Notes under the pieces: generated by a model | Databases searched by the model: none | What the model saw: the letters and a program-made list of their open reading frames with translations, nothing else | What the model was told of the DNA's origin: nothing | Part shown: positions 1 through 64,000 of the stretch, piece by piece | Position numbering within the stretch: the first letter of the stretch is position 1 | How the letters are laid out: the number at the start of each line of letters is the position of its first letter | Assembly: GCA_965205015.1 (NCBI GenBank) | Contig: OZ242029.1 | Location: 800,001 to 864,000 of the forward strand | Source of the DNA: Candidatus Poribacteria bacterium | GTDB taxonomy: Bacteria; Poribacteria; WGA-4E; WGA-3G | Length of the DNA stretch: 64,000 nt | Direction: 5' to 3' | Position numbers and translations under genes: made by a program

Positions 1-285
1 TTGTCCTGTCACATCGAAAACTCTACCGAGCACAGCATCGCCAACGGGGACGGTGATCGGACCGCCAGTATCGGTTGCGAGGGTGCCGCGGACTAAGCCA
101 TCCGTTGTATCCATTGCGACTGCACGCACCCGATTTTCGCCTAAATGCTGCTGAACTTCGAGGACCAGTTCGGTTCCATCGTAACGTTGAACTTTAACAG
201 CGTTTAGGATATCCGGCAATTCGCCTCCCGAAAAATCTATGTCAACTCGCGCACCGACAACTTCTAAAATTTTTCCTTGGTTCAT
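1..285 (-). CDS. atpD: F0F1 ATP synthase subunit beta, 5' part (runs off window)
   Basis: Manual translation from ATG 285: [18 protein letters not shown]...[28 protein letters not shown]; follows atpG. Confidence 0.96.
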
Positions 286-407
286 GAGATGTTCCTTTTT
301 AATTCAGAATCGTTGACTTTTCGTTACACCCAAATTTCTGGCATTTCTGTTTTGCACGGCACTTTCAAATCATAGTTTTCTTGAACACTGCGCACTCCTA
401 TGCAGCG

Positions 408-881
408 TCATAGATTCGGACACACCTTTTGGAAGCGGGCGAGTGCCTGTGCTCGATTCACTAATGCGTATTGCCGATTTCGAGTTGGCATCAGGAGATT
501 CACGCGTTGGACTTTCCGATTCAGGTTTTCGAGTTTTTCACTATATTGCGCCAGAGCGCGAGCCCGTTCCTGTTCAAAAGTCCGACTGATGGCTCCACGC
601 CGATGCGGATACTGTTGGACGATAGCCGCCAACCGCTCTCGACGGGCTTTCAGGTTTATGAGGACTCTTTCAAGTTGTGCTTTTTCTTGCTTGATTTCTT
701 TTTCTAATTCAACCCACCGTGGCGCGAATCCGTTCTCCTTCAGGAGTCGGTTTACCATTCGTGCCTGGGGAGTGAGATAAGGATTTGTGTCTAATTTGAG
801 CGGTTTACCTCTGCCGGGCAAATTTGCGAATTCGCCACGGTCCATCGCTTCCTTGATCTGTTTGTTGACATCGATCGGCAT
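408..881 (-). CDS. DUF1992 / DnaJC28-conserved-domain protein
   Basis: IKEAMDRGEFANLPGRGKPL...RLLKENGFAPRWVEL motif; SD GAGGAGG upstream. Confidence 0.85.
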   Translation of the reverse strand: MPIDVNKQIKEAMDRGEFANLPGRGKPLKLDTNPYLTPQARMVNRLLKENGFAPRWVELEKEIKQEKAQLERVLINLKARRERLAAIVQQYPHRRGAISRTFEQERARALAQYSEKLENLNRKVQRVNLLMPTRNRQYALVNRAQALARFQKVCPNL

Positions 882-893
882 CTGAAACCTCCT

Positions 894-990
894 CGCGGTT
901 ACGGCACGACGGCGCGTGCCTACTCTCCTACAGGGCAGAACGGAATCTGCTCGCTTTTTTGCTACGGCAGAGCGGAGTCTGCCTGCTACT
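894..990 (-). repeat. Cluster of GTAG-type REP-like hairpins
   Basis: Minus strand: GTAGCAGGCAGACTCCGCTCTGCC, GCAGATTCCGTTCTGCC, GTAGGCACGCGCCGTCGTGCC. Confidence 0.55.
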
Positions 991-991
991 T

Positions 992-1870
992 CTAACCCTC
1001 GAGTGCGGCTGCCCCACTGACAATCTCGGAAATTTCTGTCGTGATCTGTGTTTGACGTGCCCTGTTGCGTTGGAGAATCAGTTCATCGATCAATTCTTTC
1101 GCCTTTTGTGTGGCATTCTCCATCGCTGCCATTCGCGCGGCTTGTTCCGCTGCGTTGGAATCCAGAAGCACTTTCCACATTTGCATATTCAGGTGTTTGC
1201 CGAGTAGCATTTCAAAGAGCTCCACTTGTCCCGGTTCATAGATATAATCCAGAAAGAGCTCATCACCCTCTGGTATTTCAGGTTCTAACGGAAGAAGCTG
1301 CTCAACAAGGACAGTCTGGAGAATAGCAGACCTGAAGTTATTGTAGATAACCTCGACTTTATCGATTTTTTTATCCGTATAAAGATGTTCAAATTCGTGA
1401 ACAACGTCAACAGCGGTTTGGAATTCAAGCTGACGGAAAATGTTGATGTAGGCATCGGTGATGTTGTAACCACGCCGGGTAAAATGCTCTTGCGATCGTC
1501 TGCCGATACAGATAAGCGTCACATCTGCACCACTCTCTTGATAATGCCCTATGCGTTGTGTCGTTGTCCGAATAACGTTACTATTGAAACTTCCACACAA
1601 CCCTCGATCTGCGGAGACAGAAATAATGCAGACATGCTTTATCTCACGCGTTTCAAGCAGCGGATGTGTCAGTGTCTGATTCTCAGTATCCATCTGCGAG
1701 ATTAGGTGTCCTAAGATCGTGTCGAGTTTATCGGCGTAAGGACGCGTCGCATTAATATTCTCTTGGGCACGGCGGAGCCGTGCAGCAGCCACGACACGCA
1801 TTGCATCGGTGACCTGCTCAATGTTTTGAATGCTGGCGATACGCCTTCGAATTTCTCGTAAAGTTGCCAT
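992..1870 (-). CDS. atpG: ATP synthase gamma subunit
   Basis: MATLREIRRRI, DRGLCGSFN, ARMAAMENAT, RQTQITTEISEIVSGA. Confidence 0.98.
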   Translation of the reverse strand: MATLREIRRRIASIQNIEQVTDAMRVVAAARLRRAQENINATRPYADKLDTILGHLISQMDTENQTLTHPLLETREIKHVCIISVSADRGLCGSFNSNVIRTTTQRIGHYQESGADVTLICIGRRSQEHFTRRGYNITDAYINIFRQLEFQTAVDVVHEFEHLYTDKKIDKVEVIYNNFRSAILQTVLVEQLLPLEPEIPEGDELFLDYIYEPGQVELFEMLLGKHLNMQMWKVLLDSNAAEQAARMAAMENATQKAKELIDELILQRNRARQTQITTEISEIVSGAAALEG

Positions 1871-2000
1871 ATTTTTTTAATTATGGGAGTCCCGGTATAA
1901 TCCCAAAGCGCGCAGCTCGTAATGAAATGGAGAGTGGATATATAGAAATCAACGCGATGCATCCAACCCACCTCACCGAACCGCAAGGTAAAATTAAAAA
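1871..2000. repeat. MITE-like dispersed repeat in atpA-atpG spacer
   Basis: Ends TTTTTAATT...AATTAAAAA; end motif CCGAACCGCAAGG..AATTAAAAA recurs inverted at ~3509-3540 and at ~51725-51744. Confidence 0.5.
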
Positions 2001-3508
2001 TTTTCCTTGAACGTTTTCACAGCAGTGTGTAAGGTCTCAAGGAGTTCATCACCCAGCAACCCCGTTTCTGCGACTTCCGCGAGAAGTTCTGCGTGATTCC
2101 GGTCAAGGTATTGTAAAAATTCGGATTCAAACCTTGCCACTTCTGTCTCTTCGACATCGTCCAGATAACCGTTGGTGCCACAGAAGATAGAAGCGACTTC
2201 GCGTGCTACAGACATCGGTTCATATTGCGGTTGTTTCAGCAATTCAACGAGTCGTGTGCCGCGGAGCAGCAAGGATTGCGTTAATGCGTCCAAATCCGAT
2301 CCAAATTGCGCAAAGGCGGCAACCTCCCGGAAACTGGCGAGATCCAATTTCAGGGTACCCGCAACCTCGTCTGATTTCATGGCTCTCACCTGCGCATCCC
2401 CACCGACTCGCGAAACAGATAGACCGACATCAATCGCGGGTCTCACGCCTTGGTTAAACAGATCCGTTGTGAGATATATCTGCCCATCGGTGATGGAAAT
2501 AACGTTTGTGGGGATATAGGTCGTCAAATCGCCTTCAAAGATCTCAATAATCGGTAGAGCAGTAAGAGAACCCCCGCCCAATTCATCGCTTAATTTTGCA
2601 GCGCGTTCTAAGAGGCGTGAGTGTAAGTAGAAGACATCCCCCGGATAGGCTTCCCTACCGGGCGGTCTCCGCGAGAGCAATGACATCTGCCGGTACGCCC
2701 ACGCGTGTTTCGTCAAGTCGTCGTAGATAATGAGGGCGTGTTTGCCGTTGTCTCTGAAGTATTCACCCATTGCAGTACCAGAATAGGGGGCAAGGTACTG
2801 AAGCGGGGACGGTGCACTGGCAGGCGCGGAGACGATCGTCGTATACTCCAGGGCGTTATGCTCACGAAGCGTCGCTGCAACTTGTGCCAAAGTTGAACCT
2901 TTTTGACCGATAGCGACATAGATACAGTAGACATCCGTATCTTTCTGACTCAAGATAGTATCCAAGGCAATAGCCGTCTTGCCGGTTCGACGGTCCCCGA
3001 TAATCAGTTCACGTTGCCCTCTGCCGATCGGAGTCAAGCTGTCAATCGCTTTTAAGCCTGTATAAAGGGGTTCGCTCACGGGTTGCCGTTGAACAATGCC
3101 GAGTCCCTTCTGTTCGACAGGAAGTCGATGTTCTGTTTCAATGTCACCCAAGCCATCAATCGGTTGACCGAGCGCATCGACGATCCGTCCGAGAAGTGCC
3201 TCGCCGACAGGGACTTCGGGAAGTCGTCCTGTGCGTTTGGCGGTATCCCCTTCGTGTATGAGCTGATCTTCGCCGAACAGGACACAACCGACGTTGTCTT
3301 CTTCGAGGTTGAAAGCGATACCGTAGACATCGTTAGGAAACTCGATCATTTCACTCGCCATAGCGTTCGCAAGCCCATGCACCCGCGCGATGCCATCGCC
3401 TACCTCCAGCACCGTGCCGGAGTCATAGACATCCACGTCCTGTTCAAACTGTTGCAGTTGTTGTTTAAGGATATTTGATATTTCGTCCGGTCGGACTTCT
3501 CTTGCCAT
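1994..3508 (-). CDS. atpA: ATP synthase alpha subunit
   Basis: [16 protein letters not shown] Walker [24 protein letters not shown]. Confidence 0.99.
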
Positions 3509-3730
3509 TTTTTAATTATTCCTTGCGGTTCGGTCAGGTGAATTAGAGGTTCAATCTCATCTCCGTATATCCGCTTGCGTGTTTTTGCTTGGGTATTTCT
3601 GCGGATTGTTGCAGGCTACAATTGTGATTCATGTTTCCAAGATACAAGAAACTCAAAATACCCAAACCCAGCCGAGACTTCATCGGAAACCACGGCGTAA
3701 CATAGTGGAGCGGTACCCAGGACCTATAGT

Positions 3731-4273
3731 TTAAGATCCTCTTGCGAGTTGCTGCTTCAGGCGTTGGAGTTGTGTTGTAACGCTTGCATCAAAAACGGTG
3801 TCTTCTAACTGCACGATGAATCCACCCTGAATGTGTGGATCCGTTACGGTTTCCAATCGCACCTGTTTTCCTGAATACGTGCTTAACTGCTGTGCGAGCC
3901 GCTCCTCTTGTTCCACTGTTATGGGTACAGCCGTCGTCACTTTTGCGATAAGCCTACCGGCAGCCTCGTCAACGATTGCTGAAAAAGCATCCATTATTGC
4001 GATAAGATAGCGTTCACGCTGCTTCAACGCGAGGAGTTTGAAAAAATTAACCGTCAGCGGTTGCATCGTATCGGTGAAAAGCTGCTGAAACGTCTCGCTT
4101 TTAAATTGCGGAGACAGAATAGGACTGTGGATTAACTGTGTGAATTCCTCAGACTGTTCAATCAACTCTCGCAGGCTATCTACATCTGCAATAACAGGTG
4201 CCAAGGCGTTCTGTTCCACGGCTGCATCGTATAGGGCGCGTGCATAAGGTTTTGCAACCCGAATGTCTCTCAT
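3731..4273 (-). CDS. atpH: ATP synthase delta subunit
   Basis: VAKPYARALY, DPHIQGGFIVQ..D.S; operon position. Confidence 0.96.
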   Translation of the reverse strand: MRDIRVAKPYARALYDAAVEQNALAPVIADVDSLRELIEQSEEFTQLIHSPILSPQFKSETFQQLFTDTMQPLTVNFFKLLALKQRERYLIAIMDAFSAIVDEAAGRLIAKVTTAVPITVEQEERLAQQLSTYSGKQVRLETVTDPHIQGGFIVQLEDTVFDASVTTQLQRLKQQLARGS

Positions 4274-4292
4274 AGTTCGTTTTCACCTCAAT

Positions 4293-4371
4293 AGTTTTCA
4301 GTCGTTAGCCATCAATTAAGACGTTCTTGCTTATAAGCAACTTCTTGTAACTGACGACTGATAACCGATAC
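4293..4371. repeat. Heptamer-based inverted repeat element (STRR-like)
   Basis: gttttcagtcgttagccatcaattaag ... taactgacgactgataaccgata; same family at 15941-16064, 28491-28637, 58355-58385. Confidence 0.5.
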
Positions 4372-4977
4372 CTATTCCGTTGGCAACCTGCTAATAGATG
4401 CATCAATGATATGCTGATGTCTCTCGGCGTTGAGTTCTTCGCTTATGATTTTGCTGGCGGCATCAATGGCAAGTTCAGCGACGACCCCTCGTAGTTCCGA
4501 GATCGCTTCGTCTTTTTCACGTTGAATCTCTGCTCTGGCTCTTGTCACTTCATCATCCGCCTCTTGCCGTGCCTGCGCGAGAATTTGCTGACGCTCAGCA
4601 TTTCCTTGGTCAATCGCTGCTTGAATTCTGGCTTGTGCTTCGGTCTCAATATCGGCTAAACGTTGACGTGTCTCTGCAGTGAGCCGATCTAACTCGTCCC
4701 GATCCGTTCGCAGTTGTTCCAACTGCGTGCTAATCTCATTTCTGCGATCCTCTAAAAGTCCGCCGACCCTGCCGAAAACAAACTTCCAAAGTACCGCAAG
4801 CACAATCAAAAAACCGATGACTTGGATGGTGATCGTTTTTGGGTCAATCCCGAGCAGACTCAACAGTCCGCCGTCGCCAGCAGGCGCCTCCGCAGCGAAC
4901 ACATTCTTGACGCAGATGCCCATTAAAATTGCGGTATATAGGACGTAATGTGTAGTCCTGTACTTGGTATTTTGCAT
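4372..4977 (-). CDS. atpF: ATP synthase b subunit (start uncertain; ORF open to 5025)
   Basis: TM helix QVIGFLIVLAVLWKFVF then charged coiled coil; LAIDAASKII. Confidence 0.93.
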   Translation of the reverse strand: MQNTKYRTTHYVLYTAILMGICVKNVFAAEAPAGDGGLLSLLGIDPKTITIQVIGFLIVLAVLWKFVFGRVGGLLEDRRNEISTQLEQLRTDRDELDRLTAETRQRLADIETEAQARIQAAIDQGNAERQQILAQARQEADDEVTRARAEIQREKDEAISELRGVVAELAIDAASKIISEELNAERHQHIIDASISRLPTE

Positions 4978-5092
4978 CAGTGTGCTGTACTCTATTTTTG
5001 GAACTGAAGACGTATGCCCTCGCAAATTTTTTGTCAGGACGTTTCCGGTTCCGCTTGCAAGTCGTGCTGTACGTCCTCAGTCAGGAGTTATT

Positions 5093-5398
5093 TTAATTTC
5101 CGCTTCCGACATCTGTCGCAACTCGTTTCGCGTCTGCATCAATCATCTCTCTCAGCATTTCACCTTCAGGGAGTTTTGCTTGCAAGATAAAGAACATTAA
5201 GAGCGCATAGATAACGAGCGACTCGATGAGTGCCAAACCGATAATCATTGCCGTTTGGATACGCGGCGCGGCATCCGGTTGACGTGCAATACCTTCAAGA
5301 GCGGTACTTGTCGCACTGCCTTGTGCTCTTGAGGCGAAGATGACGGCGATTGGCAAGCCTAACGTTACGCCAAACGCCAACACAGCTAAATAAATCAT
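5093..5398 (-). CDS. atpE: ATP synthase c subunit
   Basis: ARQPDA loop, GLALIESLVIY with essential Glu; SD AGGAGG. Confidence 0.97.
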   Translation of the reverse strand: MIYLAVLAFGVTLGLPIAVIFASRAQGSATSTALEGIARQPDAAPRIQTAMIIGLALIESLVIYALLMFFILQAKLPEGEMLREMIDADAKRVATDVGSGN

Positions 5399-5426
5399 GA
5401 AATGTCCTCCTTGGACGGGTAAGGGC

Positions 5427-5457
5427 TTGTAGGGGCGGGGTTACCCCGCCCCTACAA
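5427..5457. repeat. Perfect GTAG-type REP palindrome
   Basis: ttgtaggggcggggt-t-accccgcccctacaa, perfect 15-bp arms. Confidence 0.8.
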
Positions 5458-5468
5458 ATCCCAGAGAA

Positions 5469-6299
5469 TTAATGATGCGCTTCATGCGCTTCGTCGTGGT
5501 GTTCTATGAACAGCACAATATAGATAGATGTTAAGATGGTAAAAACGAATGCCTGCAGGAAGCCAGCAAACAGTCCGAAGAACAGCATAGGCACTTGCAC
5601 CGGAATAATCGGTATGGCATCTGCAATCAGCACGATAAGTCCGAGTTTCGTCAGTTCAATCACGACCGATTTTTCGCCAAAAATGTTTCCGAAAAGACGG
5701 ACAGCGAGAGAACCCGCACGCGATAACTGCGCAATAACTTCGAGTGGGAACATTAAGACCCCCAACCACGGAGGGTCACCGGCTAAATGTTTCAGATAGC
5801 CCCCTATCCCGTTCTCTTTAATCGCGATAATTTGAACGCCTAACACAGCCGTTATGCCGAGTGCAAGCGTTGTATTCAAATCTGCTGTTGGGGGTTGAAG
5901 ACCCGGAATAACGCCAAGATAATTCAGGAAGAGAATGAAGATGAAAAAAGAGCCAACGAATGGAATATACTTTTTGCCGTGTTCGCCTAAAATACCGCCG
6001 AAGAAATCAATGATACCCTCTACAAACATCTCTAACAGGGTTTGTCCTTTCCCTTCAGGTATCCGTTTCAACTTCCGGGTGACGAAAATAAAAAACAACA
6101 CTAAAACGAGAACAGCGAAGTATGTGTTAGGAATTAGATCGGGCTGATGCCACCGAGTCGGTTCAGGGATAATTTCATCTGGTAAAATTTTTGAAATCGG
6201 ATAGAGCAGACTCCGGTGACCGTTCTCGGCTGCGAAACTCCCGGCGCCTGCTGCCAAACTGAGTCCGACAACCCAGCAGATAAATGATATTTTTTTCAT
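5469..6299 (-). CDS. atpB: ATP synthase a subunit
   Basis: PTADLNTT, SLAVRLFGN (essential Arg), LQAFVFTILTSIY. Confidence 0.97.
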   Translation of the reverse strand: MKKISFICWVVGLSLAAGAGSFAAENGHRSLLYPISKILPDEIIPEPTRWHQPDLIPNTYFAVLVLVLFFIFVTRKLKRIPEGKGQTLLEMFVEGIIDFFGGILGEHGKKYIPFVGSFFIFILFLNYLGVIPGLQPPTADLNTTLALGITAVLGVQIIAIKENGIGGYLKHLAGDPPWLGVLMFPLEVIAQLSRAGSLAVRLFGNIFGEKSVVIELTKLGLIVLIADAIPIIPVQVPMLFFGLFAGFLQAFVFTILTSIYIVLFIEHHDEAHEAHH

Positions 6300-6374
6300 A
6301 TTTGTTGTTATATCTTTTAAGAGCGCGGCGCGTTTCGGACACGTCCCGCTTGAAATCTACCTGTAAATTTTGCC

Positions 6375-6782
6375 TCAAGACTGATTCGGATCCTTATTTG
6401 ACAGGATCGTCACCATCAAACCGATCGCTTTGATAATGATGGCTCCCTGTACTAAAGCAATTCCTCCAGCGAACGCGTATATATTCATCCATTCCATTTT
6501 AAACAGAAGATAGAGGATTCCACCCAGTACCGTGTATTTACCGAGTGCGATGAAACCCAGCACGTATTTCGTGCGCTTCGTGCTCCCGGGTCGCACGAGT
6601 CGCCGAACCACGAATTCAATGGACCAGAAGAGACTCAGGCTGATAGCACTGCCGATCAGAAAACTGGGGAGCGCGGGGCGTTTGAATCCTAACAACACTG
6701 CCGAAATGACGACGGTGAGACAGATCGTCAAGATATAGACGTGGCGGATAAATCGGTCGCCAATTTCCAAAACCGGACCCAT
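6375..6782 (-). CDS. atpI: ATP synthase protein I (4 TM)
   Basis: Four hydrophobic segments; directly upstream of atpB; SD AAGGAG. Confidence 0.75.
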   Translation of the reverse strand: MGPVLEIGDRFIRHVYILTICLTVVISAVLLGFKRPALPSFLIGSAISLSLFWSIEFVVRRLVRPGSTKRTKYVLGFIALGKYTVLGGILYLLFKMEWMNIYAFAGGIALVQGAIIIKAIGLMVTILSNKDPNQS

Positions 6783-6856
6783 CCAGGTGACTCCTTTGTC
6801 ATAATAACGGCGAAGGATAATCGCCGAAATTTCCGGACCTCGATTGCTTTCAGATT

Positions 6857-7156
6857 TTATCCTTCTTCAGCGTCCTGTGTTTGTTCTGAAGTGGCACGAC
6901 GCTGTTTTTCCAGACGTTCGAGTTGGCGGTTCCAACGTGCTACCGAGCGAAACATCTCCATGAAGCCAGCGGCAACTCCCATTCCGAAACCGATATAGGA
7001 TCCAACTGCTGCGTTGCCTAATTTTCCACCGAGCCACTTGCCCCCGAAATACCCGATACAAATCGCGAGTGCAAGCGTTATCCCGATTGAAGCGAGGTCG
7101 AACATCCCGATGTTGTCATTTTTCAGATGTTTCAGACGTTTCTTAAATATTAACAT
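6857..7156 (-). CDS. AtpZ/AtpI-family small membrane protein
   Basis: IGITLALAICIGYFGGKWLG...GFGMGVAAGF pattern; first gene of operon; ATG 7156 with SD GAAGG preferred over TTG 7213. Confidence 0.75.
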   Translation of the reverse strand: MLIFKKRLKHLKNDNIGMFDLASIGITLALAICIGYFGGKWLGGKLGNAAVGSYIGFGMGVAAGFMEMFRSVARWNRQLERLEKQRRATSEQTQDAEEG

Positions 7157-7221
7157 CGCTGCACCTTCAAACAACGGAACACGTTTATCAGATGGTAACC
7201 TCTTATCAAGCAACGGTATAT

Positions 7222-7250
7222 ATTATAACACGCAGATGTTGGGAATGCAA
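7222..7250 (-). promoter_or_regulatory. Sigma70-type promoter of atp operon
   Basis: TTGCAT-N17-TATAAT with extended TG. Confidence 0.7.
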
Positions 7251-7332
7251 AAAAAAATAGAATAGCTTTAGAAGGGGGGTATTGTGTTTAGGGGTTAATA
7301 TAGTCATTGTTTATCTGAACCCAGGATGACGG

Positions 7333-7385
7333 TTCCTTCCCGCCTTAAAAGGTGAGATTTCCACGGCAAAGAACTTAATGATGAA
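7333..7385. mobile_element. Possible decayed IS200/IS605-family end
   Basis: ttccttcccgccttaaaaggtgagatttccacggc...tgatga resembles IS605 subterminal hairpins; no transposase nearby. Confidence 0.3.
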
Positions 7386-7417
7386 CTGTGTAAACTATAG
7401 TATAACTCTCTATGATT

Positions 7418-9232
7418 TCACCGGTACTTTTCCGACTGCATTCGGTAGAGTGTCGCATACCTACCCCCTTTGTTCATCAACTGCTCGTGGGTGCCTTCCT
7501 CAAGAATTTTCCCTGCGTCAATGACGAGAATCCTATCAGCCATGCGAACCGTCGAGAAGCGATGCGAGATTAATAACGTTGTCACATTCTGCGTGAGCAT
7601 TTTGAAGCGTTGAAAGAGGGCGTATTCGGATTCCGCATCGAGTGCGGCCGTCGGCTCATCGAGGATTAAGATTGCTGCGTTTCTCATAAAGGCACGCGAG
7701 ATGGCGATTTTCTGCCACTCTCCGCCGGATAAATCGGTGCCGCCGTCAAAATGCCGTCCAAGCAAGGTCTGGTACCCCTCAGAAAGTTGTGAAACGACGG
7801 TATCTGCTTGACCCTGTTCCGCTGCCTGAATCACCGCGGACTCGTTGTTGACCTGCTCCACATTCCCAACACCGATATTTTCCCCAGCGGTGAGGAAAAA
7901 GTGTGAAAAATCCTGAAAGACGGGGGCAATTTTCTGGCGTAAACTGTCAAGGCGATACTGATGTAAAGGGATGCCATCAACGAATATTTGTCCTGCTGTT
8001 GGGTCATAAAAACGGCAGAGAAGTTTTACAAGCGTCGTTTTGCCGGCACCGTTTTCGCCAACGATGGCGAGCGTCTCTCCAGCTTTTATTGAGAAGGAAA
8101 CATCACTGAATACGGTGTTCTCACATCCCGGATACCGAAAAGAGACGTTCCGGAACTCAACGTCTCGATTAATGTGAGAAAACGTCTGGGGTGCCTCGGC
8201 GGTTTTCAGGGTAGGTGTCAGCTCGAAGAAGGACGATAACGTATGAAATTCTATTGTGGAACCGGTTAGATTCCCAACTTTCAGAGTTAAGTCCCAGAAC
8301 GCCGCTTGCAAACCATTCACAATCGAAAAATACATCGCTACCTCACCGACGGTAATCCTTCCTTGAAACGCGACCAGCACAACGTAGATGTAGAGAAGTG
8401 TGAGTCCGATGCCGTGTAAAAGTGTGAAAAGCAAGGTAATTTTGGTGTGTGAGATTCTCACAGACAGGAATCGTTTGAAAAGCGTGTCAAAAAGTTCACG
8501 ATACCGGTTGGTAAAGTAGGCACCCAGGTTAAAGAGTTTTATCTCTTTTACGGACTCAATATTAAAAAGGAGTCCATGGAAGTATCCCAATTGACGGGAT
8601 TCTGGCAGCTGCTCCCAACGGGTGTCAAAGGCGTATTGGTGATGGCGATACTCTGCGAAGAGGTGGGGTAAAGCAACAAGAACCATCGCAATTGGGATGA
8701 AGGGGCTGATGGTTATCGTCAAACTTAAGAGGGAGAAGAGCGTAATGCCGTTGCTAATCGTGGATGACAGCACCCAGAGCATACCTTCAAGGAGCGTTGA
8801 GTTTTCTCTGAGGAAGCGGAGTTGATCGTAAAATTTACTTTCATCAAAGTATGCTAGTCCGGTGAGTTGCGATGCCTTTTTCATGACCTGCTCATCTATA
8901 TCGGCAATGAGCAGGTCTGAAAGCGTAGAGCGGACAACCTCTGCTGCTGGATTCATAACGAAGGGGAGGATGTTACAGAGGATACAACCGATACCCAGAA
9001 GGATCGTTGTCATCTCCAATGGGGTTCCGGTCTTTACGATCGCTACGACATCGTTGACGAGGTGATTGAGCAGCAACGCGGCAGTCGCCGGAAGGCTGCT
9101 GGAAATAATAAGAAATAGCAAAAGTAAAGAGGTGCGTTTAGCGGAAGTCTGCCAAGCGAAGGCAAGGACCTTCAGACTCATTTTCACAGTATCAACGACG
9201 AGTGTTTTCCAAGAAAGTAGTTTTTTAAACAT
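7418..9232 (-). CDS. ABC exporter, fused TMD+NBD (MdlB/peptide-exporter type)
   Basis: GENGAGKT, LSGGEWQ, ILDEPT, SHR; ATG 9232 overlaps upstream stop. Confidence 0.93.
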   Translation of the reverse strand: MFKKLLSWKTLVVDTVKMSLKVLAFAWQTSAKRTSLLLLFLIISSSLPATAALLLNHLVNDVVAIVKTGTPLEMTTILLGIGCILCNILPFVMNPAAEVVRSTLSDLLIADIDEQVMKKASQLTGLAYFDESKFYDQLRFLRENSTLLEGMLWVLSSTISNGITLFSLLSLTITISPFIPIAMVLVALPHLFAEYRHHQYAFDTRWEQLPESRQLGYFHGLLFNIESVKEIKLFNLGAYFTNRYRELFDTLFKRFLSVRISHTKITLLFTLLHGIGLTLLYIYVVLVAFQGRITVGEVAMYFSIVNGLQAAFWDLTLKVGNLTGSTIEFHTLSSFFELTPTLKTAEAPQTFSHINRDVEFRNVSFRYPGCENTVFSDVSFSIKAGETLAIVGENGAGKTTLVKLLCRFYDPTAGQIFVDGIPLHQYRLDSLRQKIAPVFQDFSHFFLTAGENIGVGNVEQVNNESAVIQAAEQGQADTVVSQLSEGYQTLLGRHFDGGTDLSGGEWQKIAISRAFMRNAAILILDEPTAALDAESEYALFQRFKMLTQNVTTLLISHRFSTVRMADRILVIDAGKILEEGTHEQLMNKGGRYATLYRMQSEKYR

Positions 9233-11075
9233 CGTAATGTTCCGCCTGGAGGGTGTAGAGTCGGGCATACAACCCATTGTCCTTCATCAATTCCTCGTGA
9301 CTCCCTTCTTCGATCACTTTTCCGTCATCAAGGACAAGGATTCGTTCTGCCATACGAACAGTTGACATGCGATGAGAAATCAGGACGGTTGTTTTCTCTT
9401 TTGTTAATTCCTGAAATCGGGTATAGATATCGTGCTCACTGCGGACATCAAGGGCTGCGGTGGGTTCATCAAGGATGAGGAGCTGTGCGTTTCGGGTGAG
9501 GGCGCGAGCGAGCGCGATTTTTTGCCATTGTCCACCTGAGAGTTCTGTGCCGTCTTCAAATTGACGCGAGAGGACAGTTTCATACCCGTTTGGGAGTTGG
9601 TTAATAAAATCAGCACCTGCTTTTTCAGCCGCTGCTTTGATGTCGTTTAATTCAGAAAGTCGGTCAACATTGCCGAGTCCGATATTTTCCTGTACACTGA
9701 GTTGATATTTGAGAAACCCCTGATCGACGACACTCATTTGCGAGCGTAGATCGTCCAGATCATAGTGGTGGATAGGAACATTATCGAGATGAATGTCTCC
9801 GTCACTCGGGTCATACATTCGTGTGATTAATTTGACTAAGGTTGTTTTTCCGGCACCGTTTTTTCCAACGATGGCAACGGTTTCCCCAGGGTAAATATTC
9901 AAGGAGATCCCGTCCAAAATCTTTCGGTCTGTGTTGGGGTAAGTAAAGGAGACGTTTCTCAATTCAATGCCTTTTTGAAAGGGACGGGGTGCCGGTTTGG
10001 CAAATTCTTTGGGGACCCTTTTAATGACCGGCTTTCTTTTTAAAAAGTCATAAAGGTGTGTTAAAAAGCTTCCGGTGCGGTGCATAAATGCGAAGTTGAA
10101 GAGGGAAGTGCTCATGCTCGTCCAGATGACGAGAACAGCACCCGCGTAGGCAGTGAGTTCACCGACACTTAACTCGCCGCCGATCGTCTGTCGAAAAAGG
10201 GTGCCATAAACGGCACACACAGCAGCACCGCCTAATAAAGCATAGAGGGAAAGCGTACGAAACTCACGCTTTCGGACAGACCAGAGTACGCCGAGAATCC
10301 GAGTAAAGATGCGCCGATACTTTCCGAAAAAGAAATCGCGTAGCCCAAAAATACGCACATCTTTCGCGGTATCGTGAGAGAGGAACTGATTTCTGAAGTA
10401 GTCGAGTTTTCGGGCTTCGGGTGCTTGAAATTGAAGCGCGACTCCAAAAAGGTTTGCGTATTTATAGTGCGCTAATGCATAGGGTAATGCACAAAGCATT
10501 AGAAGGAGGGGTGCCAGTGGATGAAATAAGGATAGGAAGATGGCTACGGAAATCAACGCCCAAAAATCACTTCCTGCCTGAAAAGCGTAGATAACTAAAT
10601 CGGCACTACTTCCTTCGACATGCCGAACCCGTTGGAGTTGGTCATGCAGTTTTGGATCTTCAAAATGTGCAATGCCTGGATGTTGGTTGGCAGTTTCCAT
10701 GACGAGGAGTGCCACATACCGACGCATCTTATCGCCAAGGACGCTTTTCACCAGAAGGAAAATCGGTTCCATTATTTGCATGACGACCGTGGCGAGTGCT
10801 AATCCAATCAAGAGTGGCGCCGCGTCCCAAAAACGCTGATCGTTCGTATCAGCGATAGCGATGACCATATTAATAGCATCCTTGCTTAAGTAAAGGATGA
10901 AGACCGGTAACACACCTTGGATGAGCATTAAGAAAAACAGGACTACTGTCTCAACTTTACCTGCGCGCCATATCATGCTGAAGGCGCGGAAAATCGCTGT
11001 GTATACTGGACCCCATTCTTTTACGGGAGGATTCCACTCTTCAAGTTGGATATCAGGTTCTTTGTGTTGTTCCAT
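9225..11075 (-). CDS. ABC exporter, fused TMD+NBD (likely heterodimer partner)
   Basis: GKNGAGKT, LSGGQWQ, ILDEPT; N-terminal TM domain. Confidence 0.94.
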   Translation of the reverse strand: MEQHKEPDIQLEEWNPPVKEWGPVYTAIFRAFSMIWRAGKVETVVLFFLMLIQGVLPVFILYLSKDAINMVIAIADTNDQRFWDAAPLLIGLALATVVMQIMEPIFLLVKSVLGDKMRRYVALLVMETANQHPGIAHFEDPKLHDQLQRVRHVEGSSADLVIYAFQAGSDFWALISVAIFLSLFHPLAPLLLMLCALPYALAHYKYANLFGVALQFQAPEARKLDYFRNQFLSHDTAKDVRIFGLRDFFFGKYRRIFTRILGVLWSVRKREFRTLSLYALLGGAAVCAVYGTLFRQTIGGELSVGELTAYAGAVLVIWTSMSTSLFNFAFMHRTGSFLTHLYDFLKRKPVIKRVPKEFAKPAPRPFQKGIELRNVSFTYPNTDRKILDGISLNIYPGETVAIVGKNGAGKTTLVKLITRMYDPSDGDIHLDNVPIHHYDLDDLRSQMSVVDQGFLKYQLSVQENIGLGNVDRLSELNDIKAAAEKAGADFINQLPNGYETVLSRQFEDGTELSGGQWQKIALARALTRNAQLLILDEPTAALDVRSEHDIYTRFQELTKEKTTVLISHRMSTVRMAERILVLDDGKVIEEGSHEELMKDNGLYARLYTLQAEHYDV

Positions 11076-11149
11076 GTTATCGTAAACCTACAATCATTTA
11101 TATCCCAGAAGATTGACAGAGTTATAGGTTTCCCATCCTTGTGTAAATG

Positions 11150-12415
11150 TTAATTCTTGGTGTGGAGCGCGTCGACGGGTGAAAGCTGAGCTGCCCGCAT
11201 CGCAGGATAGACTCCGAAACCCACGCCCATGACAATCGAGAAAATAACAGAAGTCAATATCCACGGAAGGGAGAGGACGACGGGCCATGCCTCCACAACT
11301 GGTACAATCCGCACCGCAAGCCATGCCATTCCGTGTGCTGCGCCCCAACCGCCCGCGATCCCGAGCACCCCGCCACACAAACAGAGACAGATCGATTCCG
11401 TTAAAAATTGACAAAAAATGTGAATCCGTTTCGCACCTACGGATCTCCGTAAACCTATCTCCCGTGTCTTTTCACCGACAGAGACGAGACAGATATTCAT
11501 GATGCCGACGCCGCTGACGAACAGCGAGAAACCCGCAAGACTGCCCAAGGTGATTTTTATCACTTTTTGAATGTGGAAAAGTCGGTGAGCCGTCAGTTTC
11601 GCTATCCAAACGCCGATAAACTCATCTTTCCCTCGGTGTCTTTTACGCAGGGTGTTTTTAACAGAATCAATAATACTGTCCATCTCTGCCCCTTTTCTAA
11701 AAAAGACGAGCAAGTAGTCAACGTAACGAAAGCCTTTCACCCGTTGCTGATAGGTTGTCAACGGCACAGAAATCGCATCATCTAAAGAATACGTGTCGCT
11801 GAGGCTCATGCCTTTTGTTGTCATCACCCCGATAACCCGTAACCGAATCTGCGATTGCCGCCAGTGATACCGAACCTTCACCTCTTGTCCAATGGGCGAT
11901 GTTTTCCCAAAAAGCTCACTGGCGGTATTCGCACCGAGGACACAGACCTGCTTCGCATTTTTGATATCGCTGTCGGAAAAGAATCTACCGGCGTGAACTT
12001 CCCATCCCATGCCGAGAGAGTAGTCCGCTGTGATACCTTCTAAACGCGCTTTCGCTTGATTCCCGTTTCGGCTGCTCACAAAGGTGTTGAAGTCTTCTAC
12101 TTTAGGCAAGACGTACAGCACATCGGGGCATTCTGCCTCAACTGCAGAAGCGTCCTCAAGGGTATATCGCTCTGTCGTACGTCGGGCGAGCCGCGGCCCC
12201 TTCCAAATAGTCGTCCGTGTCCAGAATGCGATCTGGTTGGCACCCCCCATCATTTCAAGGTTTTGAGCGATGATACGTTTCCCGCCATCGCCGATAGCGA
12301 TCATGCACAGCACACCCGCAATCCCGATGAAAATGCCGAGAATGGACAATCCAGCACGGAGTCTATTTTGCGCGACGGGCTTCACACCCGCGATGATAGC
12401 ATCACGAAATTTCAT
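11150..12415 (-). CDS. MacB/FtsX-family ABC permease
   Basis: RAGLSILGIFIGI, GVGIMNI..VSVGEKTREIGLRRSVGA, YPAMRAAQLSPVDAL. Confidence 0.93.
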   Translation of the reverse strand: MKFRDAIIAGVKPVAQNRLRAGLSILGIFIGIAGVLCMIAIGDGGKRIIAQNLEMMGGANQIAFWTRTTIWKGPRLARRTTERYTLEDASAVEAECPDVLYVLPKVEDFNTFVSSRNGNQAKARLEGITADYSLGMGWEVHAGRFFSDSDIKNAKQVCVLGANTASELFGKTSPIGQEVKVRYHWRQSQIRLRVIGVMTTKGMSLSDTYSLDDAISVPLTTYQQRVKGFRYVDYLLVFFRKGAEMDSIIDSVKNTLRKRHRGKDEFIGVWIAKLTAHRLFHIQKVIKITLGSLAGFSLFVSGVGIMNICLVSVGEKTREIGLRRSVGAKRIHIFCQFLTESICLCLCGGVLGIAGGWGAAHGMAWLAVRIVPVVEAWPVVLSLPWILTSVIFSIVMGVGFGVYPAMRAAQLSPVDALHTKN

Positions 12416-12515
12416 TGCTGCACCTTTTCCTGTATCAGAACCCGAAAGGACTTACCGATGTGTTTGAAATCGGACAAATCTTTCGGAATTACCAATCACG
12501 AAAATAAATGTTGTC

Positions 12516-14216
12516 CTACGTCTGCCCAAGAACCTTCAGAAACGCTTCATCGTCTTTTACATCCGAAAATTCAGGGGTCTCAAGGAAAGTCGGGTAGTAT
12601 GTATCCTGATTATAAGGATCTACCACATAGTACGCCTGAGCGGACTTTAAATGATGTAAAGTTTTTTCTCTGTCCTTTTCAGAAGCCCAGATGCTTGCAG
12701 CCAGCTGGAAGTGTCCATAATGGTTGTTATCTTCCAAATCAATGGCGATTTGTAGGAAACATCTCGCCTCGTTATACTTCTTAGACCACAACAGACAACA
12801 ACCGATATCGTGTGCTAACCACATAAGGTCGTCGAGATTTACAGGTTGACCCGCATCCCGTTTCTTCAACTCTCCTTCCATATAGGCACTCACTTCCGTA
12901 AAAATTCGATCGAAACGTCCCCAATCTCCTTGTTTACCGTATATGAGAAGTCGACTTTCTTTCGCAATCAACCAGAATTGAAAATAATGCTCTGAACCGG
13001 GTTCGTTGTTAGCACGTTCCAACTTTTCTATCTCAAGGAAGGCTTCATCGAACCGGTCGTTGCATCGTAATACATCTATTCCGGCCTGCAGGAATTCACA
13101 ACGCCTGAAGTAACTCACGCCTGGGTTCTCTAAGCGTTCAGAGGCGTCATTATATAGCTGAATCCAGTCATCAATACGACCTTCCGCCGCCCAACATCCG
13201 GATCCCCCCAGATTAGCACCAGCCTCCAACACATATTTATCCGGCAAGTGCTGGCACGTCCAACAGTAAAGCCGAGAGTGTTCCTCAATAGCTGCTCGAT
13301 TTCTTCCAAGAGAAGCGAGACTATCGACTAACCTGTCATGCGCCCAGAAACGCTCCGTATCACCCAGCGCGTCCTCCATATACCTACGGAGTAGAGGTAC
13401 CCGCTTTTCCATGCCGAGTTTGCCCATATACGGGTATATCTCATCGGCAGCAAGATGCACCAATTCAGGCGTGATTTCACCCTTAAGTGCGTCTTCAATC
13501 TCGTTACAGGCTTCTGTAAGAATACCCACTCTGGATGCAGGATCAGATTTCACTTTTTCCATGAATAAATTGAACTTACTGCGAACTTCTTCTAATTGTG
13601 TCATGACATTCTCCTTCAGATTATCTGATAGTTGTAGATGACCAAAAAATTCTGGATTCAAGAGTTCTTGCTCTGTTCGCAAACGCTTTCGCGCCCGTTG
13701 GAGTCGACTCGTAATTGTGTTCACCGACACCCCCATGAATTTGCCGATCTCTTTCGTTGACATTTCGTCCAGATAGAAGAGGGTTACAACTGTGCGTTCC
13801 TTCTCCGGCAGTTTTTCTAAAAGTCTTTTCACAAGTTCATGGTAATGCTCGGTTCTCTCTGTCATTCGCTGTTCTGATATATGATGCGTATAAGAGGACT
13901 GCTCGATTTCTTCTACAGGTGTATCCTCCAGGGATTGCATCATAGACTTTTGGCTTCGCATCCAATCAATGCAAAGCCGATTTGCGATAACATGGAGCCA
14001 CCCCGCAAATTGATCGGGATTCTTGAGCGTCGGAAGTTTTCTGTATGCCCTCAGGAAGGTATCTTGCATAATCTCTTCCGCATGGTGAAAATCTTGGATC
14101 TTCCGCCATGCCAGTGCATGAACGCTTTTTTGGTACTTTTCGACCAAGATGCTAAACGCAGCGTCGTCCCCAGATAAAATTTTGCGAATCAATTGAACAT
14201 CGTCTTCTCTTTCCAC
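12516..14216 (-). CDS. ECF sigma-70 factor fused to TPR-like C-terminal domain
   Basis: Region 2 (GDDAAF..LVEKYQ, AEEIMQDTF, FAGWL), region 4 (KEIGKFMGVSVNTITSRLQRARKRL), ~360 aa helical extension ending FSDVKDDEAF; GTG start with SD GAGGAGG. Confidence 0.9.
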   Translation of the reverse strand: MEREDDVQLIRKILSGDDAAFSILVEKYQKSVHALAWRKIQDFHHAEEIMQDTFLRAYRKLPTLKNPDQFAGWLHVIANRLCIDWMRSQKSMMQSLEDTPVEEIEQSSYTHHISEQRMTERTEHYHELVKRLLEKLPEKERTVVTLFYLDEMSTKEIGKFMGVSVNTITSRLQRARKRLRTEQELLNPEFFGHLQLSDNLKENVMTQLEEVRSKFNLFMEKVKSDPASRVGILTEACNEIEDALKGEITPELVHLAADEIYPYMGKLGMEKRVPLLRRYMEDALGDTERFWAHDRLVDSLASLGRNRAAIEEHSRLYCWTCQHLPDKYVLEAGANLGGSGCWAAEGRIDDWIQLYNDASERLENPGVSYFRRCEFLQAGIDVLRCNDRFDEAFLEIEKLERANNEPGSEHYFQFWLIAKESRLLIYGKQGDWGRFDRIFTEVSAYMEGELKKRDAGQPVNLDDLMWLAHDIGCCLLWSKKYNEARCFLQIAIDLEDNNHYGHFQLAASIWASEKDREKTLHHLKSAQAYYVVDPYNQDTYYPTFLETPEFSDVKDDEAFLKVLGQT

Positions 14217-14330
14217 GAAACTTCCTCCTCATGAACAGATTGAATCGTGTTGCATTCGCCAAAAGATTTAATCAAACGCCAATCTTTAAAATTAAGCAAT
14301 ACAGTCCGATTTACACTCTCTATTATTAAG

Positions 14331-14357
14331 GACGAAAGTTTAATCAAAAAACGTGCA
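14331..14357 (-). promoter_or_regulatory. Putative ECF promoter, motif A
   Basis: TGCAC-N18-CGTC upstream of sigma gene; other copies at 19452, 21014, 34030. Confidence 0.65.
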
Positions 14358-14529
14358 TTCTGCCGAAAAAACGTTCAAGTCATTGTAAATTTTATTATAA
14401 GTCAGGGTGATCGATGGATGGAACAGCGAAAAGAGCAGCACAAATGCTTTTCTGTCGTGCGGTGTCCGAAGCAAAGAACACAAGGGCACATTTGTTTCTT
14501 TGTAATATGGGAAGTTTGAAAACTATACG

Positions 14530-15936
14530 CTAAATTTCAATGCGTACAAATGCCAGGAACGCTCCGGAGAAAAAAACAACGAAAAATAGCGTTAACAACA
14601 GCAAATTCATCGCCGCTGTGTTGAAATCACGACCAAAGTTGCGTGTGTCTTCAAATTTGGGAACTGCTTCTGGATTGACGGGTTTCTGCGATACCCCCTC
14701 GCGAACACCAATGATATGAAGACTCTCCGGATCCGCTCTATCGGTATCAACAATGAATTCGCGAAATTGTTGAGCGTAGGATTGAACATTCTCTAAGAAT
14801 TGCAGGTGTCGCTCAAAACCGGTTCCAGCGAACGACTCAAGGAGATGCTCCACAATTGTGACAGGTGAAAGACGGGTGATGGTGCGCGCCCGGTTCACTT
14901 GAGAAATCCGCCGTTTTAAGTGTTCTTCGCGCAAGCGTTCCCGCTGTTCTGCGTCTTGGGTAACATACTCGCCTGACAATTGTAATTTTTTTCTTTCATC
15001 TTCGCGGACTTCATGCCAATGAGTGTCGAATTCCTCCCTACGTTCCCAAAATCCAAGACTCGTCCTGAACGATGAAGAGCGTCCCTCGGATGAAGAGTGC
15101 CCGGCGATCGAAGCAAGTGTACTGGGCATAAAAACAACAAGCGTGACCCAAGCTAACAGAAGTATCACAAGGCTTACTGCGCTCCGTTGCACACGCGCCG
15201 ATACCAATAAACCTAATGCAAGAAAAAGACAGGTGTACAGGAGCGCAATAAAGTAGATGACACCTAAACGTCCCCACGCATCTGCGCTAAGGTAAACATC
15301 ACTTGACATAGAGATTACCAACAGATTCACCAACACGGCAAGCGTAAATGGAATACTCATGCTTACCAACGCCCCTAAAAATTTGCCAATCAGCACAGTG
15401 TGCCGCGGAATCGCATTTGCCAACATTAATCGCAATGTACCCTGTTCACGTTCATTGGAGATGGAATCGAAGGTGAACAGGAGCGCGAGGAGACTTAAGA
15501 CATAGCCGATGATAAAACCCCAGTCCACTTTGGTAACCTCTGGGTCTAGGTTGTCCCGATTGGGGGTGGCAGATGGATATCCGAGTGTCCATAAGCCCTC
15601 TAAGCCACGTTCCTGCCAACTCCAGCTCTGAAAACTACTGACATGTGCGGACAAAAACGCTTCACCGCGCGCTGCGCAGAAGTGGAGGGGGGATGGTTTT
15701 TTGTGAAGATCCCCAGGTCCCTTTTGTGCGAGTGTATAGAAACTTGCGTTGGCATGAGACTTTAAACGGTTTTGATGTGCAGCGACATTCTCGCTATACT
15801 TCTGAACCCGCTCTGGATGCTCTCGGAGATGCAGAACGGCATTGGTCAGCATCAAACCCAAGAGCAGGACTGTTGCAAGCGCGAATCGGAGGCTATTGAG
15901 ATTATCATAGAGTTCGCGTTTTACGATATGCCACAT
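14530..15936 (-). CDS. ABC-2 type permease (type B, WHIVKREL)
   Basis: FTFDSISNEREQGTLRLMLAN..R..VLIGKF; multiple TMs. Confidence 0.88.
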   Translation of the reverse strand: MWHIVKRELYDNLNSLRFALATVLLLGLMLTNAVLHLREHPERVQKYSENVAAHQNRLKSHANASFYTLAQKGPGDLHKKPSPLHFCAARGEAFLSAHVSSFQSWSWQERGLEGLWTLGYPSATPNRDNLDPEVTKVDWGFIIGYVLSLLALLFTFDSISNEREQGTLRLMLANAIPRHTVLIGKFLGALVSMSIPFTLAVLVNLLVISMSSDVYLSADAWGRLGVIYFIALLYTCLFLALGLLVSARVQRSAVSLVILLLAWVTLVVFMPSTLASIAGHSSSEGRSSSFRTSLGFWERREEFDTHWHEVREDERKKLQLSGEYVTQDAEQRERLREEHLKRRISQVNRARTITRLSPVTIVEHLLESFAGTGFERHLQFLENVQSYAQQFREFIVDTDRADPESLHIIGVREGVSQKPVNPEAVPKFEDTRNFGRDFNTAAMNLLLLTLFFVVFFSGAFLAFVRIEI

Positions 15937-15940
15937 TTTT

Positions 15941-16064
15941 GGGTTCTCGGTCTTCGGTTTTCGGAGGAAAGGGTTATCGGTATGCCTCGCAGTGAGAGTT
16001 CCAAGAGGGATTTGTTAAACGAAAACCTCTTACTGACCACCGACAACTGACCACCGATAACCAC
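15941..16064. repeat. Heptamer-based inverted repeat element
   Basis: ggttctc/ggtcttc/ggttttc ... ctgaccaccgacaactgaccaccgataacc. Confidence 0.55.
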
Positions 16065-16065
16065 T

Positions 16066-17577
16066 TTACACTTCACTTTTGACGAAAATCAGAAATATCA
16101 GGATGAAAATAACGACATTCATCATGAGCAAGATGCCTACATCCGGCAAGGCTCGCTTAGCATTTGTGTTCACATTGCCCCTTTGAAAAGCAAATTCTGG
16201 AAGAATGCTCCAATCCGCTGCGCCCTGGTCTGAGGAGAACCACTGTCGAGATCCAAATGCCTCTTTATCGTAGAGAGCGTCGATCACTTCCTGTCTGTAT
16301 CGTCTCGCTGCGTCGAAGAAATCTCTGACACCGTGCAAGTCAGTATCGGTCCATGCTTGTGTTGCAGCATCATACAGCCCCACGGGTGAAAGTTTCAAAT
16401 AGAGTCGCTTCACATTTGCCGGGTGAATGAAGATATCCTCCAGCGCAGGTTTTCGGACAAGCCAGGTCTGGTCGGCCGTACGGATAATCAGCGAACCGAG
16501 GAAACGGAAATGACTCTGGGCGTGAGGTATCTTGTGTTCCTCTTTCTCATCAAACCCTTCAAACGCCAAGATACCTTCAAAGGAGTATTTTAGCGTCCGG
16601 GGGTCACCCCAGAAGTAAGCGTAAGGGTTGGATCCACTGCCTCTTAATCCAAGATTCCAATCTATTCCTGGGAAAGCGTCGGTAGCGAGGAAATGCCTCC
16701 GTTCTCTCTCAAATTCTCCTTCCCACATCTGTTTAATTTGACTAAAAGCGGAGGCAGCACGCGCCTGCGGTGCTTCAGAGCGGGGGATCACAGCAAGAAT
16801 CGTATTCGGATAGATGAGGACTAAAAACCCCCAAACGAACATCGAGAGCATCAATGCAGTACTCGTTCGACACGTCGCCGCCGAAATCAGCAGTCCGATG
16901 AGGTAAAACACTGACAGATACGCAACGGATGCCAAAAGAATCCCGCCGATCCGTAAAAAATCATCGGTGTTTAGAGAAATGGAAGGGGTCGTCGTCAGCA
17001 AGATGACGGCGAGGAGAAGGCTTATTAGCAATGGCACGAGTAGGCAGATCATCGCACTGATGTATTTGGCAAGCAGGACATGCCCGCGACGGACGTGCGA
17101 CATCAAGACGAGACGTAATGTGCCACGCTCGTATTCTCCCGCGAGGGTATCGTAGGCGAAAATCAATGCCAATAAGCTCAGGATCACCTCAAAGATAAAA
17201 ACAATATCCATGGAAGCAAACATATCCATAAACGGATTATCCGCCCCATGCATTCCGGCATCCCACAGCGATGGAACATACGTATGTGATACCTGTACCT
17301 GGTTTCCAACCCGTTTATCGTATCCAGCATTGAAAATGCTCAATGGATTGGGGGGACGGTCGATACGCACTTCACCTGCTGAATAGGTTTTTTTCGCCTG
17401 CATCTGTCGCTGATGCGTTTTGACAGCGTCGTTGTAGTCCATCAATCGCTGTTCATAATCCTTAAGAAGCACAGCAGTATTGGCGACAACAAGCAACAAC
17501 GTAATAAAGACAGCTGCAGCGAAGCGGAACGTCATCAGGTTGTCGAGGAGTTCTCGGCGGATAAGCGTTGTTAACAT
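16066..17577 (-). CDS. ABC-2 type permease (type A, MLTTLIRREL)
   Basis: RPPNPLSIF, FAYDTLAGEYERGTLRL, LLAKY. Confidence 0.88.
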   Translation of the reverse strand: MLTTLIRRELLDNLMTFRFAAAVFITLLLVVANTAVLLKDYEQRLMDYNDAVKTHQRQMQAKKTYSAGEVRIDRPPNPLSIFNAGYDKRVGNQVQVSHTYVPSLWDAGMHGADNPFMDMFASMDIVFIFEVILSLLALIFAYDTLAGEYERGTLRLVLMSHVRRGHVLLAKYISAMICLLVPLLISLLLAVILLTTTPSISLNTDDFLRIGGILLASVAYLSVFYLIGLLISAATCRTSTALMLSMFVWGFLVLIYPNTILAVIPRSEAPQARAASAFSQIKQMWEGEFERERRHFLATDAFPGIDWNLGLRGSGSNPYAYFWGDPRTLKYSFEGILAFEGFDEKEEHKIPHAQSHFRFLGSLIIRTADQTWLVRKPALEDIFIHPANVKRLYLKLSPVGLYDAATQAWTDTDLHGVRDFFDAARRYRQEVIDALYDKEAFGSRQWFSSDQGAADWSILPEFAFQRGNVNTNAKRALPDVGILLMMNVVIFILIFLIFVKSEV

Positions 17578-17614
17578 GGTTTACCCTTAAAATCAAACTG
17601 GATACAGCATTATC

Positions 17615-19333
17615 CTACTTCTGCCCGAGAACCTTCAGAAACTCTGGGTCATCCTTTACATCCGAAAATTCCGGAGTTTTAAGGAAAGACGGGTAGTAGC
17701 TATCCATATAATTGTAGGAACTAACTATATAATCGCTCTGAGCGATCTTCAAATGGTGTAAAGTCTTCTCTCGGTTTTTCTCAGATGCCCAGACGCTCAC
17801 AGCAAGCATGAAGTGATTATAATCGTTGTAATTTCCCAAATCGATGGCGAGTTGTAGCAAACGTTTCGCTTCATCATACCTCTTCGCCCATACCAGACAA
17901 CAACCGATATTATGAGCAGTACAAACAAGCTCATAGATATTTACGGGATAACCGGCACTCCGTTTTTCGACTTCTCCTTCAATAAACGTCCTTGTATCCA
18001 TCAAGACTCGATCGAAACGATCCCAATCTCCCTGTTTGCTATACACCCGAAGTCGATTCTCTCTTATCGCCAACCAGAATCGAAAATAACTCCGCCAACC
18101 CGGTTCGCCATTGGCACGTTCCAACTTTTCTATCTCAAGAAGTGCCGCATCTAACCTATCGTTCCTTATTAAGATATCTGATCCAAATTGCAGAAAATCG
18201 CAACGACTGTACTGACTCACTTCAGGGTTCTCTAAGCGTTCAGATGCCTCATTGTAAAGTTGAATCCAGTCATCAATACGGCCTTCCGCCGCCCAACATC
18301 CAGCAGTGTTCGGATTAGAAACAATCCGCAACACATATTTTTCTGAGTGCTTGCATGCCCAACGGTAAAGACGCGTCTGTTCCTCAATAGCTTCTTGATT
18401 TCTCCGAAGAAAAGCGAGGCTTTTGACTAACCTGTCATGTGCCCAGGAACGCTCCGTATCATCTGGAGTGTCATCCATATACTTCCGGAGTAGAGGGAGC
18501 CGTTTTTCCATGCCGAGACTGCCCATATACGGGTATATCTTATCAACCACAAGACGCACCAATTCAGGCGTAATTTCACCCTTAAGTGCATCTTCAATCT
18601 CGTTGGCGGCTTCCTTAAGAATATCCTCCCTTGATGCAGGGTCAGATTTCACTTTTTCCATGAATGCATCGAATTTGCTGCGAAGTTGCTCTAATTGATT
18701 CATAATATTCTCCTCCAGATTATCTGATAACGGTAAATGACCAAAGAATTCTTGATCCAAGAGTTCCGGATCTGTTTGTAAACGTTTTCGCGCCCGGTGG
18801 AGCCGACTCGCAATTGTGTTTACCGGCACGCCCAAAAATTTGCCGATCTCTTTCGTCGGCATTTCGTCAAGATAGTAGAGTGTTACGACCGTGCGTTCAT
18901 TTTCTGGCAGTTTTTCTAAAAGCTGTTGGACAAGATCACGGCAATACTCTGTTCTCTCCGTCATCCGCTGTTCTGACATGTGGTGTGTATAAGAGGATTC
19001 CTCAATTTCTTCCAAACGTGTGCCTTCCAAAGATTGCATCGCAGGCTTGTGCTTCTGTATCCTCTTTTGCTTTCGCATCCAATCAATGCAAAGCCGATTG
19101 GCGATGACATAGAGCCACCCAGCAAATTGATCGGGATTTTTAAGCGTCGAGAGTTTTTTGTATGCCTGAAGGAAGACTTCTTGCATAATATCCTCAGCGT
19201 AGTGATAATCGCCGATCTTCCGCCATACAAGGGTATGAACGCTCTTTCGGTACCTTTCGACCAAGATGCCAAACGCAGCGTCGTCCCCGGATAAAATTTT
19301 GCGAATCAGTTGAACATCGCTTTCTTTTTCCAC
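17615..19333 (-). CDS. ECF sigma-70 factor fused to TPR-like domain (paralog of 12516-14216)
   Basis: Regions 2 and 4 intact; GTG 19333 with SD GGAGG preferred over ATG 19411. Confidence 0.9.
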   Translation of the reverse strand: MEKESDVQLIRKILSGDDAAFGILVERYRKSVHTLVWRKIGDYHYAEDIMQEVFLQAYKKLSTLKNPDQFAGWLYVIANRLCIDWMRKQKRIQKHKPAMQSLEGTRLEEIEESSYTHHMSEQRMTERTEYCRDLVQQLLEKLPENERTVVTLYYLDEMPTKEIGKFLGVPVNTIASRLHRARKRLQTDPELLDQEFFGHLPLSDNLEENIMNQLEQLRSKFDAFMEKVKSDPASREDILKEAANEIEDALKGEITPELVRLVVDKIYPYMGSLGMEKRLPLLRKYMDDTPDDTERSWAHDRLVKSLAFLRRNQEAIEEQTRLYRWACKHSEKYVLRIVSNPNTAGCWAAEGRIDDWIQLYNEASERLENPEVSQYSRCDFLQFGSDILIRNDRLDAALLEIEKLERANGEPGWRSYFRFWLAIRENRLRVYSKQGDWDRFDRVLMDTRTFIEGEVEKRSAGYPVNIYELVCTAHNIGCCLVWAKRYDEAKRLLQLAIDLGNYNDYNHFMLAVSVWASEKNREKTLHHLKIAQSDYIVSSYNYMDSYYPSFLKTPEFSDVKDDPEFLKVLGQK

Positions 19334-19451
19334 GAAATTTCCTCCGAATAAATAGATTGGACCCTGTATACCCTCGCCAAAGCGTTTAATCAAATACCAA
19401 GTTTTATGCAATTAAGCAATATGAGGTAGTTTACACCTTCTATATATTAAA

Positions 19452-19478
19452 GACGAAATTTTGGGTAGAAAACTTGCA
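19452..19478 (-). promoter_or_regulatory. Putative ECF promoter, motif A
   Basis: TGCAA-N18-CGTC upstream of sigma gene. Confidence 0.65.
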
Positions 19479-19596
19479 TTCTGGGGAAAAAATGAAAAAC
19501 TGGATTTTTTAGTAGGTGTTTTGTGAGTGTCAGGCAACAAAAAAGGGAACCGGTAAAAAACCAGTTCCCTGTGGACATTCTACTGGACCTCGGAAG

Positions 19597-19938
19597 CTAA
19601 GCCGACAATCCAGCAACAGCAGCGTCCTCACTGTCAAAATGTTCAAACAGATTAACCACACGACTCAGAACAATGAGATTTCTGATATGTTTTCCGACAT
19701 TGATGACACCCACGCGTCCCTGTTTTCGCGACGCAGCAGCGTATGCCTCCATCAAGGTGCCAAGACCTGAACTATCGATCCGATTGACCTGCTCGAAATT
19801 GATGAGGATACGTGGGGTATCAGAAGCCTCTATTTGTGGCAAGATAACTTTCCGTAAGTCTGATACGGAGCGTCCGCCCACCTTTCCAGTGGGTTTCAAA
19901 ATCGAGATACCATTTTGCTGGCGAATTTGCGTTGTCAT
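19597..19938 (-). CDS. STAS-domain anti-anti-sigma factor
   Basis: ILINFEQVNRIDSSGLGTL with phosphorylatable Ser; SD AAGGAG. Confidence 0.9.
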   Translation of the reverse strand: MTTQIRQQNGISILKPTGKVGGRSVSDLRKVILPQIEASDTPRILINFEQVNRIDSSGLGTLMEAYAAASRKQGRVGVINVGKHIRNLIVLSRVVNLFEHFDSEDAAVAGLSA

Positions 19939-20056
19939 TTTTTTCTCCTTTTTTTATTTGTGAAATTTGTCACTGTTAATTGTTCTTTAATACGATTCAA
20001 ACGTTCAATTTAAGGATGCGTTGACTTAACCCGAATTCTATTAAAACACCGTCTTT

Positions 20057-20251
20057 TTAACGCAAATCCAAGTCCATCTCCGTTTTGAGGCGTTTATGGA
20101 ACGTTTCAAAAGCCGCTCCCCAAGGTCCCTCCTCTGTATGAGGATCGCGCTGTTCAGCAGGCACGACAGTCTCATCAGAGCCGAAAGCAAGGTAACCGAT
20201 GCCGAAGAGTAACAAACAGACGAGGAGTAGATTAATCATTAGGAAACGCAT
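20057..20251 (-). CDS. Small secreted or membrane-anchored peptide (64 aa)
   Basis: SD AAGGAG, signal-like N-terminus ending LAFG, polar tail. Confidence 0.6.
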   Translation of the reverse strand: MRFLMINLLLVCLLLFGIGYLAFGSDETVVPAEQRDPHTEEGPWGAAFETFHKRLKTEMDLDLR

Positions 20252-20535
20252 TTTTTTCTCCTTATTAGCGTAGGACTTGCATTTGAATTCGGAAGTGGCA
20301 ATTTTACTGAAATTTTACATCCGTTGATTTAAGTGACGCATCTTAGATGTCAAAAGGTTGCATTATTTTCAAAAAGGGTGTTGAAACCATGAAACCAAAT
20401 GAACGCAATTTGAAAAAATGGAGAGATAGAAGATGCATTCTCCGACCCCCCTCAACCCTATGACGCGTTTTAAACGTTGCCGACAATTCGGCTATCATCG
20501 ACATCAAATATCGGAGCGGAAAAATTTCAGAAACG

Positions 20536-20811
20536 CTACCGTTCATTTTTCCGTGAGGTGATATATGCCCCTTTTATAATTAATGATACAAGCTCGCGCC
20601 GAAAGGGGTGCATAAAGCGAAAAAAATCTGGATTTTTATCGAAGAGATAGCAAAATTGTTTGAAATTGAAAAGAACCCTCACGTCTCGGGTGCCGGTGTT
20701 GTGGTGGATACTATTGTTCTGATTCTTCGGATTCTGGTTCTGGATGTGTGAGTATCCATTCGTGGAAAGTTGCTCAGTCTTGAAAAAACGAGCGCATGAG
20801 CGCGAATTCAC
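20536..20811 (-). CDS. Hypothetical small protein
   Basis: GTG start with SD AGGAGG downstream of promoter motif B; no recognisable domain. Confidence 0.35.
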   Translation of the reverse strand: MNSRSCARFFKTEQLSTNGYSHIQNQNPKNQNNSIHHNTGTRDVRVLFNFKQFCYLFDKNPDFFRFMHPFRRELVSLIIKGAYITSRKNER

Positions 20812-20886
20812 CTGCAGTTCTCCTCCTTTTGCCTATATAGAGTTCGTTGAGGGAAAAAAGATAGTAAAAAATTTGTCAGGTGTCGT

Positions 20887-20915
20887 TACTACAAACGAGT
20901 TCCAAAACAGTTGCA
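20887..20915 (-). promoter_or_regulatory. Putative ECF promoter, motif B
   Basis: TGCAAC-N16-TGTAGTA; other copies at 37203, 39474, 49233. Confidence 0.7.
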
Positions 20916-21013
20916 TTTTTTATCAAAACCTCCGAGTCTAAAACCGCCTTGCTTCAGCTGGGGTTACGAACGCACAGATGGTTCTTTTACTGTTCACGCT
21001 CTCTATTATTAAA

Positions 21014-21040
21014 GACGAGAACTCAATCAGAAAACGTGCA
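21014..21040 (-). promoter_or_regulatory. Putative ECF promoter, motif A
   Basis: TGCAC-N18-CGTC; 21001-21084 is homologous to ~19439-19523. Confidence 0.6.
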
Positions 21041-21197
21041 TCAGGAGAAAAATTAAAAAACTGAATTTTTTAGTAGGTGTTTTGGGAGGACAATTCCAGA
21101 TGTGCGATAAACACTCGATTGCGTAAATTTCGGAAGGATAAACTGTAGGGTTATTGCTGAAAGGCGTTTTAGGAAGATGCTCCCAAACTTTCGAGGT

Positions 21198-23270
21198 CTA
21201 AAATGCGCGGATCACCTTAGCAACGAAACGCTGTTTGAACTCCGAGGCGTTTGGATCACCCAGAATAACAAAAAAGTCAGTACCGGCATAACCTGAACGG
21301 CGCAGGGCAAAGTAGATATTAATTCCCTCGACTTGCCAGATGAGGCGACTCCCGAGGCTTAAAGCGGGACTGAAATCGTATGTGAGAGTTAGAATCTGTT
21401 GGTAACGTCTCTCAAAATGCCACTGGATTTGTGAGGAGAGTCCTGCGGTGAAACCGTAGGCGCGGAGATTCAGATTTCCACTGATGCGATGAATTGTCTC
21501 GCCTGCCTGTTCACCCCAATTGTAGGTAATCCCAACATTATTGAACCTGTCAGAAGCACGCGCGCGTAATCCAACGCTGAAAACACTGTCGCTGAATTCT
21601 TCAAATTGCCCGCCCCTCCAGCCAGCAGCAAGGGCATAGTCACTATGCGATCGGATAAGTGAAGATATGGACAAACCACGCCGAAAGACTTCACCTTCGT
21701 AAGTATTAGAGACCTCGCTTTGGATAGAAGCGGATGCGCTGCGGAAGAATCCTTCACGCCACTCGTTACGGAAATAACTCCCTAAACTTAGACCGCGATA
21801 CCCCGTAAACGGATGGTACCCAAGTCTATTGACGAAATCCGAATCGACAAAAAATACGGAAAAGTACGGTTGAACGACTCGGCCTTGATAGATTAAATTG
21901 GCATATCCATCCCTTCCAGTTGACTCGCCTGCCCAACTTTGGGTGATGACAGATCTGGCTAAAAACTTGCCACGTCTGACATCGCCTGATAAGTAACCAA
22001 CATTGTTCGCTTCGGTGTCACGGTGGTGATGCGAAAGGAGTGCCGCGCTGATATTCGATGTTGCCGTGAGTGATTGAGAGGCTTGAAGAATAACGTTCTG
22101 GTTGTTCCGGTGATAGGTACCTAAGGTGCCGACTGAGGTGTTTTTCCCGATTTTCCCAAAGAGTTTAAGCCCGCCATCCATATCCACTATCCGTCGTGAA
22201 TGGAACAGGCGACCGAGGCGATAAACATTACCGCCTTCCGAGAAGAAAGGTCTCCGATCGGGCACATAGCGTTCACCGTAGGAGAAGTCGATACCTTCGA
22301 CTGCCTGCTCAATGTTCTCGAAATCAGGGTTTGCTGTGCCGATGAGTCGCAGTTGCGGTGTAACCTCATAGCGGAGATCTGCTCCCGCGCGAGCCGTATA
22401 TTCTCTTTCCGTCTCGGAGGTTGCCCCTACAGTAGTTTCTGCTTCGCTGATGCCACCAATCAGATAGGGTAACACCTTAAGTTCACGTTTGCGAGGCGGG
22501 GGCAGCACATCAATCCAGTGTCCATCGTTTTCCCGAAATTCTTGAACGCCTAAGTTGCACCACCAAGAACGTTCTCCAGTGCGTTGTTGTAGCCTGTCAA
22601 TGTTAATGCCCATCCGAACGGGTTCGGTTGTATCGGGATAATCGAGCATCTGCCACGGGATTTCCATTTCCACAATCCATCCGTCTTCCACAATCTGTGC
22701 AGCGGTTTTCCATAGCCCAATCCACTCACTTTTCTCGGCGCGTCCCGTAGCGAGATGTGCGTATTTGGTGCCGAGTGGATTTACAATGAAGAAATTTCTG
22801 TCTGAAAACTGATGCGTATGAAACGGATCAAGACTGAAGGAGACCCAGTCCTCGCCGCGGATCCGCGTTTGGTCTTTGGTTTGGCGTGCCACAATTTTGT
22901 CGGGCATATCATCGTAGAGATGAAGTCCAACATAAATGGCTGTGTCGGTATAAACGAGGCGACCGATGGATTGGTCCTTTGCGGGTTTTTCAGTCCGTTC
23001 GTCGGTGAAACCGATGGCTTGCGGTGCCTCTTGCCAGCAGGCATCGTCGAGAACACCATCAAGAGTGGGTGGCTGATCTGTTTTGACAGCAGGGAGTTCT
23101 TTCTGAACGGTCTGTATGTTTGCAGCTGCCGAAGTCTGTAAACTTGTGATTAAGGTAAAGGATAGCGCGATGAGCAATACCATCGCGTAATTTTTCCGTT
23201 CTACCTGTTTGTTTGTGCCATACCCGTGCGCTGCACGAGTCTTTGCCGTTGTAAACTTCGGCGTTTGCAT
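21198..23270 (-). CDS. CBM9-like/DUF5916 outer-membrane beta-barrel protein
   Basis: Signal-like segment, PTLDGVLDDACW, NPDF..E, RRPFF.EG, C-terminal Phe (KVIRAF). Confidence 0.8.
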   Translation of the reverse strand: MQTPKFTTAKTRAAHGYGTNKQVERKNYAMVLLIALSFTLITSLQTSAAANIQTVQKELPAVKTDQPPTLDGVLDDACWQEAPQAIGFTDERTEKPAKDQSIGRLVYTDTAIYVGLHLYDDMPDKIVARQTKDQTRIRGEDWVSFSLDPFHTHQFSDRNFFIVNPLGTKYAHLATGRAEKSEWIGLWKTAAQIVEDGWIVEMEIPWQMLDYPDTTEPVRMGINIDRLQQRTGERSWWCNLGVQEFRENDGHWIDVLPPPRKRELKVLPYLIGGISEAETTVGATSETEREYTARAGADLRYEVTPQLRLIGTANPDFENIEQAVEGIDFSYGERYVPDRRPFFSEGGNVYRLGRLFHSRRIVDMDGGLKLFGKIGKNTSVGTLGTYHRNNQNVILQASQSLTATSNISAALLSHHHRDTEANNVGYLSGDVRRGKFLARSVITQSWAGESTGRDGYANLIYQGRVVQPYFSVFFVDSDFVNRLGYHPFTGYRGLSLGSYFRNEWREGFFRSASASIQSEVSNTYEGEVFRRGLSISSLIRSHSDYALAAGWRGGQFEEFSDSVFSVGLRARASDRFNNVGITYNWGEQAGETIHRISGNLNLRAYGFTAGLSSQIQWHFERRYQQILTLTYDFSPALSLGSRLIWQVEGINIYFALRRSGYAGTDFFVILGDPNASEFKQRFVAKVIRAF

Positions 23271-23454
23271 TAATCAACTTCCCCCGATTCAGAATATCTT
23301 TAGAACTATCTTCACAATTTGACGAGGATTAAGAACCAAATTCTTAATCCTCATCAAAGCATTTTTAGGTTAAATCTCTACACTAATTATATATTCAAAC
23401 TAACATCTAACTTGCAGCATGAAATTCCGATCAAATTTACCCTTCGTGATCCTT

Positions 23455-25665
23455 TCATGGCGATTCTGACAAATGCTCATCAAACCAAGAAAGCATCCGT
23501 TGCCAATAATCAGCCACATTCGGATAACGCCATGATGTGACTTGCGAATGTCCCTCACCTTCATAACGCGCTAAAACGGCCTTTTTTCCCAGTCTACGCA
23601 AGCCAGAGAACATTTCTCCTGCCTGTGGGACAGCAGGGACACCATCCAAGGCACCAACAACTAACAACAGCGGCGTCTCCACCTTGTCCAGAAAAAAGAT
23701 AGGGGAGTTTTCGATGTATCGGTCCTGGAACTCCCAGAGCGACCCACCCATTTTGCCCTGTCCTTTTTCTGCCCAATCGATCCACTGGCTATCTCCCTCT
23801 TCCGTCAAATGCCCATAGAAACTAATGAGATTCCCCACCGGCGCACTACTGACAGCTGCACTAAACCTTGATGTTTGTGTAATCAGAGCGTTGACGCAGT
23901 AACCTCCGTAACTGTGCCCCATTATTCCTAAACGGTTGGGATCGGCAATTCCCATATCAATTAGCGTATCTATACCAGAGAGCACCATCTCCGTCAACTC
24001 TCGGACCGGCGCGTTGGTTTCCATTGGGGTATCGGGAAGAAAGACGACGTAATCTTGCTTCGTCAGCAGAAAATTGCCCCCATAGCGATCTGTGCCGAAA
24101 TCGTTAAATTGATACGAGAGCAAAGAACCCCCGTAGACCTCCGTAATTAATGGATAGTGTTTGCCCTCTACATAGTCTGGTGGGAGCAGCAAGGCACCTC
24201 TAAGGTCTTTTCCAGAAGGTGTCTGCCAAGTGACGAGTTGAGAAGTCCCAAGTCGTTCTGTTTCAATATCTGGGTTCAGTCGAGTGAGTTGCTGTGGATT
24301 TTGAAAGTCGGTGTCCGCTACCCACACATCGGGCGCGTGATTTACGTCCTCAATGCTGTAGAAAATATCCCCCGTTTGAGGTGCAACATCCATGTTTCTA
24401 CCCATAGGATTATAATTACGCTTTTCCTGAACCAACCGTGTGATCTCGCGCGTTTTCAGATTGACGCGATGAAAACCGTGCTGTTCACTGTTTGAATGGA
24501 CGGTATGCATGTATATTGACTCGGTGCAGTCTGGCGACCAAACAGTGTCTGCTTCCGCTTGCCGAACAATTCGAACAACACGTCCATCAAATCCGTCTGT
24601 CAATTTTTCAATAGCGCGATCAGCGATCGTAATTCGCCAGAGATCCCCCCGGGCAACACAGAATAGGTGTTTACTATCAGAACTCCACAAAGGCGGATGC
24701 GAACTATTTGTTAGTTCAATATCGGTGTCTTGGGTGAGATTTAGTTGGCTACCGTCAACTGTCGAAATGAGGAAAAGCTCATCTTTTGCAGCCTTATTCT
24801 CTGTCGGAAACGCAACGTAGCGACCATCTGGCGACCAAGTAAACAAACGTCCCCATCCAGATTTCAGCGAGTCAGCAAGTAATTTCGGAGGTCCTCCATT
24901 TAGCGACGAAAGATAGAGTTCGTACAGTAGTTGAGCGTTACTTTCTAACCCTTGAAAACTCGTAAACGCCGCGGTCGCTCCATCAGGGGCAACACGGATA
25001 CCAGATGGATAGAGTCCCTGCGCTAACGTTTCGACTTCTCCTGTATCAACCCTTATCATCCCAAGGTCTGCGCGATATCGCGCGTCAAACCACGAAGTCC
25101 GCCGCGGTCGGAATTCATTTTCCGGTTGTCCAGCAATAGGACTCGCAAAGAGTGTTACCGATGCCTTTTCCTTGTCTGGAGGTGCTTCTTCATCTGTCTC
25201 CGCTTCTGAATGCAACCTAACGATAATACGTGTTCCATCAGGTGTCCAGAGCGGTGGCTGCGCCCTTGACAAAAACGGCTGAATCCTGACATCACTCGCG
25301 AGTCGTGGGACATCTTCGCCGACCTCCCATATCCACAATTGGGCTGTTTTATGCTTATCCGAATAAAAAGCCAATCTTTTTCCATCCGGAGACCAGGCAG
25401 GTCTATAACTTGTGCCCCAATTCGGCGTGAGATTTCGCGATTCGCCACTCTGAACATCGATGAGCCAAATTTCACTTCCTTCTTGCAAGCCAGCGATACC
25501 CGTTGGAAGATATGTTTTATCTCCGGCTCCTACGCGTTTTCTGAAATAACTTTGAACAGCAACAGCAAGTTGTGTTCCATCTGGTGAAACAGCAATTGGA
25601 TCAAATAGCGTGAGGAGTTCTATCGAGAGAATGTCCTCAATACCGCTAAAAAGGTCAGTGTGCAT
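23455..25665 (-). CDS. S9-family prolyl oligopeptidase / acylaminoacyl peptidase
   Basis: WSPDG propeller repeats, GHSYGG nucleophile, GALD, YEGEGH; ATG 25665 with SD AGGAGG. Confidence 0.92.
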   Translation of the reverse strand: MHTDLFSGIEDILSIELLTLFDPIAVSPDGTQLAVAVQSYFRKRVGAGDKTYLPTGIAGLQEGSEIWLIDVQSGESRNLTPNWGTSYRPAWSPDGKRLAFYSDKHKTAQLWIWEVGEDVPRLASDVRIQPFLSRAQPPLWTPDGTRIIVRLHSEAETDEEAPPDKEKASVTLFASPIAGQPENEFRPRRTSWFDARYRADLGMIRVDTGEVETLAQGLYPSGIRVAPDGATAAFTSFQGLESNAQLLYELYLSSLNGGPPKLLADSLKSGWGRLFTWSPDGRYVAFPTENKAAKDELFLISTVDGSQLNLTQDTDIELTNSSHPPLWSSDSKHLFCVARGDLWRITIADRAIEKLTDGFDGRVVRIVRQAEADTVWSPDCTESIYMHTVHSNSEQHGFHRVNLKTREITRLVQEKRNYNPMGRNMDVAPQTGDIFYSIEDVNHAPDVWVADTDFQNPQQLTRLNPDIETERLGTSQLVTWQTPSGKDLRGALLLPPDYVEGKHYPLITEVYGGSLLSYQFNDFGTDRYGGNFLLTKQDYVVFLPDTPMETNAPVRELTEMVLSGIDTLIDMGIADPNRLGIMGHSYGGYCVNALITQTSRFSAAVSSAPVGNLISFYGHLTEEGDSQWIDWAEKGQGKMGGSLWEFQDRYIENSPIFFLDKVETPLLLVVGALDGVPAVPQAGEMFSGLRRLGKKAVLARYEGEGHSQVTSWRYPNVADYWQRMLSWFDEHLSESP

Positions 25666-25675
25666 TATTTTCCTC

Positions 25676-26935
25676 CTATCTTGGGTCATCACACGCTTGA
25701 CTTTGTTTGCTGCCATCACCGATGCGGTTAGAACGAAATCCCGAGATGCTTCTTTCAACACTTCGGCGCAGCATCTCATCGCTGAGATGGAACGCCTCGC
25801 GTATTGTTATTGACAGTTTCTGCTGCTGCTCTATCGAATCGAGCAATTGCTGGTTTTGCACGACAACGACAGAATCAGCATTCTCTTGAATTTCCTGTAG
25901 CGAACGTTTCGCTTGTTCGGCGCGACGTTGACCCTCAAAGTTGAATGGACAGGTCACAACCCCTACAGCCAAAGCACCTTGCTCTCGGGCGAGAGAGGCG
26001 ATCAGAGGCGAAGCACCCGCTCCTGTTCCGCCCCCCATACCGGCGATAACGAAGACAATATCCGCGTCCGCAACGATGGCGTTGAGCGTTTCCCTGTCCT
26101 CCTCAGCCGCTTTTCTACCTATCTCTGGGTTCGCGCCACATCCAAGTCCTTGGGTAGTCTTAGCACCGATCTGCACCGGTGTTGCTTCAGGGTGCTTGTC
26201 AAGTGCTTGCTGGTCTGTATTCACGGCATAAAATTCAATGTCTGTCAAACCGTCTTCAATCATTCGTTTAACGGCGTTCCCGCCCGCGCTACCGACTCCA
26301 ATAACCTTGATTATAGTTTCGGTGCGTTTGGATTCTTCTCGTTTGGATGACATAGTTCTCCCTCTTTCAGGTTCGACACCGAACTCCCTGCGTAAGAGTT
26401 CACGTGTCTGTCTTAATTTGGTCTTGATTGTGCCTATCGCCAATCCGAGTTCAGTGTGGATCTCCTTGACGCTCCACAATTCCAGATAGTATAGGACCGC
26501 AACGCGGCGCACTTTATCTGGAAGGTGATGCACTGCTTCCCTTATAGCGTCGTAGTGTTCCGTTTCCCTGAAGCGTGCGACTGCATCTTGGTCGATACGA
26601 TCCGTCAGATCCGCATAACTATAAGGAATGTCGTTTCCGGAACGATCGGCAGCAGCATAGTACCGCTTGCAAGCGTTGTAAGCAATGCGATGCAGCCACC
26701 CCCCAAAACTCTCAACGCTCCGCAGTCCACTGATATTTTCCCAGACGGCTCTCCAGACATCCATGAGAATTTCTTCGGCATCGCGGGGTTGTCTCGAATG
26801 TGCGATAATCACTTTCCAGATGCGTCGACTATAACGCGACATCAGTTCTGCAAACGCTAATTCATCACCGGCTTGTGTAAGCCCAATGAGTTCTTCATCT
26901 GTTAGAATGGCGTGCGTTGATAGATCGTATCGCAT
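25676..26935 (-). CDS. ECF sigma-70 factor fused to truncated FtsZ GTPase domain
   Basis: aa 1-185 sigma regions 2/4; aa 195-419 IKVIGVGSAGGNAV, AVNTD, GLGCGANPEIG, AGMGGGTGAG, PFNFEG; no T7 loop or C-terminal domain. Confidence 0.9.
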   Translation of the reverse strand: MRYDLSTHAILTDEELIGLTQAGDELAFAELMSRYSRRIWKVIIAHSRQPRDAEEILMDVWRAVWENISGLRSVESFGGWLHRIAYNACKRYYAAADRSGNDIPYSYADLTDRIDQDAVARFRETEHYDAIREAVHHLPDKVRRVAVLYYLELWSVKEIHTELGLAIGTIKTKLRQTRELLRREFGVEPERGRTMSSKREESKRTETIIKVIGVGSAGGNAVKRMIEDGLTDIEFYAVNTDQQALDKHPEATPVQIGAKTTQGLGCGANPEIGRKAAEEDRETLNAIVADADIVFVIAGMGGGTGAGASPLIASLAREQGALAVGVVTCPFNFEGQRRAEQAKRSLQEIQENADSVVVVQNQQLLDSIEQQQKLSITIREAFHLSDEMLRRSVERSISGFRSNRIGDGSKQSQACDDPR

Positions 26936-27037
26936 AAACAGTTCCCAATTGATTTTAACCTAAAGAGTGGACTTTTTCGGAAGGTGGTTTAAAAAAAGAA
27001 AAATCGCTGTACTTTTCGCTACGCCTCTCACAGGGAC

Positions 27038-28489
27038 CTATACCTCCGAACGCAGGAAGACGAGGAAGGCTCCTGAAAGCGACACACCGAGCAGTAAAAT
27101 GAGTAACAGAATATCGACTATAGCGGGATTGAGCGTCTCCTGAAAAGACAACTTATCCTCAAACATTGGGATAGTCTCTGGTAAGACGGACCTTTCCGAC
27201 ATGCCTTTCCGGACACCCACGAAATGAAGGCTCTCTGGATCCGCCCGATCCATTTCAACGATGAAATTTCGGAAGTGTCGGATATGAAGGCGGCAGTGTT
27301 CTAAGAATTGCAAATGCCGATTAAAGCCTGTGCCTGCCATGGATTCAAGGGCATATTGGACAACCGCTGCAGGAGAGCATCGGGTTATCTGTCTTGCATG
27401 CAGGACTTGCGCACTTTGCGCAGCGAGATGCTGGCGACTCAGCCGCTCCCGAATCTCCATGTCTTTGTTAACGAACGCCTGTTGGATCTCCAATTCTGAA
27501 GTGTCTACCCCCGCAACTTCCTCCTGAGAGGTTTCTGCGGATTGACGGCGTTCTCTTAAAGTCTCCCTTTTATCCAGGAAATCGCTCCGAATTTGGTCGA
27601 AGGCGGTCCCCTTTGTCCTCTGAAATTGATGGTGCGTTTGAATCGGAGGCATCCATCTTGTGGAGAGTGTGCCGAGGGTTGACGGCATAAACACCACGAC
27701 AGTCACCCAGATGAGCAACAGGACAACCAGACTTAACCGACTTTCCCGAGTCATCGCCGAGATAATAAGCCCAATTGCGACGAAGATACCAGCATAGCAA
27801 GAAGCAATCAGCACGATCAGTCCTAAACGCCCCCAGTCTGCGCCGCTGAGCTGCGTCCAACTCTCGGTAGAAATGATGGCGAGATTGAATAACACGGCAC
27901 AATAGAAGGCAATGAGGACCGTGATGAGGGAGCCAAGGAACTTACCCATTAATAGAGTCGGGCGCGAAATCGAATTGGCAAGACACAGCCGCAGCGTCCC
28001 GCGTTCTCGTTCTCCGGAGAGCGCGTCAAAGGTAAACAGGAGCGGCATGAAAGAGAGCAGATAGGTCACAATAAAGACCCAATCGATCCCCGTGGCAGTG
28101 GGACGAAGATTGCTAATCGCCTCCATATTCAGACGTGGAACGCCCATCGACCAAATATAGGCAAGCCCGTATAACCGCCAGAAACCACCACTCACGCTTT
28201 CGTCCGGTAGTAAGGCGTCCCCGCCATCGGCGATGAAGGCGAGCGATGCGGGGCGTTTGTAAAGCTTACCGGGTCCCTTGTGTAGCAGTTCATACAACTG
28301 CGTTCGGGATTTCAATTCGGTCTGAGATGCGTTAACCTTCTCGGAATACTTTCGAACCCGTTCCGGATGGGTTCGAAGATGCACAACGGCATTGGTTACC
28401 ATTAATGCTACGAGGATGAACGTGGTTAAGGCAAAGCGGAGACTCGTGAGGTGGTCTAAAAGTTCGCGTCTGACAACATGCCAAATCAT
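27038..28489 (-). CDS. ABC-2 type permease (type B)
   Basis: WHVVRREL, FTFDALSGERERGTLRL; paralog of 14530-15936. Confidence 0.88.
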   Translation of the reverse strand: MIWHVVRRELLDHLTSLRFALTTFILVALMVTNAVVHLRTHPERVRKYSEKVNASQTELKSRTQLYELLHKGPGKLYKRPASLAFIADGGDALLPDESVSGGFWRLYGLAYIWSMGVPRLNMEAISNLRPTATGIDWVFIVTYLLSFMPLLFTFDALSGERERGTLRLCLANSISRPTLLMGKFLGSLITVLIAFYCAVLFNLAIISTESWTQLSGADWGRLGLIVLIASCYAGIFVAIGLIISAMTRESRLSLVVLLLIWVTVVVFMPSTLGTLSTRWMPPIQTHHQFQRTKGTAFDQIRSDFLDKRETLRERRQSAETSQEEVAGVDTSELEIQQAFVNKDMEIRERLSRQHLAAQSAQVLHARQITRCSPAAVVQYALESMAGTGFNRHLQFLEHCRLHIRHFRNFIVEMDRADPESLHFVGVRKGMSERSVLPETIPMFEDKLSFQETLNPAIVDILLLILLLGVSLSGAFLVFLRSEV

Positions 28490-28638
28490 TTATTAGTTCT
28501 CGATTATCAGTTTTCAGTTAAGAAGCCATCGGTTAGTTTCATATCATTTCTAAAAATAAGTATTGCATACGCGATTTTTCTGAAGGGATACACAGCGGAT
28601 TTTAACTTAAGCAAAACACCTATTAACTGACAACTATT

Positions 28639-30201
28639 CTACACTTCAACTTTGATAAAAATCAAAAATGTCGCCATGAACAGGACGATATTGGTGCATA
28701 ACAGCAAAAACAGTTCAGGTAGGGCGCGATGCGCGTTGATGCCGATTTCTGCTCGCTCGAAGTGAAAACGAGGGAGGACCGACCAGTCTATATCCGCTTG
28801 ATTTGGAGCAAACCACTGCAGGCTCGCGAACGCATCTCTCTCATGAAAGGTCCCAATGAGGGTGCGGCGGTACGCCTGCGCGGTTTGAATATAATCCACC
28901 ATGCTGTTTAAATCGGTGCCTGCCCATGCGGCGGTAGCAAACGTATAAAGGCTTGCCGGACTGAACTTCATGAGACGCTCATCCCATTGTGCTTGATGGA
29001 GGGTGGTCTGTGCTACCAACTGCTGGCCGACGAAACCGACTTCGTCGGCATTCCGGATGTGCAGGGAGGCGGCGAATGCATAATAACGGCGTAAGTGTGG
29101 CACTAAAGGGTGCGCTGTATCTTTCAGTTCAAGGTTAACCCGAGGGAAGTCCCCAAGGAAGAAATATCCTGCTCCACTAAAGAGACCTGAAAACGCTTCA
29201 GAATCTGAAAATATCGGAGACTCCCCCTTAAGCGGACTATTGGCTAAGAACCGGTGTCGTTCTCTATCCGCCGCTTCCCGAATCTGCGCTATCTGCTGCT
29301 CGGTGGATCTTTTTTTTCCACGCATGTCCGCGTCTGGATTCAAGGCAAAGCGGCTCCAATTTGGATAGACGAGCACTAAAATCACCCATAAGAACATACA
29401 GAGCATCAAGGAGGTAGCGGCACGACGGGCTATCGCGGAAACGAGCAGACCGATCAGATAGAAAACCGACAGATAGACGATTGTCATTAAAACAATGCCG
29501 CCAATTCGTAGAAAATCACTTCCACTGAATTGCAAGGAACGCGCGAAGGAACACTGAATCAGGGCAAGCAATAGACTCATCAACACGGGGAGTAGCAGGC
29601 AAACCATCGCCGCAATATATTTAGCAAACAGCACATTTCCTCGCCCGACGGGATGTGAGAGCACCAAACGCAAGGTCCCTGTCTCCCAATCTCCCGCAAT
29701 CGCGTCATAAGCGAAAAGCAGAGCGATCAGACTCAACACAACCTGAAAGATAAAGACCAGGTCTATCTGTGAAAAGAGATACAGATAGGGGTTATTTATC
29801 CCGAGCGGTGCCCCTGGACTTGAGAGGGACGGGACGCTGCCAGACACCCACTGTTCTTCCTCGGGTCTGACATCAACGATGGGATTTGAGAGGGCTGGCA
29901 CACTGTCAAACGCTATATCAAGCTCACTGCCAAAACGCGTTTCCAAGCCCGCGCTAAAGAGGCTCAGGGGGTTCGGAGGACGCTGAACCTTTAACTTTAA
30001 GACCGAATAGGTGGGGGTTGCCTCGACCTTCTCGCGATTTACCGCTTCTTTCTGACTATAGTCGGCGAGACGCTCTTCATGTGCACCGATTAAGACGAAC
30101 GTATTGGCAACGACAAGTAAGAGTGTAATGACCACCGCAGCAAAAAAACGCGCACTCATCAGATGAATCAAGAGTTCCTGGCGTATCAGGGTCCGTAACA
30201 T
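28639..30201 (-). CDS. ABC-2 type permease (type A)
   Basis: MLRTLIRQEL, RPPNPLSLF, FAYDAIAGDWETGTLRL; paralog of 16066-17577. Confidence 0.88.
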   Translation of the reverse strand: MLRTLIRQELLIHLMSARFFAAVVITLLLVVANTFVLIGAHEERLADYSQKEAVNREKVEATPTYSVLKLKVQRPPNPLSLFSAGLETRFGSELDIAFDSVPALSNPIVDVRPEEEQWVSGSVPSLSSPGAPLGINNPYLYLFSQIDLVFIFQVVLSLIALLFAYDAIAGDWETGTLRLVLSHPVGRGNVLFAKYIAAMVCLLLPVLMSLLLALIQCSFARSLQFSGSDFLRIGGIVLMTIVYLSVFYLIGLLVSAIARRAATSLMLCMFLWVILVLVYPNWSRFALNPDADMRGKKRSTEQQIAQIREAADRERHRFLANSPLKGESPIFSDSEAFSGLFSGAGYFFLGDFPRVNLELKDTAHPLVPHLRRYYAFAASLHIRNADEVGFVGQQLVAQTTLHQAQWDERLMKFSPASLYTFATAAWAGTDLNSMVDYIQTAQAYRRTLIGTFHERDAFASLQWFAPNQADIDWSVLPRFHFERAEIGINAHRALPELFLLLCTNIVLFMATFLIFIKVEV

Positions 30202-30266
30202 CGTTTTCCGTTGCCTCAATTCCACGGGTTCTACTACCGAATTAGATATTTTCCAGGGATAGGTGA

Positions 30267-32042
30267 TTAGGACTTCAAGAGCATCGGCATGATGAGGTGG
30301 ATATGTCCTTCCTCACCAACCGGCTTAACAATCACAGGATCCAACGCGCTCGAGAACTCCAATGCCAAAGACGCCGTTCCAATGTGCGTGAGCGCCTCTA
30401 TCAGCATCCGAGCATCGAGACCGACACGGATACTTCCAGTGCTGGACACCACTGCTAAGGTTTCCTGCTGCTCATCTATCTCAGAATCCCTCGGCGAAAT
30501 CCGAATCCGTTGTTCATCTATCTCTAAACAGACCGTCGGCGAAATCCGAATCTGTTGTTCATCTATCTCTAAACAGAGAGCAGGGCATTTCGGATCCGAA
30601 AATGCTGAAACCTGACGTGTTGCACGCAAAATCGGCGCTTTCTGCACAACTGTACGCATCTGAGGAGACTTTGGAAAGAGTTTCTCATACTTCGGATATT
30701 CACCGTCTACCAACTGCGCCGTCAACGTGGTTCGCTCATCCGCGAAAAGAATCTGGTTCGCAACGCGTGAAACCCGTACCTCCAAGGAATCAGCAAACGT
30801 TCGTTCAATATCTTTGACGGCTTTGAGCGGGACGATAAACCCATCGTTATCCTCAGACAACCTTAAGGGTTCACACCGTGCGATGGCAATCTGCTTGCCG
30901 TCGCATCCAACGACTTCGGTCCTGTCCTCAAGCAGGTTAAAATAGAGCCCGTTTAGAAAAGTCCGCCGGACTTTCTCCGTGGACGCAGCACATTCGGTTT
31001 TGTGGAGGATCGACCGCAGGATCTCTCCATCAATCGCAAATGCTCCCGGGTCAACAGAAGGGAGTTGTGGAAATTCCTCATCCGCAAGCCCGACGATTTT
31101 GTAAACGTCATCTCCAGAAGTGATTCTAACCCGACCGTCCGCTGTCTTTGTCACGTCTATCGGTTTCTCCGCGGGCCACGCTTTAACGATATCCCCTAAT
31201 TTTTGGGCGGGGACAGTGATCGCTCCCGCTTCTTTGACTGTCCCTTCAACCTTCATTCTGATGCCAATTTCCGTGTCCATCGCCATGCATTCAATCGTGC
31301 TTCCTTCCGCACGGATGAGAACGTTTGAGGGAATAGGTGAGGTATCCTGCCCACTCGTGACACGCTGCAGCATTTGTAAAGAAGTTAAAAGCGCATCCCT
31401 TTCAAAAGTTAATTTCATTCCAAAACCCCTATTCAAATATATTTGGGCGCGACGTTCGGGTTCAATTGTGAGGTCTAAGGCTTCCTGAATCATGAATTCA
31501 TACTGCTTTAACTGTTGTCGCGCACGTCGAAGCCGACTTTTAATCGTGTTTTCTGACACACCTAAAAAGTTACTTATTTCTGTGTAGGTCATCCCCTCAA
31601 GGTAGTGAAGCGTGATAGTTGTCCGATTGCTCTCCTTCAACCTCGCGAGCAGCTTTTCGACCACGTCGCGCCGCGCTTCAGCGAAGGTCCTCGCGTGTTC
31701 TGTCGCGATATACTGGGAATACGCCTCTGTCTCTACTTCAGAGATGTCAGTGTTTTCCAGCGGCTCAGTGTGCCGCTGGTTTTTTCGGAGCCAAGCGATA
31801 CAGAGACGATCCGCAATCACATAAACCCACCGTAGAAACCGCGTCGGATCTTCCAAGGTCTCTAATTTGTGATAGACTCGCAGGAAGGTTTCCTGCGTAA
31901 TATCTTCGGCGATATGGAAATCCCCAATTTTCCGCCATGCGAGCGCGTGAACCTGTTTCTGGTACTTTCTAACCAACCTTGAAAAGGCAGTTTCATCACC
32001 GGTGAGGACTCGTTGGATCAATGCAGCATCGTCGTTTCTCAT
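30267..32042 (-). CDS. ECF sigma-70 factor fused to DNA polymerase III beta clamp (DnaN)
   Basis: aa 1-190 sigma; aa 209-591 MKLTFERDALL, PAQKLGDIVK, ADEEFP, FLNGLYF, LVDGEYPKY, LIMPM. Confidence 0.9.
   Translation of the reverse strand: MRNDDAALIQRVLTGDETAFSRLVRKYQKQVHALAWRKIGDFHIAEDITQETFLRVYHKLETLEDPTRFLRWVYVIADRLCIAWLRKNQRHTEPLENTDISEVETEAYSQYIATEHARTFAEARRDVVEKLLARLKESNRTTITLHYLEGMTYTEISNFLGVSENTIKSRLRRARQQLKQYEFMIQEALDLTIEPERRAQIYLNRGFGMKLTFERDALLTSLQMLQRVTSGQDTSPIPSNVLIRAEGSTIECMAMDTEIGIRMKVEGTVKEAGAITVPAQKLGDIVKAWPAEKPIDVTKTADGRVRITSGDDVYKIVGLADEEFPQLPSVDPGAFAIDGEILRSILHKTECAASTEKVRRTFLNGLYFNLLEDRTEVVGCDGKQIAIARCEPLRLSEDNDGFIVPLKAVKDIERTFADSLEVRVSRVANQILFADERTTLTAQLVDGEYPKYEKLFPKSPQMRTVVQKAPILRATRQVSAFSDPKCPALCLEIDEQQIRISPTVCLEIDEQRIRISPRDSEIDEQQETLAVVSSTGSIRVGLDARMLIEALTHIGTASLALEFSSALDPVIVKPVGEEGHIHLIMPMLLKS
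30491..30580. repeat. 45-bp in-frame tandem duplication within the DnaN domain
   Basis: tcggcgaaatccgaatc(c/t)gttgttcatctatctctaaacaga x2; CLEIDEQxIRISP repeated. Confidence 0.9.
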
Positions 32043-32146
32043 TAGACATCTCCAAAAAGCTATTTTTATTCACGGAACTTATATAACTTATATAATATTA
32101 TACCAGAGGCGTTTTTCTCTTGAAACATCTATTTCTTATGAGGTCC

Positions 32147-33919
32147 TTACTGTTTTGGAGCGTCGGATGCCGCAAATTGTAAGTGGTACAACCGAGCATA
32201 GAGCCCGCCCTGCGCCAGCAACGCCTGATGCGTGCCTATTTCCACAATTTCGCCGTTCTCCATGGCAAGAATTACATCGGCATTTAGCACGGTAGACAAT
32301 CGGTGTGCGATCACAAACGAAGTCCTTCCCTCCATCAACCGCTCTAAGGCTTCCGTAACGACCCGTTCCGTCTCCGAGTCCAACGCGGAAGTGGCTTCAT
32401 CGAGCAGGAGAAGTTTCGGATTCCGAATCAGCACACGAGCGATAGCAATCCGTTGTCGTTCGCCACCGGAGAGCCGGATACCCCGTTCGCCTATCTCCGT
32501 GGCGTAGCCATCTGTGAGTTGCGTGATAAATCCGTGGGCGTTTGCGGCTGTAGCGGCGGCAATAATATCCTCTTTTCTCACGTCCTCTGGGTGTCGTGCA
32601 CCGATTCGGATGTTTTCCTCAATTGAACCCGAGAAGAGATAAGGGTCTTGAAACACTGTGCCGATCTGGGAGCGTAGGGCACTCAGATTGAGTGTCGCAA
32701 TATCGTGTTCATCAACACAAATCCGTCCGTGGGTAGGGGTGTAGAGACGTGGAATAAGGTTGAGAATCGTGCTTTTCCCTGCGCCGCTGGGTCCCACAAG
32801 TGCAGCGATTTGACCCGGCAACACCTCAAAACTGACGTTCTGCAGGACTTTCGAGGTTTCGTTATAACCGAAGTGGACAGCATCAAACCGGACCTGTCCC
32901 CGCAAATCAACATCCTCAATACCATCAGTCGGTTCGGTTCGGTTTTCATCCAAAAAGGTAAAAACCCGTTTTGCCCCCTCACCTGTCCTCAGAAGCGTTT
33001 GATATCCATTTTGGGCTTGGTATAGGGGAACGGTGAGTAGATTCAAATAACGATTTGCCATCCATAAAAACCCGAGACTGATGTGTCCATCAAGCACCAT
33101 TTTTCCACCGATAAAAAAGAAAAGCGGATTGCCCACCCAAGAAGCAAGGGCACCCAATGCTGTCAACCCTCCGATTAACTTTTGATGGACTTCTGCACGA
33201 ATGAGGGTCTCTATTGAACGTCGGATGAATCCCATATCTCTCATCTCATGTCCAAGGGATTTAATCTCCCGGGACCCCCCAATGCCTTCTTGGAGCCGTG
33301 ACGAAATACTTTCCCTTTCCTGTAAGACCTGCTTTGAAGCGTTTTGGACAGGCCTTCGGAAGAGAACCGGGAGACCGACCACAGCGAGGGTAAACGGAAT
33401 ACTAAACAGACCCAACCATGGACTCACCCAGAACACAACGGTCAGGGTAACAGCAAATTCAATTCCTGCAAGGATAATCCACCCGCTCGTCAAAATCCCC
33501 TCAGCGGCAGAGGCTGTATCGGAATCGATGTAAGCCATGATCTGCCCGGTTGTGTGGTCATCGTAAAAACGGCACGGTAAGAATCGCAGATGTTGGTAGA
33601 CCTGCAGTTGCATATCACGGCGGGTTTGACCTGTGACCTTTGCCAAAAAATACGCGAATCCAACCGATGTGAGATAAGTGACGGTCGCAATAGCCATCCA
33701 TGACCCAACAAGAATTGGCAGAAAATCGGCATCTTTCTCACCAATGACACGGTCAAAAAACTGTCCTTCCATCCATGGGAAGACCAGAAAGGTCGCGCGC
33801 ATGCCGCCTTGGAAGAGCAGACACAAAAGGGCTAACCCCCAATACGGTTTGAGGTAACCTAACAAACGGACAGCAATTCTGCCACTTCCCAAATTTCCCT
33901 TCTTTTTCGACGCATCCAA
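32147..33919 (-). CDS. ABC exporter, fused TMD+NBD (MsbA/MdlB-like)
   Basis: GPSGAGKS, LSGGERQ, LLDEATSALD, AHRLST. Confidence 0.93.
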   Translation of the reverse strand: MDASKKKGNLGSGRIAVRLLGYLKPYWGLALLCLLFQGGMRATFLVFPWMEGQFFDRVIGEKDADFLPILVGSWMAIATVTYLTSVGFAYFLAKVTGQTRRDMQLQVYQHLRFLPCRFYDDHTTGQIMAYIDSDTASAAEGILTSGWIILAGIEFAVTLTVVFWVSPWLGLFSIPFTLAVVGLPVLFRRPVQNASKQVLQERESISSRLQEGIGGSREIKSLGHEMRDMGFIRRSIETLIRAEVHQKLIGGLTALGALASWVGNPLFFFIGGKMVLDGHISLGFLWMANRYLNLLTVPLYQAQNGYQTLLRTGEGAKRVFTFLDENRTEPTDGIEDVDLRGQVRFDAVHFGYNETSKVLQNVSFEVLPGQIAALVGPSGAGKSTILNLIPRLYTPTHGRICVDEHDIATLNLSALRSQIGTVFQDPYLFSGSIEENIRIGARHPEDVRKEDIIAAATAANAHGFITQLTDGYATEIGERGIRLSGGERQRIAIARVLIRNPKLLLLDEATSALDSETERVVTEALERLMEGRTSFVIAHRLSTVLNADVILAMENGEIVEIGTHQALLAQGGLYARLYHLQFAASDAPKQ

Positions 33920-34029
33920 CCCCTTGTCTCCTCTAAACGTTAACGATCACTGTTATATATAGTACTCTCCCCTTCGGAAGGTTACAAATTGTGAAGAGAT
34001 ACCCTATCAATTTACTCCATCACTATAGT

Positions 34030-34057
34030 GACGCGAACTGAGAAAAAAAAGGGTGCA
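34030..34057 (-). promoter_or_regulatory. Putative ECF promoter, motif A variant
   Basis: TGCAC-N19-CGTC upstream of the ABC / sigma-DnaN unit. Confidence 0.45.
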
Positions 34058-34114
34058 TAATTCTGCAAAAAAGCGAGAAAGTCACTAAAAAAGCAAAAAT
34101 TACGTTTTTGGAGT

Positions 34115-34281
34115 TTATAGTAAAGTTTACACTTGACGAGACATTACGAACGGGGGAGGTTAGGAAACCGAACGAGTTGGCACGGACACATTCGACGGGT
34201 CGGTGCCAACTTCGCTGCCAGCGGGAAGGAGCGTTTTGCTTTCTATTGAAATGTCCATTTATTTTTCGGGATTTACCATAA
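34115..34281. repeat. MITE-like element with internal hairpin
   Basis: Ends ttatagtaaa / tttaccataa (1 mismatch as inverted repeat); hairpin agttggcac...gtgccaact. Confidence 0.45.
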
Positions 34282-34302
34282 ATATTTTTGTCGTTCTAAA
34301 TT

Positions 34303-35607
34303 CTAAGCTTTGCGAAGTGCCTCAATAGGGGTCAGCGACGAGGCCTTTAGCGCAGGATACAAACCAAACGAGATGCCGATTATCGCTGAGACGGATACCG
34401 AAATCAGGATCCACTCCAAGGAGATAACGGCGGGCCATTCGGGAACGATTTTGACGATTTTGACGGCGAGCAGCGCCATCCCTTCACCGGCGAGAATGCC
34501 TAACCCAACGCCGATTATGCCGCCGACACCACACATGATCACTGCCTCTATGAGGAACTGAAGCAGGATATCCAAGCGTTTGGCACCCAGTGCCTTCCGC
34601 AGTCCAATTTCACGAGTGCGTTCGGTGACAGCGACTAACATCATGTTCATTATCCCGATCCCGCCGACGAACAACGAGAAACCGGCGATGCTCCCTAACG
34701 TGATTTTTATGATGCTGCTGATTTTATCTAACTGTGCCATACCTTTATGCATCTCAAAGATGTAGATGAAGTCGTCTTTATTTCTATGCCGTTTTCGGAG
34801 AATAGATTTTACCTCTTCAACCGCCTTCGGAACCTCCTTGACGCTATGTGCATGAACGGTGATATTCTGAATCTCATCGGTGCCAATAAAGCGTTTTTGG
34901 CTGGTGGATATAGGAATAAAGGCAAGGCTGTCAAAACTGACACCGAACCGGAGATTTGTCCCTCTCGGCACGAATGTTCCAACAACCCTGAAGCGCTCGG
35001 TGTATCGCCTTCCGTCTTTTTTTACGCCAAACCGGTTGTGATAGTCGCTGTCTCGTGCGATTTTAATTTCTTGTCCCAATGGGGATTTATCACCGAATAA
35101 GGCGGTTGCGACCTCGTCTCCAAGCACACAAACTCTTGATGCGTTTCTAACGTCTTCATCTGTAATAAAACGTCCCTCTTTAACGTCCCAGTCCATCGCG
35201 GTGTCATAGGTGGCATCCACGCCGTTCCAGCCCGCACGGGTCTCCGTGCCGCCTGAAGCTTGGATGAGCACACCGCCCCAGTTCCAGATTTGCGGTGTGG
35301 CTGCCCGAACGGATGGACATTCTGCCTCAATTGCTAACACATCCCCATATTTCAGGTATTCATTGTGTCGAATACGGACCAGCCGGTTGTTTACGCGCTT
35401 GTGCCGAGACCGAAGCACAAAGAACTGATTTGCCCCACCTAACTTTTGTACATCTTGCCGGACAATCTCCTTGGCACCATCACCAATCGCTATCATCGCT
35501 AATACCGAAGCGATACCGATGATAATGCCGAGCATCGTCAGCAATGAACGCATTTTGTTGCGACGGATCGCAGAGATTGCGACAGATACTCCCTCGAATA
35601 TACGCAT
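34303..35607 (-). CDS. MacB/FtsX-family ABC permease
   Basis: RSLLTMLGIIIGI, GGIGIMNMMLVAVTERTREIGLRKALGA; ATG 35607 with SD GGAGG. Confidence 0.93.
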   Translation of the reverse strand: MRIFEGVSVAISAIRRNKMRSLLTMLGIIIGIASVLAMIAIGDGAKEIVRQDVQKLGGANQFFVLRSRHKRVNNRLVRIRHNEYLKYGDVLAIEAECPSVRAATPQIWNWGGVLIQASGGTETRAGWNGVDATYDTAMDWDVKEGRFITDEDVRNASRVCVLGDEVATALFGDKSPLGQEIKIARDSDYHNRFGVKKDGRRYTERFRVVGTFVPRGTNLRFGVSFDSLAFIPISTSQKRFIGTDEIQNITVHAHSVKEVPKAVEEVKSILRKRHRNKDDFIYIFEMHKGMAQLDKISSIIKITLGSIAGFSLFVGGIGIMNMMLVAVTERTREIGLRKALGAKRLDILLQFLIEAVIMCGVGGIIGVGLGILAGEGMALLAVKIVKIVPEWPAVISLEWILISVSVSAIIGISFGLYPALKASSLTPIEALRKA

Positions 35608-35749
35608 TTCATCCTCCAAATTACAGTGAAATCTGTGTTTACCGATTCCCGATTAGATTTTTTAGGTCTTGTATATTAAGAAAAAAGTGTTCTTTCTTCT
35701 CGAGTATTATAGATACAATTTAGGTGCGAAAAGATTGTCTTAATTTTAT

Positions 35750-35859
35750 AGGACTTACGCACTTCACAGGTAGATGAGGTTTGTAACCGTACCGATCTCA
35801 GAGAGGGAACGTCTATATTGTCCAAAGACAGGTGTCTCGGCTTAATTTGCGCAAGTTCT
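35750..35859. repeat. MITE-like element
   Basis: Inverted ends aggacttacgca / tgcgcaagttct; left end recurs at ~39585. Confidence 0.45.
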
Positions 35860-36079
35860 GTTGTTAATGACGCGGTTTAGGGACCAAAAGGGTGCATTAC
35901 TTTTATGAGATTTTACGCCGAACGCATGTTTTTAGTTTAGGGAGGGTCGCGCTTTCGCGGAGAGGGTCTTTGCGAATGACATCCTCTATGAAACGAGAAG
36001 CCTACTATCGCTTGTGTGAGGTTGCATGGATTCTCCAGCAACACCCCACACAAGGAAGGAAGTTAGATAGATCATTCGC

Positions 36080-37033
36080 TCAATCAGTTTCTTCGGATGT
36101 AGGTTTCTCTACAGCGTCCGCATTCAAGTATTTCAGTGGACTCTCAACAATATAATCCCCCGAATCCTCAAGGAACTGCTGCACCAGAAAGATATGTCCG
36201 GCACCCATCATCAACAGAATGCGATCATCGGCAGATTCGGTGATCCGCGTTATATTCACGAAAATCTTGAGATTTCTATCATACCAAATATGGACAAGCC
36301 AATTCACCGCCGGATATTCGTCCCCCAATCCAACACGCGCATCATGTAAATATGCTCGCTGGCTTGCCCGGCTCCATGTCGGCTGATTCAGACGTATAAG
36401 CATGTCAGTTATTGGCTCATATTTCTCCGGTTCAATCCAGACTGTACCATCCTCATCCACTATAACTTTTCCTGGATCTACGGGATGGGATCCGAGGAGG
36501 TGCTCCTGATTATGTTTTTTGGCAAAGTCAATTGTGTTTATCAAATTACTATCAATACCACCTCTAAAGATTGGATTGTCTTTACTGCTTCGGAAATAAT
36601 CCACACAGTATATCTTTGAATGTCCCAGTTGTTTTGCTAACCGAAAGCCAATCTGGTGCCCTTCGTTACGTCTCAGTTGAAATATTCCCTCCAGATAACC
36701 TTGGTAATCTGAATTAATTTCAGCATCCCGTGAGAAATCCACTTCCATTGCTATCTTGGTAGGACTAAACGCCTTGAGTTGTTCGATTAACTGCTGAATC
36801 TCGCGTTGGCGTTTGGGGGCAAGGACATCATCCATTTTGAGATTGATGCCATCCATTCCGGGATTCGATAAGTGTGCAGTACCGAGAATCATGATTGTGG
36901 GTTTTTGGGTCATTTGCGTAGTACCTCCTGTAGACAAGTCTGTCTGATCATTGCTTATGGCTGTACCGACTGTAAGCAATAAAGCGACGAATGACATCAT
37001 CAAATAGAATTGGCATTTTACTAAGACTTTCAT
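36080..37033 (-). CDS. DUF5694-like (TIKI/TraB/EreA-ChaN superfamily) hydrolase with signal peptide
   Basis: ILGTAH, IAME, WYDRN, GAGH; ORF extends in frame to 37171 through a sigma remnant. Confidence 0.8.
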   Translation of the reverse strand: MKVLVKCQFYLMMSFVALLLTVGTAISNDQTDLSTGGTTQMTQKPTIMILGTAHLSNPGMDGINLKMDDVLAPKRQREIQQLIEQLKAFSPTKIAMEVDFSRDAEINSDYQGYLEGIFQLRRNEGHQIGFRLAKQLGHSKIYCVDYFRSSKDNPIFRGGIDSNLINTIDFAKKHNQEHLLGSHPVDPGKVIVDEDGTVWIEPEKYEPITDMLIRLNQPTWSRASQRAYLHDARVGLGDEYPAVNWLVHIWYDRNLKIFVNITRITESADDRILLMMGAGHIFLVQQFLEDSGDYIVESPLKYLNADAVEKPTSEETD

Positions 37034-37071
37034 AAAACTTTTTCCTATTTTCCGCTGTGCGGTTGATTCGA

Positions 37072-37171
37072 TTATATCCTCCACATCTTCCCGATTTCCG
37101 AGTAGATAGAGGATGTGCTGATAAACCTGAACTTTGTGTTGATAGATAAGCTCAAATTTATCTTCTGTCAT
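37072..37171 (-). pseudogene. N-terminal remnant of duplicated ECF sigma gene
   Basis: MTEDKFELIYQHKVQVYQHILYLLGNREDVEDI matches the start of 48656-49201; DNA 37072-37236 homologous to 49099-49266. Confidence 0.85.
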
Positions 37172-37202
37172 ATTGCATTTCAGCGCATTTCGAGGTTACT
37201 GT

Positions 37203-37231
37203 TACTACAAACGAGTTCCAAAATAGTTGCA
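37203..37231 (-). promoter_or_regulatory. Putative ECF promoter, motif B
   Basis: TGCAAC-N16-TGTAGTA. Confidence 0.7.
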
Positions 37232-37329
37232 CTTTTCCCAACTCAATATATAACGTGAATTCAACTGAGGACCGTAGTGAGGCGTTGGGTTCCGTTAGAT
37301 GTGTTTATCCGAAGCGACATTTGAAAAAA

Positions 37330-39330
37330 TTAGAACGCACGGATCACCTTAGCAACTAACCGCTGTTTGAATTCTTGGGCATTTGGGTCGCCGAGGATGA
37401 TGAAGAAGTCGGTGCCAGCGTACCCGGAGCGGCGCAGTGCGAAGTAGACGTTAATGCCTTCTACTTGCCAGATTAACCGACTTCCGAGACTTAAGGCAGG
37501 TGTGAAATCATAAGCAAGGGTTAGAATCTGCTGGTATCGCTGCTCGAAATGCCACTGGACTTGTGAAGTCAAACCAGCAGTGAAGCCATAAGCACGCACA
37601 TTCAGGTTTCCACTGATTTGATAAATCGGTTCACCCGCTTGTTCACCCCACTCATAATCGATACTCACGTTGTTGAAGCGATCCGAAGCACGGGCTCCCA
37701 AGCTGATCCCGAACACAGAATCTGTGAATTCTCTAAATCGACCGCCGTTCCAGAAAGTCGTAACTGAATAGTCACTGTGTGTCAAGAGTTGCGTGGCAAA
37801 CCTGATGTCGCGACTGAAAACTTCACCTTCATAGGTATTGGTAGCATCGGTATGCGCAAAGAGCATAAGACTGCGAACGATCCCCTCGCGCCACTCGTTC
37901 TTGAACGTAGCACCGAAATTTACACCGCGATACCCTTTGAAGGGATGGTAGCCGAGATTATTGACGAAATCCGGATCTACAAAAAAAACATTTGAATAGG
38001 ATTGAATGAGGGGACCGTTGTATCTCAAACCGAGGGTCCCATCTCTTCCATCTGACTCATCCGCCCAACTTTGGGTAAAATCACCGTGGACTGAAAATCT
38101 ACCGTGTCGCGCACTACCCGATACATGGCCCACATTGTTCAACGGATCGCCTCGTTTGTGATGTGATAAGAACATAGCACTGATTTTGGATGTCGCTGTA
38201 AGGGGTTGGGAGGCACTCAGGATGAAGTTCTGGTTATTTCGATGGTAAGTGCCTAAGGTACCGATGGAGGTGTTTTTCCCCAGTTTCCCAAAGAGTTTAA
38301 GCCCACCGTCCATATCCTCTATCCGTCGTGAGTGAAAAAGGTTGCCAAATGCCCCGGTGTTATAGACATTGCCACCTTCAGAAAAGAAAGGCCGGCGGTC
38401 TGAGACATAACGTTCACCGTAAGAGAAATCAATACCCTCTACCGCTTGTTCGACATTCTCAAAATCCGGGTTGACAGTGCCGATGAGCCGTAGTTGGGGC
38501 GTAACCTCATAACGGAGGTCTGCACCCGCGCGGGCAGTGGATTCCCTTCGCGACCCGGAGGTCGCTCCCACAGAAGTTTCCGTTTCGCTGATACCCCCAA
38601 TGAGATACGGTAGTATCTTGAGTTCGCGTTTTCGAGGCGGTGGCAGAACCCCGACCCAGTGGCCATCGTTCTCTTTAAATTCGTTTACCCCTAAGTTGGA
38701 CCACCACGATTTTTCGCCTGTCCGCTGCTGCTGGCGATCAAGGTTGATACCCATCCCAAGGGGTTCAGTAGTTTCGGGGTAATCCAGCATCTGCCACGGG
38801 ATTTCCATCTCCACGATCCAGCCGTCTTCCACAATCTGTGCGGCGGTTTTCCACAATCCGATCCATTCGCTTTTCTCCGCACGTCCGGTGGCGAGATGCG
38901 CGTATTTCGTGCCGAGTGGATTTACGATGAAGAAATTTCTGTCCGAAAACTGGTGCGTGTGGAACGGGTCAAGACTGAAAGATACCGAGTCTTCGCCTTG
39001 AAACCGGGTCTGATCTTTGGTTTGACGGGCGACAATTTTATCGGGCACATCATCGTAGAGATGCAGCCCAACATAAATGGCGGTGTCTGTATAAACCAGA
39101 TGCCCCACAGATTGGTTTTTCGCCGGCTTTTCGGTACGTTCATCAATGAAGGTATTCGCTTCCGGTGCGTCTTGCCAGCATTTATCATCAAGGACGCCGT
39201 CGATGGTAGGTGGGTGTTCCGTTTTAACTGCAGGAAGTTCTTTTTTTATCGCTGTGTCGTTTGAAACCGCCCAGAGCTGAGAGCCTATGGTGAGTGTTAA
39301 GGTGATAATGATTAACAAATTTCCTTTCAT
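37330..39330 (-). CDS. CBM9-like/DUF5916 outer-membrane protein (paralog of 21198-23270)
   Basis: Signal peptide MKGNLL...QLWA, PTIDGVLDD, C-terminal KVIRAF. Confidence 0.8.
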   Translation of the reverse strand: MKGNLLIIITLTLTIGSQLWAVSNDTAIKKELPAVKTEHPPTIDGVLDDKCWQDAPEANTFIDERTEKPAKNQSVGHLVYTDTAIYVGLHLYDDVPDKIVARQTKDQTRFQGEDSVSFSLDPFHTHQFSDRNFFIVNPLGTKYAHLATGRAEKSEWIGLWKTAAQIVEDGWIVEMEIPWQMLDYPETTEPLGMGINLDRQQQRTGEKSWWSNLGVNEFKENDGHWVGVLPPPRKRELKILPYLIGGISETETSVGATSGSRRESTARAGADLRYEVTPQLRLIGTVNPDFENVEQAVEGIDFSYGERYVSDRRPFFSEGGNVYNTGAFGNLFHSRRIEDMDGGLKLFGKLGKNTSIGTLGTYHRNNQNFILSASQPLTATSKISAMFLSHHKRGDPLNNVGHVSGSARHGRFSVHGDFTQSWADESDGRDGTLGLRYNGPLIQSYSNVFFVDPDFVNNLGYHPFKGYRGVNFGATFKNEWREGIVRSLMLFAHTDATNTYEGEVFSRDIRFATQLLTHSDYSVTTFWNGGRFREFTDSVFGISLGARASDRFNNVSIDYEWGEQAGEPIYQISGNLNVRAYGFTAGLTSQVQWHFEQRYQQILTLAYDFTPALSLGSRLIWQVEGINVYFALRRSGYAGTDFFIILGDPNAQEFKQRLVAKVIRAF

Positions 39331-39473
39331 GTGCTTATCCTTTCTTCCTTTCTGTATTGTGTGGGATTTATACCCACTTAGCTGCAACGTGTATTGGAAC
39401 CTGCCAAGTCAATAGCGAGACAACACCTTGATTGGATCGACTCACAAAAACATGGCAATGAACTTGTGGTTGG

Positions 39474-39502
39474 TACTACAAATGGGACGGGAAAAAGTTG
39501 CA
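39474..39502 (-). promoter_or_regulatory. Putative ECF promoter, motif B
   Basis: TGCAAC-N16-TGTAGTA with a spacer diverged from the other copies. Confidence 0.75.
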
Positions 39503-39713
39503 CTTTTTTCTTTCGAATCGGAAAGGCTTGGGATAGGGCGCGTGGAGGCAGTTTTGGGAATTGATCGGGCTGATAAAATGTGCCAGGACTTACGCAAATA
39601 GGCGATAAATCAAGGGAGGACTTTCGTAAGGGCGAGGTCACCTCGCTCGTACATGGATGGATAGGGACCCCGGTTCGTAGTAGCGCAATTCATTGCGCAT
39701 TGAATTGCGGCAT

Positions 39714-41516
39714 TTAAGCGTACCAAGATGCCTGGGCGTTCCACATTTCGGCATATAATCCATCAATGGCAAGCAACTCTTCGTGTGTGCCGTCTTCGAC
39801 GAGTTGTCCTTCATCTAAAACGAGAATTCTGTCACAGAGGCGGGCGACCCCAAGCCGATGCGAGATGACAAGCGTGGTACGCGATGCGTCTTTGGTGAGG
39901 AGTTCGCGGATCATTTCAACTTCGGCGACTGGGTCAATGGCGGCAGTGGGTTCATCAAATACGACGAATTGACTCTGTCGGAAAAGTCCACGCGCAACGG
40001 CGAGGCGCAGCCATTCTCCACCGGACACGTCGCGTCCGCCGAATTCGTGTCCGAGCCAAGTGTCAAGTTCTTGTGCGAAAGTAGAACCTGCTCTGTCGAG
40101 TGTGTGCCGCATAAAGGTGTCGTCTTGCATACGGTTCGGGTCAGCAAAGCCGACATTATCCCTAACAGGCAGTAGGAACTTCGTGAAGTCCTGAAAGACA
40201 GCACTCGTTGTGGGTTTTTCGGAAGCCGTAGCACCTTGCGAAAACATGAGTGTTCCGCTATCTGGAACGTACAAACCGAGCAATATATTTGCGAGTGTTG
40301 TCTTTCCAGCACCATTTTTCCCGACGAGTGCGACGGTTTCGCCAGGCACTATTTTCGCGGTAATCTCCTTGAGGGTCTGCGTCGCTGCGCGAGGGTATCG
40401 AAATGAGAGATCATTCATGGCGACTGTTATCTCTCCCGCTTCTGCAGCGAGTAGTGGCATCCCTTGTGGTTGCCCCTGGCCTTCCTGATGTTTCTCCGTC
40501 GCATCAGAAACACTAAGCTCTTGGGTGGATTGCGTTGTGAACAGCGTCGCAAGATCACGTAAGACACCGCTCTGTTCGGCGAGATTCCCCATAGAGCGCG
40601 CCATATATGAGAGAAATCCTTGTAACCCAGCGGCAGCGGCAATTAAACCCGTGAAGGTACCGGCGATTTTCTCAGGGTCGCCGTTATGTGCAACCCGTGC
40701 TGCGATGAAAACGATCACACAATATCCGAAGACAGAACTGAGGTTGGCGAGTGCGTTCCAGGCGGTTTTCCTTTTGAGGGATCCTATTTCCACCGTGGCG
40801 AGTTGACGATACGCGTTTTCCCATTTTGAAAGCAACCAACGTTGAAGTGTAAAGAGGCGGACCTCTGGACTGTTGACACGCTCGTAGAGCCGAGCTGCCC
40901 ACGCTGTCTGTGTTCGGTTGGGACGTGCTGCCGCTCGGTCTTGCTCGAGTTCAAGTCTGGCAATAGGTTTCCTTGTGAAGAGAATGATGGAGGAACTGAC
41001 CAGCAAAGCCGCCATACACCATATATCACTACTGATAATAAAGATTGCGCCCAACAGTCCGCAGACACTCGCGACACTATGGATATTATCCACAACACTC
41101 TGAAACCAACTGACGACGCGATCACTGAAACCTTGCGTTGCTCGGCTAAGATTATCGTGAAAGTCAGGGTCGAAAAAATGGAGCAGGGGTGTTTGTCCAG
41201 CTTGACGCAGAAGGTCTTGCTGGAAGTGTAGCACCGCTTTATTGGAGAACCACATCTGTGTTACGCGATTGAAAACATCGGTTAATATTTCTAAGGTCAT
41301 TAGCACGAGAAAAACACCCATCCATAAAAAGAGTCCCTCAGCATTTACTAACGCGTTTGTGAATCCGGCGATGATAACCGGCGAAAAACCGCGGTTTCCG
41401 GCGTTTATCAAACGGAGCAGAAGTATGACAAAGAGGGGAAGGGGTGCAATCCGTATAAATTGCCAGATTAAGCGAAGAACTGCGCGTCGAGGTAATGTGT
41501 TTGTGTCTCTCATCAT
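39714..41516 (-). CDS. ABC exporter, fused TMD+NBD
   Basis: GKNGAGKT, VSGGEW, VFDEPT, SHR; ATGA overlap with upstream gene. Confidence 0.92.
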   Translation of the reverse strand: MMRDTNTLPRRAVLRLIWQFIRIAPLPLFVILLLRLINAGNRGFSPVIIAGFTNALVNAEGLFLWMGVFLVLMTLEILTDVFNRVTQMWFSNKAVLHFQQDLLRQAGQTPLLHFFDPDFHDNLSRATQGFSDRVVSWFQSVVDNIHSVASVCGLLGAIFIISSDIWCMAALLVSSSIILFTRKPIARLELEQDRAAARPNRTQTAWAARLYERVNSPEVRLFTLQRWLLSKWENAYRQLATVEIGSLKRKTAWNALANLSSVFGYCVIVFIAARVAHNGDPEKIAGTFTGLIAAAAGLQGFLSYMARSMGNLAEQSGVLRDLATLFTTQSTQELSVSDATEKHQEGQGQPQGMPLLAAEAGEITVAMNDLSFRYPRAATQTLKEITAKIVPGETVALVGKNGAGKTTLANILLGLYVPDSGTLMFSQGATASEKPTTSAVFQDFTKFLLPVRDNVGFADPNRMQDDTFMRHTLDRAGSTFAQELDTWLGHEFGGRDVSGGEWLRLAVARGLFRQSQFVVFDEPTAAIDPVAEVEMIRELLTKDASRTTLVISHRLGVARLCDRILVLDEGQLVEDGTHEELLAIDGLYAEMWNAQASWYA

Positions 41517-43279
41517 TGATACCACTCACTTTGTGCTGCGAACATTTCAGCGTATTTTCCATTCCGCTGTAGGAGTTCAGTGGGATTCCCGATTTCTACA
41601 ATGCGTCCACCATCCAAAACAACCACGCGATCGGCAAGCCGTGTCGGTCCGAGTCGATGGGCGATGAGCAGGGCAGTTTTACCCTCTACCAATTCAACAA
41701 ACTGCTGAAAAATTTCCAACTCAGCAAGAGGGTCAAGGGCTGCCGTGGGTTCGTCAAAAATGACAAATTCGCCACCTTCTTTTATCAGACTCCGAGCGAT
41801 AGCGACGCGTTGCCATTCACCGCCAGAGAAATCCGCACCCCCGAATTCGGGACCTAAAAGCGAACTTAGCGGGAATTTTTCTGCTGGCAATCCGACTTGG
41901 GCTAAGGTCGCTTCGGTGTGTGCATCGGCGGCAGTGGCACCGTCCAAAATCAGGTTCTCGCGTAGGGTGGTCGGATAGCGTGCCGGATGCTGAAACACGA
42001 CGGTGCAAGCACGCCGGAGGTCTTCAGATGAAATCGTGGTGGTATCAATACCATCTATCGTGATATTTCCTGCTGTTGGAGAACGCAAACCTGCTAAAAT
42101 GTGTGCCAAAGTCGTCTTTCCCGCGCCATTTTCACCGACGACAGCGAGAATTTCGCCCGGACGGATGTGAACGTTAATATCGGAGAGCGCGTCTGTGTCT
42201 GCACCCGGGTAACGATACGCGACGCTATGCAAGCGGATACCTTCACGCATCGAGTGTGGATAAGGCGTACGCGCTTCGGGAGCGTCTTCATCTTGCTTTT
42301 CTTCTAACAGACGGCGAAGGTCTTCTCCGTAGCCAGCGTGTTGGACAAAACCGATGACGAAATACTGCATCGAGTTCATACCCGCGGTGATATTCCGAAA
42401 TGCTTCTAACACCAAAGCCGCGAGTCCAGCTTCAACCCTTCCCTGTGAAAGCGATGTAACGAGCAGTGCCCCAGCGATGATGGCTACGAAAATAAATACC
42501 TGGAAAATACCTTGAGAGGCATTTCGAAAATCGATATGCAAGCGTTCCTGAAGATATTGGGCGAGGATCGTCCGCCAGCGTTGGAGAAGGGGTTCGCCGA
42601 TGGACCATAAACGGATTTCAGCGGCACTGCGCCGTTCTGTTAGAAGTTGGACGTAGTAATCCGCAAGTCGTTTGTTGCGTGTATTTTCCACCTCAAAGTG
42701 GCGCACTCGGGCGCCCATCTGAATTTCAAAAACCCGCAGCAATATTGCCCCACCGATGATGATCACGGGAATCCAAATCGAAATCAGTCCTAACACAACG
42801 GCACTGGTGAACAGGACAGGCGTGTATTCAATAAAGTTCAAGCCATTTTGCATTAATTGGACAACGCTCGAATCCCCACCAGTAACGACGCGATTGATGA
42901 GGTTATGCGATTCCTCGTCATCAAATGCCTCTAATGGTAATTTGCCTGTCTTTTGCAAAGCATCCCGCTGCAAAGCGAAACCGGCTCTAATGCGGAGTTG
43001 CTCGCGTAAAAGTGGGAGGAGTGTTAAGATCGCCTGCTCTACGAAAAAGAGGAGGCAAAGCGCAGCCAGCCATGGGACAGCACTCCTCATAATATCTGCA
43101 TCGACGAGGGTATTAACGGTTTCCCGGAGCACAAGCAGATGGGCTGCCGCAGCACCTGCATTGATGAGGACAAGGGTTATCCACACAGCGGCAATAAAAG
43201 GCGAAGCTTTTAACACCTGTCCGAACAACCAGAGTAGGTCTCGAAATGAAGGGCGCGTTAATTTTTCTTTGTCCCACAT
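41513..43279 (-). CDS. ABC exporter, fused TMD+NBD
   Basis: GENGAGKT, FSGGEWQ, IFDEPT, AHR. Confidence 0.92.
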   Translation of the reverse strand: MWDKEKLTRPSFRDLLWLFGQVLKASPFIAAVWITLVLINAGAAAAHLLVLRETVNTLVDADIMRSAVPWLAALCLLFFVEQAILTLLPLLREQLRIRAGFALQRDALQKTGKLPLEAFDDEESHNLINRVVTGGDSSVVQLMQNGLNFIEYTPVLFTSAVVLGLISIWIPVIIIGGAILLRVFEIQMGARVRHFEVENTRNKRLADYYVQLLTERRSAAEIRLWSIGEPLLQRWRTILAQYLQERLHIDFRNASQGIFQVFIFVAIIAGALLVTSLSQGRVEAGLAALVLEAFRNITAGMNSMQYFVIGFVQHAGYGEDLRRLLEEKQDEDAPEARTPYPHSMREGIRLHSVAYRYPGADTDALSDINVHIRPGEILAVVGENGAGKTTLAHILAGLRSPTAGNITIDGIDTTTISSEDLRRACTVVFQHPARYPTTLRENLILDGATAADAHTEATLAQVGLPAEKFPLSSLLGPEFGGADFSGGEWQRVAIARSLIKEGGEFVIFDEPTAALDPLAELEIFQQFVELVEGKTALLIAHRLGPTRLADRVVVLDGGRIVEIGNPTELLQRNGKYAEMFAAQSEWYQ

Positions 43280-43348
43280 CGTTTTCTGTCTACCTCGGTT
43301 AGTCCTAAATTACAATAGCGTGTAGGGAACGCGTTTTAGCCTTCTATT

Positions 43349-44143
43349 TCATTGTGTTTCTTCCGCACTTAAGTAGTCTAACGGGCTCTCAACGATATAA
43401 TCCCCCGAATCCTCAAGAAACTGTTGGACGAGGAAAACATGTCCAGCACCGATAATCAGTAGAATGCGATCGTCAGCAGATTCGGTGATACGGGTTAAAT
43501 TCACAAATATTTTGAGATTCCGAGCATACCAAATATGGGCAAGCCAATCTGCACCCGGATATTTGTCGTCTAACCCAATACGTGCATCATGTAAGTATGC
43601 CCGCTGGCTCGCACGGCTCCATGCAGGCTGATTGAGGCGGATATACATGTCGATTATCGGTTCATATTCCTCAGGTTCAATCCAGCCTGTCCCGTCCTCA
43701 TCCTGTGTAACTTTTTCCGGAGATCCGGGATGGGATCCAAAGAGGTGCCTCTGATTGTGTTTTTTCGCAAACTCGCTGCGGTTTATCAAATGACCTTTCA
43801 TGCTTTCAAAGATCGGATCTTGCTTTGGCCAATAATCAACGCAATACACTTTTGAATGTCTCACCATTTTCGCCAATCGAAACCCGACTTGATGGATTTC
43901 ATGGCGTTCAAGTTGAAATTCATCCTTCAGATAGGCATTGTATTCCTGCTGAAGATTGGAGTCAAGGTAGTCGACCTCAACAGCTATCTTCGTCGGCTGA
44001 AATTGAGCCAGTTGATCAGCAAGTTGTTGAAGTTCGCGCTGACGTTTAGGCGCGCGCATATCATCTATATTATCTCCATCCCAACCTGCCAAGTGGTGAC
44101 TCCCGAGAATCATAACTGTAGGTTTCGTCTGATGTTTCATCAA
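43349..44143 (-). CDS. DUF5694-like hydrolase, no signal peptide
   Basis: ILGSHH, IAVE, WYARN, GAGH. Confidence 0.8.
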   Translation of the reverse strand: MMKHQTKPTVMILGSHHLAGWDGDNIDDMRAPKRQRELQQLADQLAQFQPTKIAVEVDYLDSNLQQEYNAYLKDEFQLERHEIHQVGFRLAKMVRHSKVYCVDYWPKQDPIFESMKGHLINRSEFAKKHNQRHLFGSHPGSPEKVTQDEDGTGWIEPEEYEPIIDMYIRLNQPAWSRASQRAYLHDARIGLDDKYPGADWLAHIWYARNLKIFVNLTRITESADDRILLIIGAGHVFLVQQFLEDSGDYIVESPLDYLSAEETQ

Positions 44144-44955
44144 TTAGCATCCTCCATTTTTAAGTATTGCAGCGGACTTTCGACAATGTAATCGCCTGAA
44201 TCCTCAAGAAACTGTTGGACGAGGAAGACATGCCCAGCACCGATAATCAGTAGAATACGATCGTCAGCAGATTCGGTGATACGCGTCAGGTTAATGCAGA
44301 TTTTGAGGTTCCGAGCGTACCAACTATGGGCAACCCAATTCGCACCCGGATATTGGTCCCCTAATCCAATACGCGCACTGCGTAGATACGCCTGATGATC
44401 CGCGAGTCTACCTTCAGGCTCGTTGAGACGTATGTACATCTCAATTATAGGTTCGTATTTCTCAGGTTCAATCCAAGTTGTGCCATCTTTGTCCTGAGTG
44501 ATTTTTCCTTCTATAGGTGGGGGACGTAGGAAATGCTTCTGATTATGAGTCTCTGCGAACTTATAGCGATCCATCAAATCCCAATCAATCTTACTCTCAG
44601 GAAGACGGGGGGACCGTTCCGTCCAAAAATAATCCACACAGTGTACCTTCGGATGTCCGATCTGCTTTGCCAATCGAAACGCAATCTGATGGATTTCATG
44701 GCGTTCAAGTTGGAAGTTATCCTTCAGATACGCATTATACTCCGCTTGCTTTTCAGCGTCCCAACGTGTGTCGGATTCAATGGCTATCTTCGTCGGTTTG
44801 AAGCGCGCAAGTTGTTCAACGAGTTGCTGAATCTCGGCTTGGCGCTTTGGTGTGAGGACATCATCCATTTTTGTATTGTATACATCCGCTCCCCAGTTTG
44901 CCAAGTGCGGACTGCCGAGAATCATGATTGTCGGTTTCGTCTGATGTTTCATCAA
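44140..44955 (-). CDS. DUF5694-like hydrolase, no signal peptide
   Basis: ILGSPH, IAIE, WYARN, GAGH; ATGA coupling. Confidence 0.8.
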   Translation of the reverse strand: MMKHQTKPTIMILGSPHLANWGADVYNTKMDDVLTPKRQAEIQQLVEQLARFKPTKIAIESDTRWDAEKQAEYNAYLKDNFQLERHEIHQIAFRLAKQIGHPKVHCVDYFWTERSPRLPESKIDWDLMDRYKFAETHNQKHFLRPPPIEGKITQDKDGTTWIEPEKYEPIIEMYIRLNEPEGRLADHQAYLRSARIGLGDQYPGANWVAHSWYARNLKICINLTRITESADDRILLIIGAGHVFLVQQFLEDSGDYIVESPLQYLKMEDAN

Positions 44956-45824
44956 TCAGCATCCTCCGCCTTTAGGTATTTGAGTGGATTCTCAACGATG
45001 TAATCCCCGGAATCTTCAAGGAATTGTTGGACGAGGAAGACATGCCCGACACCGATAATCAGCAGAATGCGATCGTCAGCAGATTCGGTGATACGGGTTA
45101 AATTTACAAAGATTTTGAGGTTCCGAGCATACCAAATATGGGCAAGCCAATCCGCACCCGGATATTTGTCGCCTAACCCAATACGTGCATCATGTAAGTA
45201 TGCTCGCTGGCTCGCGCGGGTCCTTACGGGCTGATTGAAGCGTATGTACTTGTCAATTATCGGTTCATATTTCTCAAGTTTTCCTGGATCTGTAGGATCT
45301 CCGAAACGGTGATCCTCAGGAGATCCGAGAAGGTATTCCTGATTGTGAACTTTTGCAAACTCGCTGCGGTTTATCAAATGCCCTTTAATGCTTTCAAAGA
45401 TCGGATCTCGTTTGGGCCAATAATCAACACAATACATCTTTGAATGTCCGAACTCTTTTGCTAACCTATATCCAATCTGATCTCCCTCATAGGGTCCGAG
45501 TGCGTAGGTCCCGTTTAAATAACCTTGATAGCGTTTGTTTTCAGCGTCGCAACGGCTTGGATCCAACTCAACCGCTATCTTGGTAGGTTTAAATCCTTTG
45601 AGGTGTTCAACCACCTGTTCAATCTCGCGTTGGCGTTTGGTCGCGAGGACATCATCCGAAAAGTGCCAACTGCCAAGAATCATAATCGTCGGTTTTTTCG
45701 TCATGTGCGTAGTATCCTCTGTAGACGGGTCTGTCCGGTCATCACTTGCGACTGTGCCGACCGCAAGTAACACAGCGACGAATAACATTATCAAATAGAA
45801 CTCGTATTTCACTAAGGCTTTCAT
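44952..45824 (-). CDS. DUF5694-like hydrolase with signal peptide
   Basis: Hydrophobic N-terminus, ILGSWH, IAVE, WYARN, GVGH. Confidence 0.8.
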   Translation of the reverse strand: MKALVKYEFYLIMLFVAVLLAVGTVASDDRTDPSTEDTTHMTKKPTIMILGSWHFSDDVLATKRQREIEQVVEHLKGFKPTKIAVELDPSRCDAENKRYQGYLNGTYALGPYEGDQIGYRLAKEFGHSKMYCVDYWPKRDPIFESIKGHLINRSEFAKVHNQEYLLGSPEDHRFGDPTDPGKLEKYEPIIDKYIRFNQPVRTRASQRAYLHDARIGLGDKYPGADWLAHIWYARNLKIFVNLTRITESADDRILLIIGVGHVFLVQQFLEDSGDYIVENPLKYLKAEDAD

Positions 45825-45880
45825 AAAACTTCTCCTATCTGTGGTATCGGTAACCCTGCCTGAAAAAAGAAAACAACAGA

Positions 45881-47275
45881 TTAAGGCGTTTCCGCTTTGT
45901 TTGCATCCAAGTATTTCAACGGACTTTCAACGATATAGTCCCCCGATTCCTCAAGAAACTGCTGAATCAGATACACATGCCCAGCACCGATAATCAGCAG
46001 AATGCGATCATCGGTGGACTCCGTGATGCGCGTCAAATTCACAAAATTCTTGAGATTATGCGCATACCACCAATGTGCAACCCAATTGGCACCTGGATAT
46101 TGGTTTTTGAGTCCAATGCGTGCGGTGCGCAGATATGATTGATGACCGGTGTACATCTGTGCAGGCTCGTTTATCCGTATGTACATGTCAATTAGGGGTT
46201 CATATTCTTCGCGCTCAACCCAGACCGTGCCATCTACGTCCGCCCGAACTTTCACCCCGCTTGAGGAAACGCTCCATAAGAGGTGCTCCTGATTATGCGT
46301 CTCCGCAAATGTGGCGTAGTCTAATAAACTCTTATCAATTTCATCATATATCGGCCGGTGCTTTGGCCAATCAGCAACACAATAAAGCTTCGGATGTCCC
46401 ATCTGTTTGGCTAACCGAAAGCCGAATTGGTCAGGCAGGCTCCGTGTGAGTTCATAAGTGCCCTCCAAGTAGCTTTGATAGCTTGCGTTAATCTCCGCAT
46501 CATCCCTTTCGTCTACATAAACGGCTATCTTGGTGGGACTAAACGCTCTAAGTTGCTGCACCAGTTGTTCCATTTCGCGTTGGCGTTTGGGCGCGAGGAC
46601 ATCATCCATTCTTGTATTGAATACATTGATTCCCGGATTTGTGAAGAAGTCACTACCCAGAATCATGACTGTCGCTTTGTCTCGTGTGTCCCCTCTGTTC
46701 CATTGTCCTTTCAATTTGTCGCCAAAATCGATGTCCACCGCACCGAAATTGCTGAGATTCCCGAGCAATTCCTCAATGCGTTCCGGTGCGATCTCACCGA
46801 CAATGTTGACAAAGGTGGCTTCTCCAGACCTTTTCGGGATGATGATAGCGAAAATCCCGTAAACCTTCTCTTCATCAAACAGTAGATTAATCTCTACCGT
46901 TTCACCGCGCTCCTCAATTTTGACGAGGACTTCCCACTCATCGTTCTTGAGCTTCTCCTTGAAATAGTTAACTAATTTCTTCTCATCAATCGTTGCCCTA
47001 TCGTAAGTCCGGACATAGATACCGTCTAACATCTGGATCAGCTCGGCGACTTCGGGTTGATTGCTCACCGATTTGGTTACCAGACTGATGAGTTTCGAGG
47101 TTAAGTTAACCTCGACCTTTGCCTCAAGAGGTTCTGGGAAATCGAAGAGGATGAGTCCTTTTCTATCAGTCTTGTCCGATTTGTCCTGCTGCGCGACTGC
47201 TGAATGCATCAGTGTTAGCGATGCAACCAAAAACAGCAACGTGAACAGTCGTATAAAGTGCTTTTGCGGTTTCAT
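45881..47275 (-). CDS. DUF4252-like + DUF5694-like fusion, secreted
   Basis: Signal ..AVA|QQ; KVEVNL, LDGIYVRTY, FVNIVGEI; then DUF5694 with degenerate motifs (GSDF, IAVY, AHN). Confidence 0.75.
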   Translation of the reverse strand: MKPQKHFIRLFTLLFLVASLTLMHSAVAQQDKSDKTDRKGLILFDFPEPLEAKVEVNLTSKLISLVTKSVSNQPEVAELIQMLDGIYVRTYDRATIDEKKLVNYFKEKLKNDEWEVLVKIEERGETVEINLLFDEEKVYGIFAIIIPKRSGEATFVNIVGEIAPERIEELLGNLSNFGAVDIDFGDKLKGQWNRGDTRDKATVMILGSDFFTNPGINVFNTRMDDVLAPKRQREMEQLVQQLRAFSPTKIAVYVDERDDAEINASYQSYLEGTYELTRSLPDQFGFRLAKQMGHPKLYCVADWPKHRPIYDEIDKSLLDYATFAETHNQEHLLWSVSSSGVKVRADVDGTVWVEREEYEPLIDMYIRINEPAQMYTGHQSYLRTARIGLKNQYPGANWVAHWWYAHNLKNFVNLTRITESTDDRILLIIGAGHVYLIQQFLEESGDYIVESPLKYLDANKAETP

Positions 47276-47296
47276 GGGTTCTACTCCTTATCTATT

Positions 47297-47983
47297 TTAA
47301 CGATTCGTTGTTGTATTCCCTGATTTCAGGGCATGATCCGGTTTCTCGGCGTTGCGCTTTACTTCCCACCCGTGGGACATCGGGACGTTTATCCAATTGC
47401 GAACTGTTTCGGAGATCGACTCCCTCGAATTAGATTCCAGAAGTTGTCCAAATAGAGTGCCGAGTTTCTGAAAGTCGATCTCTCCATAGATGTTCACAAA
47501 GCCCGAATTGCCATTATCGGTGAACATAACGAAAATACCGTTCACTACGCCCGGTTTTTCCGAGTAGAGCAGGCTGAGATCGAATGTATCCCTGATTTTG
47601 ATGAGATGCTCCCACTTCTCATTTGCAAGGATGCTACGGTAGTGGTCCACGATCCGGTTGAGGTCTCTCATCTCTCCATCGTAAGCCCGGATAGAGGCAC
47701 CTTTTAGCATTTCGGCATACGCCGTATATTCCGACATATCTATCGATTTATCTCCAGAAAGTTCCGGATGACTTGCGATACCGAAATTGATAAAGAGGCC
47801 TAAGAGGCTCTTGTCTAAGGTAATTTCCACCTTTGGGACAGGGGCATCCGGCAGATTCATTTCTATCTGACCCCGAACTGTTTCTCCTACGTTGCCGTTC
47901 TGGGCGTGCCCATTGGTGAAGAAACAGCAAACTGCTAAAAAGGCTATACCTGCTAAAAGGGCTGTAAGGGTGGATCTTTTCAT
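47297..47983 (-). CDS. DUF4252-like secreted protein
   Basis: ATG 47983 with SD AAGGAG; signal ..GHA|Q; KVEITL, WEHLIKI, FVNIYGEID. Confidence 0.75.
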   Translation of the reverse strand: MKRSTLTALLAGIAFLAVCCFFTNGHAQNGNVGETVRGQIEMNLPDAPVPKVEITLDKSLLGLFINFGIASHPELSGDKSIDMSEYTAYAEMLKGASIRAYDGEMRDLNRIVDHYRSILANEKWEHLIKIRDTFDLSLLYSEKPGVVNGIFVMFTDNGNSGFVNIYGEIDFQKLGTLFGQLLESNSRESISETVRNWINVPMSHGWEVKRNAEKPDHALKSGNTTTNR

Positions 47984-47996
47984 GCGTTTTTTCTCC

Positions 47997-48659
47997 TTAA
48001 TATGAACGTTGATCGGTTTTTGTATCCAGAGTGCCGTGCGGTAATCGGTCAAGACTATCCAGACTCCGATGGATTGCCGATGAAATATTTCTCTTCTGTT
48101 TTGACACATGACGGGAGGCTGTTTCAATCTGAACAAACGGACGACTTGAAACTTCATCAATCCGCACATCCGGGAGTTTCTCGTTAACAATCGTGCCGGT
48201 TCGCTCCACGGCGTAATTCAACTTACTGAGTGCATAAGCCAAGTCGCGGGAGGCTTGCTGCACTTTCAGATGCTGTTGGTACTGATAGGTCCCGAACAGG
48301 ACAACTCCGATGAGGCACGCCAACGCGCCTGCGCGAGCGAGTACCGAAGTTAAATCATCCGAGAACGTAAACAGTTGGCATATCCGATGTAGCCACTTGG
48401 GTCCCTTGTTGGGATGCGCGCGAACGTACGCCTCAACGGCGTTGAAAATTGCCGGGGATGGCTCTGGTTTCGGAAGTTCGTGTAATGCGCCGCTAATTGC
48501 TTCTGCGAAGCGAATTTCCTCTTGACACATTGAACAGGATGCAACATGTGCCGCTACCGTCGTCGCCGTATTTGCATCCAATTCATCGTCAAGATACGCT
48601 TCTAAGGTATCCTGAACTTCCGTACACGTTAAATCTGGATGGGAAGGAAATTGGTTCAT
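47997..48659 (-). CDS. zf-HC2 (ZAS) transmembrane anti-sigma factor
   Basis: C...L.AYLDDEL...HVASCSMC, one TM; coupled to the sigma gene. Confidence 0.9.
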   Translation of the reverse strand: MNQFPSHPDLTCTEVQDTLEAYLDDELDANTATTVAAHVASCSMCQEEIRFAEAISGALHELPKPEPSPAIFNAVEAYVRAHPNKGPKWLHRICQLFTFSDDLTSVLARAGALACLIGVVLFGTYQYQQHLKVQQASRDLAYALSKLNYAVERTGTIVNEKLPDVRIDEVSSRPFVQIETASRHVSKQKRNISSAIHRSLDSLDRLPHGTLDTKTDQRSY

Positions 48660-49201
48660 TCGTTATCTCTCCAGTAGGGACGCAGTAACTCCCGCAACCG
48701 CTTGCGGGCACGAAATGCTGTTGATTTCACAGTTCCTTCGGGTTGTTCTAACACCGCTGCGATCTCCTTGAAACTCATGCCGTTCAATTCCCGCATAATT
48801 ATGACTGACCGCATATCTGGTGGCAATTTTTGAATCGCACACTGGACCGAGTCTTTGAGTTCTTGTTGGATCACAATCTCATCTGGTGATGGATTCGATC
48901 GACCAGAACGCGTGTGCATCAAAGTTTCGAGTTCTGTTTCGGGATCTGTATCGTCTCCGCCTGTTAAATGCACCTGAAATTTATCTCGCTTTAGCAGATT
49001 GAAACAGAGATTCTGCGCACATTTCAGCAACCATGAGTGTGCAGTCTTCGGACGCAATTTGTTACGGTGTTTCCACGCCGTAATGAACGTCTCCTGTGTT
49101 ATATCCTCTGCATCTTCCCGATTTCCGAGTAGATAGAGGGTGTGTTGATAAACCCGAGCCTTGTGTTGATCGACAAGCTCAAGGAATTTATCTTCTGTCA
49201 T
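48656..49201 (-). CDS. ECF sigma-70 factor (stand-alone)
   Basis: DAEDITQETF, SWLL, LPPDMR, GMSFKEIA..L..PEGTVKS..FRARKRL. Confidence 0.95.
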   Translation of the reverse strand: MTEDKFLELVDQHKARVYQHTLYLLGNREDAEDITQETFITAWKHRNKLRPKTAHSWLLKCAQNLCFNLLKRDKFQVHLTGGDDTDPETELETLMHTRSGRSNPSPDEIVIQQELKDSVQCAIQKLPPDMRSVIIMRELNGMSFKEIAAVLEQPEGTVKSTAFRARKRLRELLRPYWRDNE

Positions 49202-49232
49202 GTTTCAGCTCCGCGCATTTTGAGGTTGCTGT

Positions 49233-49261
49233 TACTACAAACGAGTTGCAAAAAAGTTGCA
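49233..49261 (-). promoter_or_regulatory. Putative autoregulatory ECF promoter, motif B
   Basis: TGCAAC-N16-TGTAGTA about 30 bp upstream of the sigma start. Confidence 0.75.
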
Positions 49262-49305
49262 CTTTTTTAATTTAAGCAATATTAAGAAACAAATCTCAGG
49301 TTCTT

Positions 49306-49420
49306 AGGAAAGGAGGAAGAACAAGAAGGAGGAGGAACAGGAAAGGTGGAAGAGTAGGAAGGGTGGAAGAAACATCGTGTCCGCTATCTTCCAAACTTCC
49401 ATGCTTCCAATCTTCCAAAC
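49306..49420. repeat. Purine/pyrimidine inverted octamer repeat (GGAAG / CTTCC)
   Basis: ggaaaggtggaagagtaggaagggtggaaga ... tcttccaaacttccatgcttccaatcttcc. Confidence 0.6.
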
Positions 49421-49443
49421 CAATACGAAAGCGAAATCAGATC

Positions 49444-50403
49444 TTATTCCCATTGAAACACGCTACCCAACACACGCATCGGTTCATCGCGGAGCCATCT
49501 ATATATCTGTGGTGCCTCATCAACACTCACTCGATGTCGGATGAGGGGTGCAATTTTGACAGACCCCTGACGGAGCAATCGACAGAGATTTTCCAGATCG
49601 TCACACGTGAAGTGGCTACACTGAAGGATACTAATTTCCTTATGTTGCCCGACGTTAAAGGTGTAATTGACATCGAACCGTCCAGCAACTAAGAGCAATC
49701 TACCACGGGTTTTGCAAGCCTGGATCATCGGTGTCACCATATCTGGAACCCCCGCGAAGTCCATGACGGCATCAAAGGAACCCTCTTGAATTTGAGAATC
49801 CCACCCATCGCCACTCGTATTGAGAACCGCCTCTGCTACGCCGAGTTGGCGGCTCTGTTCCAGTCGAGATTCCTCAATGTCGCAAACTGTGACACGGGCA
49901 CCCATGGCGTTAGCGATCTGCGCCGCAAACATACCGATGCAGCCCTGTCCGACAATCAGGATTTTTTCCCCGATGCGCGGATCAACACGTCGGCAGCAAT
50001 GCATCGCGACCCCAGAAATGCCGAAGAGGGCAGCCTCGCCTGGGTCAATGTCTTCTGGCAATTTGAGCAGGAGTCCATCCTCTGGAATCGTGAACCGTTC
50101 GACATGGTTCACACTCGCATAGATGAGGTCGCCGATCTGAAGCTGCGTTACGTCCGGACCTGTTTCAATAACTCTGCCGACGTTCTGGTATCCGTCGGTG
50201 GTCGGCAACCGGTTATCGGAGGCTGAATAGTTACCACCGATCAGTTGATTTCGTTCTGTGCCGTTAGTAAGTCCAGTGAAGACGGCTTGACACAGCACTT
50301 CGTTTCCGGTAGGCGGTGCTGGCGCTTCCCAATCGGTGACAACAATTTTTTCGCGCGTTTTATCTGGCAATAATTTAACGACAAGTGCTCTCACAATTTT
50401 CAC
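49444..50403 (-). CDS. MDR-family alcohol dehydrogenase-like oxidoreductase
   Basis: GTE, GYQNVGRV, GQGCIG Rossmann motif; start GTG 50403 or 50394. Confidence 0.85.
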   Translation of the reverse strand: MKIVRALVVKLLPDKTREKIVVTDWEAPAPPTGNEVLCQAVFTGLTNGTERNQLIGGNYSASDNRLPTTDGYQNVGRVIETGPDVTQLQIGDLIYASVNHVERFTIPEDGLLLKLPEDIDPGEAALFGISGVAMHCCRRVDPRIGEKILIVGQGCIGMFAAQIANAMGARVTVCDIEESRLEQSRQLGVAEAVLNTSGDGWDSQIQEGSFDAVMDFAGVPDMVTPMIQACKTRGRLLLVAGRFDVNYTFNVGQHKEISILQCSHFTCDDLENLCRLLRQGSVKIAPLIRHRVSVDEAPQIYRWLRDEPMRVLGSVFQWE

Positions 50404-50523
50404 CGTTCCTTTAAATAAAAAATTTAATGCGTGACCTCCGTTTAGACTACCCGAAACACTTAGATGTGTCAAGGATTTTAAGAATTTTTGGCTGCCATCG
50501 TGCGCGATTTGTAAAAAAACCTG

Positions 50524-50552
50524 TTGACAGGTCGTCACACTTTTGATATAAT
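50524..50552 (+). promoter_or_regulatory. Consensus sigma70 promoter
   Basis: TTGACA-N17-TATAAT upstream of 50639. Confidence 0.85.
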
Positions 50553-50638
50553 TTTTTAAGATTTTTGCACCAAAAACAGTGGGAAGCGATTGTATCTATT
50601 TTTCATTTTTCACGTTACTTTATTAAGGAGAATCCGCA

Positions 50639-51517
50639 ATGCCGAAACGCGTTAATAAAGCGATTGAATTGTTAGCAGACGACCTGCCTGTCTTCTATAC
50701 GGGCAGTCACACGGGCGCGAACCTGAACTATGACGCGGGTCGCGCGATGGCAAAAACTTGGGCAGACTACATCAATGTCGGCATGGAGCATGGGAGCTTC
50801 GATCTCGCGGGATTGGATAGTTTCATGCGTGGACTCGCTGACGGCGGTCCCACCAATAGCGGACACCAAACCCCGGCTATTATTGTTGAATTGCCAGTAG
50901 ATGGCATCAGCGCAGATGTGATTCGCGCCAACGGTTGGCAGATGCGGCAACTCCTTGCACGCGGTGTGCACGGCTTGCTGCTGTGTCACGCTGAATCCCC
51001 AGAAGCCGTCAAAGCGTTTGTTGAAGCATGCCGTTATCCATTCCAGACGATCGGCGTTGGCACACAATTGGATGTCGGAAGACGCGGCTCCGCCGGACAA
51101 GGTTCCGCTGCACCGATCTGGGGCATCTCCGTTGACAAATACCTGGATGTCGCTGATCCATGGCCCCTGAACCCGGACGGTGAACTGCTCTTGGGTCTCA
51201 AATTCGAAAACAAGCGCGCGTTAGCGAACGTCGAGATCACGGCACAGGTCCCCGGAATCGCCTTCGCCGAATGGGGTCCGGGTGACATGAGTATGTCATT
51301 TGGCTACAAGAATGCACCGAGCCCACGTCCACAGGAATTGGAAGATGCCCGGAATCGCGTCTTTGCGGCGTGCAAATCCGCCGGTATCGCATTTTTGGAA
51401 AGCACTTCACCCGATACAATTGAGGCGAGCATCGACGCGGGTGTCAGGATCACCGGTGGCGGCGAAGAAGCTGCACGCATCGGAAGGGCGTACGCCGGTA
51501 GAACAATGCCTGTCTAA
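50639..51517 (+). CDS. HpcH/HpaI aldolase-family protein
   Basis: MEHG, CRYP, GRRG, KFE, WGPGDMSMS; SD AAGGAG. Confidence 0.82.
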   Translation: MPKRVNKAIELLADDLPVFYTGSHTGANLNYDAGRAMAKTWADYINVGMEHGSFDLAGLDSFMRGLADGGPTNSGHQTPAIIVELPVDGISADVIRANGWQMRQLLARGVHGLLLCHAESPEAVKAFVEACRYPFQTIGVGTQLDVGRRGSAGQGSAAPIWGISVDKYLDVADPWPLNPDGELLLGLKFENKRALANVEITAQVPGIAFAEWGPGDMSMSFGYKNAPSPRPQELEDARNRVFAACKSAGIAFLESTSPDTIEASIDAGVRITGGGEEAARIGRAYAGRTMPV

Positions 51518-51562
51518 AACCTACTTGTAAACCAAGATCCAAAACACCAAGTCTGAAACATG

Positions 51563-51673
51563 GTAGGGGTGCGGGGATTCAGTCTGGGAATAGACTGGAT
51601 TTCGTCTGGGAATAGACTAAATCCGTTCCTTGTATTACATTTCCGTTCCTTGTACTACATTCCCAACCCCTAC
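51563..51673. repeat. GTAG-REP-bounded element with two internal tandem duplications
   Basis: gtaggggt...cccaacccctac enclosing gtctgggaatagact x2 and tccgttccttgta(t/c)tacat x2. Confidence 0.7.
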
Positions 51674-51744
51674 AGTAGGGAACTCCATATAAAGGCACGT
51701 CAAGTCCTCAACCTACACCACTTAACCGCAAGGAAAATTAAAAA

Positions 51745-52479
51745 ATGGCATTAACAGAGCAGGAAATGTTGGCAGAATTGCGCAAATATGATACGCCTTC
51801 AATTACAAACGTGGTTGCCACCTATCCGGGGAGTCCCCATTGCCTTGGACTCTACAACCCGTGGACAGAGAATTGGTATACGGATACAACGATCCGCTGT
51901 ATGTATCCTGAGCTTGGAGCCATCGCAGGTTATGCGGTGACGTGCGTCTACAGCGTACCGGATCCGAACTACTCGGAACTCTCCTTTATGGATGTCATCG
52001 ATGCACTCGGTGCCTCCAAACAACCGACAATCTTCGCATTTGAGCAGAAGTTCCCGCCTGAGCTCGCCAATAAGGTCGGTTTAGCAGGCGGCAACATGAC
52101 AGCGGCGATGAAATCAGTCGGCTGCTTAGGTGCCATTTCAAACGGACCCTCACGCGATATTGACGAAATCCGTCCAATGGAATTTCAGTATCTGTTAAGC
52201 GGCATTACACCCGGACACGGCGCGATGGCGGTTCAGGCTGTCAACGTCCCCGTCTCAATAGGCGGCATGGATGTCGCGCCCGGCGAAATTATCCACATGG
52301 ACGAGAACGGCGCGTGCAAGTTCCCAGGCGATCAGTTGGAGGCGGTCCTGACAAACGTCAAGGCGTTGCTTAAAGAAGAGGGGGATCGGATAGGGAAACT
52401 GCTCTCGGGTCCCAAAACAGCGAAACAGGTCCGGGCAATTTTCAGTGGACACTCTTACGCGGAAGACGAGGAAGAATAG
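51745..52479 (+). CDS. RraA/HMG-aldolase family protein
   Basis: DTP.I.N, GYAVT, GGNM, NGPSRDIDE, PGEIIHMDENG. Confidence 0.85.
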   Translation: MALTEQEMLAELRKYDTPSITNVVATYPGSPHCLGLYNPWTENWYTDTTIRCMYPELGAIAGYAVTCVYSVPDPNYSELSFMDVIDALGASKQPTIFAFEQKFPPELANKVGLAGGNMTAAMKSVGCLGAISNGPSRDIDEIRPMEFQYLLSGITPGHGAMAVQAVNVPVSIGGMDVAPGEIIHMDENGACKFPGDQLEAVLTNVKALLKEEGDRIGKLLSGPKTAKQVRAIFSGHSYAEDEEE

Positions 52480-52502
52480 CGGTTTTCTTTACGGAGGCAC
52501 GC

Positions 52503-53108
52503 ATGGCATCCGCTGCAGCACAAACCTCTCTGACACCTGAAGAATACCTCGCTTTTGAACGCAAAGCGACGACGAAACATGAATACCTCAACGGACAGAT
52601 CGTCGCAATGTCCGGCGCAAGTCGCGAGCATAATCTCATCGCTGGCAACATGTTTAATGGGCTTTACACCCAATTGATAGATGGCGCGTGTGAAACTTAC
52701 ATCAGCGAAATGCGCGTGAAAAATCATCAAACACACTCCTATACATATCCAGATATCGTTGTTGTCTGTGATGAACCGCGCTTTGAGGATGATGTTTTCG
52801 ATACGTTGCTTAATCCGATTGTGCTTATTGAAGTGCTTTCGCCATCTACCGAGGCGTATGATAGAGGCGAGAAATTCGCACACTATCGGCAAATTACTTC
52901 TTTGCAAGAATACGTCCTTGTTTCACAGGATCGGATGCGTGTGGAGCACTATCTTCGGCAAGGGACCCAGTGGCTCCTCACTGAATTTTGTGGACTTCAG
53001 GAAGTGCTGTCCCTCGTTTCAATTGGCTGTGAACTCCGTTTGTCGGATATTTATAGACGCATCACATTTTCTGAGGAGTCCACCCCTTCAACAGAAGTCG
53101 GGGAGTAA
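52503..53108 (+). CDS. Uma2-family (PD-D/ExK) endonuclease
   Basis: EYLNG.I.AM, YPDIVVVC, IEVLSPST..YDRGEK. Confidence 0.92.
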   Translation: MASAAAQTSLTPEEYLAFERKATTKHEYLNGQIVAMSGASREHNLIAGNMFNGLYTQLIDGACETYISEMRVKNHQTHSYTYPDIVVVCDEPRFEDDVFDTLLNPIVLIEVLSPSTEAYDRGEKFAHYRQITSLQEYVLVSQDRMRVEHYLRQGTQWLLTEFCGLQEVLSLVSIGCELRLSDIYRRITFSEESTPSTEVGE

Positions 53109-53111
53109 ATT

Positions 53112-53690
53112 ATGGCATCCGCTGCAGCACAAACTTACCTGTCCCCTGAAGAATACCTCGCTTTTGAACGCAAGGCGACGACGAAACACGAATATCTGAA
53201 TGGACAGATCGTCGCAATGTCCGGCGCAAGCTTCGCGCATAATTTCATCACGGTGAACATAGCAACTTCTCTTAACGTTCAATTGATGGAAGGGGAATGT
53301 CGAGTCGCCACCAGTGATATGCGGGTGAAGGTTACGCAAATAAATTCCTATTTTTACCCCGATGTCGTCGTTGTTTGCGGTGAGCCGCGTGCTGAAGATG
53401 ATACTTTTGACACCCTTCTGAATCCAACGCTCATCGTGGAAGTGCTTTCTCCATCAACGGAAGGTTACGATAGAGGGGAGAAATTTGAGCATTACCAGCA
53501 AATTGCTTCCTTAAAAGATTACATTCTCATCTCCCAAGACGAGATTCGCGTTGAACATTACCGTCGTCAAGAGTCCGAGTGGCTGCGGAGCGAGTTTCGG
53601 GAACTTGAGGATGTCCTATCGCTTCTTTCTATAAACTGTGAACTCCGTTTGCAAGATGTCTACAGACGCGTCGAGATCGCTTCGGGTTAA
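53112..53690 (+). CDS. Uma2-family endonuclease (tandem paralog)
   Basis: Same motifs; first ~40 codons nearly identical to the upstream copy. Confidence 0.92.
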   Translation: MASAAAQTYLSPEEYLAFERKATTKHEYLNGQIVAMSGASFAHNFITVNIATSLNVQLMEGECRVATSDMRVKVTQINSYFYPDVVVVCGEPRAEDDTFDTLLNPTLIVEVLSPSTEGYDRGEKFEHYQQIASLKDYILISQDEIRVEHYRRQESEWLRSEFRELEDVLSLLSINCELRLQDVYRRVEIASG

Positions 53691-53824
53691 TCCTAAAAAT
53701 TTGAAATAAGTAGCAACTTGGGGTATAATAATGTCGGATGAGAATATTCCAGTAGGAAATCCTTTCCCCAATTTCTGCATTAATGAATAGAACCAAGCAC
53801 ACTTAAATCATAACAGGACAAAAA

Positions 53825-55099
53825 ATGGATAACGTCTTCGAGGAACTGAATAAACGGGGTTTTATCAAACAGACCACAAAGGCTGAACAGGTGACACGCC
53901 TGTTAGGTGAAGAACAGGTCACTTACTACGTCGGCTTCGATCCGACAGCATCGAGTCTGCATGTCGGGAGCCTGGTCCCGATAATGGCGATGGCACACCT
54001 GCAACGCGCCGGGCATAAACCGATTGCAATTATCGGGGGCGGCACGACAATGATTGGCGACCCAACGGACAAGACTGAAATGCGTCCAATGTTGTCGCAG
54101 GAACAAATCTCAACCAACGGTAAAGGCATCCTATCGCAGTTGCAACGTTACTTAAATCTTGATGACGGCATAGCAAATAATGAGGGATCCCAGTCTGGAT
54201 CAAAAACCGGAGGGTTTCTTAACAACGCCGACTGGCTGCTATCTGTAAACTATATCGAATTCCTACGCGACATCGGCAAACACTTCCGGGTGAATGAAAT
54301 GATTAAGGCAGAAGGCTACCGACAACGTCTTGACCGTGAACTCGGACTTTCATTCCTCGAATTTAACTATCAACTGCTCCAAGCATACGATTATTTATAT
54401 CTTTTTCAGAAGTACGGGTGCCGTCTCCAACTCGGTGGGGACGACCAGTGGGGCAATATTCTTGCAGGTGTTGATCTCGTCCGTCGCGTCGAAGGTGAAC
54501 GCGTCCACGCCGTCACTTTTCCGCTACTCACGACAGCGAGCGGCGCGAAGATGGGAAAAACCGCAGGCGGTGCAGTTTGGCTCGATGCACAACGGACATC
54601 CCCGTATGAATTTTATCAATACTGGATCAATGTCGACGACCGCGATGTCTCCCGATTTTTAGCGTATTTCACCTTCCTTCCAATGGACGAGATTCGACGC
54701 CTCGGTAACTTGGAAGATGAAGCGATTCGGGAGGCAAAGGAAGTCCTCGCGTATGAAACCACAACACTTGCCCACGGAAAGGCAGAGGCAGACAAAGCGC
54801 AAGCAACATCACGCGCCGCGTTTGGGGGTGGGAACCTTGATGAAGTCGCAATGCCGACTTCGGTTATCGCACCAGAACGACTCGCCAGCGGGATTCCGAT
54901 CATGGAACTCTTCCATGAAGTCGGGTTAGCAAATTCACGGAGTGAAGCGCGGCGGCTCGTCCAGCAGGGAGGCGCCTACATCAACGAAAAACAGTACCGG
55001 GCGATAGATACGGTTGTTGGTAGCGACCTGCTTGAGGAGAATGCTTTGCTCCTCCGCGCTGGAAAGAAACGTTACCACCGCATTATTATTGAAAATTAA
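53825..55099 (+). CDS. tyrS: Tyrosine--tRNA ligase
   Basis: GFDPTASSLHVG, YQLLQAYD, GGDDQWGN, KMGKT, C-terminal S4 domain. Confidence 0.98.
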   Translation: MDNVFEELNKRGFIKQTTKAEQVTRLLGEEQVTYYVGFDPTASSLHVGSLVPIMAMAHLQRAGHKPIAIIGGGTTMIGDPTDKTEMRPMLSQEQISTNGKGILSQLQRYLNLDDGIANNEGSQSGSKTGGFLNNADWLLSVNYIEFLRDIGKHFRVNEMIKAEGYRQRLDRELGLSFLEFNYQLLQAYDYLYLFQKYGCRLQLGGDDQWGNILAGVDLVRRVEGERVHAVTFPLLTTASGAKMGKTAGGAVWLDAQRTSPYEFYQYWINVDDRDVSRFLAYFTFLPMDEIRRLGNLEDEAIREAKEVLAYETTTLAHGKAEADKAQATSRAAFGGGNLDEVAMPTSVIAPERLASGIPIMELFHEVGLANSRSEARRLVQQGGAYINEKQYRAIDTVVGSDLLEENALLLRAGKKRYHRIIIEN

Positions 55100-55208
55100 T
55101 TATAACTATAGAAATTCTTACAGACGCGCTTTCGAGCGTATATCATCATAAAATGGTTATCAGTGTGTTTTGTTTGGGCGTATTGACAACCAAAGGGGTA
55201 CTACGAGT

Positions 55209-58200
55209 ATGACGATTGATAATCCGAACGGGGTTGAGGAAGAGGCAACCTCTCCAAAGCATTATAGCGGAGGTAATCGGGTGGGACTCACTTTCACACC
55301 CTATTTTACCACGCCCGGCGTTCATCCCTACGACTTGTTGGACTGGGAACGCCGTGACGCGGTCATTTACAATGAAAAGGGTGATGTCATCTTTAAACAG
55401 GAACAGGTTGAAGTACCGACAGACTGGACGCAGCTCGCGACAGATATTGCATCATCAAAATATTTCCGAAAAGCCGGAGTACCCGGCGCAGCATCGGAGG
55501 ACAGTGTTCGCCAATTGGTTACCCGTGTGGCGCGTACGCTTCGTCGCGCCGGCGAAGAATTCGGCGGGTATTTTGCGACGCCTGAAGACGCAGAGATGTT
55601 TGAGATGGAATTGACGCATATCCTCGTTACACAACGGGGCGCTTTCAATTCGCCTGTTTGGTTTAACTGCGGCTTGTGGCATGAATATCATATCGAGGGG
55701 GGCGGCGGCAACTATTATTGGGACAGAGACGCACAGGCAGTCAAGGTCACTACCAACGCGTATGAACACCCGCAAAATTCCGCCTGCTTCATCCAAAGCG
55801 TTGAAGATTCTCTGGACTCTATGTTGGAACTCCAGAGAGCCGAAGTGCGTCTCTTTAAATATGGCAGTGGTACAGGCTCCAACTTCAGCAAAGTTCGTGC
55901 AAAGGGTGAACTCCTCTCCGGCGGTGGTGAGAGTTCCGGCGTCCTCTCATTCCTCGAAGGCTTCGATCGGTGGGCAGGCAGTATCAAATCTGGGGGCACC
56001 ACAAGACGCGCAGCCAAAATGGTTATCCTCGACATGGATCACCCAGAAATCGCTGACTATATCGACTGGAAACTCAGAGAAGAGAATAAAGCGAAAGCAC
56101 TCATCGCCGCAGGATACCCCGCCGATTTCAATGGGGAGGCATACAGCACTGTCAGCGGACAGAACAGCAACAACTCCGTCCGGATTCCAGATGATTTCAT
56201 GAGTGCCTACTTACAGGGAGATTCATGGAAAACGACGTACCGCACAAGTGGTGAAGTCGCCGATGAGTATGACGCCAGAACACTGATGGAAAAGATCGCC
56301 TATGCCGCTTGGGCATGCGCAGATCCGGGGGTCCAGTTTGACAGCACAATTCAGAAATGGCATACCTGTAAAAACACGGGCAGAATTAACGCAAGTAATC
56401 CGTGCAGTGAATACCTCTTCTTAGACGATTCTGCCTGTAACCTCGCCAGTATTAACCTTGCCAAATTCTTGAGAGATGATAACACCTTTGATATTGAGGG
56501 TTTCCGCGCGACCGTTCGTGTGTTCGCCACTGCGATGGAAATCATCGTAGATCTCTCCTCATACCCAACCGAAGGTATAGCACAGCGTTCTCATGAATAT
56601 CGTCCCCTCGGACTCGGTTATGCGAACTTGGGCGCACTCTTGATGCGTTTAGGGATTCCTTACGACAGCGACCAAGCGTATGCCTACGCCGGTGCGATTA
56701 CTGCCATCCTGAGTGGTAAAGGGTATCAAACAAGTGCCGAAATTGCGGGGAGCATGGGTCCTTTTGCGGGGTACGCGAAGAATAGCGACTCAATGTTAGA
56801 CGTCATGCGGATGCACCGCGATGCTGCCTACAGTATCGATCCGACAGCATGTCCCCCCGACCTTTTGGATGCTGCACAAGCGGACTGGGATACCTGTGTT
56901 GAAAAGGGAGAACGTTGGGGGTATCGGAATTCCCAAATCAGTGTTATCGCTCCAACGGGAACCATCTCTTTCCTGATGGATTGCGATACGACAGGGATTG
57001 AACCGGAGTTCGCTCTCGTTAAATTCAAGAAGTTGGCAGGCGGCGGGTATATGAAAATTGTCAACCAGAGCGTCCGCGATGCCTTGCACAACTTAGATTA
57101 CACACTCCAGCAAACTGAGGCTATCATTAAGTATCTCATCGGAACGGGCACTTTTGAAGGGACACCGCACATCAATGCGGATACATTGAAACGGAAAGGC
57201 TTCACACTGGAAGATATCGCCCGCGTTGCGGAGATGTTACCGAGTGCCTTCGACCTGAACCTCGCCTTCGCACCCGGCTTTCTCGGAGAAGCCTGTCTTG
57301 AGCGGTTGGGTATCACCGAAGAAGAAGCAGCAGATCCGAGTTTTGACCTTCTCTCTGCAATTGGATTTAGTGAAGATGAAATTAGTATTGCTGAAGAAGT
57401 CATCTGTGGTACAGGCACGGTTGAGGGCGCGCCGCACCTCTCACCGACGCACTATGCCGTTTTCGATTGCGCCGTCCAGTGTGGGAAGCACGGAACGCGT
57501 TACATAAAGCACATGGGACCGCTGAAAATGATGGCAGCTGTGCAACCCTTCATCTCTGGTGCTATCTCCAAGACCGTCAACGTCCCGCACGACGCAACGG
57601 TAGATGACATCAAAACGTTATACGTGGAAGCGTGGCGGCGCGGTGTCAAATGTCTCGCCGTTTATCGGGATGGTAGCAAAGGTAGCCAACCGCTTTCAAC
57701 CCGAAGCCAACAGGATGCGGAGAGTGAAACCGATGAGACTATCGCCGATACGCTCACTGAACGTCCCATCAGGAAGCGTCTCTCTGACACGCGTTCCTCT
57801 CTGACCCACAAATTTAGCGTTGGGGGTCATGAAGGCTACATCCATGTTGGATTCTATGAAGACGGTAGCCCCGGAGAAGTCTTCCTCCGCATGAGTAAAG
57901 AAGGCACTGCCGTCTCTGGACTGATGGACTCTGTCGCGGTCCTCACCTCTATTGCGTTGCAGTACGGCGTGCCGTTAGAGTCGCTCGTTAATAAGTTCAG
58001 CCATGTCCGGTTTGAACCGTCAGGCTTTACATCTAACCCTGACATTCCGATGGCGAAGTCGATTATAGATTACGTTTTCCGGTGGCTCGGCACACAGTTC
58101 CTCACGCAGGAACCACAAGCCGGGAACATGATAGATATGGATGAAGAGATGGTACCCCCTGAGGAACTCCATCCCTACGGACACGGGAGTAACGGTGAAA

Positions 58201-58343
58201 CGGATTCATGGTCGGCGCATGAGAAGCAGGTCGTTCTCGAATATGCGGATGCACCGCCCTGTCTCGAGTGCGGTGCCCTGATGATGAGAAGCGGGGTCTG
58301 CTATCGCTGCGCAAACTGCGGCGCAACGAGTGGATGCTCCTAA
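55209..58343 (+). CDS. nrdJ: Class II (B12-dependent) ribonucleotide reductase with TSCPD domain and Zn ribbon
   Basis: FNSPVWFN, SACFI, NPCSE, CNLAS, APTGT, AISKTVN, CLECG...CANCG. Confidence 0.95.
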   Translation: MTIDNPNGVEEEATSPKHYSGGNRVGLTFTPYFTTPGVHPYDLLDWERRDAVIYNEKGDVIFKQEQVEVPTDWTQLATDIASSKYFRKAGVPGAASEDSVRQLVTRVARTLRRAGEEFGGYFATPEDAEMFEMELTHILVTQRGAFNSPVWFNCGLWHEYHIEGGGGNYYWDRDAQAVKVTTNAYEHPQNSACFIQSVEDSLDSMLELQRAEVRLFKYGSGTGSNFSKVRAKGELLSGGGESSGVLSFLEGFDRWAGSIKSGGTTRRAAKMVILDMDHPEIADYIDWKLREENKAKALIAAGYPADFNGEAYSTVSGQNSNNSVRIPDDFMSAYLQGDSWKTTYRTSGEVADEYDARTLMEKIAYAAWACADPGVQFDSTIQKWHTCKNTGRINASNPCSEYLFLDDSACNLASINLAKFLRDDNTFDIEGFRATVRVFATAMEIIVDLSSYPTEGIAQRSHEYRPLGLGYANLGALLMRLGIPYDSDQAYAYAGAITAILSGKGYQTSAEIAGSMGPFAGYAKNSDSMLDVMRMHRDAAYSIDPTACPPDLLDAAQADWDTCVEKGERWGYRNSQISVIAPTGTISFLMDCDTTGIEPEFALVKFKKLAGGGYMKIVNQSVRDALHNLDYTLQQTEAIIKYLIGTGTFEGTPHINADTLKRKGFTLEDIARVAEMLPSAFDLNLAFAPGFLGEACLERLGITEEEAADPSFDLLSAIGFSEDEISIAEEVICGTGTVEGAPHLSPTHYAVFDCAVQCGKHGTRYIKHMGPLKMMAAVQPFISGAISKTVNVPHDATVDDIKTLYVEAWRRGVKCLAVYRDGSKGSQPLSTRSQQDAESETDETIADTLTERPIRKRLSDTRSSLTHKFSVGGHEGYIHVGFYEDGSPGEVFLRMSKEGTAVSGLMDSVAVLTSIALQYGVPLESLVNKFSHVRFEPSGFTSNPDIPMAKSIIDYVFRWLGTQFLTQEPQAGNMIDMDEEMVPPEELHPYGHGSNGETDSWSAHEKQVVLEYADAPPCLECGALMMRSGVCYRCANCGATSGCS

Positions 58344-58412
58344 TCTCTTTCGTAGCCGTCAGCCATCAGCAGTCGGCAGTCAGTTTCCAAAGATCATTAC
58401 GGCCCACACGCC

Positions 58413-58439
58413 GCTGGCGAGGTTTCAAACCTCGCCAGC
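58413..58439. repeat. Perfect hairpin after nrdJ (REP or terminator-like)
   Basis: gctggcgaggttt-c-aaacctcgccagc. Confidence 0.65.
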
Positions 58440-58709
58440 AAAGGATGAGGATAAACCGAATTATGCAAAACAGACCCAGCATTAAATTGCTTGCGCCTCA
58501 ACAGAAACGTCCGTTCGGTGCTGTAGGTTCACCAAAGCGTGATACCGTTAGCACAAGACTAACAAGCATTCCTACCTGCCCCCCCCCACTTCACACCCGT
58601 TAAGCGCGCCTTTACAGAAAACTTCATACAACTCGAACAACGGTTGCGGCTGCCTCCGTTTTTCCGCGCCTGCATGCCCTTCGGCGTATGTAAGGGATTT
58701 TTTTATCCT

Positions 58710-61700
58710 ATGAAGACAAAACTTTTCCCTCTGTTTCTCATAGGTGTCCTTCTCCTTCTCGTCCCGCTGCGTCAGGCGAGCTCTCAGAACGTGAACGTTC
58801 CTGATGCCAATTTAAGAGCGGCAATAGAGAGCGCGCTCTCTCTCAGTGCAGGTGACCCTATCACAGAAACAGCGATGGCGGGGTTGACAACACTGACAGC
58901 AAGCGGCGTGGGCGTGGAAGACCTCACCGGATTGGAATACGCGACAGGGCTACAGCATTTGGATCTCTCTTCCAACCCAATTACGGACATCAGCATCCTT
59001 ACACAAACCAACTTTCCGAATCTGAAGTCCTTAGACATAACGGATACATGGGTTCGGGATTTCTCGGCAATTGATGGAGAATATTGGACCAGGAAGTTTA
59101 ATGAGGATCAATCTAACAACAGACTATATATATGCAGTAATGCCTTAGAAAATTGGGATTACGATGGTAACAATGATGGCGATCCCCTGGGTAAAATTGA
59201 TCTGCAGACTTTTGATTGGATTGATCCGGCGGACTGGACGGCGAGCGATAGGGAGAGGATCAAGGAGCAACTCGAAAAACCTACCTGTGCGCCTGTGTTT
59301 ACACTGACCGGGGACGACACATCCGTTAGGTTAGTGGTCGATGCCGATGCAGACCTGCTGGGAACCAGAGGGACCGTAACCTACGTCTACCGTTATCGGA
59401 AGAGTGGTGAGAGCTGGCCCGACACGAGTACGGATACATTGACCCCTCTGTGGACAGGTGGTTTTCCTCATGCTACTCCACCGGGTGAAGACATGGAACC
59501 AAACTATCAAGGTGTTATTGAGCCCACACAGGTTGGCGAGGGCGGGCCCGAATATGCCGCTGACATCACGGGACTTGATCCGAGTGCCGTATACCATTTC
59601 CAAGTGTTCGGTTCCGTTTTCGCTCCGGGCAGCCCGAATCGTCAGATCTATCCACCCGGGAGTGAAGTAAAATGCTGGTCTACATCAGACCAATCAGTCG
59701 TAGACTGTCCGGAGGACCCGCCCCCCACGACAAGCATCCCTCACGGACTGACGGTACTGACGGTGACGTTTGCGGACTACCCTGAAGAGAAACCAGTTGA
59801 TGAATTGACGCTCACGATCAGATTCTCCGAACCCGTCATCGGTTTCGAGAAAGAGGACATCACGGTAGAGACAGAACTCACCAGCGGGAAAGGGGACGCA
59901 ACCGTGACAGACTTGACCCCCGAAACACCAATACACCCCGATAGACCCGACCCTGACCCCATACAGACCTACACCGCAACCGTGGCACTCCCCGACCGCG
60001 CAAGAGGCACCGTGACACTCATCGTCCGAGCAGATGCCGCAACCAACCCAACGGAGACGAGAGGTCCCGCTTCAGATACCCCCTCCGACCCCATCGAGTT
60101 CGGACGCAGACGTGTGATCGTCTGTCCACCATCTGTCGTGCCTATGGAGACAGTCATCTTCAACGAGTTTCGAAATGCTGAAAACGATACACACGACTGG
60201 ATCGAACTGAAAAACATCTCCGATGAAGACGTCTCTCTCGCCGAATGGGAGATCAGTCTTGTCGTCCCGCACGCCATCAGTCCGGCGGCACCGCAACAGG
60301 AAATCTTCGCAATGGATCGGGAGGTCGTCGCCTTTGGAGACTATACACTCCCCGCAGGGGGTATCCTGCTGATCGTCAATACCCACCCCAGTGAGACGGA
60401 TCTGATACGCGGGCAGGACATCGAAAATCCCAACCGCAACCCCGATCTCCTCCCCCACTATCTCATCGCACCGGAGATGAAGTTGCCGAGTACCCCGTAT
60501 CTGATCATCCTCCGGAGTGTGCGCGATAAGAACGGTCAACACGAAGGCTTTGAAGACCTCGCAGGCGATTACCACAAAGACGATGTCAACTACGCTACCA
60601 ACATCTGGCCCCTGCTCTGTACCCCTGTCTATACCGGCACAGAGGCACGGTTCACCGTAGGCGACATCTATCAGCGGGTCATGGTGCCAAAGTTTTCGTC
60701 AAGAACCCTGGACACCACGCCACAGCCGGAGAAACGCGGCTACCTGGAGGGTGCCTGGATCTTGAGCGACTATCACAGCGGGTTAGGCTATGACCCCGAG
60801 GCACCCCCCGAAAAGAGTCTCGGCACGCCGGGGTATCCGCTGCCGGGACAACCGACTGAAAAGGGATGGGGAAACATCAGTTTTTCTGAGGTGATGTATG
60901 CGACGAACGATAACGGAGGACTCTCGCAGTGGATAGAACTCTATAACAACACCTCCGAGATCGTGGACCTCACGGATTGGGAGCTCATGATTGAGGCACG
61001 CGACAGCAAAACCGTCCGACGCTGGACATCGCTTCGATTCAAACCGCTACACATCAGACCGAACGCAACCGTGCTACTGGTGGGGCGGAACGCCCGAACC
61101 TCAGGGAACATCCCTGCCGATCGGATTTACGATCTCTACCGTCGCAACATTGCGGCGTTTCGGCGACTCGGCGAGGGTGCGAACCGATTCCTCGGATGGG
61201 AGGGGTTTGCGCTGCGGTTGTTCTCCCCCGACGGCACTTTGGTGGATGTGGCGGGGAACCTCGATGGACGACAAACGCACGATAAACCGAAGTGGGAGTT
61301 GCCCGACGGGTGGACGGAAACCGGGACGCGTACCTCGTTGATCCGGGGGTATGATGCGCGTGTGCCACGGTTAGGGACGCTGTCGGGCAGTTTCGTACGG
61401 GCGGCGGATACAGCGTTGCTCAAGGGATATTCGTATTGGGGACTTCCGAACGATAATGGGACCCCGGGGTATCGGCGGGGGAGTCCGTTGCCTGTAACGC
61501 TGTCGAGTGTGCGTGCGGATCGTGCCGAGGGTGGGGTTGTAGTGAACTGGACGACAGCATCGGAGATGGAGAACGCCGGGTTTCATGTGCTGCGAAGTCA
61601 ACACCGAGCGTCAGGGTTCCTACGCGTGTCTCCGAGCCTGATTGCGGGTGCCGGGACGACGGCGGAGCGACAGAATTATATCTATCGAGATACCACGGTA

Positions 61701-61847
61701 CAACCGAATGTCCCCTATTACTACCGGATAGAAGAGGTCTCGTTATCGGGGGAACGTCGGGGGGTGGCGACTGTGCGGCTACGCGGGCACGTTTCAGCAG
61801 CGAATAAGCTGCTTTGGAAATGGGCGGATGTCAAAACCGAGAAGTAA
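58710..61847 (+). CDS. Secreted protein with internalin-like LRR, Ig/FN3-like and two lamin-tail-like domains
   Basis: Signal peptide; VPDANLRAAI, LTGLEYAT.L..LDLSSN; FSEPV.GF; IFNEF..WIELKN and SFSEVMY..QWIELYN; LPVTLS..WTTASE..NAGF. Confidence 0.75.
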   Translation: MKTKLFPLFLIGVLLLLVPLRQASSQNVNVPDANLRAAIESALSLSAGDPITETAMAGLTTLTASGVGVEDLTGLEYATGLQHLDLSSNPITDISILTQTNFPNLKSLDITDTWVRDFSAIDGEYWTRKFNEDQSNNRLYICSNALENWDYDGNNDGDPLGKIDLQTFDWIDPADWTASDRERIKEQLEKPTCAPVFTLTGDDTSVRLVVDADADLLGTRGTVTYVYRYRKSGESWPDTSTDTLTPLWTGGFPHATPPGEDMEPNYQGVIEPTQVGEGGPEYAADITGLDPSAVYHFQVFGSVFAPGSPNRQIYPPGSEVKCWSTSDQSVVDCPEDPPPTTSIPHGLTVLTVTFADYPEEKPVDELTLTIRFSEPVIGFEKEDITVETELTSGKGDATVTDLTPETPIHPDRPDPDPIQTYTATVALPDRARGTVTLIVRADAATNPTETRGPASDTPSDPIEFGRRRVIVCPPSVVPMETVIFNEFRNAENDTHDWIELKNISDEDVSLAEWEISLVVPHAISPAAPQQEIFAMDREVVAFGDYTLPAGGILLIVNTHPSETDLIRGQDIENPNRNPDLLPHYLIAPEMKLPSTPYLIILRSVRDKNGQHEGFEDLAGDYHKDDVNYATNIWPLLCTPVYTGTEARFTVGDIYQRVMVPKFSSRTLDTTPQPEKRGYLEGAWILSDYHSGLGYDPEAPPEKSLGTPGYPLPGQPTEKGWGNISFSEVMYATNDNGGLSQWIELYNNTSEIVDLTDWELMIEARDSKTVRRWTSLRFKPLHIRPNATVLLVGRNARTSGNIPADRIYDLYRRNIAAFRRLGEGANRFLGWEGFALRLFSPDGTLVDVAGNLDGRQTHDKPKWELPDGWTETGTRTSLIRGYDARVPRLGTLSGSFVRAADTALLKGYSYWGLPNDNGTPGYRRGSPLPVTLSSVRADRAEGGVVVNWTTASEMENAGFHVLRSQHRASGFLRVSPSLIAGAGTTAERQNYIYRDTTVQPNVPYYYRIEEVSLSGERRGVATVRLRGHVSAANKLLWKWADVKTEK

Positions 61848-61868
61848 TCAGGGGCATTGCGTGAGAAA

Positions 61869-61892
61869 TCGCGACCGGGAGGTCCCTCCTAC
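61869..61892 (-). repeat. GTAG-type REP
   Basis: GTAGGAGGGACCTCCCGGTCGCGA; 21/24 match to 38548-38571. Confidence 0.6.
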
Positions 61893-61945
61893 CGGGACAC
61901 ATCAGGAAGCGGATTAAATGCCTCTGCGACGGCACATTAATTTTC

Positions 61946-61974
61946 TTGCTTTAAGTTGACAGATAGGTTAAAAT
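61946..61974 (+). promoter_or_regulatory. Sigma70-type promoter of rnpB
   Basis: TTGCTT-N17-TAAAAT just upstream of P1. Confidence 0.6.
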
Positions 61975-61984
61975 AGAAAGGCTT

Positions 61985-62334
61985 GAGTTGAGTAGACGGT
62001 CGCGTCCCATCGGGATGAGGAAAGTCCGGACTCCACAGGGCAGGATGCTGGGTAACACCCAGGAGCGGCGACGCTATGGAAAGTGCAACAGAGAGGAGAC
62101 TACAACGCCTACTTCATAGACTCAGTTGGGCGTTGTACAGGTGAAACGGTGCGGTAAAAGCGCACCAGTCCATAAGGTGACTTATGGAGCTTGGTAAACC
62201 CCGTCTGGAGCAAGGTAAATGGGGGATATATACAGGTGTGCCCGCCTCGTCCCCAGGTAACCGCTTGAGGTGGATGGTAACATCCATCCCAGATGAATGA
62301 TCGTCATATACAGAATCCGGCTTATTCTCAACTC
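61985..62334 (+). ncRNA. rnpB: RNase P RNA, bacterial type A
   Basis: GAGGAAAGTCC, GGAAAGTGCAACAGA, GGTGAAACGG, GGTAAACCCC..GGAGCAA, ACAGAATCCGGCTTA; P1 gagttgag/ctcaactc. Confidence 0.97.
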
Positions 62335-63917
62335 AAGTCCTTTAACGAGAATCCGCCGCCGCCCGGCGTTTCTATCCGAATGACATCACCCTCGCGCGTG
62401 GAAACAGATACCTTACCCGCTAATGGAGTTTCTTCTCCATCAGAAATTAGAACGTTGCGCCCCGGTTTTCCGGGTTCACCGCCTTGCAAGCCGTAGGGAC
62501 CCCGTTTTCGCCGTTCCGACAGGAGGGTAACCTCCGCATCCGTAAGAAGTCGCAGTGCCCGAATGACGCCTGCACCGCCTCGGAACTTTCCTGTCCCGCC
62601 TGTTCCGCGTCGAATTGCATACGCCGCTACCTGCATCGGATAGTTCGTTTCGATCGCCTCTATAGGTGTGTTCATCGTATTGGTCATATGCGTATGGATG
62701 GCATCAATTCCGTCTCGGTCTGGGCGCGCGCCCATCCCGCCTGCAATCGTCTCGTAATAAGTAAAGTCCTTCCCGCGCGAAGCATCATACCCCCCTATTG
62801 TGATATTATTCATAGTGCCGGAACTCGCAGCGGGAATCTGATCCGGACAGGCTTGCGCCAACGCCCCCAGCAAAACATCAACAATACGCTGCGATGTCTC
62901 AACGTTTCCCCCGGCAACCGCTCCCGGAAACCTCGCGTTCACAACGGTTCCCTCTGGGGCAACGACTCGAATCGGCTCCAAACACCCAGCATTGGCGGGA
63001 ACGTCTGCACCGGCGATACATCGAAAAGCATAAAAAACAGCGGAGAGTGTAATCGCGTAAATCGCGTTCACTGAACCTCGAACCTGCGGGTCGGTACCAG
63101 TGAAGTCAACCAATGCCGTATCGTCTTCGATCTCAATCGCGACCCGTATCTCAATAGGTTCATCGGTGATCCCGTCATTGTCAAGCACATCGGTGTATGT
63201 ATAGCGTCCATCCGGGATTTCCCGAAGGCGTGCTCTGACCATCCGACTTGCGTACGCGCAGAGTTCCTGCATGTACTCCGTAATTTCTGGCGCGCCATAC
63301 TTGTCCATCATCTCCTGTAATCGCCGTTCACCGACGCGGTTTGCGGCGAGTTGCGCTTCCATATCGCCACGGCGTTCCTCAGGCGTACGGACATTCGCGA
63401 GGATGAATTCCCAGAGGTCGGTGTCCAATTCTCCACCACGGATGAGTTTAACGGGTGGAATTCGGATGCCTTCCTGAATAACACTCGTCGCAATCGGCAT
63501 TGAACCGGGGGTCATCCCGCCCACATCGGCGTGATGGGCACGATTCGCAACAAAAAAGACGGGTTTACTTCCGGATTCGTTCTCACTCTCACCCGAGAAG
63601 ACAGGCGCGACAAGCGTAATATCGGGGAGGTGGGTGCCGCCGCGATAGGGGTCATTCAGCGCGATCATATCACCCGGTGCCATCTCGGTATGGGCAATCG
63701 CAGCGAGAACCGAAAGTGGCATAGAACCGAGATGCACAGGAATATGCGCCGCTTGTGCAACCATTTTACCCGTGTTATCAAACACGGCACATGAAAAATC
63801 AAGCCGTTCCTTGATATTCGGTGAGAACGCCGTGCGTTGTAGCGTTACGCCCATCTCCTCGGCAACCGAGGTCAGCATATTCTTGTAAAGTTCAAGTTTG
63901 ATTGGATCAGCTGTCAT
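62328..63917 (-). CDS. Hydantoinase B / 5-oxoprolinase subunit
   Basis: SPNIKERLDFSCA, HIPVHLG, NDPY.GGTHLPD, HMTNT, TPGGGG. Confidence 0.93.
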   Translation of the reverse strand: MTADPIKLELYKNMLTSVAEEMGVTLQRTAFSPNIKERLDFSCAVFDNTGKMVAQAAHIPVHLGSMPLSVLAAIAHTEMAPGDMIALNDPYRGGTHLPDITLVAPVFSGESENESGSKPVFFVANRAHHADVGGMTPGSMPIATSVIQEGIRIPPVKLIRGGELDTDLWEFILANVRTPEERRGDMEAQLAANRVGERRLQEMMDKYGAPEITEYMQELCAYASRMVRARLREIPDGRYTYTDVLDNDGITDEPIEIRVAIEIEDDTALVDFTGTDPQVRGSVNAIYAITLSAVFYAFRCIAGADVPANAGCLEPIRVVAPEGTVVNARFPGAVAGGNVETSQRIVDVLLGALAQACPDQIPAASSGTMNNITIGGYDASRGKDFTYYETIAGGMGARPDRDGIDAIHTHMTNTMNTPIEAIETNYPMQVAAYAIRRGTGGTGKFRGGAGVIRALRLLTDAEVTLLSERRKRGPYGLQGGEPGKPGRNVLISDGEETPLAGKVSVSTREGDVIRIETPGGGGFSLKDLS

Positions 63918-64000
63918 TATGACGAAGGTGAGTTATATGGATGGATTGATATAGGTAGTTCAGATCCTCAAATCAGTAAGTGATTAAATCTTTAGTTCTT

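Follow-up and report, generated by a model that had tools for sequence, protein, structure and literature searches.

Candidate in-frame internal start sites at the sigma4/extension boundary of fused ECF sigma factors in Candidatus Poribacteria

The chromosome considered here belongs to an uncultured, sponge-associated Candidatus Poribacteria bacterium, and the window—the whole stretch of 64,000 nucleotides that was analysed, and to which all positions refer—carries four ECF sigma-factor fusion genes, all of them on the minus strand. The first gene (12516..14216; 566 aa) joins an ECF sigma factor (Pfam sigma r2/r4) to an α-solenoid of ~360 aa with TPR/PPR-like character; its 5' start is a GTG with a GAGGAGG Shine–Dalgarno (SD) motif. 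The second (17615..19333; again Pfam sigma r2/r4) is an ECF-solenoid paralogue of the first, and it truly begins not with the TTG at 19411 but with the conserved GTG 19333, which has a GGAGG SD. According to Pfam, the third (25676..26935; 419 aa) couples an ECF sigma factor to an FtsZ GTPase domain that stops after helix H7, and the fourth (30267..32042; 591 aa) to a complete three-domain paralogue of DnaN, the β-clamp.

In all four proteins, the Pfam families PF04542 and PF08281/PF04545 are located inside the first ~185–215 residues, and the presence of regions 2 and 4 without region 1.1 or 3 identifies them as ECF (group 4) sigma-70 factors. Their C-terminal extensions reach 225–385 aa beyond sigma4, which exceeds the threshold of 50 aa set for an extension. 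The neighbouring ORFs scanned encode ABC-2 permeases, ABC ATPases, MacB-like permeases and one S9 peptidase; no zf-HC2 match occurs among them in a profile scan covering, in 12516–32042, the ORFs of at least 100 aa and, of the shorter ones, the STAS ORF. The four fusions thus fit the class of ECFs with a fused C-terminal extension and without an adjacent cognate anti-sigma gene. The only short ECF of the window does have a zf-HC2 neighbour.

The extensions differ in how well they can be assigned. No Pfam family is found for the solenoid, which is entirely helical in its AF2 model (pLDDT 87.6) and whose TPR/PPR likeness is generic, at the level of the fold only (structural matches, profile matches, Atlas TPR clusters); a complex prediction of the sigma part (alignment A2) with the solenoid (A1) scored 0.00, which counts neither for nor against. 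The FtsZ-type gene contains only PF00091 (tubulin/FtsZ GTPase; residues 209–368), and PF12327, the FtsZ C-terminal domain, is absent from it and from 120 homologues among the matches listed, occurring only in three triple fusions of ~1450 aa (FtsZ-DnaE). Without the second of the two domains that make up a full FtsZ, the fused module does not qualify as one. The ECF-FtsZ architecture is common to at least 120 homologues among the matches listed, and ECF-DnaN likewise has at least 120 among those listed. As the AF2 model of the whole ECF-FtsZ protein has a pTM of 0.50, its domain packing is not readable. ECF-DnaN possesses all three DnaN domains (PF00712, PF02767 and PF02768; residues 209–587) and, hence, a three-domain β-clamp; however, standalone DnaN proteins of 367–370 aa, 59–67% identical to the fused copy, are encoded on the same chromosomes as the fusions, with contigs of 5746478, 5889692, 6101343 and 5166898 nt carrying both, so that the fused copy is a paralogue and not the housekeeping clamp.

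The sequence-only reading had placed an SD and an in-frame ATG at the sigma/extension junction of each of these minus-strand genes, and all four coordinates are confirmed in the sequence. In the first solenoid fusion, AAGGAG (13616–13611) is followed, after a 6-nt spacer, by ATG 13604–13602, encoding Met205; in the second, GGAGGAG (18716–18710) stands 6 nt ahead of ATG 18703–18701, which is Met211 counted from GTG 19333 and Met237 in the longest ORF. The FtsZ-type gene has GAGGGAG (26364–26358), a 4-nt spacer and ATG 26353–26351 (Met195), and the DnaN-type gene the SD-like AGGGG (31430–31426), a 7-nt spacer and ATG 31418–31416 (Met209), this methionine being the first position of the DnaN domain. 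All four conform to the spacing of in-frame internal initiation sites (SD-like motif 4–9 nt before ATG, GTG or TTG). The duplex energies to the anti-SD (dG) are −8.8 (Met205), −9.3 (Met211), −8.5 (Met195) and −5.9 kcal/mol (Met209), where the anti-SD was taken as canonical, a choice backed for Poribacteria only by the GGAGG-type motifs ahead of 5' starts. The DnaN-type SD is the weakest of the four (−5.9 vs −5.0 for the next-best internal ATG of that gene).

As a check on chance, the 358 in-frame internal ATGs in 42 ORFs of the window were scored: 13 (3.6%) reach −7 and 28 (7.8%) reach −6, and the −7 level is attained by 13 (31%) of the ORF starts themselves. No internal ATG in any of the four genes (14, 14, 6 and 9 ATGs) has a stronger SD than the one at the junction, and three of the 13 strong internal sites of the window are fusion junctions. 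Since the two TPR-type genes are paralogues, the four junctions amount to three independent cases. At least four of the other strong internal sites resemble true starts of over-extended ORF calls.

Protein and RNA features around the junctions were considered as well. The FtsZ-type junction is located in a predicted disordered linker (residues 190–204 with pLDDT <50 in AF2), so that the modelled protein structure would give no reason for an invariant Met there. Folding of the mRNA near the junction is looser than the gene average (z +0.5, +0.9 and +1.2), and in the RNAalifold consensus of FtsZ-type genes the SD and the ATG are unpaired. A hairpin from RNAalifold for these genes, with a 12-pair stem 25–55 nt before the ATG, is not claimed, covariation being only −0.29 with 3 compensated pairs. 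A scan of 12400–32200 for sigma-70-type promoters returned 24 sites vs 23.9 expected, and the two matches near internal ATGs (DnaN-type and second solenoid gene) are at chance level.

Conservation of the sites was followed in a DNA comparison of 79 Poribacteria loci plus the window, with relatives from dozens of genomes. A start codon is kept at the junction in 51/51 FtsZ-type genes (ATG), in 17/17 DnaN-type genes (ATG) and in 41/41 solenoid-type genes (37 ATG and four GTG, the latter paired with a stronger AAGGAGGA motif); at the protein level, the junction Met is invariant in 121/121 ECF-DnaN and 121/121 ECF-FtsZ proteins among the matches listed. A dG of −7 or stronger is found at 50/51 FtsZ-type and 41/41 solenoid-type junctions, while DnaN-type junctions are at −5 or stronger in 17/17 and at −7 or stronger in 5/17 genes, the 16 relatives in that family all having GGAGAT or GGAGGT (16/16; dG −6.4 to −10.2). 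The residues ahead of the FtsZ-type Met are variable (ERGR, EGVR, IGGN, TRGK, NIGG, QKGR, ERGT), and despite this a purine-rich GGAG/GGGG/GAGG core stays 4–8 nt upstream. In a divergent solenoid subfamily, K-G-D (AAA GGA GAT) replaces K-E-N (AAG GAG AAT), whereby AAGGAG is kept and the codon phase is shifted. Soluble WD40 fusions, which are absent from the window, share the feature: type A has the junction ATG in 34/34 (dG −7 or stronger in 25) and type C the junction feature in 6/6, with a few soluble WD40-type junctions having a poor SD, down to −2.9. The junction start and SD are found in both deep sigma clades.

For the FtsZ-type and DnaN-type families, the internal SD equals or exceeds the 5' SD in strength: the FtsZ-type 5' start has a median of −4.2 vs −8.5 at the junction, and the DnaN-type 5' start (GTG in 11/17) has −6.4 vs −6.6 at the junction ATG. 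Pairwise protein identity within families falls to 43–48%, and a single codon is retained in just 3–4% of conserved columns; in the DnaN family, which is shallow, that share is 22%. Start and SD are conserved beyond what the protein sequence demands, more weakly so for the DnaN family.

Synonymous-site conservation of the SD in homologues, which the sequence-only reading had proposed as a check, is borne out by codon use skewed towards the SD (AAG/GAG, AGR, GGR), with the qualification that counts from related sequences are not independent events. In the main solenoid subfamily (34 members), the junction motif has Lys as AAG in 32/32 and Glu as GAG in 34/34, against a background of 35% AAG and 31% GAG; of 14 conserved Lys columns and 26 conserved Glu columns in this subfamily, the junction column alone is fixed on AAG and GAG, respectively. 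Arg codons across the 95 unique junctions are AGR in 51/51 cases and CGN in 0/51 (AGR background 28%); for Gly, GGR is used in 83/95 vs 47% in the background.

These codons might alternatively do no more than encode a linker or the ENIM peptide, or an SD-like pause might aid folding of sigma4, with no initiation taking place. Gly, Arg, Glu and Lys abound in the junction peptides, which are therefore prone to SD-like strings, and synonymous shuffles alone already give a mean dG of −3 to −9; only 8/47 distinct junction peptides have an observed dG stronger than their shuffles at p<0.05 (p range 0.007–0.42), although all 47 fall on the strong side of the shuffle mean. Because these per-peptide p-values are modest, the argument is built on codon fixation column by column and on controls. 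Conserved Met columns elsewhere average a dG of −4.4 to +1.6 vs −7.6, −8.7 and −9.1 at junctions. The NL(T/K)ENIM peptide also occurs in SD-less relatives, so that its conservation is partly at the protein level: TM-anchored WD40 relatives (n=14) share NLTENIM but encode ACT GAA AAC, with Glu at the motif position as GAA in 10/10 and a dG of +0.1 to +1.2, that is, no SD, and they keep the Met in 11 cases, the remaining three having Leu, Ile and Ala. Amino-acid conservation of ENIM, which the sequence-only reading had named as the outcome that would speak against it, consequently fails to explain the SD, since these relatives keep the peptide without it. Neither a linker nor a pause site requires an invariant ATG/GTG at 4–8 nt; moreover, the four solenoid-type genes with GTG went from Met to Val and still have a start codon, CGN is avoided at the junction Arg, the motif holds its position while the codon phase shifts, and none of these features is present at the FtsZ-DnaE linker. 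An effect of peptide or elongation alone is, thus, quite improbable.

The origin of the sites is most readily traced in the DnaN family. Met209 of ECF-DnaN corresponds in the alignment to the first residue of standalone Poribacteria DnaN (MELTFE... vs MKLTFE...), from which it follows that this site began as a captured gene start, and in-frame capture of a downstream gene is a published route to ECF extensions (PMC7671368). The window's own translationally coupled operon, an ECF sigma/zf-HC2 anti-sigma pair (48656–49201 / 47997–48659), is laid out alike: its two genes overlap in ATGA, and the SD of the regulator (TGGAGAG) is embedded in the 3' end of sigma. In 40/41 genes of the solenoid type and 17/17 of the DnaN type, a +1-frame stop lies at or beside the junction ATG, which fits an ancestral overlapping stop. 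All this would equally be expected if the SD and ATG were functionless leftovers of a captured gene that persisted through short time or tolerated residues. Such a relic, however, leaves retention unexplained, considering that the comparable FtsZ-to-DnaE junction of the three triple fusions has neither start nor SD, which indicates that relics of this kind decay. Likewise, the start and purine core persist with rare codons despite the low identity and the scarcity of single-codon columns given above, and the TM-type relatives dropped the SD yet kept the peptide. The alternative already raised in the sequence-only reading, relics of fusion by stop-codon loss, therefore stands as an account of origin, in line with DnaN residue 1 and the coupled-pair layout, but not as functionless retention, which is judged unlikely.

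Internal SD-like sequences are also known to stimulate frameshifting (dnaX, prfB), and a programmed frameshift at the junction, ending translation for some ribosomes shortly past sigma4, would free the sigma factor instead of the C-terminal domain. The overlap of a +1-frame stop with the ATG (ATGA), present in 30/41 genes of the solenoid type and 17/17 of the DnaN type, is compatible with this, whereas the FtsZ-type has ATGA in only 3/51 and no nearby +1 stop, the first one following 30 codons on in 31/51. Only 3/51 FtsZ-type, 0/41 solenoid-type and 1/17 DnaN-type genes contain a slippery X XXY YYZ heptamer between −12 and +30 nt, on which grounds a programmed −1 frameshift of the dnaX type was rejected, and the distance from SD to ATG suits initiation, not the 3-nt spacing of prfB. 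Recoding is accordingly regarded as exceedingly improbable.

Taken together, the sigma4/extension boundary of each gene likely harbours a functional, selected in-frame internal initiation site. The earlier proposal that every gene makes two products gains strong comparative support, as start and SD persist through residue replacement, a shift of codon phase and skewed synonymous use; each gene probably yields the fusion plus a free second-half protein. Ribosomes initiating at the 5' end would produce the full-length sigma fusion, and those binding the internal SD a free C-terminal domain, i.e., TPR-like solenoid, FtsZ GTPase domain or DnaN paralogue. The site probably began when a gene was captured 3' of a sigma2–sigma4 module and brought along its own ribosome-binding site and start codon; apart from the missing stop codon, this is how a translationally coupled pair of sigma and anti-sigma genes is laid out, and selection would have kept the site since.

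That the free domain acts in trans on a partner or ligand of the fused copy is a tentative suggestion and rather doubtful. Possible modes are competition with its fused counterpart, contact with the sigma part or co-assembly (e.g., as a DnaN heterodimer), each of which would determine the threshold or the stoichiometry at which sigma is active. Plant immune receptors use an integrated-decoy logic, and very speculatively, with a small chance of being correct, the DnaN, FtsZ and FtsZ-DnaE paralogues, fused and free, might be integrated decoys or sensors in single-ORF sigma/regulator pairs. A clamp-, FtsZ- or Pol III-attacking agent (phage protein, toxin) would then attach to the decoy and thereby switch the sigma factor tethered to it, with the internally initiated free decoy buffering the threshold—a bacterial counterpart of the plant decoys, but built on an internal start site.

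Fused ECFs are usually regarded as one-component systems, i.e., a single protein with its sensor domain in cis. If two products are indeed made, one reading frame delivers a sigma-sensor fusion and a free sensor in a ratio set by two ribosome-binding sites, which would be a regulatory layer so far unconsidered for the large fused-ECF family, and internal initiation, familiar from isolated genes of E. coli, would become a family- and phylum-wide design principle detectable from sequence. Fusions of sigma factors to DnaN, FtsZ and Pol III alpha paralogues were not found in the available parts of the literature searched, and they raise the question of what ties the control of transcription to copies of proteins that serve replication and division.

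ECFs with C-terminal regulatory extensions are known as ECF41 (SnoaL-like), ECF42 (TPR) and ECF57 (WD40-like), as described in the available text of PMC7826278 and PMC8999054. The Poribacteria fusions resemble these in having a sigma2–sigma4 core with a long extension and no anti-sigma among the neighbouring ORFs scanned, and their extension type tracks the sigma clade. The available parts of PMC7826278 (with supplement) and PMC8999054 neither mention DnaN, FtsZ or FtsZ-DnaE extensions nor describe an internal start for ECF41, ECF42 or ECF57; a literature search including the accessible portions of these two and of PMC7671368 returned no Poribacteria ECF fusions, ECF-DnaN/ECF-FtsZ fusions or internal ECF starts. 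With the window's ECF/zf-HC2 operon, the fusions share a regulator SD within the sigma 3' end and an ATG straight after sigma4. However, the sigma ORF of that operon stops (ATGA), giving two separate proteins only, whereas the fusions, lacking that stop, would give a covalent sigma-regulator protein too.

CheA-L and CheA-S are an in-frame isoform pair. Further known cases are infB, clpB and mrcB (bioRxiv 10.1101/520783). As in these genes, one ORF here would yield two N-terminally different proteins via an internal SD and start, with a short form that may co-assemble with the long one; yet none of infB, clpB, mrcB and CheA is a sigma factor or splits a DNA-binding from a sensor/regulatory module. 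A comparable layout is that of E. coli arcB, where an SD-led in-frame start at a domain boundary yields free ArcB-C, as demonstrated by western blot and mutation, and where other species retain the internal site (Meydan et al., bioRxiv 10.1101/520783). Like arcB, the fusions carry an SD and an in-frame start exactly at the domain boundary, kept across relatives. Unlike ArcB, which is a sensor kinase with a demonstrated short product, they are sigma factors with a predicted short product, and the arrangement recurs in a paralogous superfamily with unrelated C-terminal folds—β-clamp, tubulin-like GTPase, TPR solenoid and WD40.

Four ECF sigma genes with long C-terminal extensions lie on the minus strand of the window between 12.5 and 32 kb, interspersed with paired ABC-2 permease genes, in an otherwise ordinary stretch of chromosome (64 kb, with ATP synthase, TyrRS and ribonucleotide reductase genes). 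Two of them are paralogous solenoid fusions (12516-14216 and 17615-19333), whose extension of ~360 aa matched no Pfam family in a Pfam scan in either paralogue, is confidently modelled as an all-helical solenoid (pLDDT 87.6) and bears only a generic resemblance to TPR/PPR proteins. In the ECF-FtsZ fusion (25676-26935), the FtsZ GTPase domain ends past helix H7, no FtsZ_C domain is present, and the tail is 14 aa longer than in most homologues; the ECF-DnaN fusion (30267-32042) comprises all three DnaN domains.

Several features of these genes and their surroundings are recorded here. In the part of the ECF-DnaN gene that encodes DnaN domain III, a 45-bp tandem duplication (30491-30577; 1.9 copies, 97% match) adds 15 residues that are absent from the usual 576-aa homologues, and among the matches listed one cluster alone (591 aa, 94% identical) equals the protein of the window in length. 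Only in its longest form does the S9 peptidase ORF (23455-25779) reach into the end of ECF-FtsZ (25663-25779); the peptidase's real start looks like the ATG at codon 39 (25665), preceded by TAGGAGGA with a predicted dG (energy of the SD duplex with the anti-SD, in kcal/mol) of -10.2. Across 12516-33919 of the minus strand, a module in which an ECF fusion precedes a pair of DUF3526-containing ABC-2 permease genes is present twice, bordered by genes for ABC ATPases and MacB-like proteins, and these permease, ATPase and MacB-like neighbours may be targets of the sigma factors. The region 43349-49201 encodes a canonical ECF sigma together with a zf-HC2 anti-sigma and a DUF4252 protein, and after these come five DUF5694 paralogues in a row, of which one is fused to DUF4252; a further DUF5694 gene lies at 36080-37171.

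The sequence-only reading had placed an in-frame SD and ATG at the sigma/extension junction of each fusion (Met205 and Met211 in the solenoid fusions, Met195 in the FtsZ and Met209 in the DnaN fusion), and all four were found exactly where it had located them. With the anti-SD taken as canonical, their dG values are -8.8, -9.3, -8.5 and -5.9, the DnaN site being the weakest, and in each gene the junction ATG has the best SD among all internal ATGs. The organism employs SD sequences. Of the 42 ORF starts in the window, 13 reach dG -7; the same value is attained by only 13 of the 358 in-frame internal ATGs of these ORFs and, of the remaining ten strong internal sites, several look like the true starts of ORFs that were called too long.

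Fusions of this kind are widespread among related genomes. The best 120 matches to the DnaN fusion all contain sigma and clamp domains (mostly 576 aa), and the best 120 matches to the FtsZ fusion all contain sigma and tubulin domains (~405 aa). Species-representative genomes were scanned once, the query being the sigma portion of ECF-FtsZ; this yielded 79 loci, taken with 10-kb flanks, in which six-frame ORF extraction and a sigma HMM recovered 188 sigma-bearing ORFs, 165 of them with an extension of at least 100 aa. These extensions cluster into WD40 (54 ORFs), FtsZ (51), solenoid (41) and DnaN (17) types plus two singletons, with the four genes of the window included in the FtsZ, solenoid and DnaN counts. 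Among the FtsZ-type ORFs, three that are ~1450 aa long (L046:9977-14326, L047:9977-14323 and L049:9977-14281, named by locus) are triple fusions of ECF sigma, full FtsZ (GTPase and FtsZ_C) and Pol III alpha (DnaE, with PHP, NTPase, finger and HHH parts). In a quick IQ-TREE phylogeny of 183 sigma domains, midpoint-rooted for drawing only, the fusions form two deep clades, one of FtsZ and WD40-A types (86 rows, support 99) and one of solenoid, DnaN and WD40-B/C types (80 rows, support 88), with short canonical ECFs placed apart from both. In one locus from a long-read assembly (L009:1919-3684), the ECF-DnaN gene is broken by a frame change ~20 codons past the junction Met, leaving a sigma ORF of 307 aa followed by a DnaN match in another frame; either a pseudogene or an indel error may account for this.

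At the level of sequence, the comparison establishes a conserved, well-spaced in-frame SD and start codon at the sigma/extension boundary, with the hallmarks of selection. Among the best matches listed, 121/121 ECF-DnaN and 121/121 ECF-FtsZ proteins have the junction Met, which is encoded by ATG in all 17 DnaN-type, all 51 FtsZ-type and 37 of 41 solenoid-type genes; the remaining four solenoid-type genes use GTG and possess the strongest SD (AAGGAGGA, dG -11.7). A dG of -7 is reached in 50/51 FtsZ-type, 41/41 solenoid-type and 5/17 DnaN-type genes, and -5 in 17/17 of the latter. Among soluble WD40 fusions, a kind absent from the window, type A has a junction ATG in 34/34 genes (25 at dG -7 or stronger; the set, sorted by regex, contains one TM-type gene), and type C retains the signal in 6/6 (dG -8.2 to -8.5). 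The triple fusions keep SD and ATG at the sigma/FtsZ junction (dG -10.5), and their FtsZ-to-DnaE junction has neither start codon nor SD. Other conserved Met columns are likewise without an SD.

Two further features of the junction region were observed. A +1-frame stop at the junction (ATGA, or one codon earlier) occurs in 40/41 solenoid-type and 17/17 DnaN-type genes, the junctions checked in the window being 13601-13604, 18700-18703 and 31415-31418, and ATGA is found in only 3/51 FtsZ-type genes; it may be the trace of an ancestral overlapping stop or a mere preference for an A-starting second codon. In FtsZ-type genes, a hairpin of 12 pairs with a GAACTCC...GGAGTTC core (26375-26408 in the window, with a counterpart in FtsZ-type loci) precedes the internal ATG by 25-55 nt; the 3' arm of this hairpin also resembles AAGGAG, and the hairpin is the gene's most stable local folding window (z -2.8), with weak covariation support.

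Conservation of the peptide ENIM had been named as what might account for the SD-like codons. This is answered by 14 WD40 fusions with a transmembrane helix after the junction, most of which retain the peptide NLTENIM without an SD: it is spelled ACT GAA AAC, with GAA for Glu in 10/10 and dG from +0.1 to +1.2, and three of them have Leu, Ile or Ala in place of the junction Met. The FtsZ-type junction lies within a predicted disordered linker (pLDDT <50, residues 190-204), and the four residues ahead of its Met are highly variable, yet a purine-only core is retained. Across 61 unique 27-mers, purines make up at least 93% at positions -12 to -8, and G makes up 92% at position -9. The divergent solenoid subfamily reads K-G-D (AAA GGA GAT) where the main one reads K-E-N (AAG GAG AAT), so that AAGGAG is displaced by one base relative to the codons. 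In the main subfamily (34 genes), junction Lys is AAG in 32/32 and Glu GAG in 34/34, the sole AAG-fixed of 14 conserved Lys columns and the sole GAG-fixed of 26 conserved Glu columns; the other 19 single-codon columns are mostly common codons, one being the 5' GTG start. Over 95 unique junctions, which are related sequences rather than independent events, all 51 Arg codons are AGA/AGG (background 28%), and 83 of 95 Gly codons are GGA/GGG (background 47%). Synonymous shuffling indicates that the junction peptides alone already favour SD-like strings; the observed dG is stronger than the shuffle mean in 47/47 distinct peptides, and at p<0.05 in 8/47. An origin in linker composition or ribosome pausing, without initiation, is improbable, as it leaves unexplained why the start codon is always ATG/GTG, why CGN codons are missing and why the SD shifts in codon phase. 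A frameshift signal is hardly credible, with slippery heptamers in only 3/51 FtsZ-type, 0/41 solenoid-type and 1/17 DnaN-type genes.

As to where the junction start came from, standalone Poribacteria DnaN proteins (367-370 aa, N-terminus MELTFEKDDLL), encoded on the same chromosomes as the fusions, are 59-67% identical to the fused domain, which starts MKLTFERD at the junction Met; this shared beginning identifies the internal ATG of ECF-DnaN as the captured start codon of a duplicated dnaN. In the canonical ECF/zf-HC2 anti-sigma pair (48656-49201 / 47997-48659), the regulator's SD lies within the sigma 3' end and the genes overlap by ATGA, and the fusions look like this layout minus the stop; that ECF extensions can arise by capture of an in-frame gene lying downstream has been proposed in print (PMC7671368). 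FtsZ-type and WD40-A fusions have the junction and even the first residues past it (M-S-S-K) in common, which suggests that C-terminal domains were exchanged downstream of a conserved linker-SD-ATG cassette. The alternative that the sites are relics of fusion holds for their origin and fails for their retention, and a functionless relic of a captured gene start is, on balance, unlikely.

Unfused arrangements also occur. At L053:712-2856 (and in loci L045, L048 and L051), the gene of a short ECF sigma (175 aa) is followed by that of a zf-HC2 anti-sigma (129 aa) and then, as a separate gene, by that of a divergent DnaN-like protein (384 aa, 25-28% identity with fused DnaN); DnaN paralogues have therefore been tied to ECF systems more than once in the phylum. 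Four database proteins of the fused-DnaN type (P0246, P0248, P0249 and P0255), some on tiny contigs, begin at the junction Met (MKLTLERD...) and have no sigma part; P0246 (367 aa, 310,661-bp contig) may reflect the choice of a gene caller, or it may truly be unfused.

At the 5' end of the fusion genes, the start is conserved too and has an SD of its own; both starts are probably used, which would yield the full fusion and a free extension. In FtsZ-type genes, median dG is -8.5 at the junction vs -4.2 at the 5' start, which predicts an internal site no weaker than the 5' one; DnaN-type genes have a better start codon internally than at the 5' site, and local mRNA folding at the junction is somewhat weaker than average. 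The junction signal is kept in four unrelated soluble folds and not in membrane-anchored ones, which favours a general role. Speculatively, a free copy of the sensor/regulator domain might compete or pair with the fused copy, and fold-specific variants, such as mixed DnaN dimers, can be envisaged.

Fused extensions are known from other ECF sigma factors, which form an established class (PMC7826278, PMC8999054). In the literature searched, which took in passages of these two papers and of PMC7671368, neither ECFs extended by DnaN, FtsZ or DnaE, nor ECFs from Poribacteria, nor ECF genes with an internal start are mentioned. Internal initiation itself is known, the nearest documented case being the internal start of E. 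coli arcB that gives ArcB-C (Meydan et al., bioRxiv 10.1101/520783); what the present case adds is its predicted, systematic occurrence at the sigma/extension junction across a phylum-wide gene superfamily.

What the first reader, a model, noticed from the sequence alone, without database searches (positions are those of the whole stretch)
25676..32042. Candidate new system: ECF sigma factors fused to core cell-cycle proteins (FtsZ and DnaN) within an export/hydrolase island
Seen: two neighbouring ECF sigmas, separated by an ABC-2 permease pair, each carry a divergent copy of an essential cell-cycle protein in frame: a division GTPase and a replication clamp. Known: ECF C-terminal extensions usually act as cis regulatory or sensor modules (SnoaL, TPR); I do not recall FtsZ or DnaN among the characterised ones. 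Inference: these are integrated-bait sensors. They may be held by the divisome or replisome, or bind inhibitors of those targets (DnaN and FtsZ are known toxin and antibiotic targets). Release would switch on the surrounding exporters and hydrolases.
Basis: partly seen in the sequence, partly recalled or inferred. Interest (0 to 1): 0.92.

Follow-up and report, generated by a model that had tools for sequence, protein, structure and literature searches.

The report
Sigma factors fused to FtsZ and DnaN
A large group of sponge-associated Poribacteria carries alternative sigma factors permanently fused to spare copies of the cell-division protein FtsZ, the DNA sliding clamp and even the replicative polymerase, a conserved and apparently undescribed way of wiring gene control to the cell's core machinery.

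Summary
Window 25676-26935(-) encodes an ECF sigma fused to the FtsZ GTPase domain. Window 30267-32042(-) encodes an ECF sigma fused to a three-domain beta clamp. Both are conserved in Poribacteria: sigma-FtsZ forms in 97 of 175 species genomes, full-length sigma-DnaN in about 52 of 175. Five complete genomes also keep separate ftsZ, dnaN and dnaE. All parts are under purifying selection (omega 0.14-0.40), several-fold weaker than in the housekeeping copies.

New findings:
- Related architectures exist: sigma-full FtsZ, sigma-FtsZ-DnaE, the same sigma lineage carrying DnaN or WD40 instead, and DnaN-FtsZ beside a sensor-less sigma-54 activator.
- A conserved Shine-Dalgarno-like motif plus ATG lies in the linker, so the extension may also be made alone.
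- A conserved ECF-type promoter precedes nearly all genes of the FtsZ-type sigma lineage.

Mechanism is inferred. I favour one-component sigma factors whose sensor is a mimic of a divisome or replisome hub. That mimic would engage the native assembly or molecules that target it. Control of the neighbouring exporters is not shown. Eight text searches and two ECF papers gave no prior description. Novelty: new variant of a known kind, of high interest.

The parts
25676..26935 (-). Gene for ECF sigma fused to the FtsZ N-terminal GTPase domain (419 aa).
   Evidence: ORF. Pfam. TIGR02937 sigma70-ECF scores 71 bits (cut-off 42.9). TIGR00065 ftsZ scores 239.7 bits, below its cut-off of 295.2, covering profile positions 7-200 of 353.
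26642..26845 (-). Sigma region 2 (residues 31-98).
   Evidence: Pfam PF04542, E 2.3e-09. Helical with pLDDT about 70-88 in the AF2 model.
26396..26551 (-). Sigma region 4 (residues 129-180).
   Evidence: Pfam PF08281, E 9.7e-08.
26351..26371 (-). Internal in-frame ATG (Met195, 26351-26353) preceded by a purine-rich Shine-Dalgarno-like motif, inside the low-confidence linker.
   Evidence: Met195 is nearly invariant. The motif is conserved at the nucleotide level. Median pairing energy is -8.5 kcal/mol, in the top 2.2% of codon positions. Arg codons before the ATG are AGR in 35 of 35 and 30 of 30 cases against 26% gene-wide. Linker residues 188-205 have pLDDT under 50.
25832..26311 (-). FtsZ/tubulin GTPase domain (residues 209-368). 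Helix H7 follows, and the protein ends without a T7 loop or C-terminal subdomain.
   Evidence: Pfam PF00091, E 1.1e-44. Aligns to S. aureus FtsZ residues 19-201, with most nucleotide-binding loop motifs matching in the printed alignment. Alignment with full-length copies.
26962..26993 (-). Conserved promoter-like element TTTAAACC-N18-CTCTTT upstream of the sigma-FtsZ gene.
   Evidence: Conserved at 85% or more across the 47 distinct upstream sequences (48 genes). Shared with the sigma-full FtsZ, sigma-FtsZ-DnaE and sigma-WD40 paralogues. It is the only match in the window.
27038..28489 (-). ABC-2 family permease with DUF3526.
   Evidence: Pfam PF12679 (E 1.5e-29) and PF12040.
28639..30225 (-). 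ABC-2 family permease with DUF3526, 41 nt downstream of sigma-DnaN.
   Evidence: Pfam PF12679, E 4.4e-32. Lies directly after sigma-DnaN in 11 of 18 related loci.
30267..32042 (-). Gene for ECF sigma fused to a three-domain beta sliding clamp (591 aa).
   Evidence: ORF. Pfam. TIGR00663 dnan scores 193.8 bits (cut-off 137.65) and TIGR02937 scores 100 bits.
31416..31436 (-). Internal in-frame ATG (Met209, 31416-31418) at the native start of the clamp, preceded by an AGGGG/GGAG motif.
   Evidence: The Met is invariant in 31 of 31 orthologues. The GGAG motif is conserved. Median pairing energy is -6.6 kcal/mol, in the top 3.3% of positions. Gly at codon -4 is GGA in 30 of 30 cases.
30270..31418 (-). 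Beta-clamp domains I-III (residues 209-591).
   Evidence: Pfam PF00712, PF02767 and PF02768. Full-length alignment to solved clamps.
30492..30575 (-). Tandem duplication of about 15 residues (CLEIDEQQIRISP / CLEIDEQRIRISP) in clamp domain III.
   Evidence: Seen in the translation. Appears as an insertion relative to solved clamps and to L153. Most orthologues are 576 aa rather than 591 aa.
32147..33919 (-). ABC half-transporter (membrane domain plus ATPase), upstream neighbour.
   Evidence: Pfam PF00664 and PF00005. All NCBIfam exporter families score below their cut-offs.
23455..25779 (-). S9 prolyl-oligopeptidase-family protein with PD40 repeats, downstream neighbour.
   Evidence: Pfam PF00326 and PF07676. 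This neighbour is not conserved across loci.

Best explanation
What is shown. These are two members of a Poribacteria-specific set of one-component ECF sigma factors. The place of the usual anti-sigma or sensor partner is taken by an in-frame paralogue of a cell-cycle hub protein. In the window these are the FtsZ GTP-binding domain and the beta clamp. In relatives they are full FtsZ, or FtsZ plus the Pol III alpha core. Genes of the FtsZ-type lineage sit behind a conserved ECF-like promoter of their own. Sigma and extension are joined by a low-confidence linker of about 20 residues. That linker holds a conserved Shine-Dalgarno-like motif plus ATG.

What is inferred.
1. The gene yields both sigma-X and free X.
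2. X acts as a mimic of the native protein. It co-assembles with native FtsZ filaments or clamp rings, or binds the molecules that target them (competitor, phage or natural-product inhibitors).
3. This engagement decides whether the tethered sigma can join RNA polymerase.
4. The output is first of all more of the gene's own products, through autoregulation. For sigma-DnaN it may include the co-directional ABC-2 permease pair.
For: Real and conserved:
- All 120 listed clusters for each protein show the fused architecture.
- Sigma-FtsZ forms occur in 97 of 175 Poribacteria genomes.
- Full-length sigma-DnaN occurs in 49 genomes at 59% identity or more, plus 3 at 45-46%.

Extra copies, not the only copies:
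- All 5 complete genomes have ftsA-ftsZ, standalone dnaN genes and dnaE.

Selection:
- Omega is 0.15 (sigma) and 0.17 (FtsZ part). In sigma-DnaN it is 0.14 (sigma) and 0.21-0.40 (clamp domains).
- Housekeeping FtsZ has omega 0.03-0.10 and the canonical DnaN 0.04-0.06.

Modularity:
- The two sigma domains are only 25-30% identical, so the fusions arose independently.
- One sigma lineage carries FtsZ-N, full FtsZ, FtsZ-DnaE, WD40 or, at the same syntenic site, DnaN.
- DnaN-FtsZ lies next to a sigma-54 activator that has no sensor domain.
- All fused FtsZ domains form one clade apart from housekeeping FtsZ.

Mimicry:
- The fused DnaE is 80% identical to the housekeeping DnaE of the same genome and keeps the PDIDIDF motif.
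- Most FtsZ nucleotide-binding loop motifs match S. aureus FtsZ in the printed alignment.
- Fused full FtsZ keeps the T7 loop but lacks the C-terminal peptide.
- The clamp motifs TDG[HK]RLA and C-terminal MPMRL vary among sigma-DnaN orthologues. That these line the binding pocket is recalled.

Internal start.

Autoregulation:
- The promoter motif lies before the sigma genes of the lineage.
- 3 of 7 pattern matches in G001 carry the extended motif: two lie before sigma-fusion genes and one is a duplicated copy at an insertion beside sigma-FtsZ-N.
- 10 of 30 examined loci in four genomes lie directly upstream of such genes.

No anti-sigma domain was found among the neighbours scanned. The ECF re-classification paper states that C-terminal extensions typically go with a lack of anti-sigma factors (passage read, PMC7826278).
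Against: - No call tests binding, localisation, expression or sigma activity.
- The AF2 model shows two well-folded halves with a low-confidence linker and pTM 0.49. It gives no predicted contact between sigma and extension.
- The lineage promoter is absent from the neighbouring exporter genes in the window.
- Paralogues with WD40 or helical extensions show that the sigma scaffold accepts domains unrelated to the cell cycle. The extension may therefore be a generic interaction module.
- An FtsZ domain without a T7 loop should cap filaments and could be harmful (recalled biochemistry).
- Variation in the clamp motifs could also mean loss of normal partner and loader binding.
- The internal-start motif could be a conserved peptide feature. 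The anti-Shine-Dalgarno sequence I used was a generic one, not read from this organism.
- No run on record as RNA held the region, so expression is unknown.
Confidence: 0.4

Rival explanations
1. Replication- and division-coupled activation. Sigma-DnaN dimerises, with itself or with the free clamp made from the internal start, and is loaded on DNA. It then acts as a DNA-tracking activator of its own RNA polymerase holoenzyme. This would be a covalent version of phage T4 gp45/gp55 or phage Mu MuC/clamp. Sigma-FtsZ would be carried in or released from the Z ring once per cycle. The extension is then a positive coupling device, not a bait.
For: - The clamp part has all three domains and passes the dnan equivalog cut-off.
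- The blocks I inspected in the N-terminal region and in domains II and III are better conserved than the two pocket motifs.
- Fused full FtsZ keeps the T7 loop.
- Clamp-activated transcription is established for T4 (abstracts of PMC2988020 and PMC7892883) and for Mu (abstract of PMC12867686). The Mu abstract suggests that clamp use in transcription may be more widespread.
- An internal start would supply partner subunits for a heterodimeric ring.
Against: - The cleft motifs vary in sigma-DnaN. That clamp loader and polymerase bind at this cleft is recalled.
- Fusions that combine FtsZ with DnaE, or DnaN with FtsZ, in one chain are hard to place at one cellular site.
- The fused DnaE lacks its C-terminal third (profile positions 3-800 of 1151). 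That this third holds the clamp- and tau-binding parts is recalled.
- The window's FtsZ part cannot extend a filament.
- The genomic context is export and hydrolysis, not the cell cycle.
Confidence: 0.25
2. Payload model. The useful product is the free paralogue made from the internal start, and sigma is only its self-activating switch. The paralogue would be a spare or inhibitor-insensitive clamp or polymerase, or an FtsZ-domain sponge or division brake. This resembles extra target copies that give self-resistance in antibiotic producers.
For: - Internal Shine-Dalgarno-like motif plus ATG is conserved.
- The lineage promoter is found almost only before these genes themselves.
- Clamp pocket motifs differ from the canonical copy.
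- A second dnaN in a biosynthetic cluster is described as conferring self-resistance to DnaN-binding mycoplanecins and griselimycin (passages read, PMC10817943).
- Nargenicin targets DnaE1 (title and abstract, PMC8922275).
Against: - The reading frame between sigma and X has been kept open in all orthologues examined, including across linker indels. This implies selection for the fused protein itself.
- FtsZ-N and the truncated DnaE cannot replace the native proteins.
- No biosynthetic genes were seen among the window ORFs scanned.
Confidence: 0.15
3. Neofunctionalised scaffold. The FtsZ, clamp and polymerase folds were recruited only as oligomerisation or generic protein-binding domains, like the WD40 and helical extensions of the paralogues. 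They no longer relate to division or replication.
For: - Sister paralogues carry WD40 propellers or helical repeats in the same position.
- Omega is 3-8 times higher than in housekeeping copies.
- The FtsZ C-terminal peptide and the DnaE C-terminus are lost.
Against: - Most FtsZ nucleotide-binding loop motifs, the T7 loop and the polymerase PDIDIDF motif are retained.
- The fused DnaE stays 80% identical to the housekeeping copy.
- Three different replisome or divisome proteins were recruited repeatedly and recombined. This is unlikely if only a generic fold were needed.
Confidence: 0.15
4. Artefact. The fusions come from a chimeric assembly, a sequencing error that removed a stop codon, or two adjacent genes that happen to be in frame.
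For: - The native Met and a ribosome-binding-like motif of the downstream domain are still present. Two adjacent genes would look like this.
Against: - The same open frame occurs in over 100 database clusters for each protein, including complete chromosomes.
- Linker indels always preserve the frame.
- Contigs from three studies bridge the sigma-DnaN junction.
- Selection acts on both halves.
Confidence: 0.01

Closest known systems
ECF sigma factors regulated by C-terminal extensions (for example ECF41 and ECF56 with SnoaL-like domains, ECF42 with TPR, ECF57 with WD40-like repeats)
   Same: - A sigma2-sigma4 core is followed in frame by an extra domain.
- No anti-sigma domain was found among the neighbours scanned.
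- Sister paralogues here carry WD40 or helical repeats.
- The literature describes 19 groups with extensions and a correlation with missing anti-sigma factors (PMC7826278, passages read). ECF57 WD40-like extensions appear in a passage of PMC8999054.
   Different: - The extension is a paralogue of an essential cell-cycle protein (FtsZ, beta clamp, Pol III alpha).
- Extensions are swapped and combined between lineages.
- A conserved internal translation-start signal lies in the linker.
- The words FtsZ, tubulin, clamp and polymerase III do not occur in the main text of either paper. Their supplements were not seen.
- The ECF group of these sigmas could not be assigned, because no ECF group models were on hand.
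Phage T4 late transcription (sigma-like gp55, co-activator gp33, sliding clamp gp45) and phage Mu MuC with the host beta clamp
   Same: A promoter-specificity or transcription factor is joined functionally to a sliding clamp. This couples transcription to replication (abstracts read).
   Different: - There the link is a short clamp-binding peptide on a separate protein. Here the clamp is covalently fused to a cellular ECF sigma.
- Loading on DNA and activation are untested here.
- The clamp cleft motifs vary among orthologues.
Extra target copies as self-resistance genes (griR and mypR, second dnaN copies) and integrated decoy domains of plant immune receptors
   Same: A duplicated copy of an inhibitor's target sits apart from the housekeeping gene (passages of PMC10817943). 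In the decoy concept (recalled), a target-like domain is built into the sensor protein.
   Different: - No biosynthetic cluster was seen among the window ORFs scanned.
- The copy is fused to a transcription factor.
- No ligand is known.
- PADLOC models of known defence systems do not match the fusion proteins.
SpoIIE-FtsZ-sigma F coupling in Bacillus sporulation
   Same: Activity of an alternative sigma factor is tied to the division machinery. Based on search-listing titles and abstracts only (PMC10990147, PMC5373596).
   Different: The coupling there is indirect, through a phosphatase that binds FtsZ and an anti-sigma partner switch. Here an FtsZ domain is part of the sigma polypeptide.

Membership tests
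ECF (group 4) sigma-70 family | Only regions 2 and 4 of sigma-70 are present, with a score above the family cut-off. | tested here: met
   Pfam r2 and r4_2 in both proteins. TIGR02937 sigma70-ECF scores 71.0 and 100.2 bits against a cut-off of 42.9.
ECF sigma with regulatory C-terminal extension | An in-frame extension of more than 50 aa after region 4, and no cognate anti-sigma gene nearby. | tested here: met
   The extensions are about 225 and 385 aa. Among the window ORFs scanned, the only anti-sigma-type domain is zf-HC2 at 47997-48659, beside another sigma. A STAS protein lies at 19597-19938. That the extension regulates the sigma is not testable with these tools.
ECF group assignment (for example ECF57) | Match to the group-specific model of the ECF classification. 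| not testable with these tools
   No ECF group HMMs were available. All specific NCBIfam sigma models scored below their cut-offs.
FtsZ (TIGR00065 equivalog) | Score above the equivalog cut-off. | tested here: not met
   The window protein scores 239.7 bits against a cut-off of 295.2, covering profile positions 7-200 of 353. The sigma-FtsZ-DnaE relative L095 scores 325.2 bits and passes.
FtsZ | GTP-binding loops (glycine-rich T1, GGGTG signature, NTD, PF.FEG). | tested here: met
   Alignment to S. aureus FtsZ residues 19-201: GVGSAGGNAV, GMGGGTGAGA, NTD and PFNFEG are present. The loop names are recalled.
FtsZ | T7 synergy loop, C-terminal subdomain and conserved C-terminal peptide. | tested here: not met
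   No FtsZ_C hit. The protein ends after helix H7. Housekeeping copies carry GEINVDFAD and a C-terminal DWEIPAFLR.
Beta sliding clamp DnaN (TIGR00663) | Three clamp domains and a score above the equivalog cut-off. | tested here: met
   PF00712, PF02767 and PF02768. 193.8 bits against a cut-off of 137.65.
Beta sliding clamp DnaN | Canonical protein-binding cleft motifs (TDG[HK]RLA, C-terminal MPMRL). | tested here: inconclusive
   The window has CDGKQIA and MPMLL. Orthologues vary (TNGVQLA, ADGIQLA, MPMSL, MPKKL, CTMLL). One standalone paralogue keeps TDGKRLA and MPMRL. That these motifs line the cleft is recalled, not mapped on a structure here.
Housekeeping role of FtsZ or DnaN | The only copy in the genome, in a dcw or replication gene context. 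| tested here: not met
   All 5 complete relatives have ftsA-ftsZ and standalone dnaN genes elsewhere. No genome is held for the window itself.
Known anti-phage defence systems (PADLOC) | Match of the fusion proteins to a defence-system model. | tested here: not met
   No hits at E 1e-5 or better for the five fusion-type proteins scanned: sigma-FtsZ, sigma-DnaN, sigma-FtsZ-DnaE, the sigma with helical extension and DnaN-FtsZ.
T4 gp55/gp45-type clamp-activated transcription | The clamp is loaded on DNA and stimulates promoter opening by the attached specificity factor. | not testable with these tools
   This needs biochemistry. Only the architecture is analogous.

The most novel reading that the evidence does not exclude
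These are integrated-decoy sensors. Transcription factors carry look-alikes of the three classic replication and division targets (FtsZ, beta clamp, Pol III alpha) as baits. A Poribacterium in the chemically hostile sponge holobiont would detect any inhibitor of these hubs, whether small molecule, peptide, toxin or phage protein, by its action on the bait. It would answer by making more bait and by export. This would be a bacterial, transcription-level counterpart of plant NLR integrated decoys. It would also be a ready-made biosensor for finding new FtsZ, DnaN and DnaE inhibitors.
Probability: 0.2. Interest if true: 0.95.

Novelty: new variant of a known kind. Interest (0 to 1): 0.82.

Why it matters
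ECF sigma factors with built-in sensor domains are known. A sensor made from a copy of FtsZ, the sliding clamp or the replicative polymerase is not described in the texts I could search. Here it is a conserved, diversified family in most genomes of a large Poribacteria clade.

If the extensions engage the native machines, this is a direct, one-protein link between transcription and the replisome or divisome in a cellular organism. So far clamp-linked transcription is known from phages T4 and Mu.

If they engage inhibitors, it is a new logic of target-mimic sensing. It could be used as a reporter for inhibitors of three validated antibiotic targets.

The apparent internal translation start, shared by the whole sigma lineage, adds a testable 'two proteins from one gene' layer. 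All of this can be tested in E. coli with synthetic genes, although the host is uncultured.

Tried and rejected
- Complex prediction of the sigma part (1-190) against the FtsZ part (196-403), each with a 24-row alignment: no answer, score 0.00, controls not run. This is not used as evidence either way.
- The look-up of sequencing runs listed no RNA holder, so nothing can be said about expression.
- Read laying used contigs only. The listed pieces do not include one that clearly spans the sigma-FtsZ junction (26335-26380), because the table was cut. Depth is present in that bin in all four runs.
- The genome search 'own' failed because no genome is held for the window. Housekeeping copies were therefore shown in relatives, not in the window's own genome.
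- The sigma-70 promoter and terminator scan of 25300-32300 gave no more sites than shuffles.
- A candidate upstream motif of sigma-DnaN (TATAAGTTCC) is no more frequent in the window than by chance. I could not define a promoter or regulon for the sigma-DnaN lineage.
- The bare promoter pattern is not enriched genome-wide: 7 matches against 8 in the control in G001, and 41 against 59 in four genomes. Only the subset with the T-rich/CC-AAAA spacer is specific.
- The '1429-aa open frame' with a clamp in G155 turned out to be an M16 peptidase gene followed by a standalone dnaN.
- DnaE2 (error-prone) identity of the fused polymerase was rejected. Replicative DnaE models score 985 and 964 bits against 559 for the error-prone model.
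- Known defence systems were rejected.

Full report
**1.

On the minus strand, window 25676-26935 encodes a 419-aa protein. It has Sigma70_r2 (31-98), Sigma70_r4_2 (129-180) and the Tubulin/FtsZ GTPase domain (209-368, E 1e-44).

Window 30267-32042 encodes a 591-aa protein. It has Sigma70_r2 (23-90), r4_2 (127-178) and all three beta-clamp domains (209-587).

Two ABC-2/DUF3526 permeases lie between them. The flanks hold an S9 peptidase, a CBM9/DUF5916 protein, an ABC half-transporter and a MacB-like permease.

NCBIfam places both N-termini in sigma70-ECF (71 and 100 bits, cut-off 42.9). The clamp part passes the dnan equivalog cut-off (193.8 against 137.65). The FtsZ part falls below the ftsZ equivalog cut-off (239.7 against 295.2), because only profile positions 7-200 of 353 are present.

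Aligned to S. aureus FtsZ, the domain covers residues 19-201. Most nucleotide-binding loop motifs match in the printed alignment. The protein stops after helix H7. It has no T7 loop, no C-terminal subdomain and no C-terminal peptide.

**2. The fusions are real and conserved**

- The 120 best clusters listed for each protein all show the fused domain combination, at 75-94% and 69-94% identity. Many lie on contigs of several Mb, and where named they are Candidatus Poribacteria.
- A scan of species-representative genomes returned 79 loci. Of these, 76 are titled Poribacteria and 3 'uncultured bacterium'.
- Across the 175 genomes of the phylum held, 97 have a match spanning sigma plus FtsZ at E 1e-90 or better.
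- Full-length sigma-DnaN at 59% identity or more is found in 49 genomes. Three more carry a 45-46% identical form. A few others have truncated forms. These are my counts from the table.
- Contigs of four runs from three studies cover the region. Listed pieces bridge the sigma-DnaN junction without differences in two runs, with 3 differences in a third and with 23 in the fourth, a diverged strain.
- A search of 1.84 billion cluster representatives found only a handful of 50%-identity clusters that match both halves. One of them is a distant 456-aa sigma-FtsZ-N (P0266). Its FtsZ part groups with a different FtsZ lineage, which suggests an independent fusion.

**3. The housekeeping genes are separate**

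No genome is held for the window, so I used five complete chromosomes of relatives. Each has the following:
- an ftsA-ftsZ pair, where FtsZ has Tubulin, FtsZ_C and a C-terminal peptide;
- two or three standalone dnaN genes;
- one full-length dnaE;
- the fusion genes in addition.

The fused FtsZ domain is about 63% identical to the housekeeping FtsZ. The fused clamp is 54-63% identical to the standalone clamps.

**4. Selection**

Nei-Gojobori medians over 48 sigma-FtsZ-N genes:
- sigma 0.154
- linker 0.42
- FtsZ 0.170
- tail 0.63

Medians over 31 sigma-DnaN genes:
- sigma 0.137
- linker 0.22
- clamp domain I 0.275
- clamp domain II 0.208
- clamp domain III 0.400

For the same genome pairs:
- housekeeping FtsZ 0.03-0.10, against 0.165-0.19 for the fused copy;
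- canonical DnaN 0.04-0.056, against 0.29-0.36 for the fused copy.

The extensions are therefore maintained, but under weaker or partly diversifying constraint. Synonymous divergence is lower in the fused genes than in the housekeeping genes of the same genome pairs. I cannot explain this. Exchange of the island between lineages is one possibility.

**5. A family of architectures**

The two sigma domains in the window are only 25-30% identical, so they come from two ECF lineages.

The FtsZ-type lineage (N-terminus MRYD...) occurs in these forms:
- sigma-FtsZ-N (49 of the 79 loci);
- sigma-full FtsZ (556-561 aa);
- sigma-full FtsZ-DnaE (1350-1743 aa, with PHP, polymerase core, fingers and HhH);
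- sigma-WD40 (about 830-900 aa).

Details of these relatives:
- The fused polymerase is of the replicative type and covers profile positions 3-800 of 1151.
- It is 80% identical to the housekeeping DnaE of the same genome and keeps the PDIDIDF motif.
- Sigma-full FtsZ ends with a remnant of the DnaE N-terminus, so it probably derives from the triple fusion.
- At the same syntenic site (TatD, permease, sigma-X, solute-binding protein), one genome carries a sigma that is 73% identical to that of sigma-FtsZ-DnaE but is fused to a three-domain clamp.
- Three genomes outside the fusion-bearing set carry a DnaN-full FtsZ fusion. It is followed by a sigma-54 activator that has only the AAA+ and HTH domains.
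- In a tree of FtsZ N-domains, all fused copies form one clade (support 97/92). It is separate from housekeeping Poribacteria FtsZ (95/93).

The window also holds a second module of the same layout. Two sigma genes with helical extensions of about 380 aa and no Pfam match (12516-14216 and 17615-19411) flank another ABC-2 pair.

**6. Features of the genes**

*(a) Internal start signal.* The Met at the native start of the extension is nearly invariant (Met195) or invariant (Met209). It is preceded by a purine-rich motif conserved at the nucleotide level.
- Pairing energy with a generic anti-Shine-Dalgarno sequence has a median of -8.5 and -6.6 kcal/mol. This is in the top 2.2% and 3.3% of codon positions, and as strong as at true gene starts in the window.
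- Arg codons there are AGA or AGG in 35 of 35 and 30 of 30 cases, against 26% gene-wide. Gly is GGR in 38 of 39 cases, against 40% gene-wide.
- The motif persists where the amino acids change.
- In the FtsZ-type lineage it is present after region 4 whatever the extension, in most members examined, WD40 forms included; one of the nine FtsZ-type genes checked shows no such site at that Met and the signal is weaker in a few WD40 forms.
- I infer that the extension is also translated alone. This is not shown.

*(b) Promoter.* TTTAAACC-N18-CTCT(T/A)T lies about 35 nt before the start codon and is conserved at 85% or more across the 47 distinct upstream sequences (48 genes).
- It is present before 9 of 9 sigma-full FtsZ, sigma-FtsZ-DnaE and related sigma-DnaN genes, and before 21 of 24 sigma-WD40 genes.
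- It occurs once in the window.
- In five complete genomes the bare pattern is no more frequent than its control. Matches with the T-rich/CC-AAAA spacer behave differently:
  - In G001 there are 3 such matches. Two lie before sigma-fusion genes, and one is a duplicated copy at an insertion.
  - In the other four genomes, 10 of 30 examined loci lie directly before sigma genes of this lineage.
  - One lies before a MacB-like permease.
  - Three lie 350-450 nt before sigma genes of the second lineage.
- This looks like autoregulation, with few other targets found so far.

*(c) Structure.* The AF2 model has mean pLDDT 74 and pTM 0.49. It shows a helical sigma part, a confident FtsZ domain (about 90) and a linker at 188-205 with pLDDT below 50.

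*(d) Clamp cleft motifs.* TDG[HK]RLA and the C-terminal MPMRL vary among sigma-DnaN orthologues. One standalone paralogue keeps them. That these motifs line the cleft is recalled.

**7. Context**

- Sigma-DnaN is followed within 100 nt by the ABC-2 pair in 11 of 18 loci where it lies near sigma-FtsZ-N.
- The genes after sigma-FtsZ-N vary: S9 peptidase, DUF5916 protein or MacB-like permease.
- No anti-sigma domain is found among the neighbours scanned.
- PADLOC finds no defence-system match for the fusion proteins.

**8. Interpretation**

What is shown:
- a conserved, diversified family of ECF sigma factors with extensions derived from FtsZ, the clamp and DnaE;
- extra to the housekeeping genes;
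- under selection;
- for the FtsZ-type lineage, with its own promoter;
- with a conserved internal start signal.

What is inferred: the extension is the sensory or regulatory module of a one-component sigma. It works as a mimic of its parent protein, by co-assembly with the native filament or ring or by binding what binds them.

I prefer this reading (0.4) because three different hubs were recruited, swapped and combined in one chain. That is easier to explain by a shared property as targets or hubs than by a shared cellular location.

The main rival (0.25) is positive coupling of transcription to replication or division. This would be a covalent form of T4 gp45/gp55 and Mu MuC/clamp (abstracts read). 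Further rivals are a payload model, in which the free paralogue is the point of the circuit, and a neofunctionalised scaffold.

Its claim that the neighbouring exporters and hydrolases are the output is not supported for sigma-FtsZ and is only suggested for sigma-DnaN.

**9. Novelty**

- Eight full-text searches returned no paper that describes such fusions.
- The ECF re-classification paper and a review of non-canonical ECFs do not contain the words FtsZ, tubulin, clamp or polymerase III in their main text.
- Supplementary tables, which list the domains found in extensions, were closed and may bear on this claim.
- Public annotations call the proteins 'sigma-70 family RNA polymerase sigma factor' or 'DNA polymerase III subunit beta'.

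I rate this a new variant of a known kind (ECF sigma with a C-terminal extension), of high interest.

Noticed in passing
window 12516-19411: A second module of the same layout. Two paralogous ECF sigma genes (12516-14216 and 17615-19411) have C-terminal extensions of about 380 aa with no Pfam match. They flank another ABC-2 permease pair (14530-15936 and 16066-17577). A STAS protein lies at 19597-19938. Their upstream regions share a long conserved block that includes TTCGTC.
   Followed up: partly
L095:7320-11372, L096:5102-9199(-), L097:8056-13287, L051-L053: A triple fusion of ECF sigma, full FtsZ and the DNA polymerase III alpha core (1350-1743 aa). It sits at a conserved site between a TatD/permease pair and a solute-binding protein gene. 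In the phylum scan, many matches lie in open frames of about 1350-1450 aa.
   Followed up: partly
L165:7066-9186(-) and L165:5313-6389(-): A DnaN-full FtsZ fusion (706 aa, no sigma) occurs in 3 of 175 Poribacteria genomes. It is followed by a sigma-54 activator that lacks any N-terminal sensor domain, and then by a 670-aa protein with no family match.
   Followed up: partly
L153:3762-5504(-): At the site that elsewhere holds sigma-FtsZ-DnaE, the same sigma lineage (73% identical) is fused to a three-domain clamp. The linker keeps the lineage's Met and then has a second Shine-Dalgarno-like motif plus ATG before the clamp.
   Followed up: partly
proteins P0247, P0250, P0260, P0263: Tandem FtsZ-FtsZ fusions (two Tubulin plus FtsZ_C units in one chain, 731-840 aa) from unnamed sources.
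   Followed up: no
protein P0266: A distant 456-aa sigma-FtsZ-N fusion, 36% identical to the window's. Its FtsZ domain groups with a different FtsZ lineage, which suggests an independent fusion. It is a single member on a 2-kb contig.
   Followed up: partly
L100, L102, L103, L099 versus L105, L106, L108: The five complete Poribacteria genomes examined carry two or three standalone dnaN paralogues. One type keeps TDGKRLA and MPMRL. The other has a variable motif (TDMRWLA, TDAIRLA, MDTHYLA) and about twice the omega.
   Followed up: partly
G001, G003, G004, G005 gene pairs: Synonymous divergence between the same genome pairs is about half as large in the fusion genes as in housekeeping ftsZ and dnaN. 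For G001-G003 it is 0.29 against 0.80. This may mean exchange of the island between lineages or nucleotide-level constraint.
   Followed up: no
L005:8900-9990: An insertion of two small minus-strand genes lies between the ABC-2 permease and sigma-FtsZ-N. By eye they look like a toxin-antitoxin pair, but they were not scanned. A second copy of the lineage promoter lies on the far side of the insertion.
   Followed up: partly
L184 (G005:C1:2018316-2021345), L169, L173, L176: The lineage promoter motif also lies about 160 nt before a MacB-like permease gene. It also lies 350-450 nt before sigma genes of the second lineage, one with BNR-like repeats by eye. This may indicate a small regulon or a sigma cascade.
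   Followed up: partly
window 30492-30575: A tandem duplication of about 15 residues lies in clamp domain III of the window's sigma-DnaN. It is shared only with its closest relatives (591 aa against the usual 576 aa).
   Followed up: partly
window 36080-49201: Five DUF5694 paralogues lie in this stretch, four of them in a row (43349-47275). Next come two DUF4252 proteins, a zf-HC2 anti-sigma factor and a plain ECF sigma (48656-49201). Two further ABC ATPase-containing proteins lie at 39714-43279.
   Followed up: no
window 23455-25779: The S9 peptidase has a sub-threshold similarity to Atxe2-family lasso-peptide isopeptidases (120.8 bits, cut-off 400). The longest ORF overlaps the end of sigma-FtsZ-N by about 100 nt, so its true start is probably further in.
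   Followed up: no

What the first reader, a model, noticed from the sequence alone, without database searches (positions are those of the whole stretch)
25676..26935. Sigma-FtsZ fusion keeps the GTP-binding half but lacks the T7 loop: possible filament cap or GTP sensor
Seen: the T1-T5 motifs are present (GVGSAGGN, NTD, GCGANP, GGGTGAG, PFNFEG), but similarity ends after helix H7 (AFHLSDEMLRRSVE). The NxDxxD synergy loop, C-terminal domain and FtsA-binding peptide are absent. Known: hydrolysis needs the T7 loop of the next subunit. Inference: the domain offers only one polymer interface, so it could cap FtsZ filaments, tether the sigma to the Z-ring, or report GTP/GDP levels.
Basis: partly seen in the sequence, partly recalled or inferred. 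Interest (0 to 1): 0.85.

Follow-up and report, generated by a model that had tools for sequence, protein, structure and literature searches.

The report
Sigma factor fused to half an FtsZ
A sponge-symbiont bacterium carries a conserved gene that joins a stress-type sigma factor to the GTP-binding half of a copy of its own cell-division protein FtsZ, an unreported design that may link gene control to the division machinery.

Summary
ORF 25676-26935(-) encodes 419 aa: an ECF sigma factor (sigma2, sigma4) plus an FtsZ GTPase domain that ends in helix H7. There is no T7 loop, C-domain or FtsA-binding tail.

It is not a recent truncation or an artefact. About 75 of 175 genomes of the phylum (Candidatus Poribacteria by record titles) hold the same roughly 400-aa form, cut at the same point. 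dN/dS is 0.14-0.16. The FtsZ half is a paralogue of the cell's own FtsZ, 63-66% identical. Canonical ftsA-ftsZ lies elsewhere in all three complete genomes searched.

New findings:
- The same sigma clade is also fused to full FtsZ, FtsZ+DnaE, DnaN, a PHP domain and WD40 repeats.
- Nearly all these genes carry one ECF-like promoter motif.
- All 85 have a Met with a strong Shine-Dalgarno at the domain junction, which suggests a second, free FtsZ-half product.

Function is inferred only. The most likely role is a fused input domain that docks GTP-dependently on native FtsZ's T7 face. Structure and complex predictions gave no support for any contact.

The parts
26961..26992 (-). Conserved ECF-like promoter element TTAAACC-N18-CTCTTTA. 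It is preceded by a T run and ends 26 nt before the ATG.
   Evidence: the motif is a conserved footprint upstream of the orthologues even where the upstream gene differs (the output was cut, so only part of the 49 rows was visible); this is the only exact match in the window; 11 exact matches in 3 complete genomes against 0 for the reversed-pattern control; 8 of the 11 lie 13-42 nt upstream of S1-clade sigma-fusion ORFs; the exact motif lies upstream of 44 of 53 ORFs under 450 aa, 5 of 6 sigma-FtsZ(-DnaE) ORFs and 19 of 25 sigma-WD40 ORFs. Promoter function and the sigma that reads it are inferred.
25676..26935 (-). Whole ORF, 419 aa plus TAG stop: the sigma-FtsZN fusion.
26642..26845 (-). Sigma region 2 (aa 31-98).
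   Evidence: PF04542, 37.4 bits; helices with pLDDT 84-92.
26390..26551 (-). Sigma region 4 (aa 129-182).
   Evidence: PF08281, 32 bits, and PF04545; pLDDT 88-94.
26351..26364 (-). Junction element inside the flexible linker: the SD-like GAGGGAG (26358-26364) and the ATG of Met195 (26351-26353).
   Evidence: One search shows the sequence; the element is kept in the orthologues even where the residues differ; a junction Met is present in 85 of 85 distinct S1-clade fusions; anti-SD pairing of -6 kcal/mol or stronger occurs in 94% of them, against 6% of 725 other internal ATGs; 78% of genes fall in the strongest quarter of their own synonymous recodings; linker dS is 0.47 against about 1.0 in the flanks. 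Use as a start codon is inferred.
25742..26323 (-). FtsZ N-terminal GTPase domain (aa 205-398): T1 GVGSAGGNA, T2 NTD, T3 GLGCGANPEIG, T4 GGGTGAG, T5 PFNFEG, T6 N361, and H7 aa 378-405.
   Evidence: the motif residues are nearly invariant in 59 rows; pLDDT mostly 86-97; rmsd 1.3-2.0 A over about 185-193 columns to solved FtsZ chains.
25679..25741 (-). Short variable tail after H7 (aa 399-419).
   Evidence: the tail is 1-19 residues long and unconserved in 13 orthologues; pLDDT below 50.
23455..25665 (-). Downstream S9 prolyl-oligopeptidase-family gene. Its AGGAGG (25672-25677) overlaps the fusion's stop codon, so it is probably co-transcribed.
   Evidence: Peptidase_S9, PD40. (sequence); no terminator-like site between the two genes; the same neighbour follows the fusion in 10 of 49 loci with the truncated form; a CBM9/DUF5916 or a MacB-type gene follows in most of the others.

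Best explanation
The ORF is a real, long-conserved Poribacteria gene for an ECF-type sigma factor. Its C-terminal regulatory extension is a paralogue of the cell's own FtsZ, cut exactly after helix H7.

Shown:
- Both halves are under purifying selection.
- The GTP-pocket residues are kept.
- The T7 loop, C-domain, linker and FtsA-binding tail are gone.
- A canonical ftsA-ftsZ pair exists elsewhere in all three complete genomes searched.
- The gene carries a conserved ECF-like promoter motif that it shares with its sigma paralogues.
- A Met with a strong Shine-Dalgarno sits at the domain junction.

Inferred: the FtsZ half replaces an anti-sigma factor as the input domain. Loaded with GTP, it can dock only through its top face onto the T7 (bottom) face of native FtsZ, either a monomer or the growing end of a filament. 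This holds the sigma away from RNA polymerase, or releases it, according to the assembly state of FtsZ. FtsZ's T7 loop would then hydrolyse the bound GTP and reset the contact.

Also inferred: the sigma drives its own promoter, and the mRNA yields the fusion plus a larger amount of free FtsZ half from Met195. The free half would compete for the same sites and could cap filaments. The co-transcribed envelope, peptidase and export genes would be the output.
For: Identity and reality of the gene:
- establish the domains.
- all 120 best hits are 382-419 aa with the same Pfam pair, at 75-94% identity.
- the end point is the same in the orthologues.
- the junction is matched end to end, in open frames of 386-464 aa, in about 75 of 175 genomes of the phylum (hand count of the listed rows; 287 further matches were not listed).
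- dN/dS is 0.14 for the sigma part and 0.16 for the FtsZ half.

Origin from the host's own FtsZ:
- the fused domains are sister to native Poribacteria FtsZ (SH-aLRT 95), and the truncated class forms one clade (98).
- the unusual T1 loop GVGGAGGNAV is shared with the native protein.
- identity to the native N-domain is 63-66%.

A partner exists: one search finds a canonical FtsZ (open frames 434-465 aa), next to ftsA, in 3 of 3 complete genomes.

The pocket is kept: one search shows T1, T4, T5, T6 and the H7 residues nearly invariant in 59 rows. In the full-length paralogues T3 and T5 decay.

Polarity logic: in passages read from 10.1101/2020.02.25.965095, a subunit brings GTP on its top face and adds at the bottom of a filament. 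The catalytic residues come from T7/H8 of the subunit above. Bottom-face mutants block division.

The sigma half looks functional, with its own promoter.

No anti-sigma domain appears among the 26 window ORFs scanned with Pfam.

ECF sigmas with C-terminal extensions that replace anti-sigmas are an established class (PMC8999054, passages read).

Internal start. Stand-alone 210-212-aa FtsZ halves exist as separate genes (L035:11557-12189; P0134).
Against: - There is no experimental datum of any kind.
- AlphaFold2 gave two well-folded halves but a pTM of 0.50 and linkers with pLDDT below 50. No contact between sigma and the FtsZ half is predicted.
- The truncated class carries a conserved 4-residue insertion in the loop before H7 and one extra residue in H7, relative to native FtsZ. 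These could alter or abolish the top-face contact.
- The same sigma clade, with the same promoter and the same junction, carries WD40, DnaN and DnaE modules. The architecture therefore does not need FtsZ-specific chemistry.
- Exact promoter matches lie almost only in front of the sigma-fusion genes themselves, so the regulon is unclear.
- All paralogues share the promoter motif, so self-regulation by this particular sigma is not shown.
- The SD signal is partly a by-product of the R/G/E-rich peptide: recoded mean -6.4 against observed -8.9 kcal/mol. The 85 genes are related, not independent.
- The RNA evidence comes only from assembled contigs of 90-95% relatives in RNA libraries.
Confidence: 0.4

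Rival explanations
1. Regulated division inhibitor. The main product is the free FtsZ half made from Met195. It caps the growing (bottom) end of FtsZ filaments at sub-stoichiometric levels. The sigma-tethered copy serves only to set the expression of this capper, in an autoregulatory loop.
For: - The junction SD is far stronger than the SD at the sigma start: -8.5 against -4.2 kcal/mol in the window. Pairing of -6 or stronger occurs in 94% of junctions against 6% of ORF starts across 85 genes.
- Exact promoter matches lie almost only before these genes, so the module itself may be the output.
- Stand-alone FtsZ-half genes exist.
- Bottom-face-defective FtsZ blocks division (passages read).
Against: - Use of the internal start is inferred, not observed.
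- The sigma half is as constrained as the FtsZ half.
- The same junction occurs with WD40 and TPR-like modules, which are not cappers.
- A capper under positive feedback would be hazardous without an unknown brake.
Confidence: 0.15
2. Pure nucleotide sensor. The FtsZ half reports GTP/GDP (growth state) to the sigma through a conformational change, without touching FtsZ. This would resemble the ligand-sensing C-terminal extensions of ECF41 and ECF238.
For: - The pocket residues are nearly invariant.
- There is no T7 loop in cis, so bound GTP would be stable.
- Ligand-driven extensions are known (PMC8999054).
Against: - From general knowledge (recalled, not tested here), FtsZ binds GTP far below cellular concentrations, so occupancy would not track the GTP pool unless affinity has dropped.
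- AlphaFold2 shows no sigma-domain contact through which a change could be passed on.
- The sister modules DnaN and WD40 bind no nucleotide.
Confidence: 0.13
3. Target-mimic (decoy) sensor. Copies of essential targets (FtsZ, beta clamp, Pol III alpha) are fused to sigma factors so that an inhibitor of the real target (a natural product, toxin or phage protein) also binds the copy. This switches on the neighbouring export and peptidase genes.
For: - The modules fused in this lineage are paralogues of three essential cell-cycle proteins, while canonical copies persist.
- The window's four sigma fusions sit in a roughly 40-kb island of ABC exporters, MacB-type and ABC-2 permeases and an S9 peptidase.
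- The same mixed neighbourhood recurs in other genomes.
Against: - No inhibitor is known.
- Most paralogues carry WD40 or TPR-like modules, which are not drug targets.
- PADLOC finds no defence family beyond generic ABC/HTH similarity.
- The promoter motif was not found in front of the transporter genes in the window.
Confidence: 0.12
4. Passive or scaffold module. The FtsZ half has no sensing role. It is kept for solubility, oligomerisation or localisation, or is a slowly decaying relic of a sigma-FtsZ-DnaE ancestor.
For: - Full-length paralogues show decay of T3, T5 and T7.
- No interdomain contact is predicted.
Against: - dN/dS is 0.16.
- The pocket residues are nearly invariant in 59 rows.
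- The domain end point is precise and conserved in about 75 genomes.
Confidence: 0.08
5. Artefact: an assembly chimera, or a recent truncation or frameshift of a full-length gene.
For: None was found.
Against: - The same architecture appears in complete chromosomes and in many independent assemblies.
- No C-domain remnant exists in any frame.
- An RNA-library contig of a 91% relative spans the sigma and FtsZ parts without a break (run X2, record 4).
Confidence: 0.01

Closest known systems
[quoted passage not shown]
   Same: A sigma2-sigma4 core, no anti-sigma gene nearby, and a C-terminal extension of 200 aa or more that is thought to take over sensing. The WD40-bearing paralogues of the same clade resemble ECF57 as described in PMC8999054 (passages read).
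   Different: The extension is half of a cytoskeletal GTPase derived from the host's own FtsZ. The main text of the ECF re-classification (PMC7826278, term search) has no occurrence of FtsZ, polymerase III or Poribacteria; its supplements could not be seen. The conserved SD-ATG at the junction is not a described feature of these groups as far as I read.
FtsZ (TIGR00065, cell-division protein)
   Same: The N-terminal GTPase domain has all the T1-T6 and H7 nucleotide contacts. It is 63-66% identical to the native Poribacteria FtsZ N-domain and lies 1.3-2.0 A rmsd from solved FtsZ chains.
   Different: There is no T7 loop, no C-terminal domain (PF12327 absent), no linker and no FtsA-binding peptide. 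It scores below the equivalog cut-off (239.7 against 295.2). It carries a 4-residue insertion before H7. It is fused behind a sigma factor.
FtsZ bottom-end cappers and sequesterers (MciZ, SulA, bottom-face FtsZ mutants)
   Same: By its anatomy the FtsZ half could add to the growing bottom end and block further growth, as described for bottom-face mutants and MciZ-FtsZ complexes (10.1101/2020.02.25.965095, passages read).
   Different: MciZ and SulA are unrelated small proteins that bind the bottom face of FtsZ. Here the candidate capper is itself an FtsZ top half, encoded inside a sigma gene. Capping is not shown.
Phage T4 late transcription (sliding clamp gp45 with sigma-like gp55 and gp33). 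Recalled from memory, not checked in any call.
   Same: It is a precedent for coupling a sigma-family protein to a replication protein. It is relevant to the neighbouring sigma-DnaN gene and to the sigma-FtsZ-DnaE paralogues.
   Different: In T4 the contact is non-covalent and uses a phage clamp. Here the paralogues of the cellular proteins are covalently fused.

Membership tests
ECF (group 4) sigma-70 family | Regions 2 and 4 present and above the family cut-offs | tested here: met
   PF04542 37.4 bits (cut-off 24) and PF08281 32 bits (25.7). TIGR02937 71 bits (42.9). SigW E 1.3e-14.
ECF (group 4) sigma-70 family | No region 1.1 or region 3 | tested here: met
   no other sigma-70 region is reported. 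Only about 30 residues (aa 99-128) lie between the region 2 and region 4 matches.
ECF (group 4) sigma-70 family | A cognate promoter with an AAC-type -35 element, often before its own gene | tested here: inconclusive
   A conserved TTAAACC-N18-CTCTWWA motif lies before this gene and its paralogues. Which sigma reads it was not tested.
ECF (group 4) sigma-70 family | Binds core RNA polymerase and directs transcription | not testable with these tools
   This needs in vitro transcription or a reporter assay.
ECF sigma with a regulatory C-terminal extension | An extension beyond sigma4 and no anti-sigma gene nearby | tested here: met
   The extension is 225 aa. No anti-sigma domain appears among the 26 window ORFs scanned with Pfam.
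ECF sigma with a regulatory C-terminal extension | The extension modulates sigma activity | tested here: inconclusive
   AlphaFold2 gave pTM 0.50 and a linker pLDDT below 50, with no confident contact.
FtsZ (cell-division protein) | Tubulin/FtsZ GTPase domain with the T1-T6 motifs | tested here: met
   PF00091 153.5 bits; motif residues conserved; fold match.
FtsZ (cell-division protein) | T7 synergy loop (NxDxxD) | tested here: not met
   the protein ends about 10 residues before the native NVDFAD.
FtsZ (cell-division protein) | FtsZ C-terminal domain (PF12327) | tested here: not met
   no hit; no remnant in the window.
FtsZ (cell-division protein) | Conserved C-terminal peptide that binds FtsA/ZipA | tested here: not met
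   the native copies end ...DWEIPAFLR...; the fusion has no counterpart.
FtsZ (cell-division protein) | Whole-protein score over the equivalog cut-off | tested here: not met
   239.7 bits against 295.2.
FtsZ filament cappers (a functional class) | Binds an FtsZ filament end or monomer and blocks elongation | not testable with these tools
   This needs polymerisation, GTPase and co-sedimentation assays with the purified FtsZ half and native FtsZ.

The most novel reading that the evidence does not exclude
Poribacteria build 'bait' sigma factors. A sigma gene without a stop codon ends in an SD-ATG, and behind it sit copies of the cell's own essential machines: the FtsZ half, whole FtsZ, beta clamp and Pol III alpha. 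Each gene makes a free bait and a sigma-tethered bait. When something that attacks the real target (a natural product of the sponge community, a toxin or a phage protein) binds the bait, the sigma is switched and the surrounding export and peptidase island is induced. This would be a bacterial counterpart of the integrated decoys of plant immune receptors.
Probability: 0.12. Interest if true: 0.95.

Novelty: new variant of a known kind. Interest (0 to 1): 0.7.

Why it matters
ECF sigma factors with fused sensor domains are known. None has been described with a piece of the division cytoskeleton as the sensor. I found none in five full-text searches and one term search within the ECF re-classification paper.

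If the FtsZ half docks on native FtsZ, this would be:
- a sigma factor wired directly to Z-ring assembly;
- a natural 'top-face-only' FtsZ, which is the reagent that studies of treadmilling polarity otherwise make by mutation.

Three further features point to an unrecognised way of building one-component regulators:
- the family around it (sigma fused to FtsZ, DnaN and DnaE paralogues);
- the shared promoter;
- the SD-ATG kept at every junction.

They may also indicate nested two-product genes. All of this is testable with ordinary expression, GTPase, polymerisation and reporter assays in E. coli.

Tried and rejected
- no whole genome is held for the window, so complete relatives reached through loci (G001-G003) were used instead.
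- complex prediction of the FtsZ half (aa 196-405) with native Poribacteria FtsZ (aa 10-330) and GTP scored 0.23 and 0.18 against a mark of 0.32. There is no verdict and the controls were not run. It counts neither for nor against binding.
- the AlphaFold2 full-length model gives no confident interdomain arrangement, so it could not test an in-cis anti-sigma-like contact.
- PADLOC on 10 proteins of the island gave only generic HTH, LolE and ABC-ATPase similarities.
- sigma-70-type promoter and terminator scans of 23000-27300 were at chance level (5 found against 5.0 expected; 4 against 4.1).
- RNA-library runs hold only small shares and are kept as contigs. Three of the four runs laid carry 90-95% relatives of the gene, and the uncovered parts prove nothing. 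Contig ends at 26940 and 26942 in two runs of one study cannot be read as a transcript start. A third contig runs on to 27052.
- P0144, a 36%-identical sigma-FtsZ protein on a 2-kb contig, could be an independent truncated fusion or a frameshifted full-length one. This was left open.
- L066 looked like a 37%-identical sigma-FtsZ, but it is a sigma-WD40 gene.
- Literature searches and a term search in PMC7826278 found no description of a sigma-FtsZ fusion. Supplementary tables of the ECF classification, which list fused domains, could not be opened and may bear on novelty.
Full report
**1. What is in the sequence**

ORF 25676-26935 on the minus strand encodes 419 aa.
- Pfam finds Sigma70_r2 (aa 31-98), Sigma70_r4_2 (aa 129-180) and the Tubulin/FtsZ GTPase domain (aa 209-368, 153.5 bits). 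It finds no FtsZ_C.
- NCBIfam matches the ECF superfamily model (71 bits against a cut-off of 42.9). It matches only positions 7-200 of the 353-position ftsZ model, below the whole-protein cut-off.
- Alignments to solved FtsZ chains run from residue 208 to 394-398, about 50% identical, and stop in helix H7.
- The AlphaFold2 model has well-folded sigma2, sigma4 and FtsZ-type domains (mean pLDDT 80). The linkers at 99-114 and 190-204 are below 50 and pTM is 0.50, so no arrangement between the domains is predicted.
- The FtsZ part superposes on solved FtsZ N-domains at 1.3-2.0 A.
- tblastn with the native C-domain finds no remnant in the window.
- The next gene, an S9 peptidase, begins 11 nt after the stop, and its AGGAGG overlaps the TAG.

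**2. It is conserved, not broken**

- The 120 best database hits are all 382-419 aa with the same domain pair, at 75-94% identity. The few that carry a name are called sigma-70 family factors of Candidatus Poribacteria.
- Thirteen orthologues end within 1-19 residues after ...SVERSISEF.
- A scan of species-representative genomes kept 79 loci. Of these, 49 hold the roughly 400-aa form.
- A query that spans the junction (sigma4, linker, FtsZ T1-T2) was run against the 175 genomes held for the phylum. It is matched end to end in open frames of 386-464 aa in about 75 genomes (my hand count of the listed rows; 287 further matches were not listed). About 70 genomes give only weak single matches, consistent with native FtsZ alone.
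- Median pairwise dN/dS is 0.14 for the sigma part and 0.16 for the FtsZ half.

**3. Where the FtsZ half came from**

- Three complete relatives each have a canonical FtsZ (430-446 aa) next to ftsA, some 49-59 kb from the fusion. Each also has canonical DnaE and two DnaN genes.
- The native protein has the same unusual T1 loop (GVGGAGGNAV). It continues after H7 with EINVDFADV, the C-domain, a long linker and ...DWEIPAFLR.
- In a tree of N-domains the fused copies are sister to native Poribacteria FtsZ (SH-aLRT 95). The truncated class is a single clade (98). The full-length fused forms group beside it (82).
- Identity between the fused and native N-domains of the same genome is 63-66%.
- In 59 rows of the truncated class, the nucleotide-contact residues of T1, T4, T5 and T6 and the F and D of H7 are invariant or nearly so. 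In the full-length fused paralogues T3 and T5 are degenerate.
- The truncated class has a conserved 4-residue insertion before H7, one extra residue in H7, and more charged H7 residues than the native protein.

**4. The wider family**

The sigma part defines a clade, here called S1, whose members are 53-65% identical over residues 1-200 but carry different C-terminal modules:
- full FtsZ (551-595 aa);
- FtsZ plus DnaE (1365-1743 aa; open frames of 554 aa or more with a matched junction occur in roughly 60-65 genomes);
- part of DnaN;
- the PHP domain of DnaE;
- WD40 propellers.

The window itself holds four sigma fusions on one strand:
- this one;
- a sigma plus complete beta clamp (30267-32042);
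- two 70%-identical sigma fusions with a helical, unassigned C-terminus (17615-19411 and 12516-14216). These belong to a second sigma clade.

They lie in an island of about 40 kb that also holds ABC half-transporters, MacB-type and ABC-2 permeases, DUF5694, CBM9/DUF5916 proteins and the S9 peptidase. The same gene kinds recur around the orthologues in shuffled order.

**5. Promoter**

- Upstream of the orthologues, whatever the upstream gene, lies TTTTTTAAACC-N18-CTCT(T/A)(T/A)A, about 26 nt before the ATG (the output was cut).
- The exact pattern occurs once in the window, at 26961-26992.
- In three complete genomes it occurs 11 times, against 0 for the reversed-pattern control. Eight of the 11 sites lie 13-42 nt upstream of S1 sigma-fusion ORFs, and three have no ORF of 60 aa or more within 150 nt.
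- Across the loci it precedes 44 of 53 S1 ORFs under 450 aa, 5 of 6 sigma-FtsZ(-DnaE) ORFs and 19 of 25 sigma-WD40 ORFs.
- From memory, the AAC-type -35 and TCT-type -10 resemble ECF promoters.
- That S1 sigmas read this motif is inferred from the usual self-regulation of ECF sigmas. Because all paralogues share it, cross-regulation is equally possible.

**6. Junction**

- In 85 of 85 distinct S1 fusions there is a Met about 15 residues after sigma4. For the FtsZ modules it sits 15 residues before IKVIGVG, exactly where the native FtsZ start lies.
- The 16 nt before this Met pair with the anti-SD at -6 kcal/mol or stronger in 94% of genes. The figure is 6% for 725 other internal ATGs and 6% for the ORF starts.
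- The second sigma clade shows the same feature: sigma-DnaN Met209, which is the first residue of the DnaN match, and Met205/237 of the helical paralogues.
- Part of the signal comes from the R/G/E-rich peptide (recoded mean -6.4 against observed -8.9). Even so, 78% of genes lie in the strongest quarter of their own synonymous recodings.
- Synonymous divergence in the linker is about half that of the flanks.
- Stand-alone FtsZ halves that start with the same Met exist as genes (L035:11557-12189; P0134, seen on 7 contigs).
- I read this as a kept internal start that gives a free module beside the fusion. It is an inference, and the genes are related, so the counts are not independent.

**7. How it most likely works**

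Passages read in 10.1101/2020.02.25.965095 state three things:
- An FtsZ subunit carries GTP on its top face and adds to the bottom of a filament.
- Hydrolysis needs T7/H8 of the subunit above.
- Bottom-face mutants block division.

A domain with an intact top face and no bottom face can therefore bind only the T7 face of native FtsZ, and it cannot be extended. ECF sigmas that lack anti-sigmas commonly use C-terminal extensions as sensors (PMC8999054).

My best reading (confidence 0.4) is that the FtsZ half is such an input domain. It would tie the sigma to the pool of free FtsZ bottom faces, with the free half as competitor and possible capper. The rivals are:
- a regulated division inhibitor;
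- a pure nucleotide sensor;
- a target-mimic sensor for inhibitors, which is favoured by the export island and by the choice of FtsZ, DnaN and DnaE but has no direct support (PADLOC found nothing);
- a passive module.

**8. Expression**

RNA-library contigs from sponge and marine metatranscriptomes of two studies carry 90-95% relatives. One contig spans 25737-27052 without a break. This is weak evidence, because contigs cannot show transcript starts and DNA carry-over cannot be excluded.

**9. Verdict**

The gene is a new variant of a known kind: an ECF sigma with a regulatory extension. It is unusual because the extension is half of the cell's own division GTPase. It belongs to a hitherto undescribed set of sigma fusions to cell-cycle paralogues with a shared promoter and a conserved internal SD-ATG. 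Interest is 0.7.

Noticed in passing
window 30267-32042 (-): A second fusion: an ECF sigma plus a complete DNA polymerase III beta clamp (all three DnaN domains; TIGR00663 193.8 bits). Met209, the first residue of the clamp match, is preceded by an SD-like GGAG. Sixteen orthologues of 568-590 aa have the same junction. The window copy has a 45-nt tandem duplication (1.9 copies, 97% match) at 30491-30577, inside the third clamp domain.
   Followed up: partly
window 17615-19411 (-) and 12516-14216 (-): Two 70%-identical ECF sigmas with a helical C-terminal part of about 380 aa that has no Pfam or PDB sequence match. Their sigma part is 48% identical to that of the sigma-DnaN gene. Each has a junction Met with a strong SD (-9.3 and -8.8 kcal/mol).
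   Followed up: partly
L091:6056-11287 (+), L090:4102-8199 (-), L092:5277-6962 (+), L104:1899-3554 (-): The same sigma clade is fused to a whole FtsZ and then to DnaE (PHP, polymerase, finger and HHH domains), giving ORFs of 1365-1743 aa in many genomes. Some genomes hold versions cut just at or before the start of the PHP domain (551-561 aa). Canonical DnaE (1184-1189 aa) is present as well.
   Followed up: partly
L107:1498-3618 (-) (G070); also G068 and G069: A DnaN-FtsZ fusion of 706 aa without any sigma part occurs in 3 of 175 genomes of the phylum. Its FtsZ part has degenerate T1, T4 and T7 motifs. A sigma-54-type activator gene lies downstream.
   Followed up: partly
L035:11557-12189 (+); protein P0134: Stand-alone FtsZ N-domain genes of 210-212 aa start with the same Met and MSS/MIS linker as the fused module. 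One lies directly downstream of a sigma-FtsZN gene.
   Followed up: partly
window about 7400-47300 (-): A one-strand island holds five ABC half-transporter or ATPase genes, two MacB/FtsX-type permeases, four ABC-2/DUF3526 permeases, two DUF5694 genes, two CBM9/DUF5916 genes, an S9 peptidase and the four sigma fusions. It is flanked by ATP synthase genes on one side and by housekeeping genes (TyrRS, class II RNR) on the other.
   Followed up: partly
G001:C1:3687458-3687489 (in L094/L097): A second exact copy of the promoter motif lies about 1 kb upstream of the sigma-FtsZN gene of one complete genome, with no ORF of 60 aa or more behind it. The sequence between differs from that of the other loci and may be an insertion.
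   Followed up: no
L038 (G003:C1 about 5507000-5512400): One complete genome carries two sigma-FtsZN genes about 4 kb apart (403 and 439 aa, 74% and 70% identical to the window's). Each has its own copy of the promoter motif.
   Followed up: partly
window 58644-61847 (+): A 1067-aa ORF has leucine-rich repeats and a lamin tail domain.
   Followed up: no
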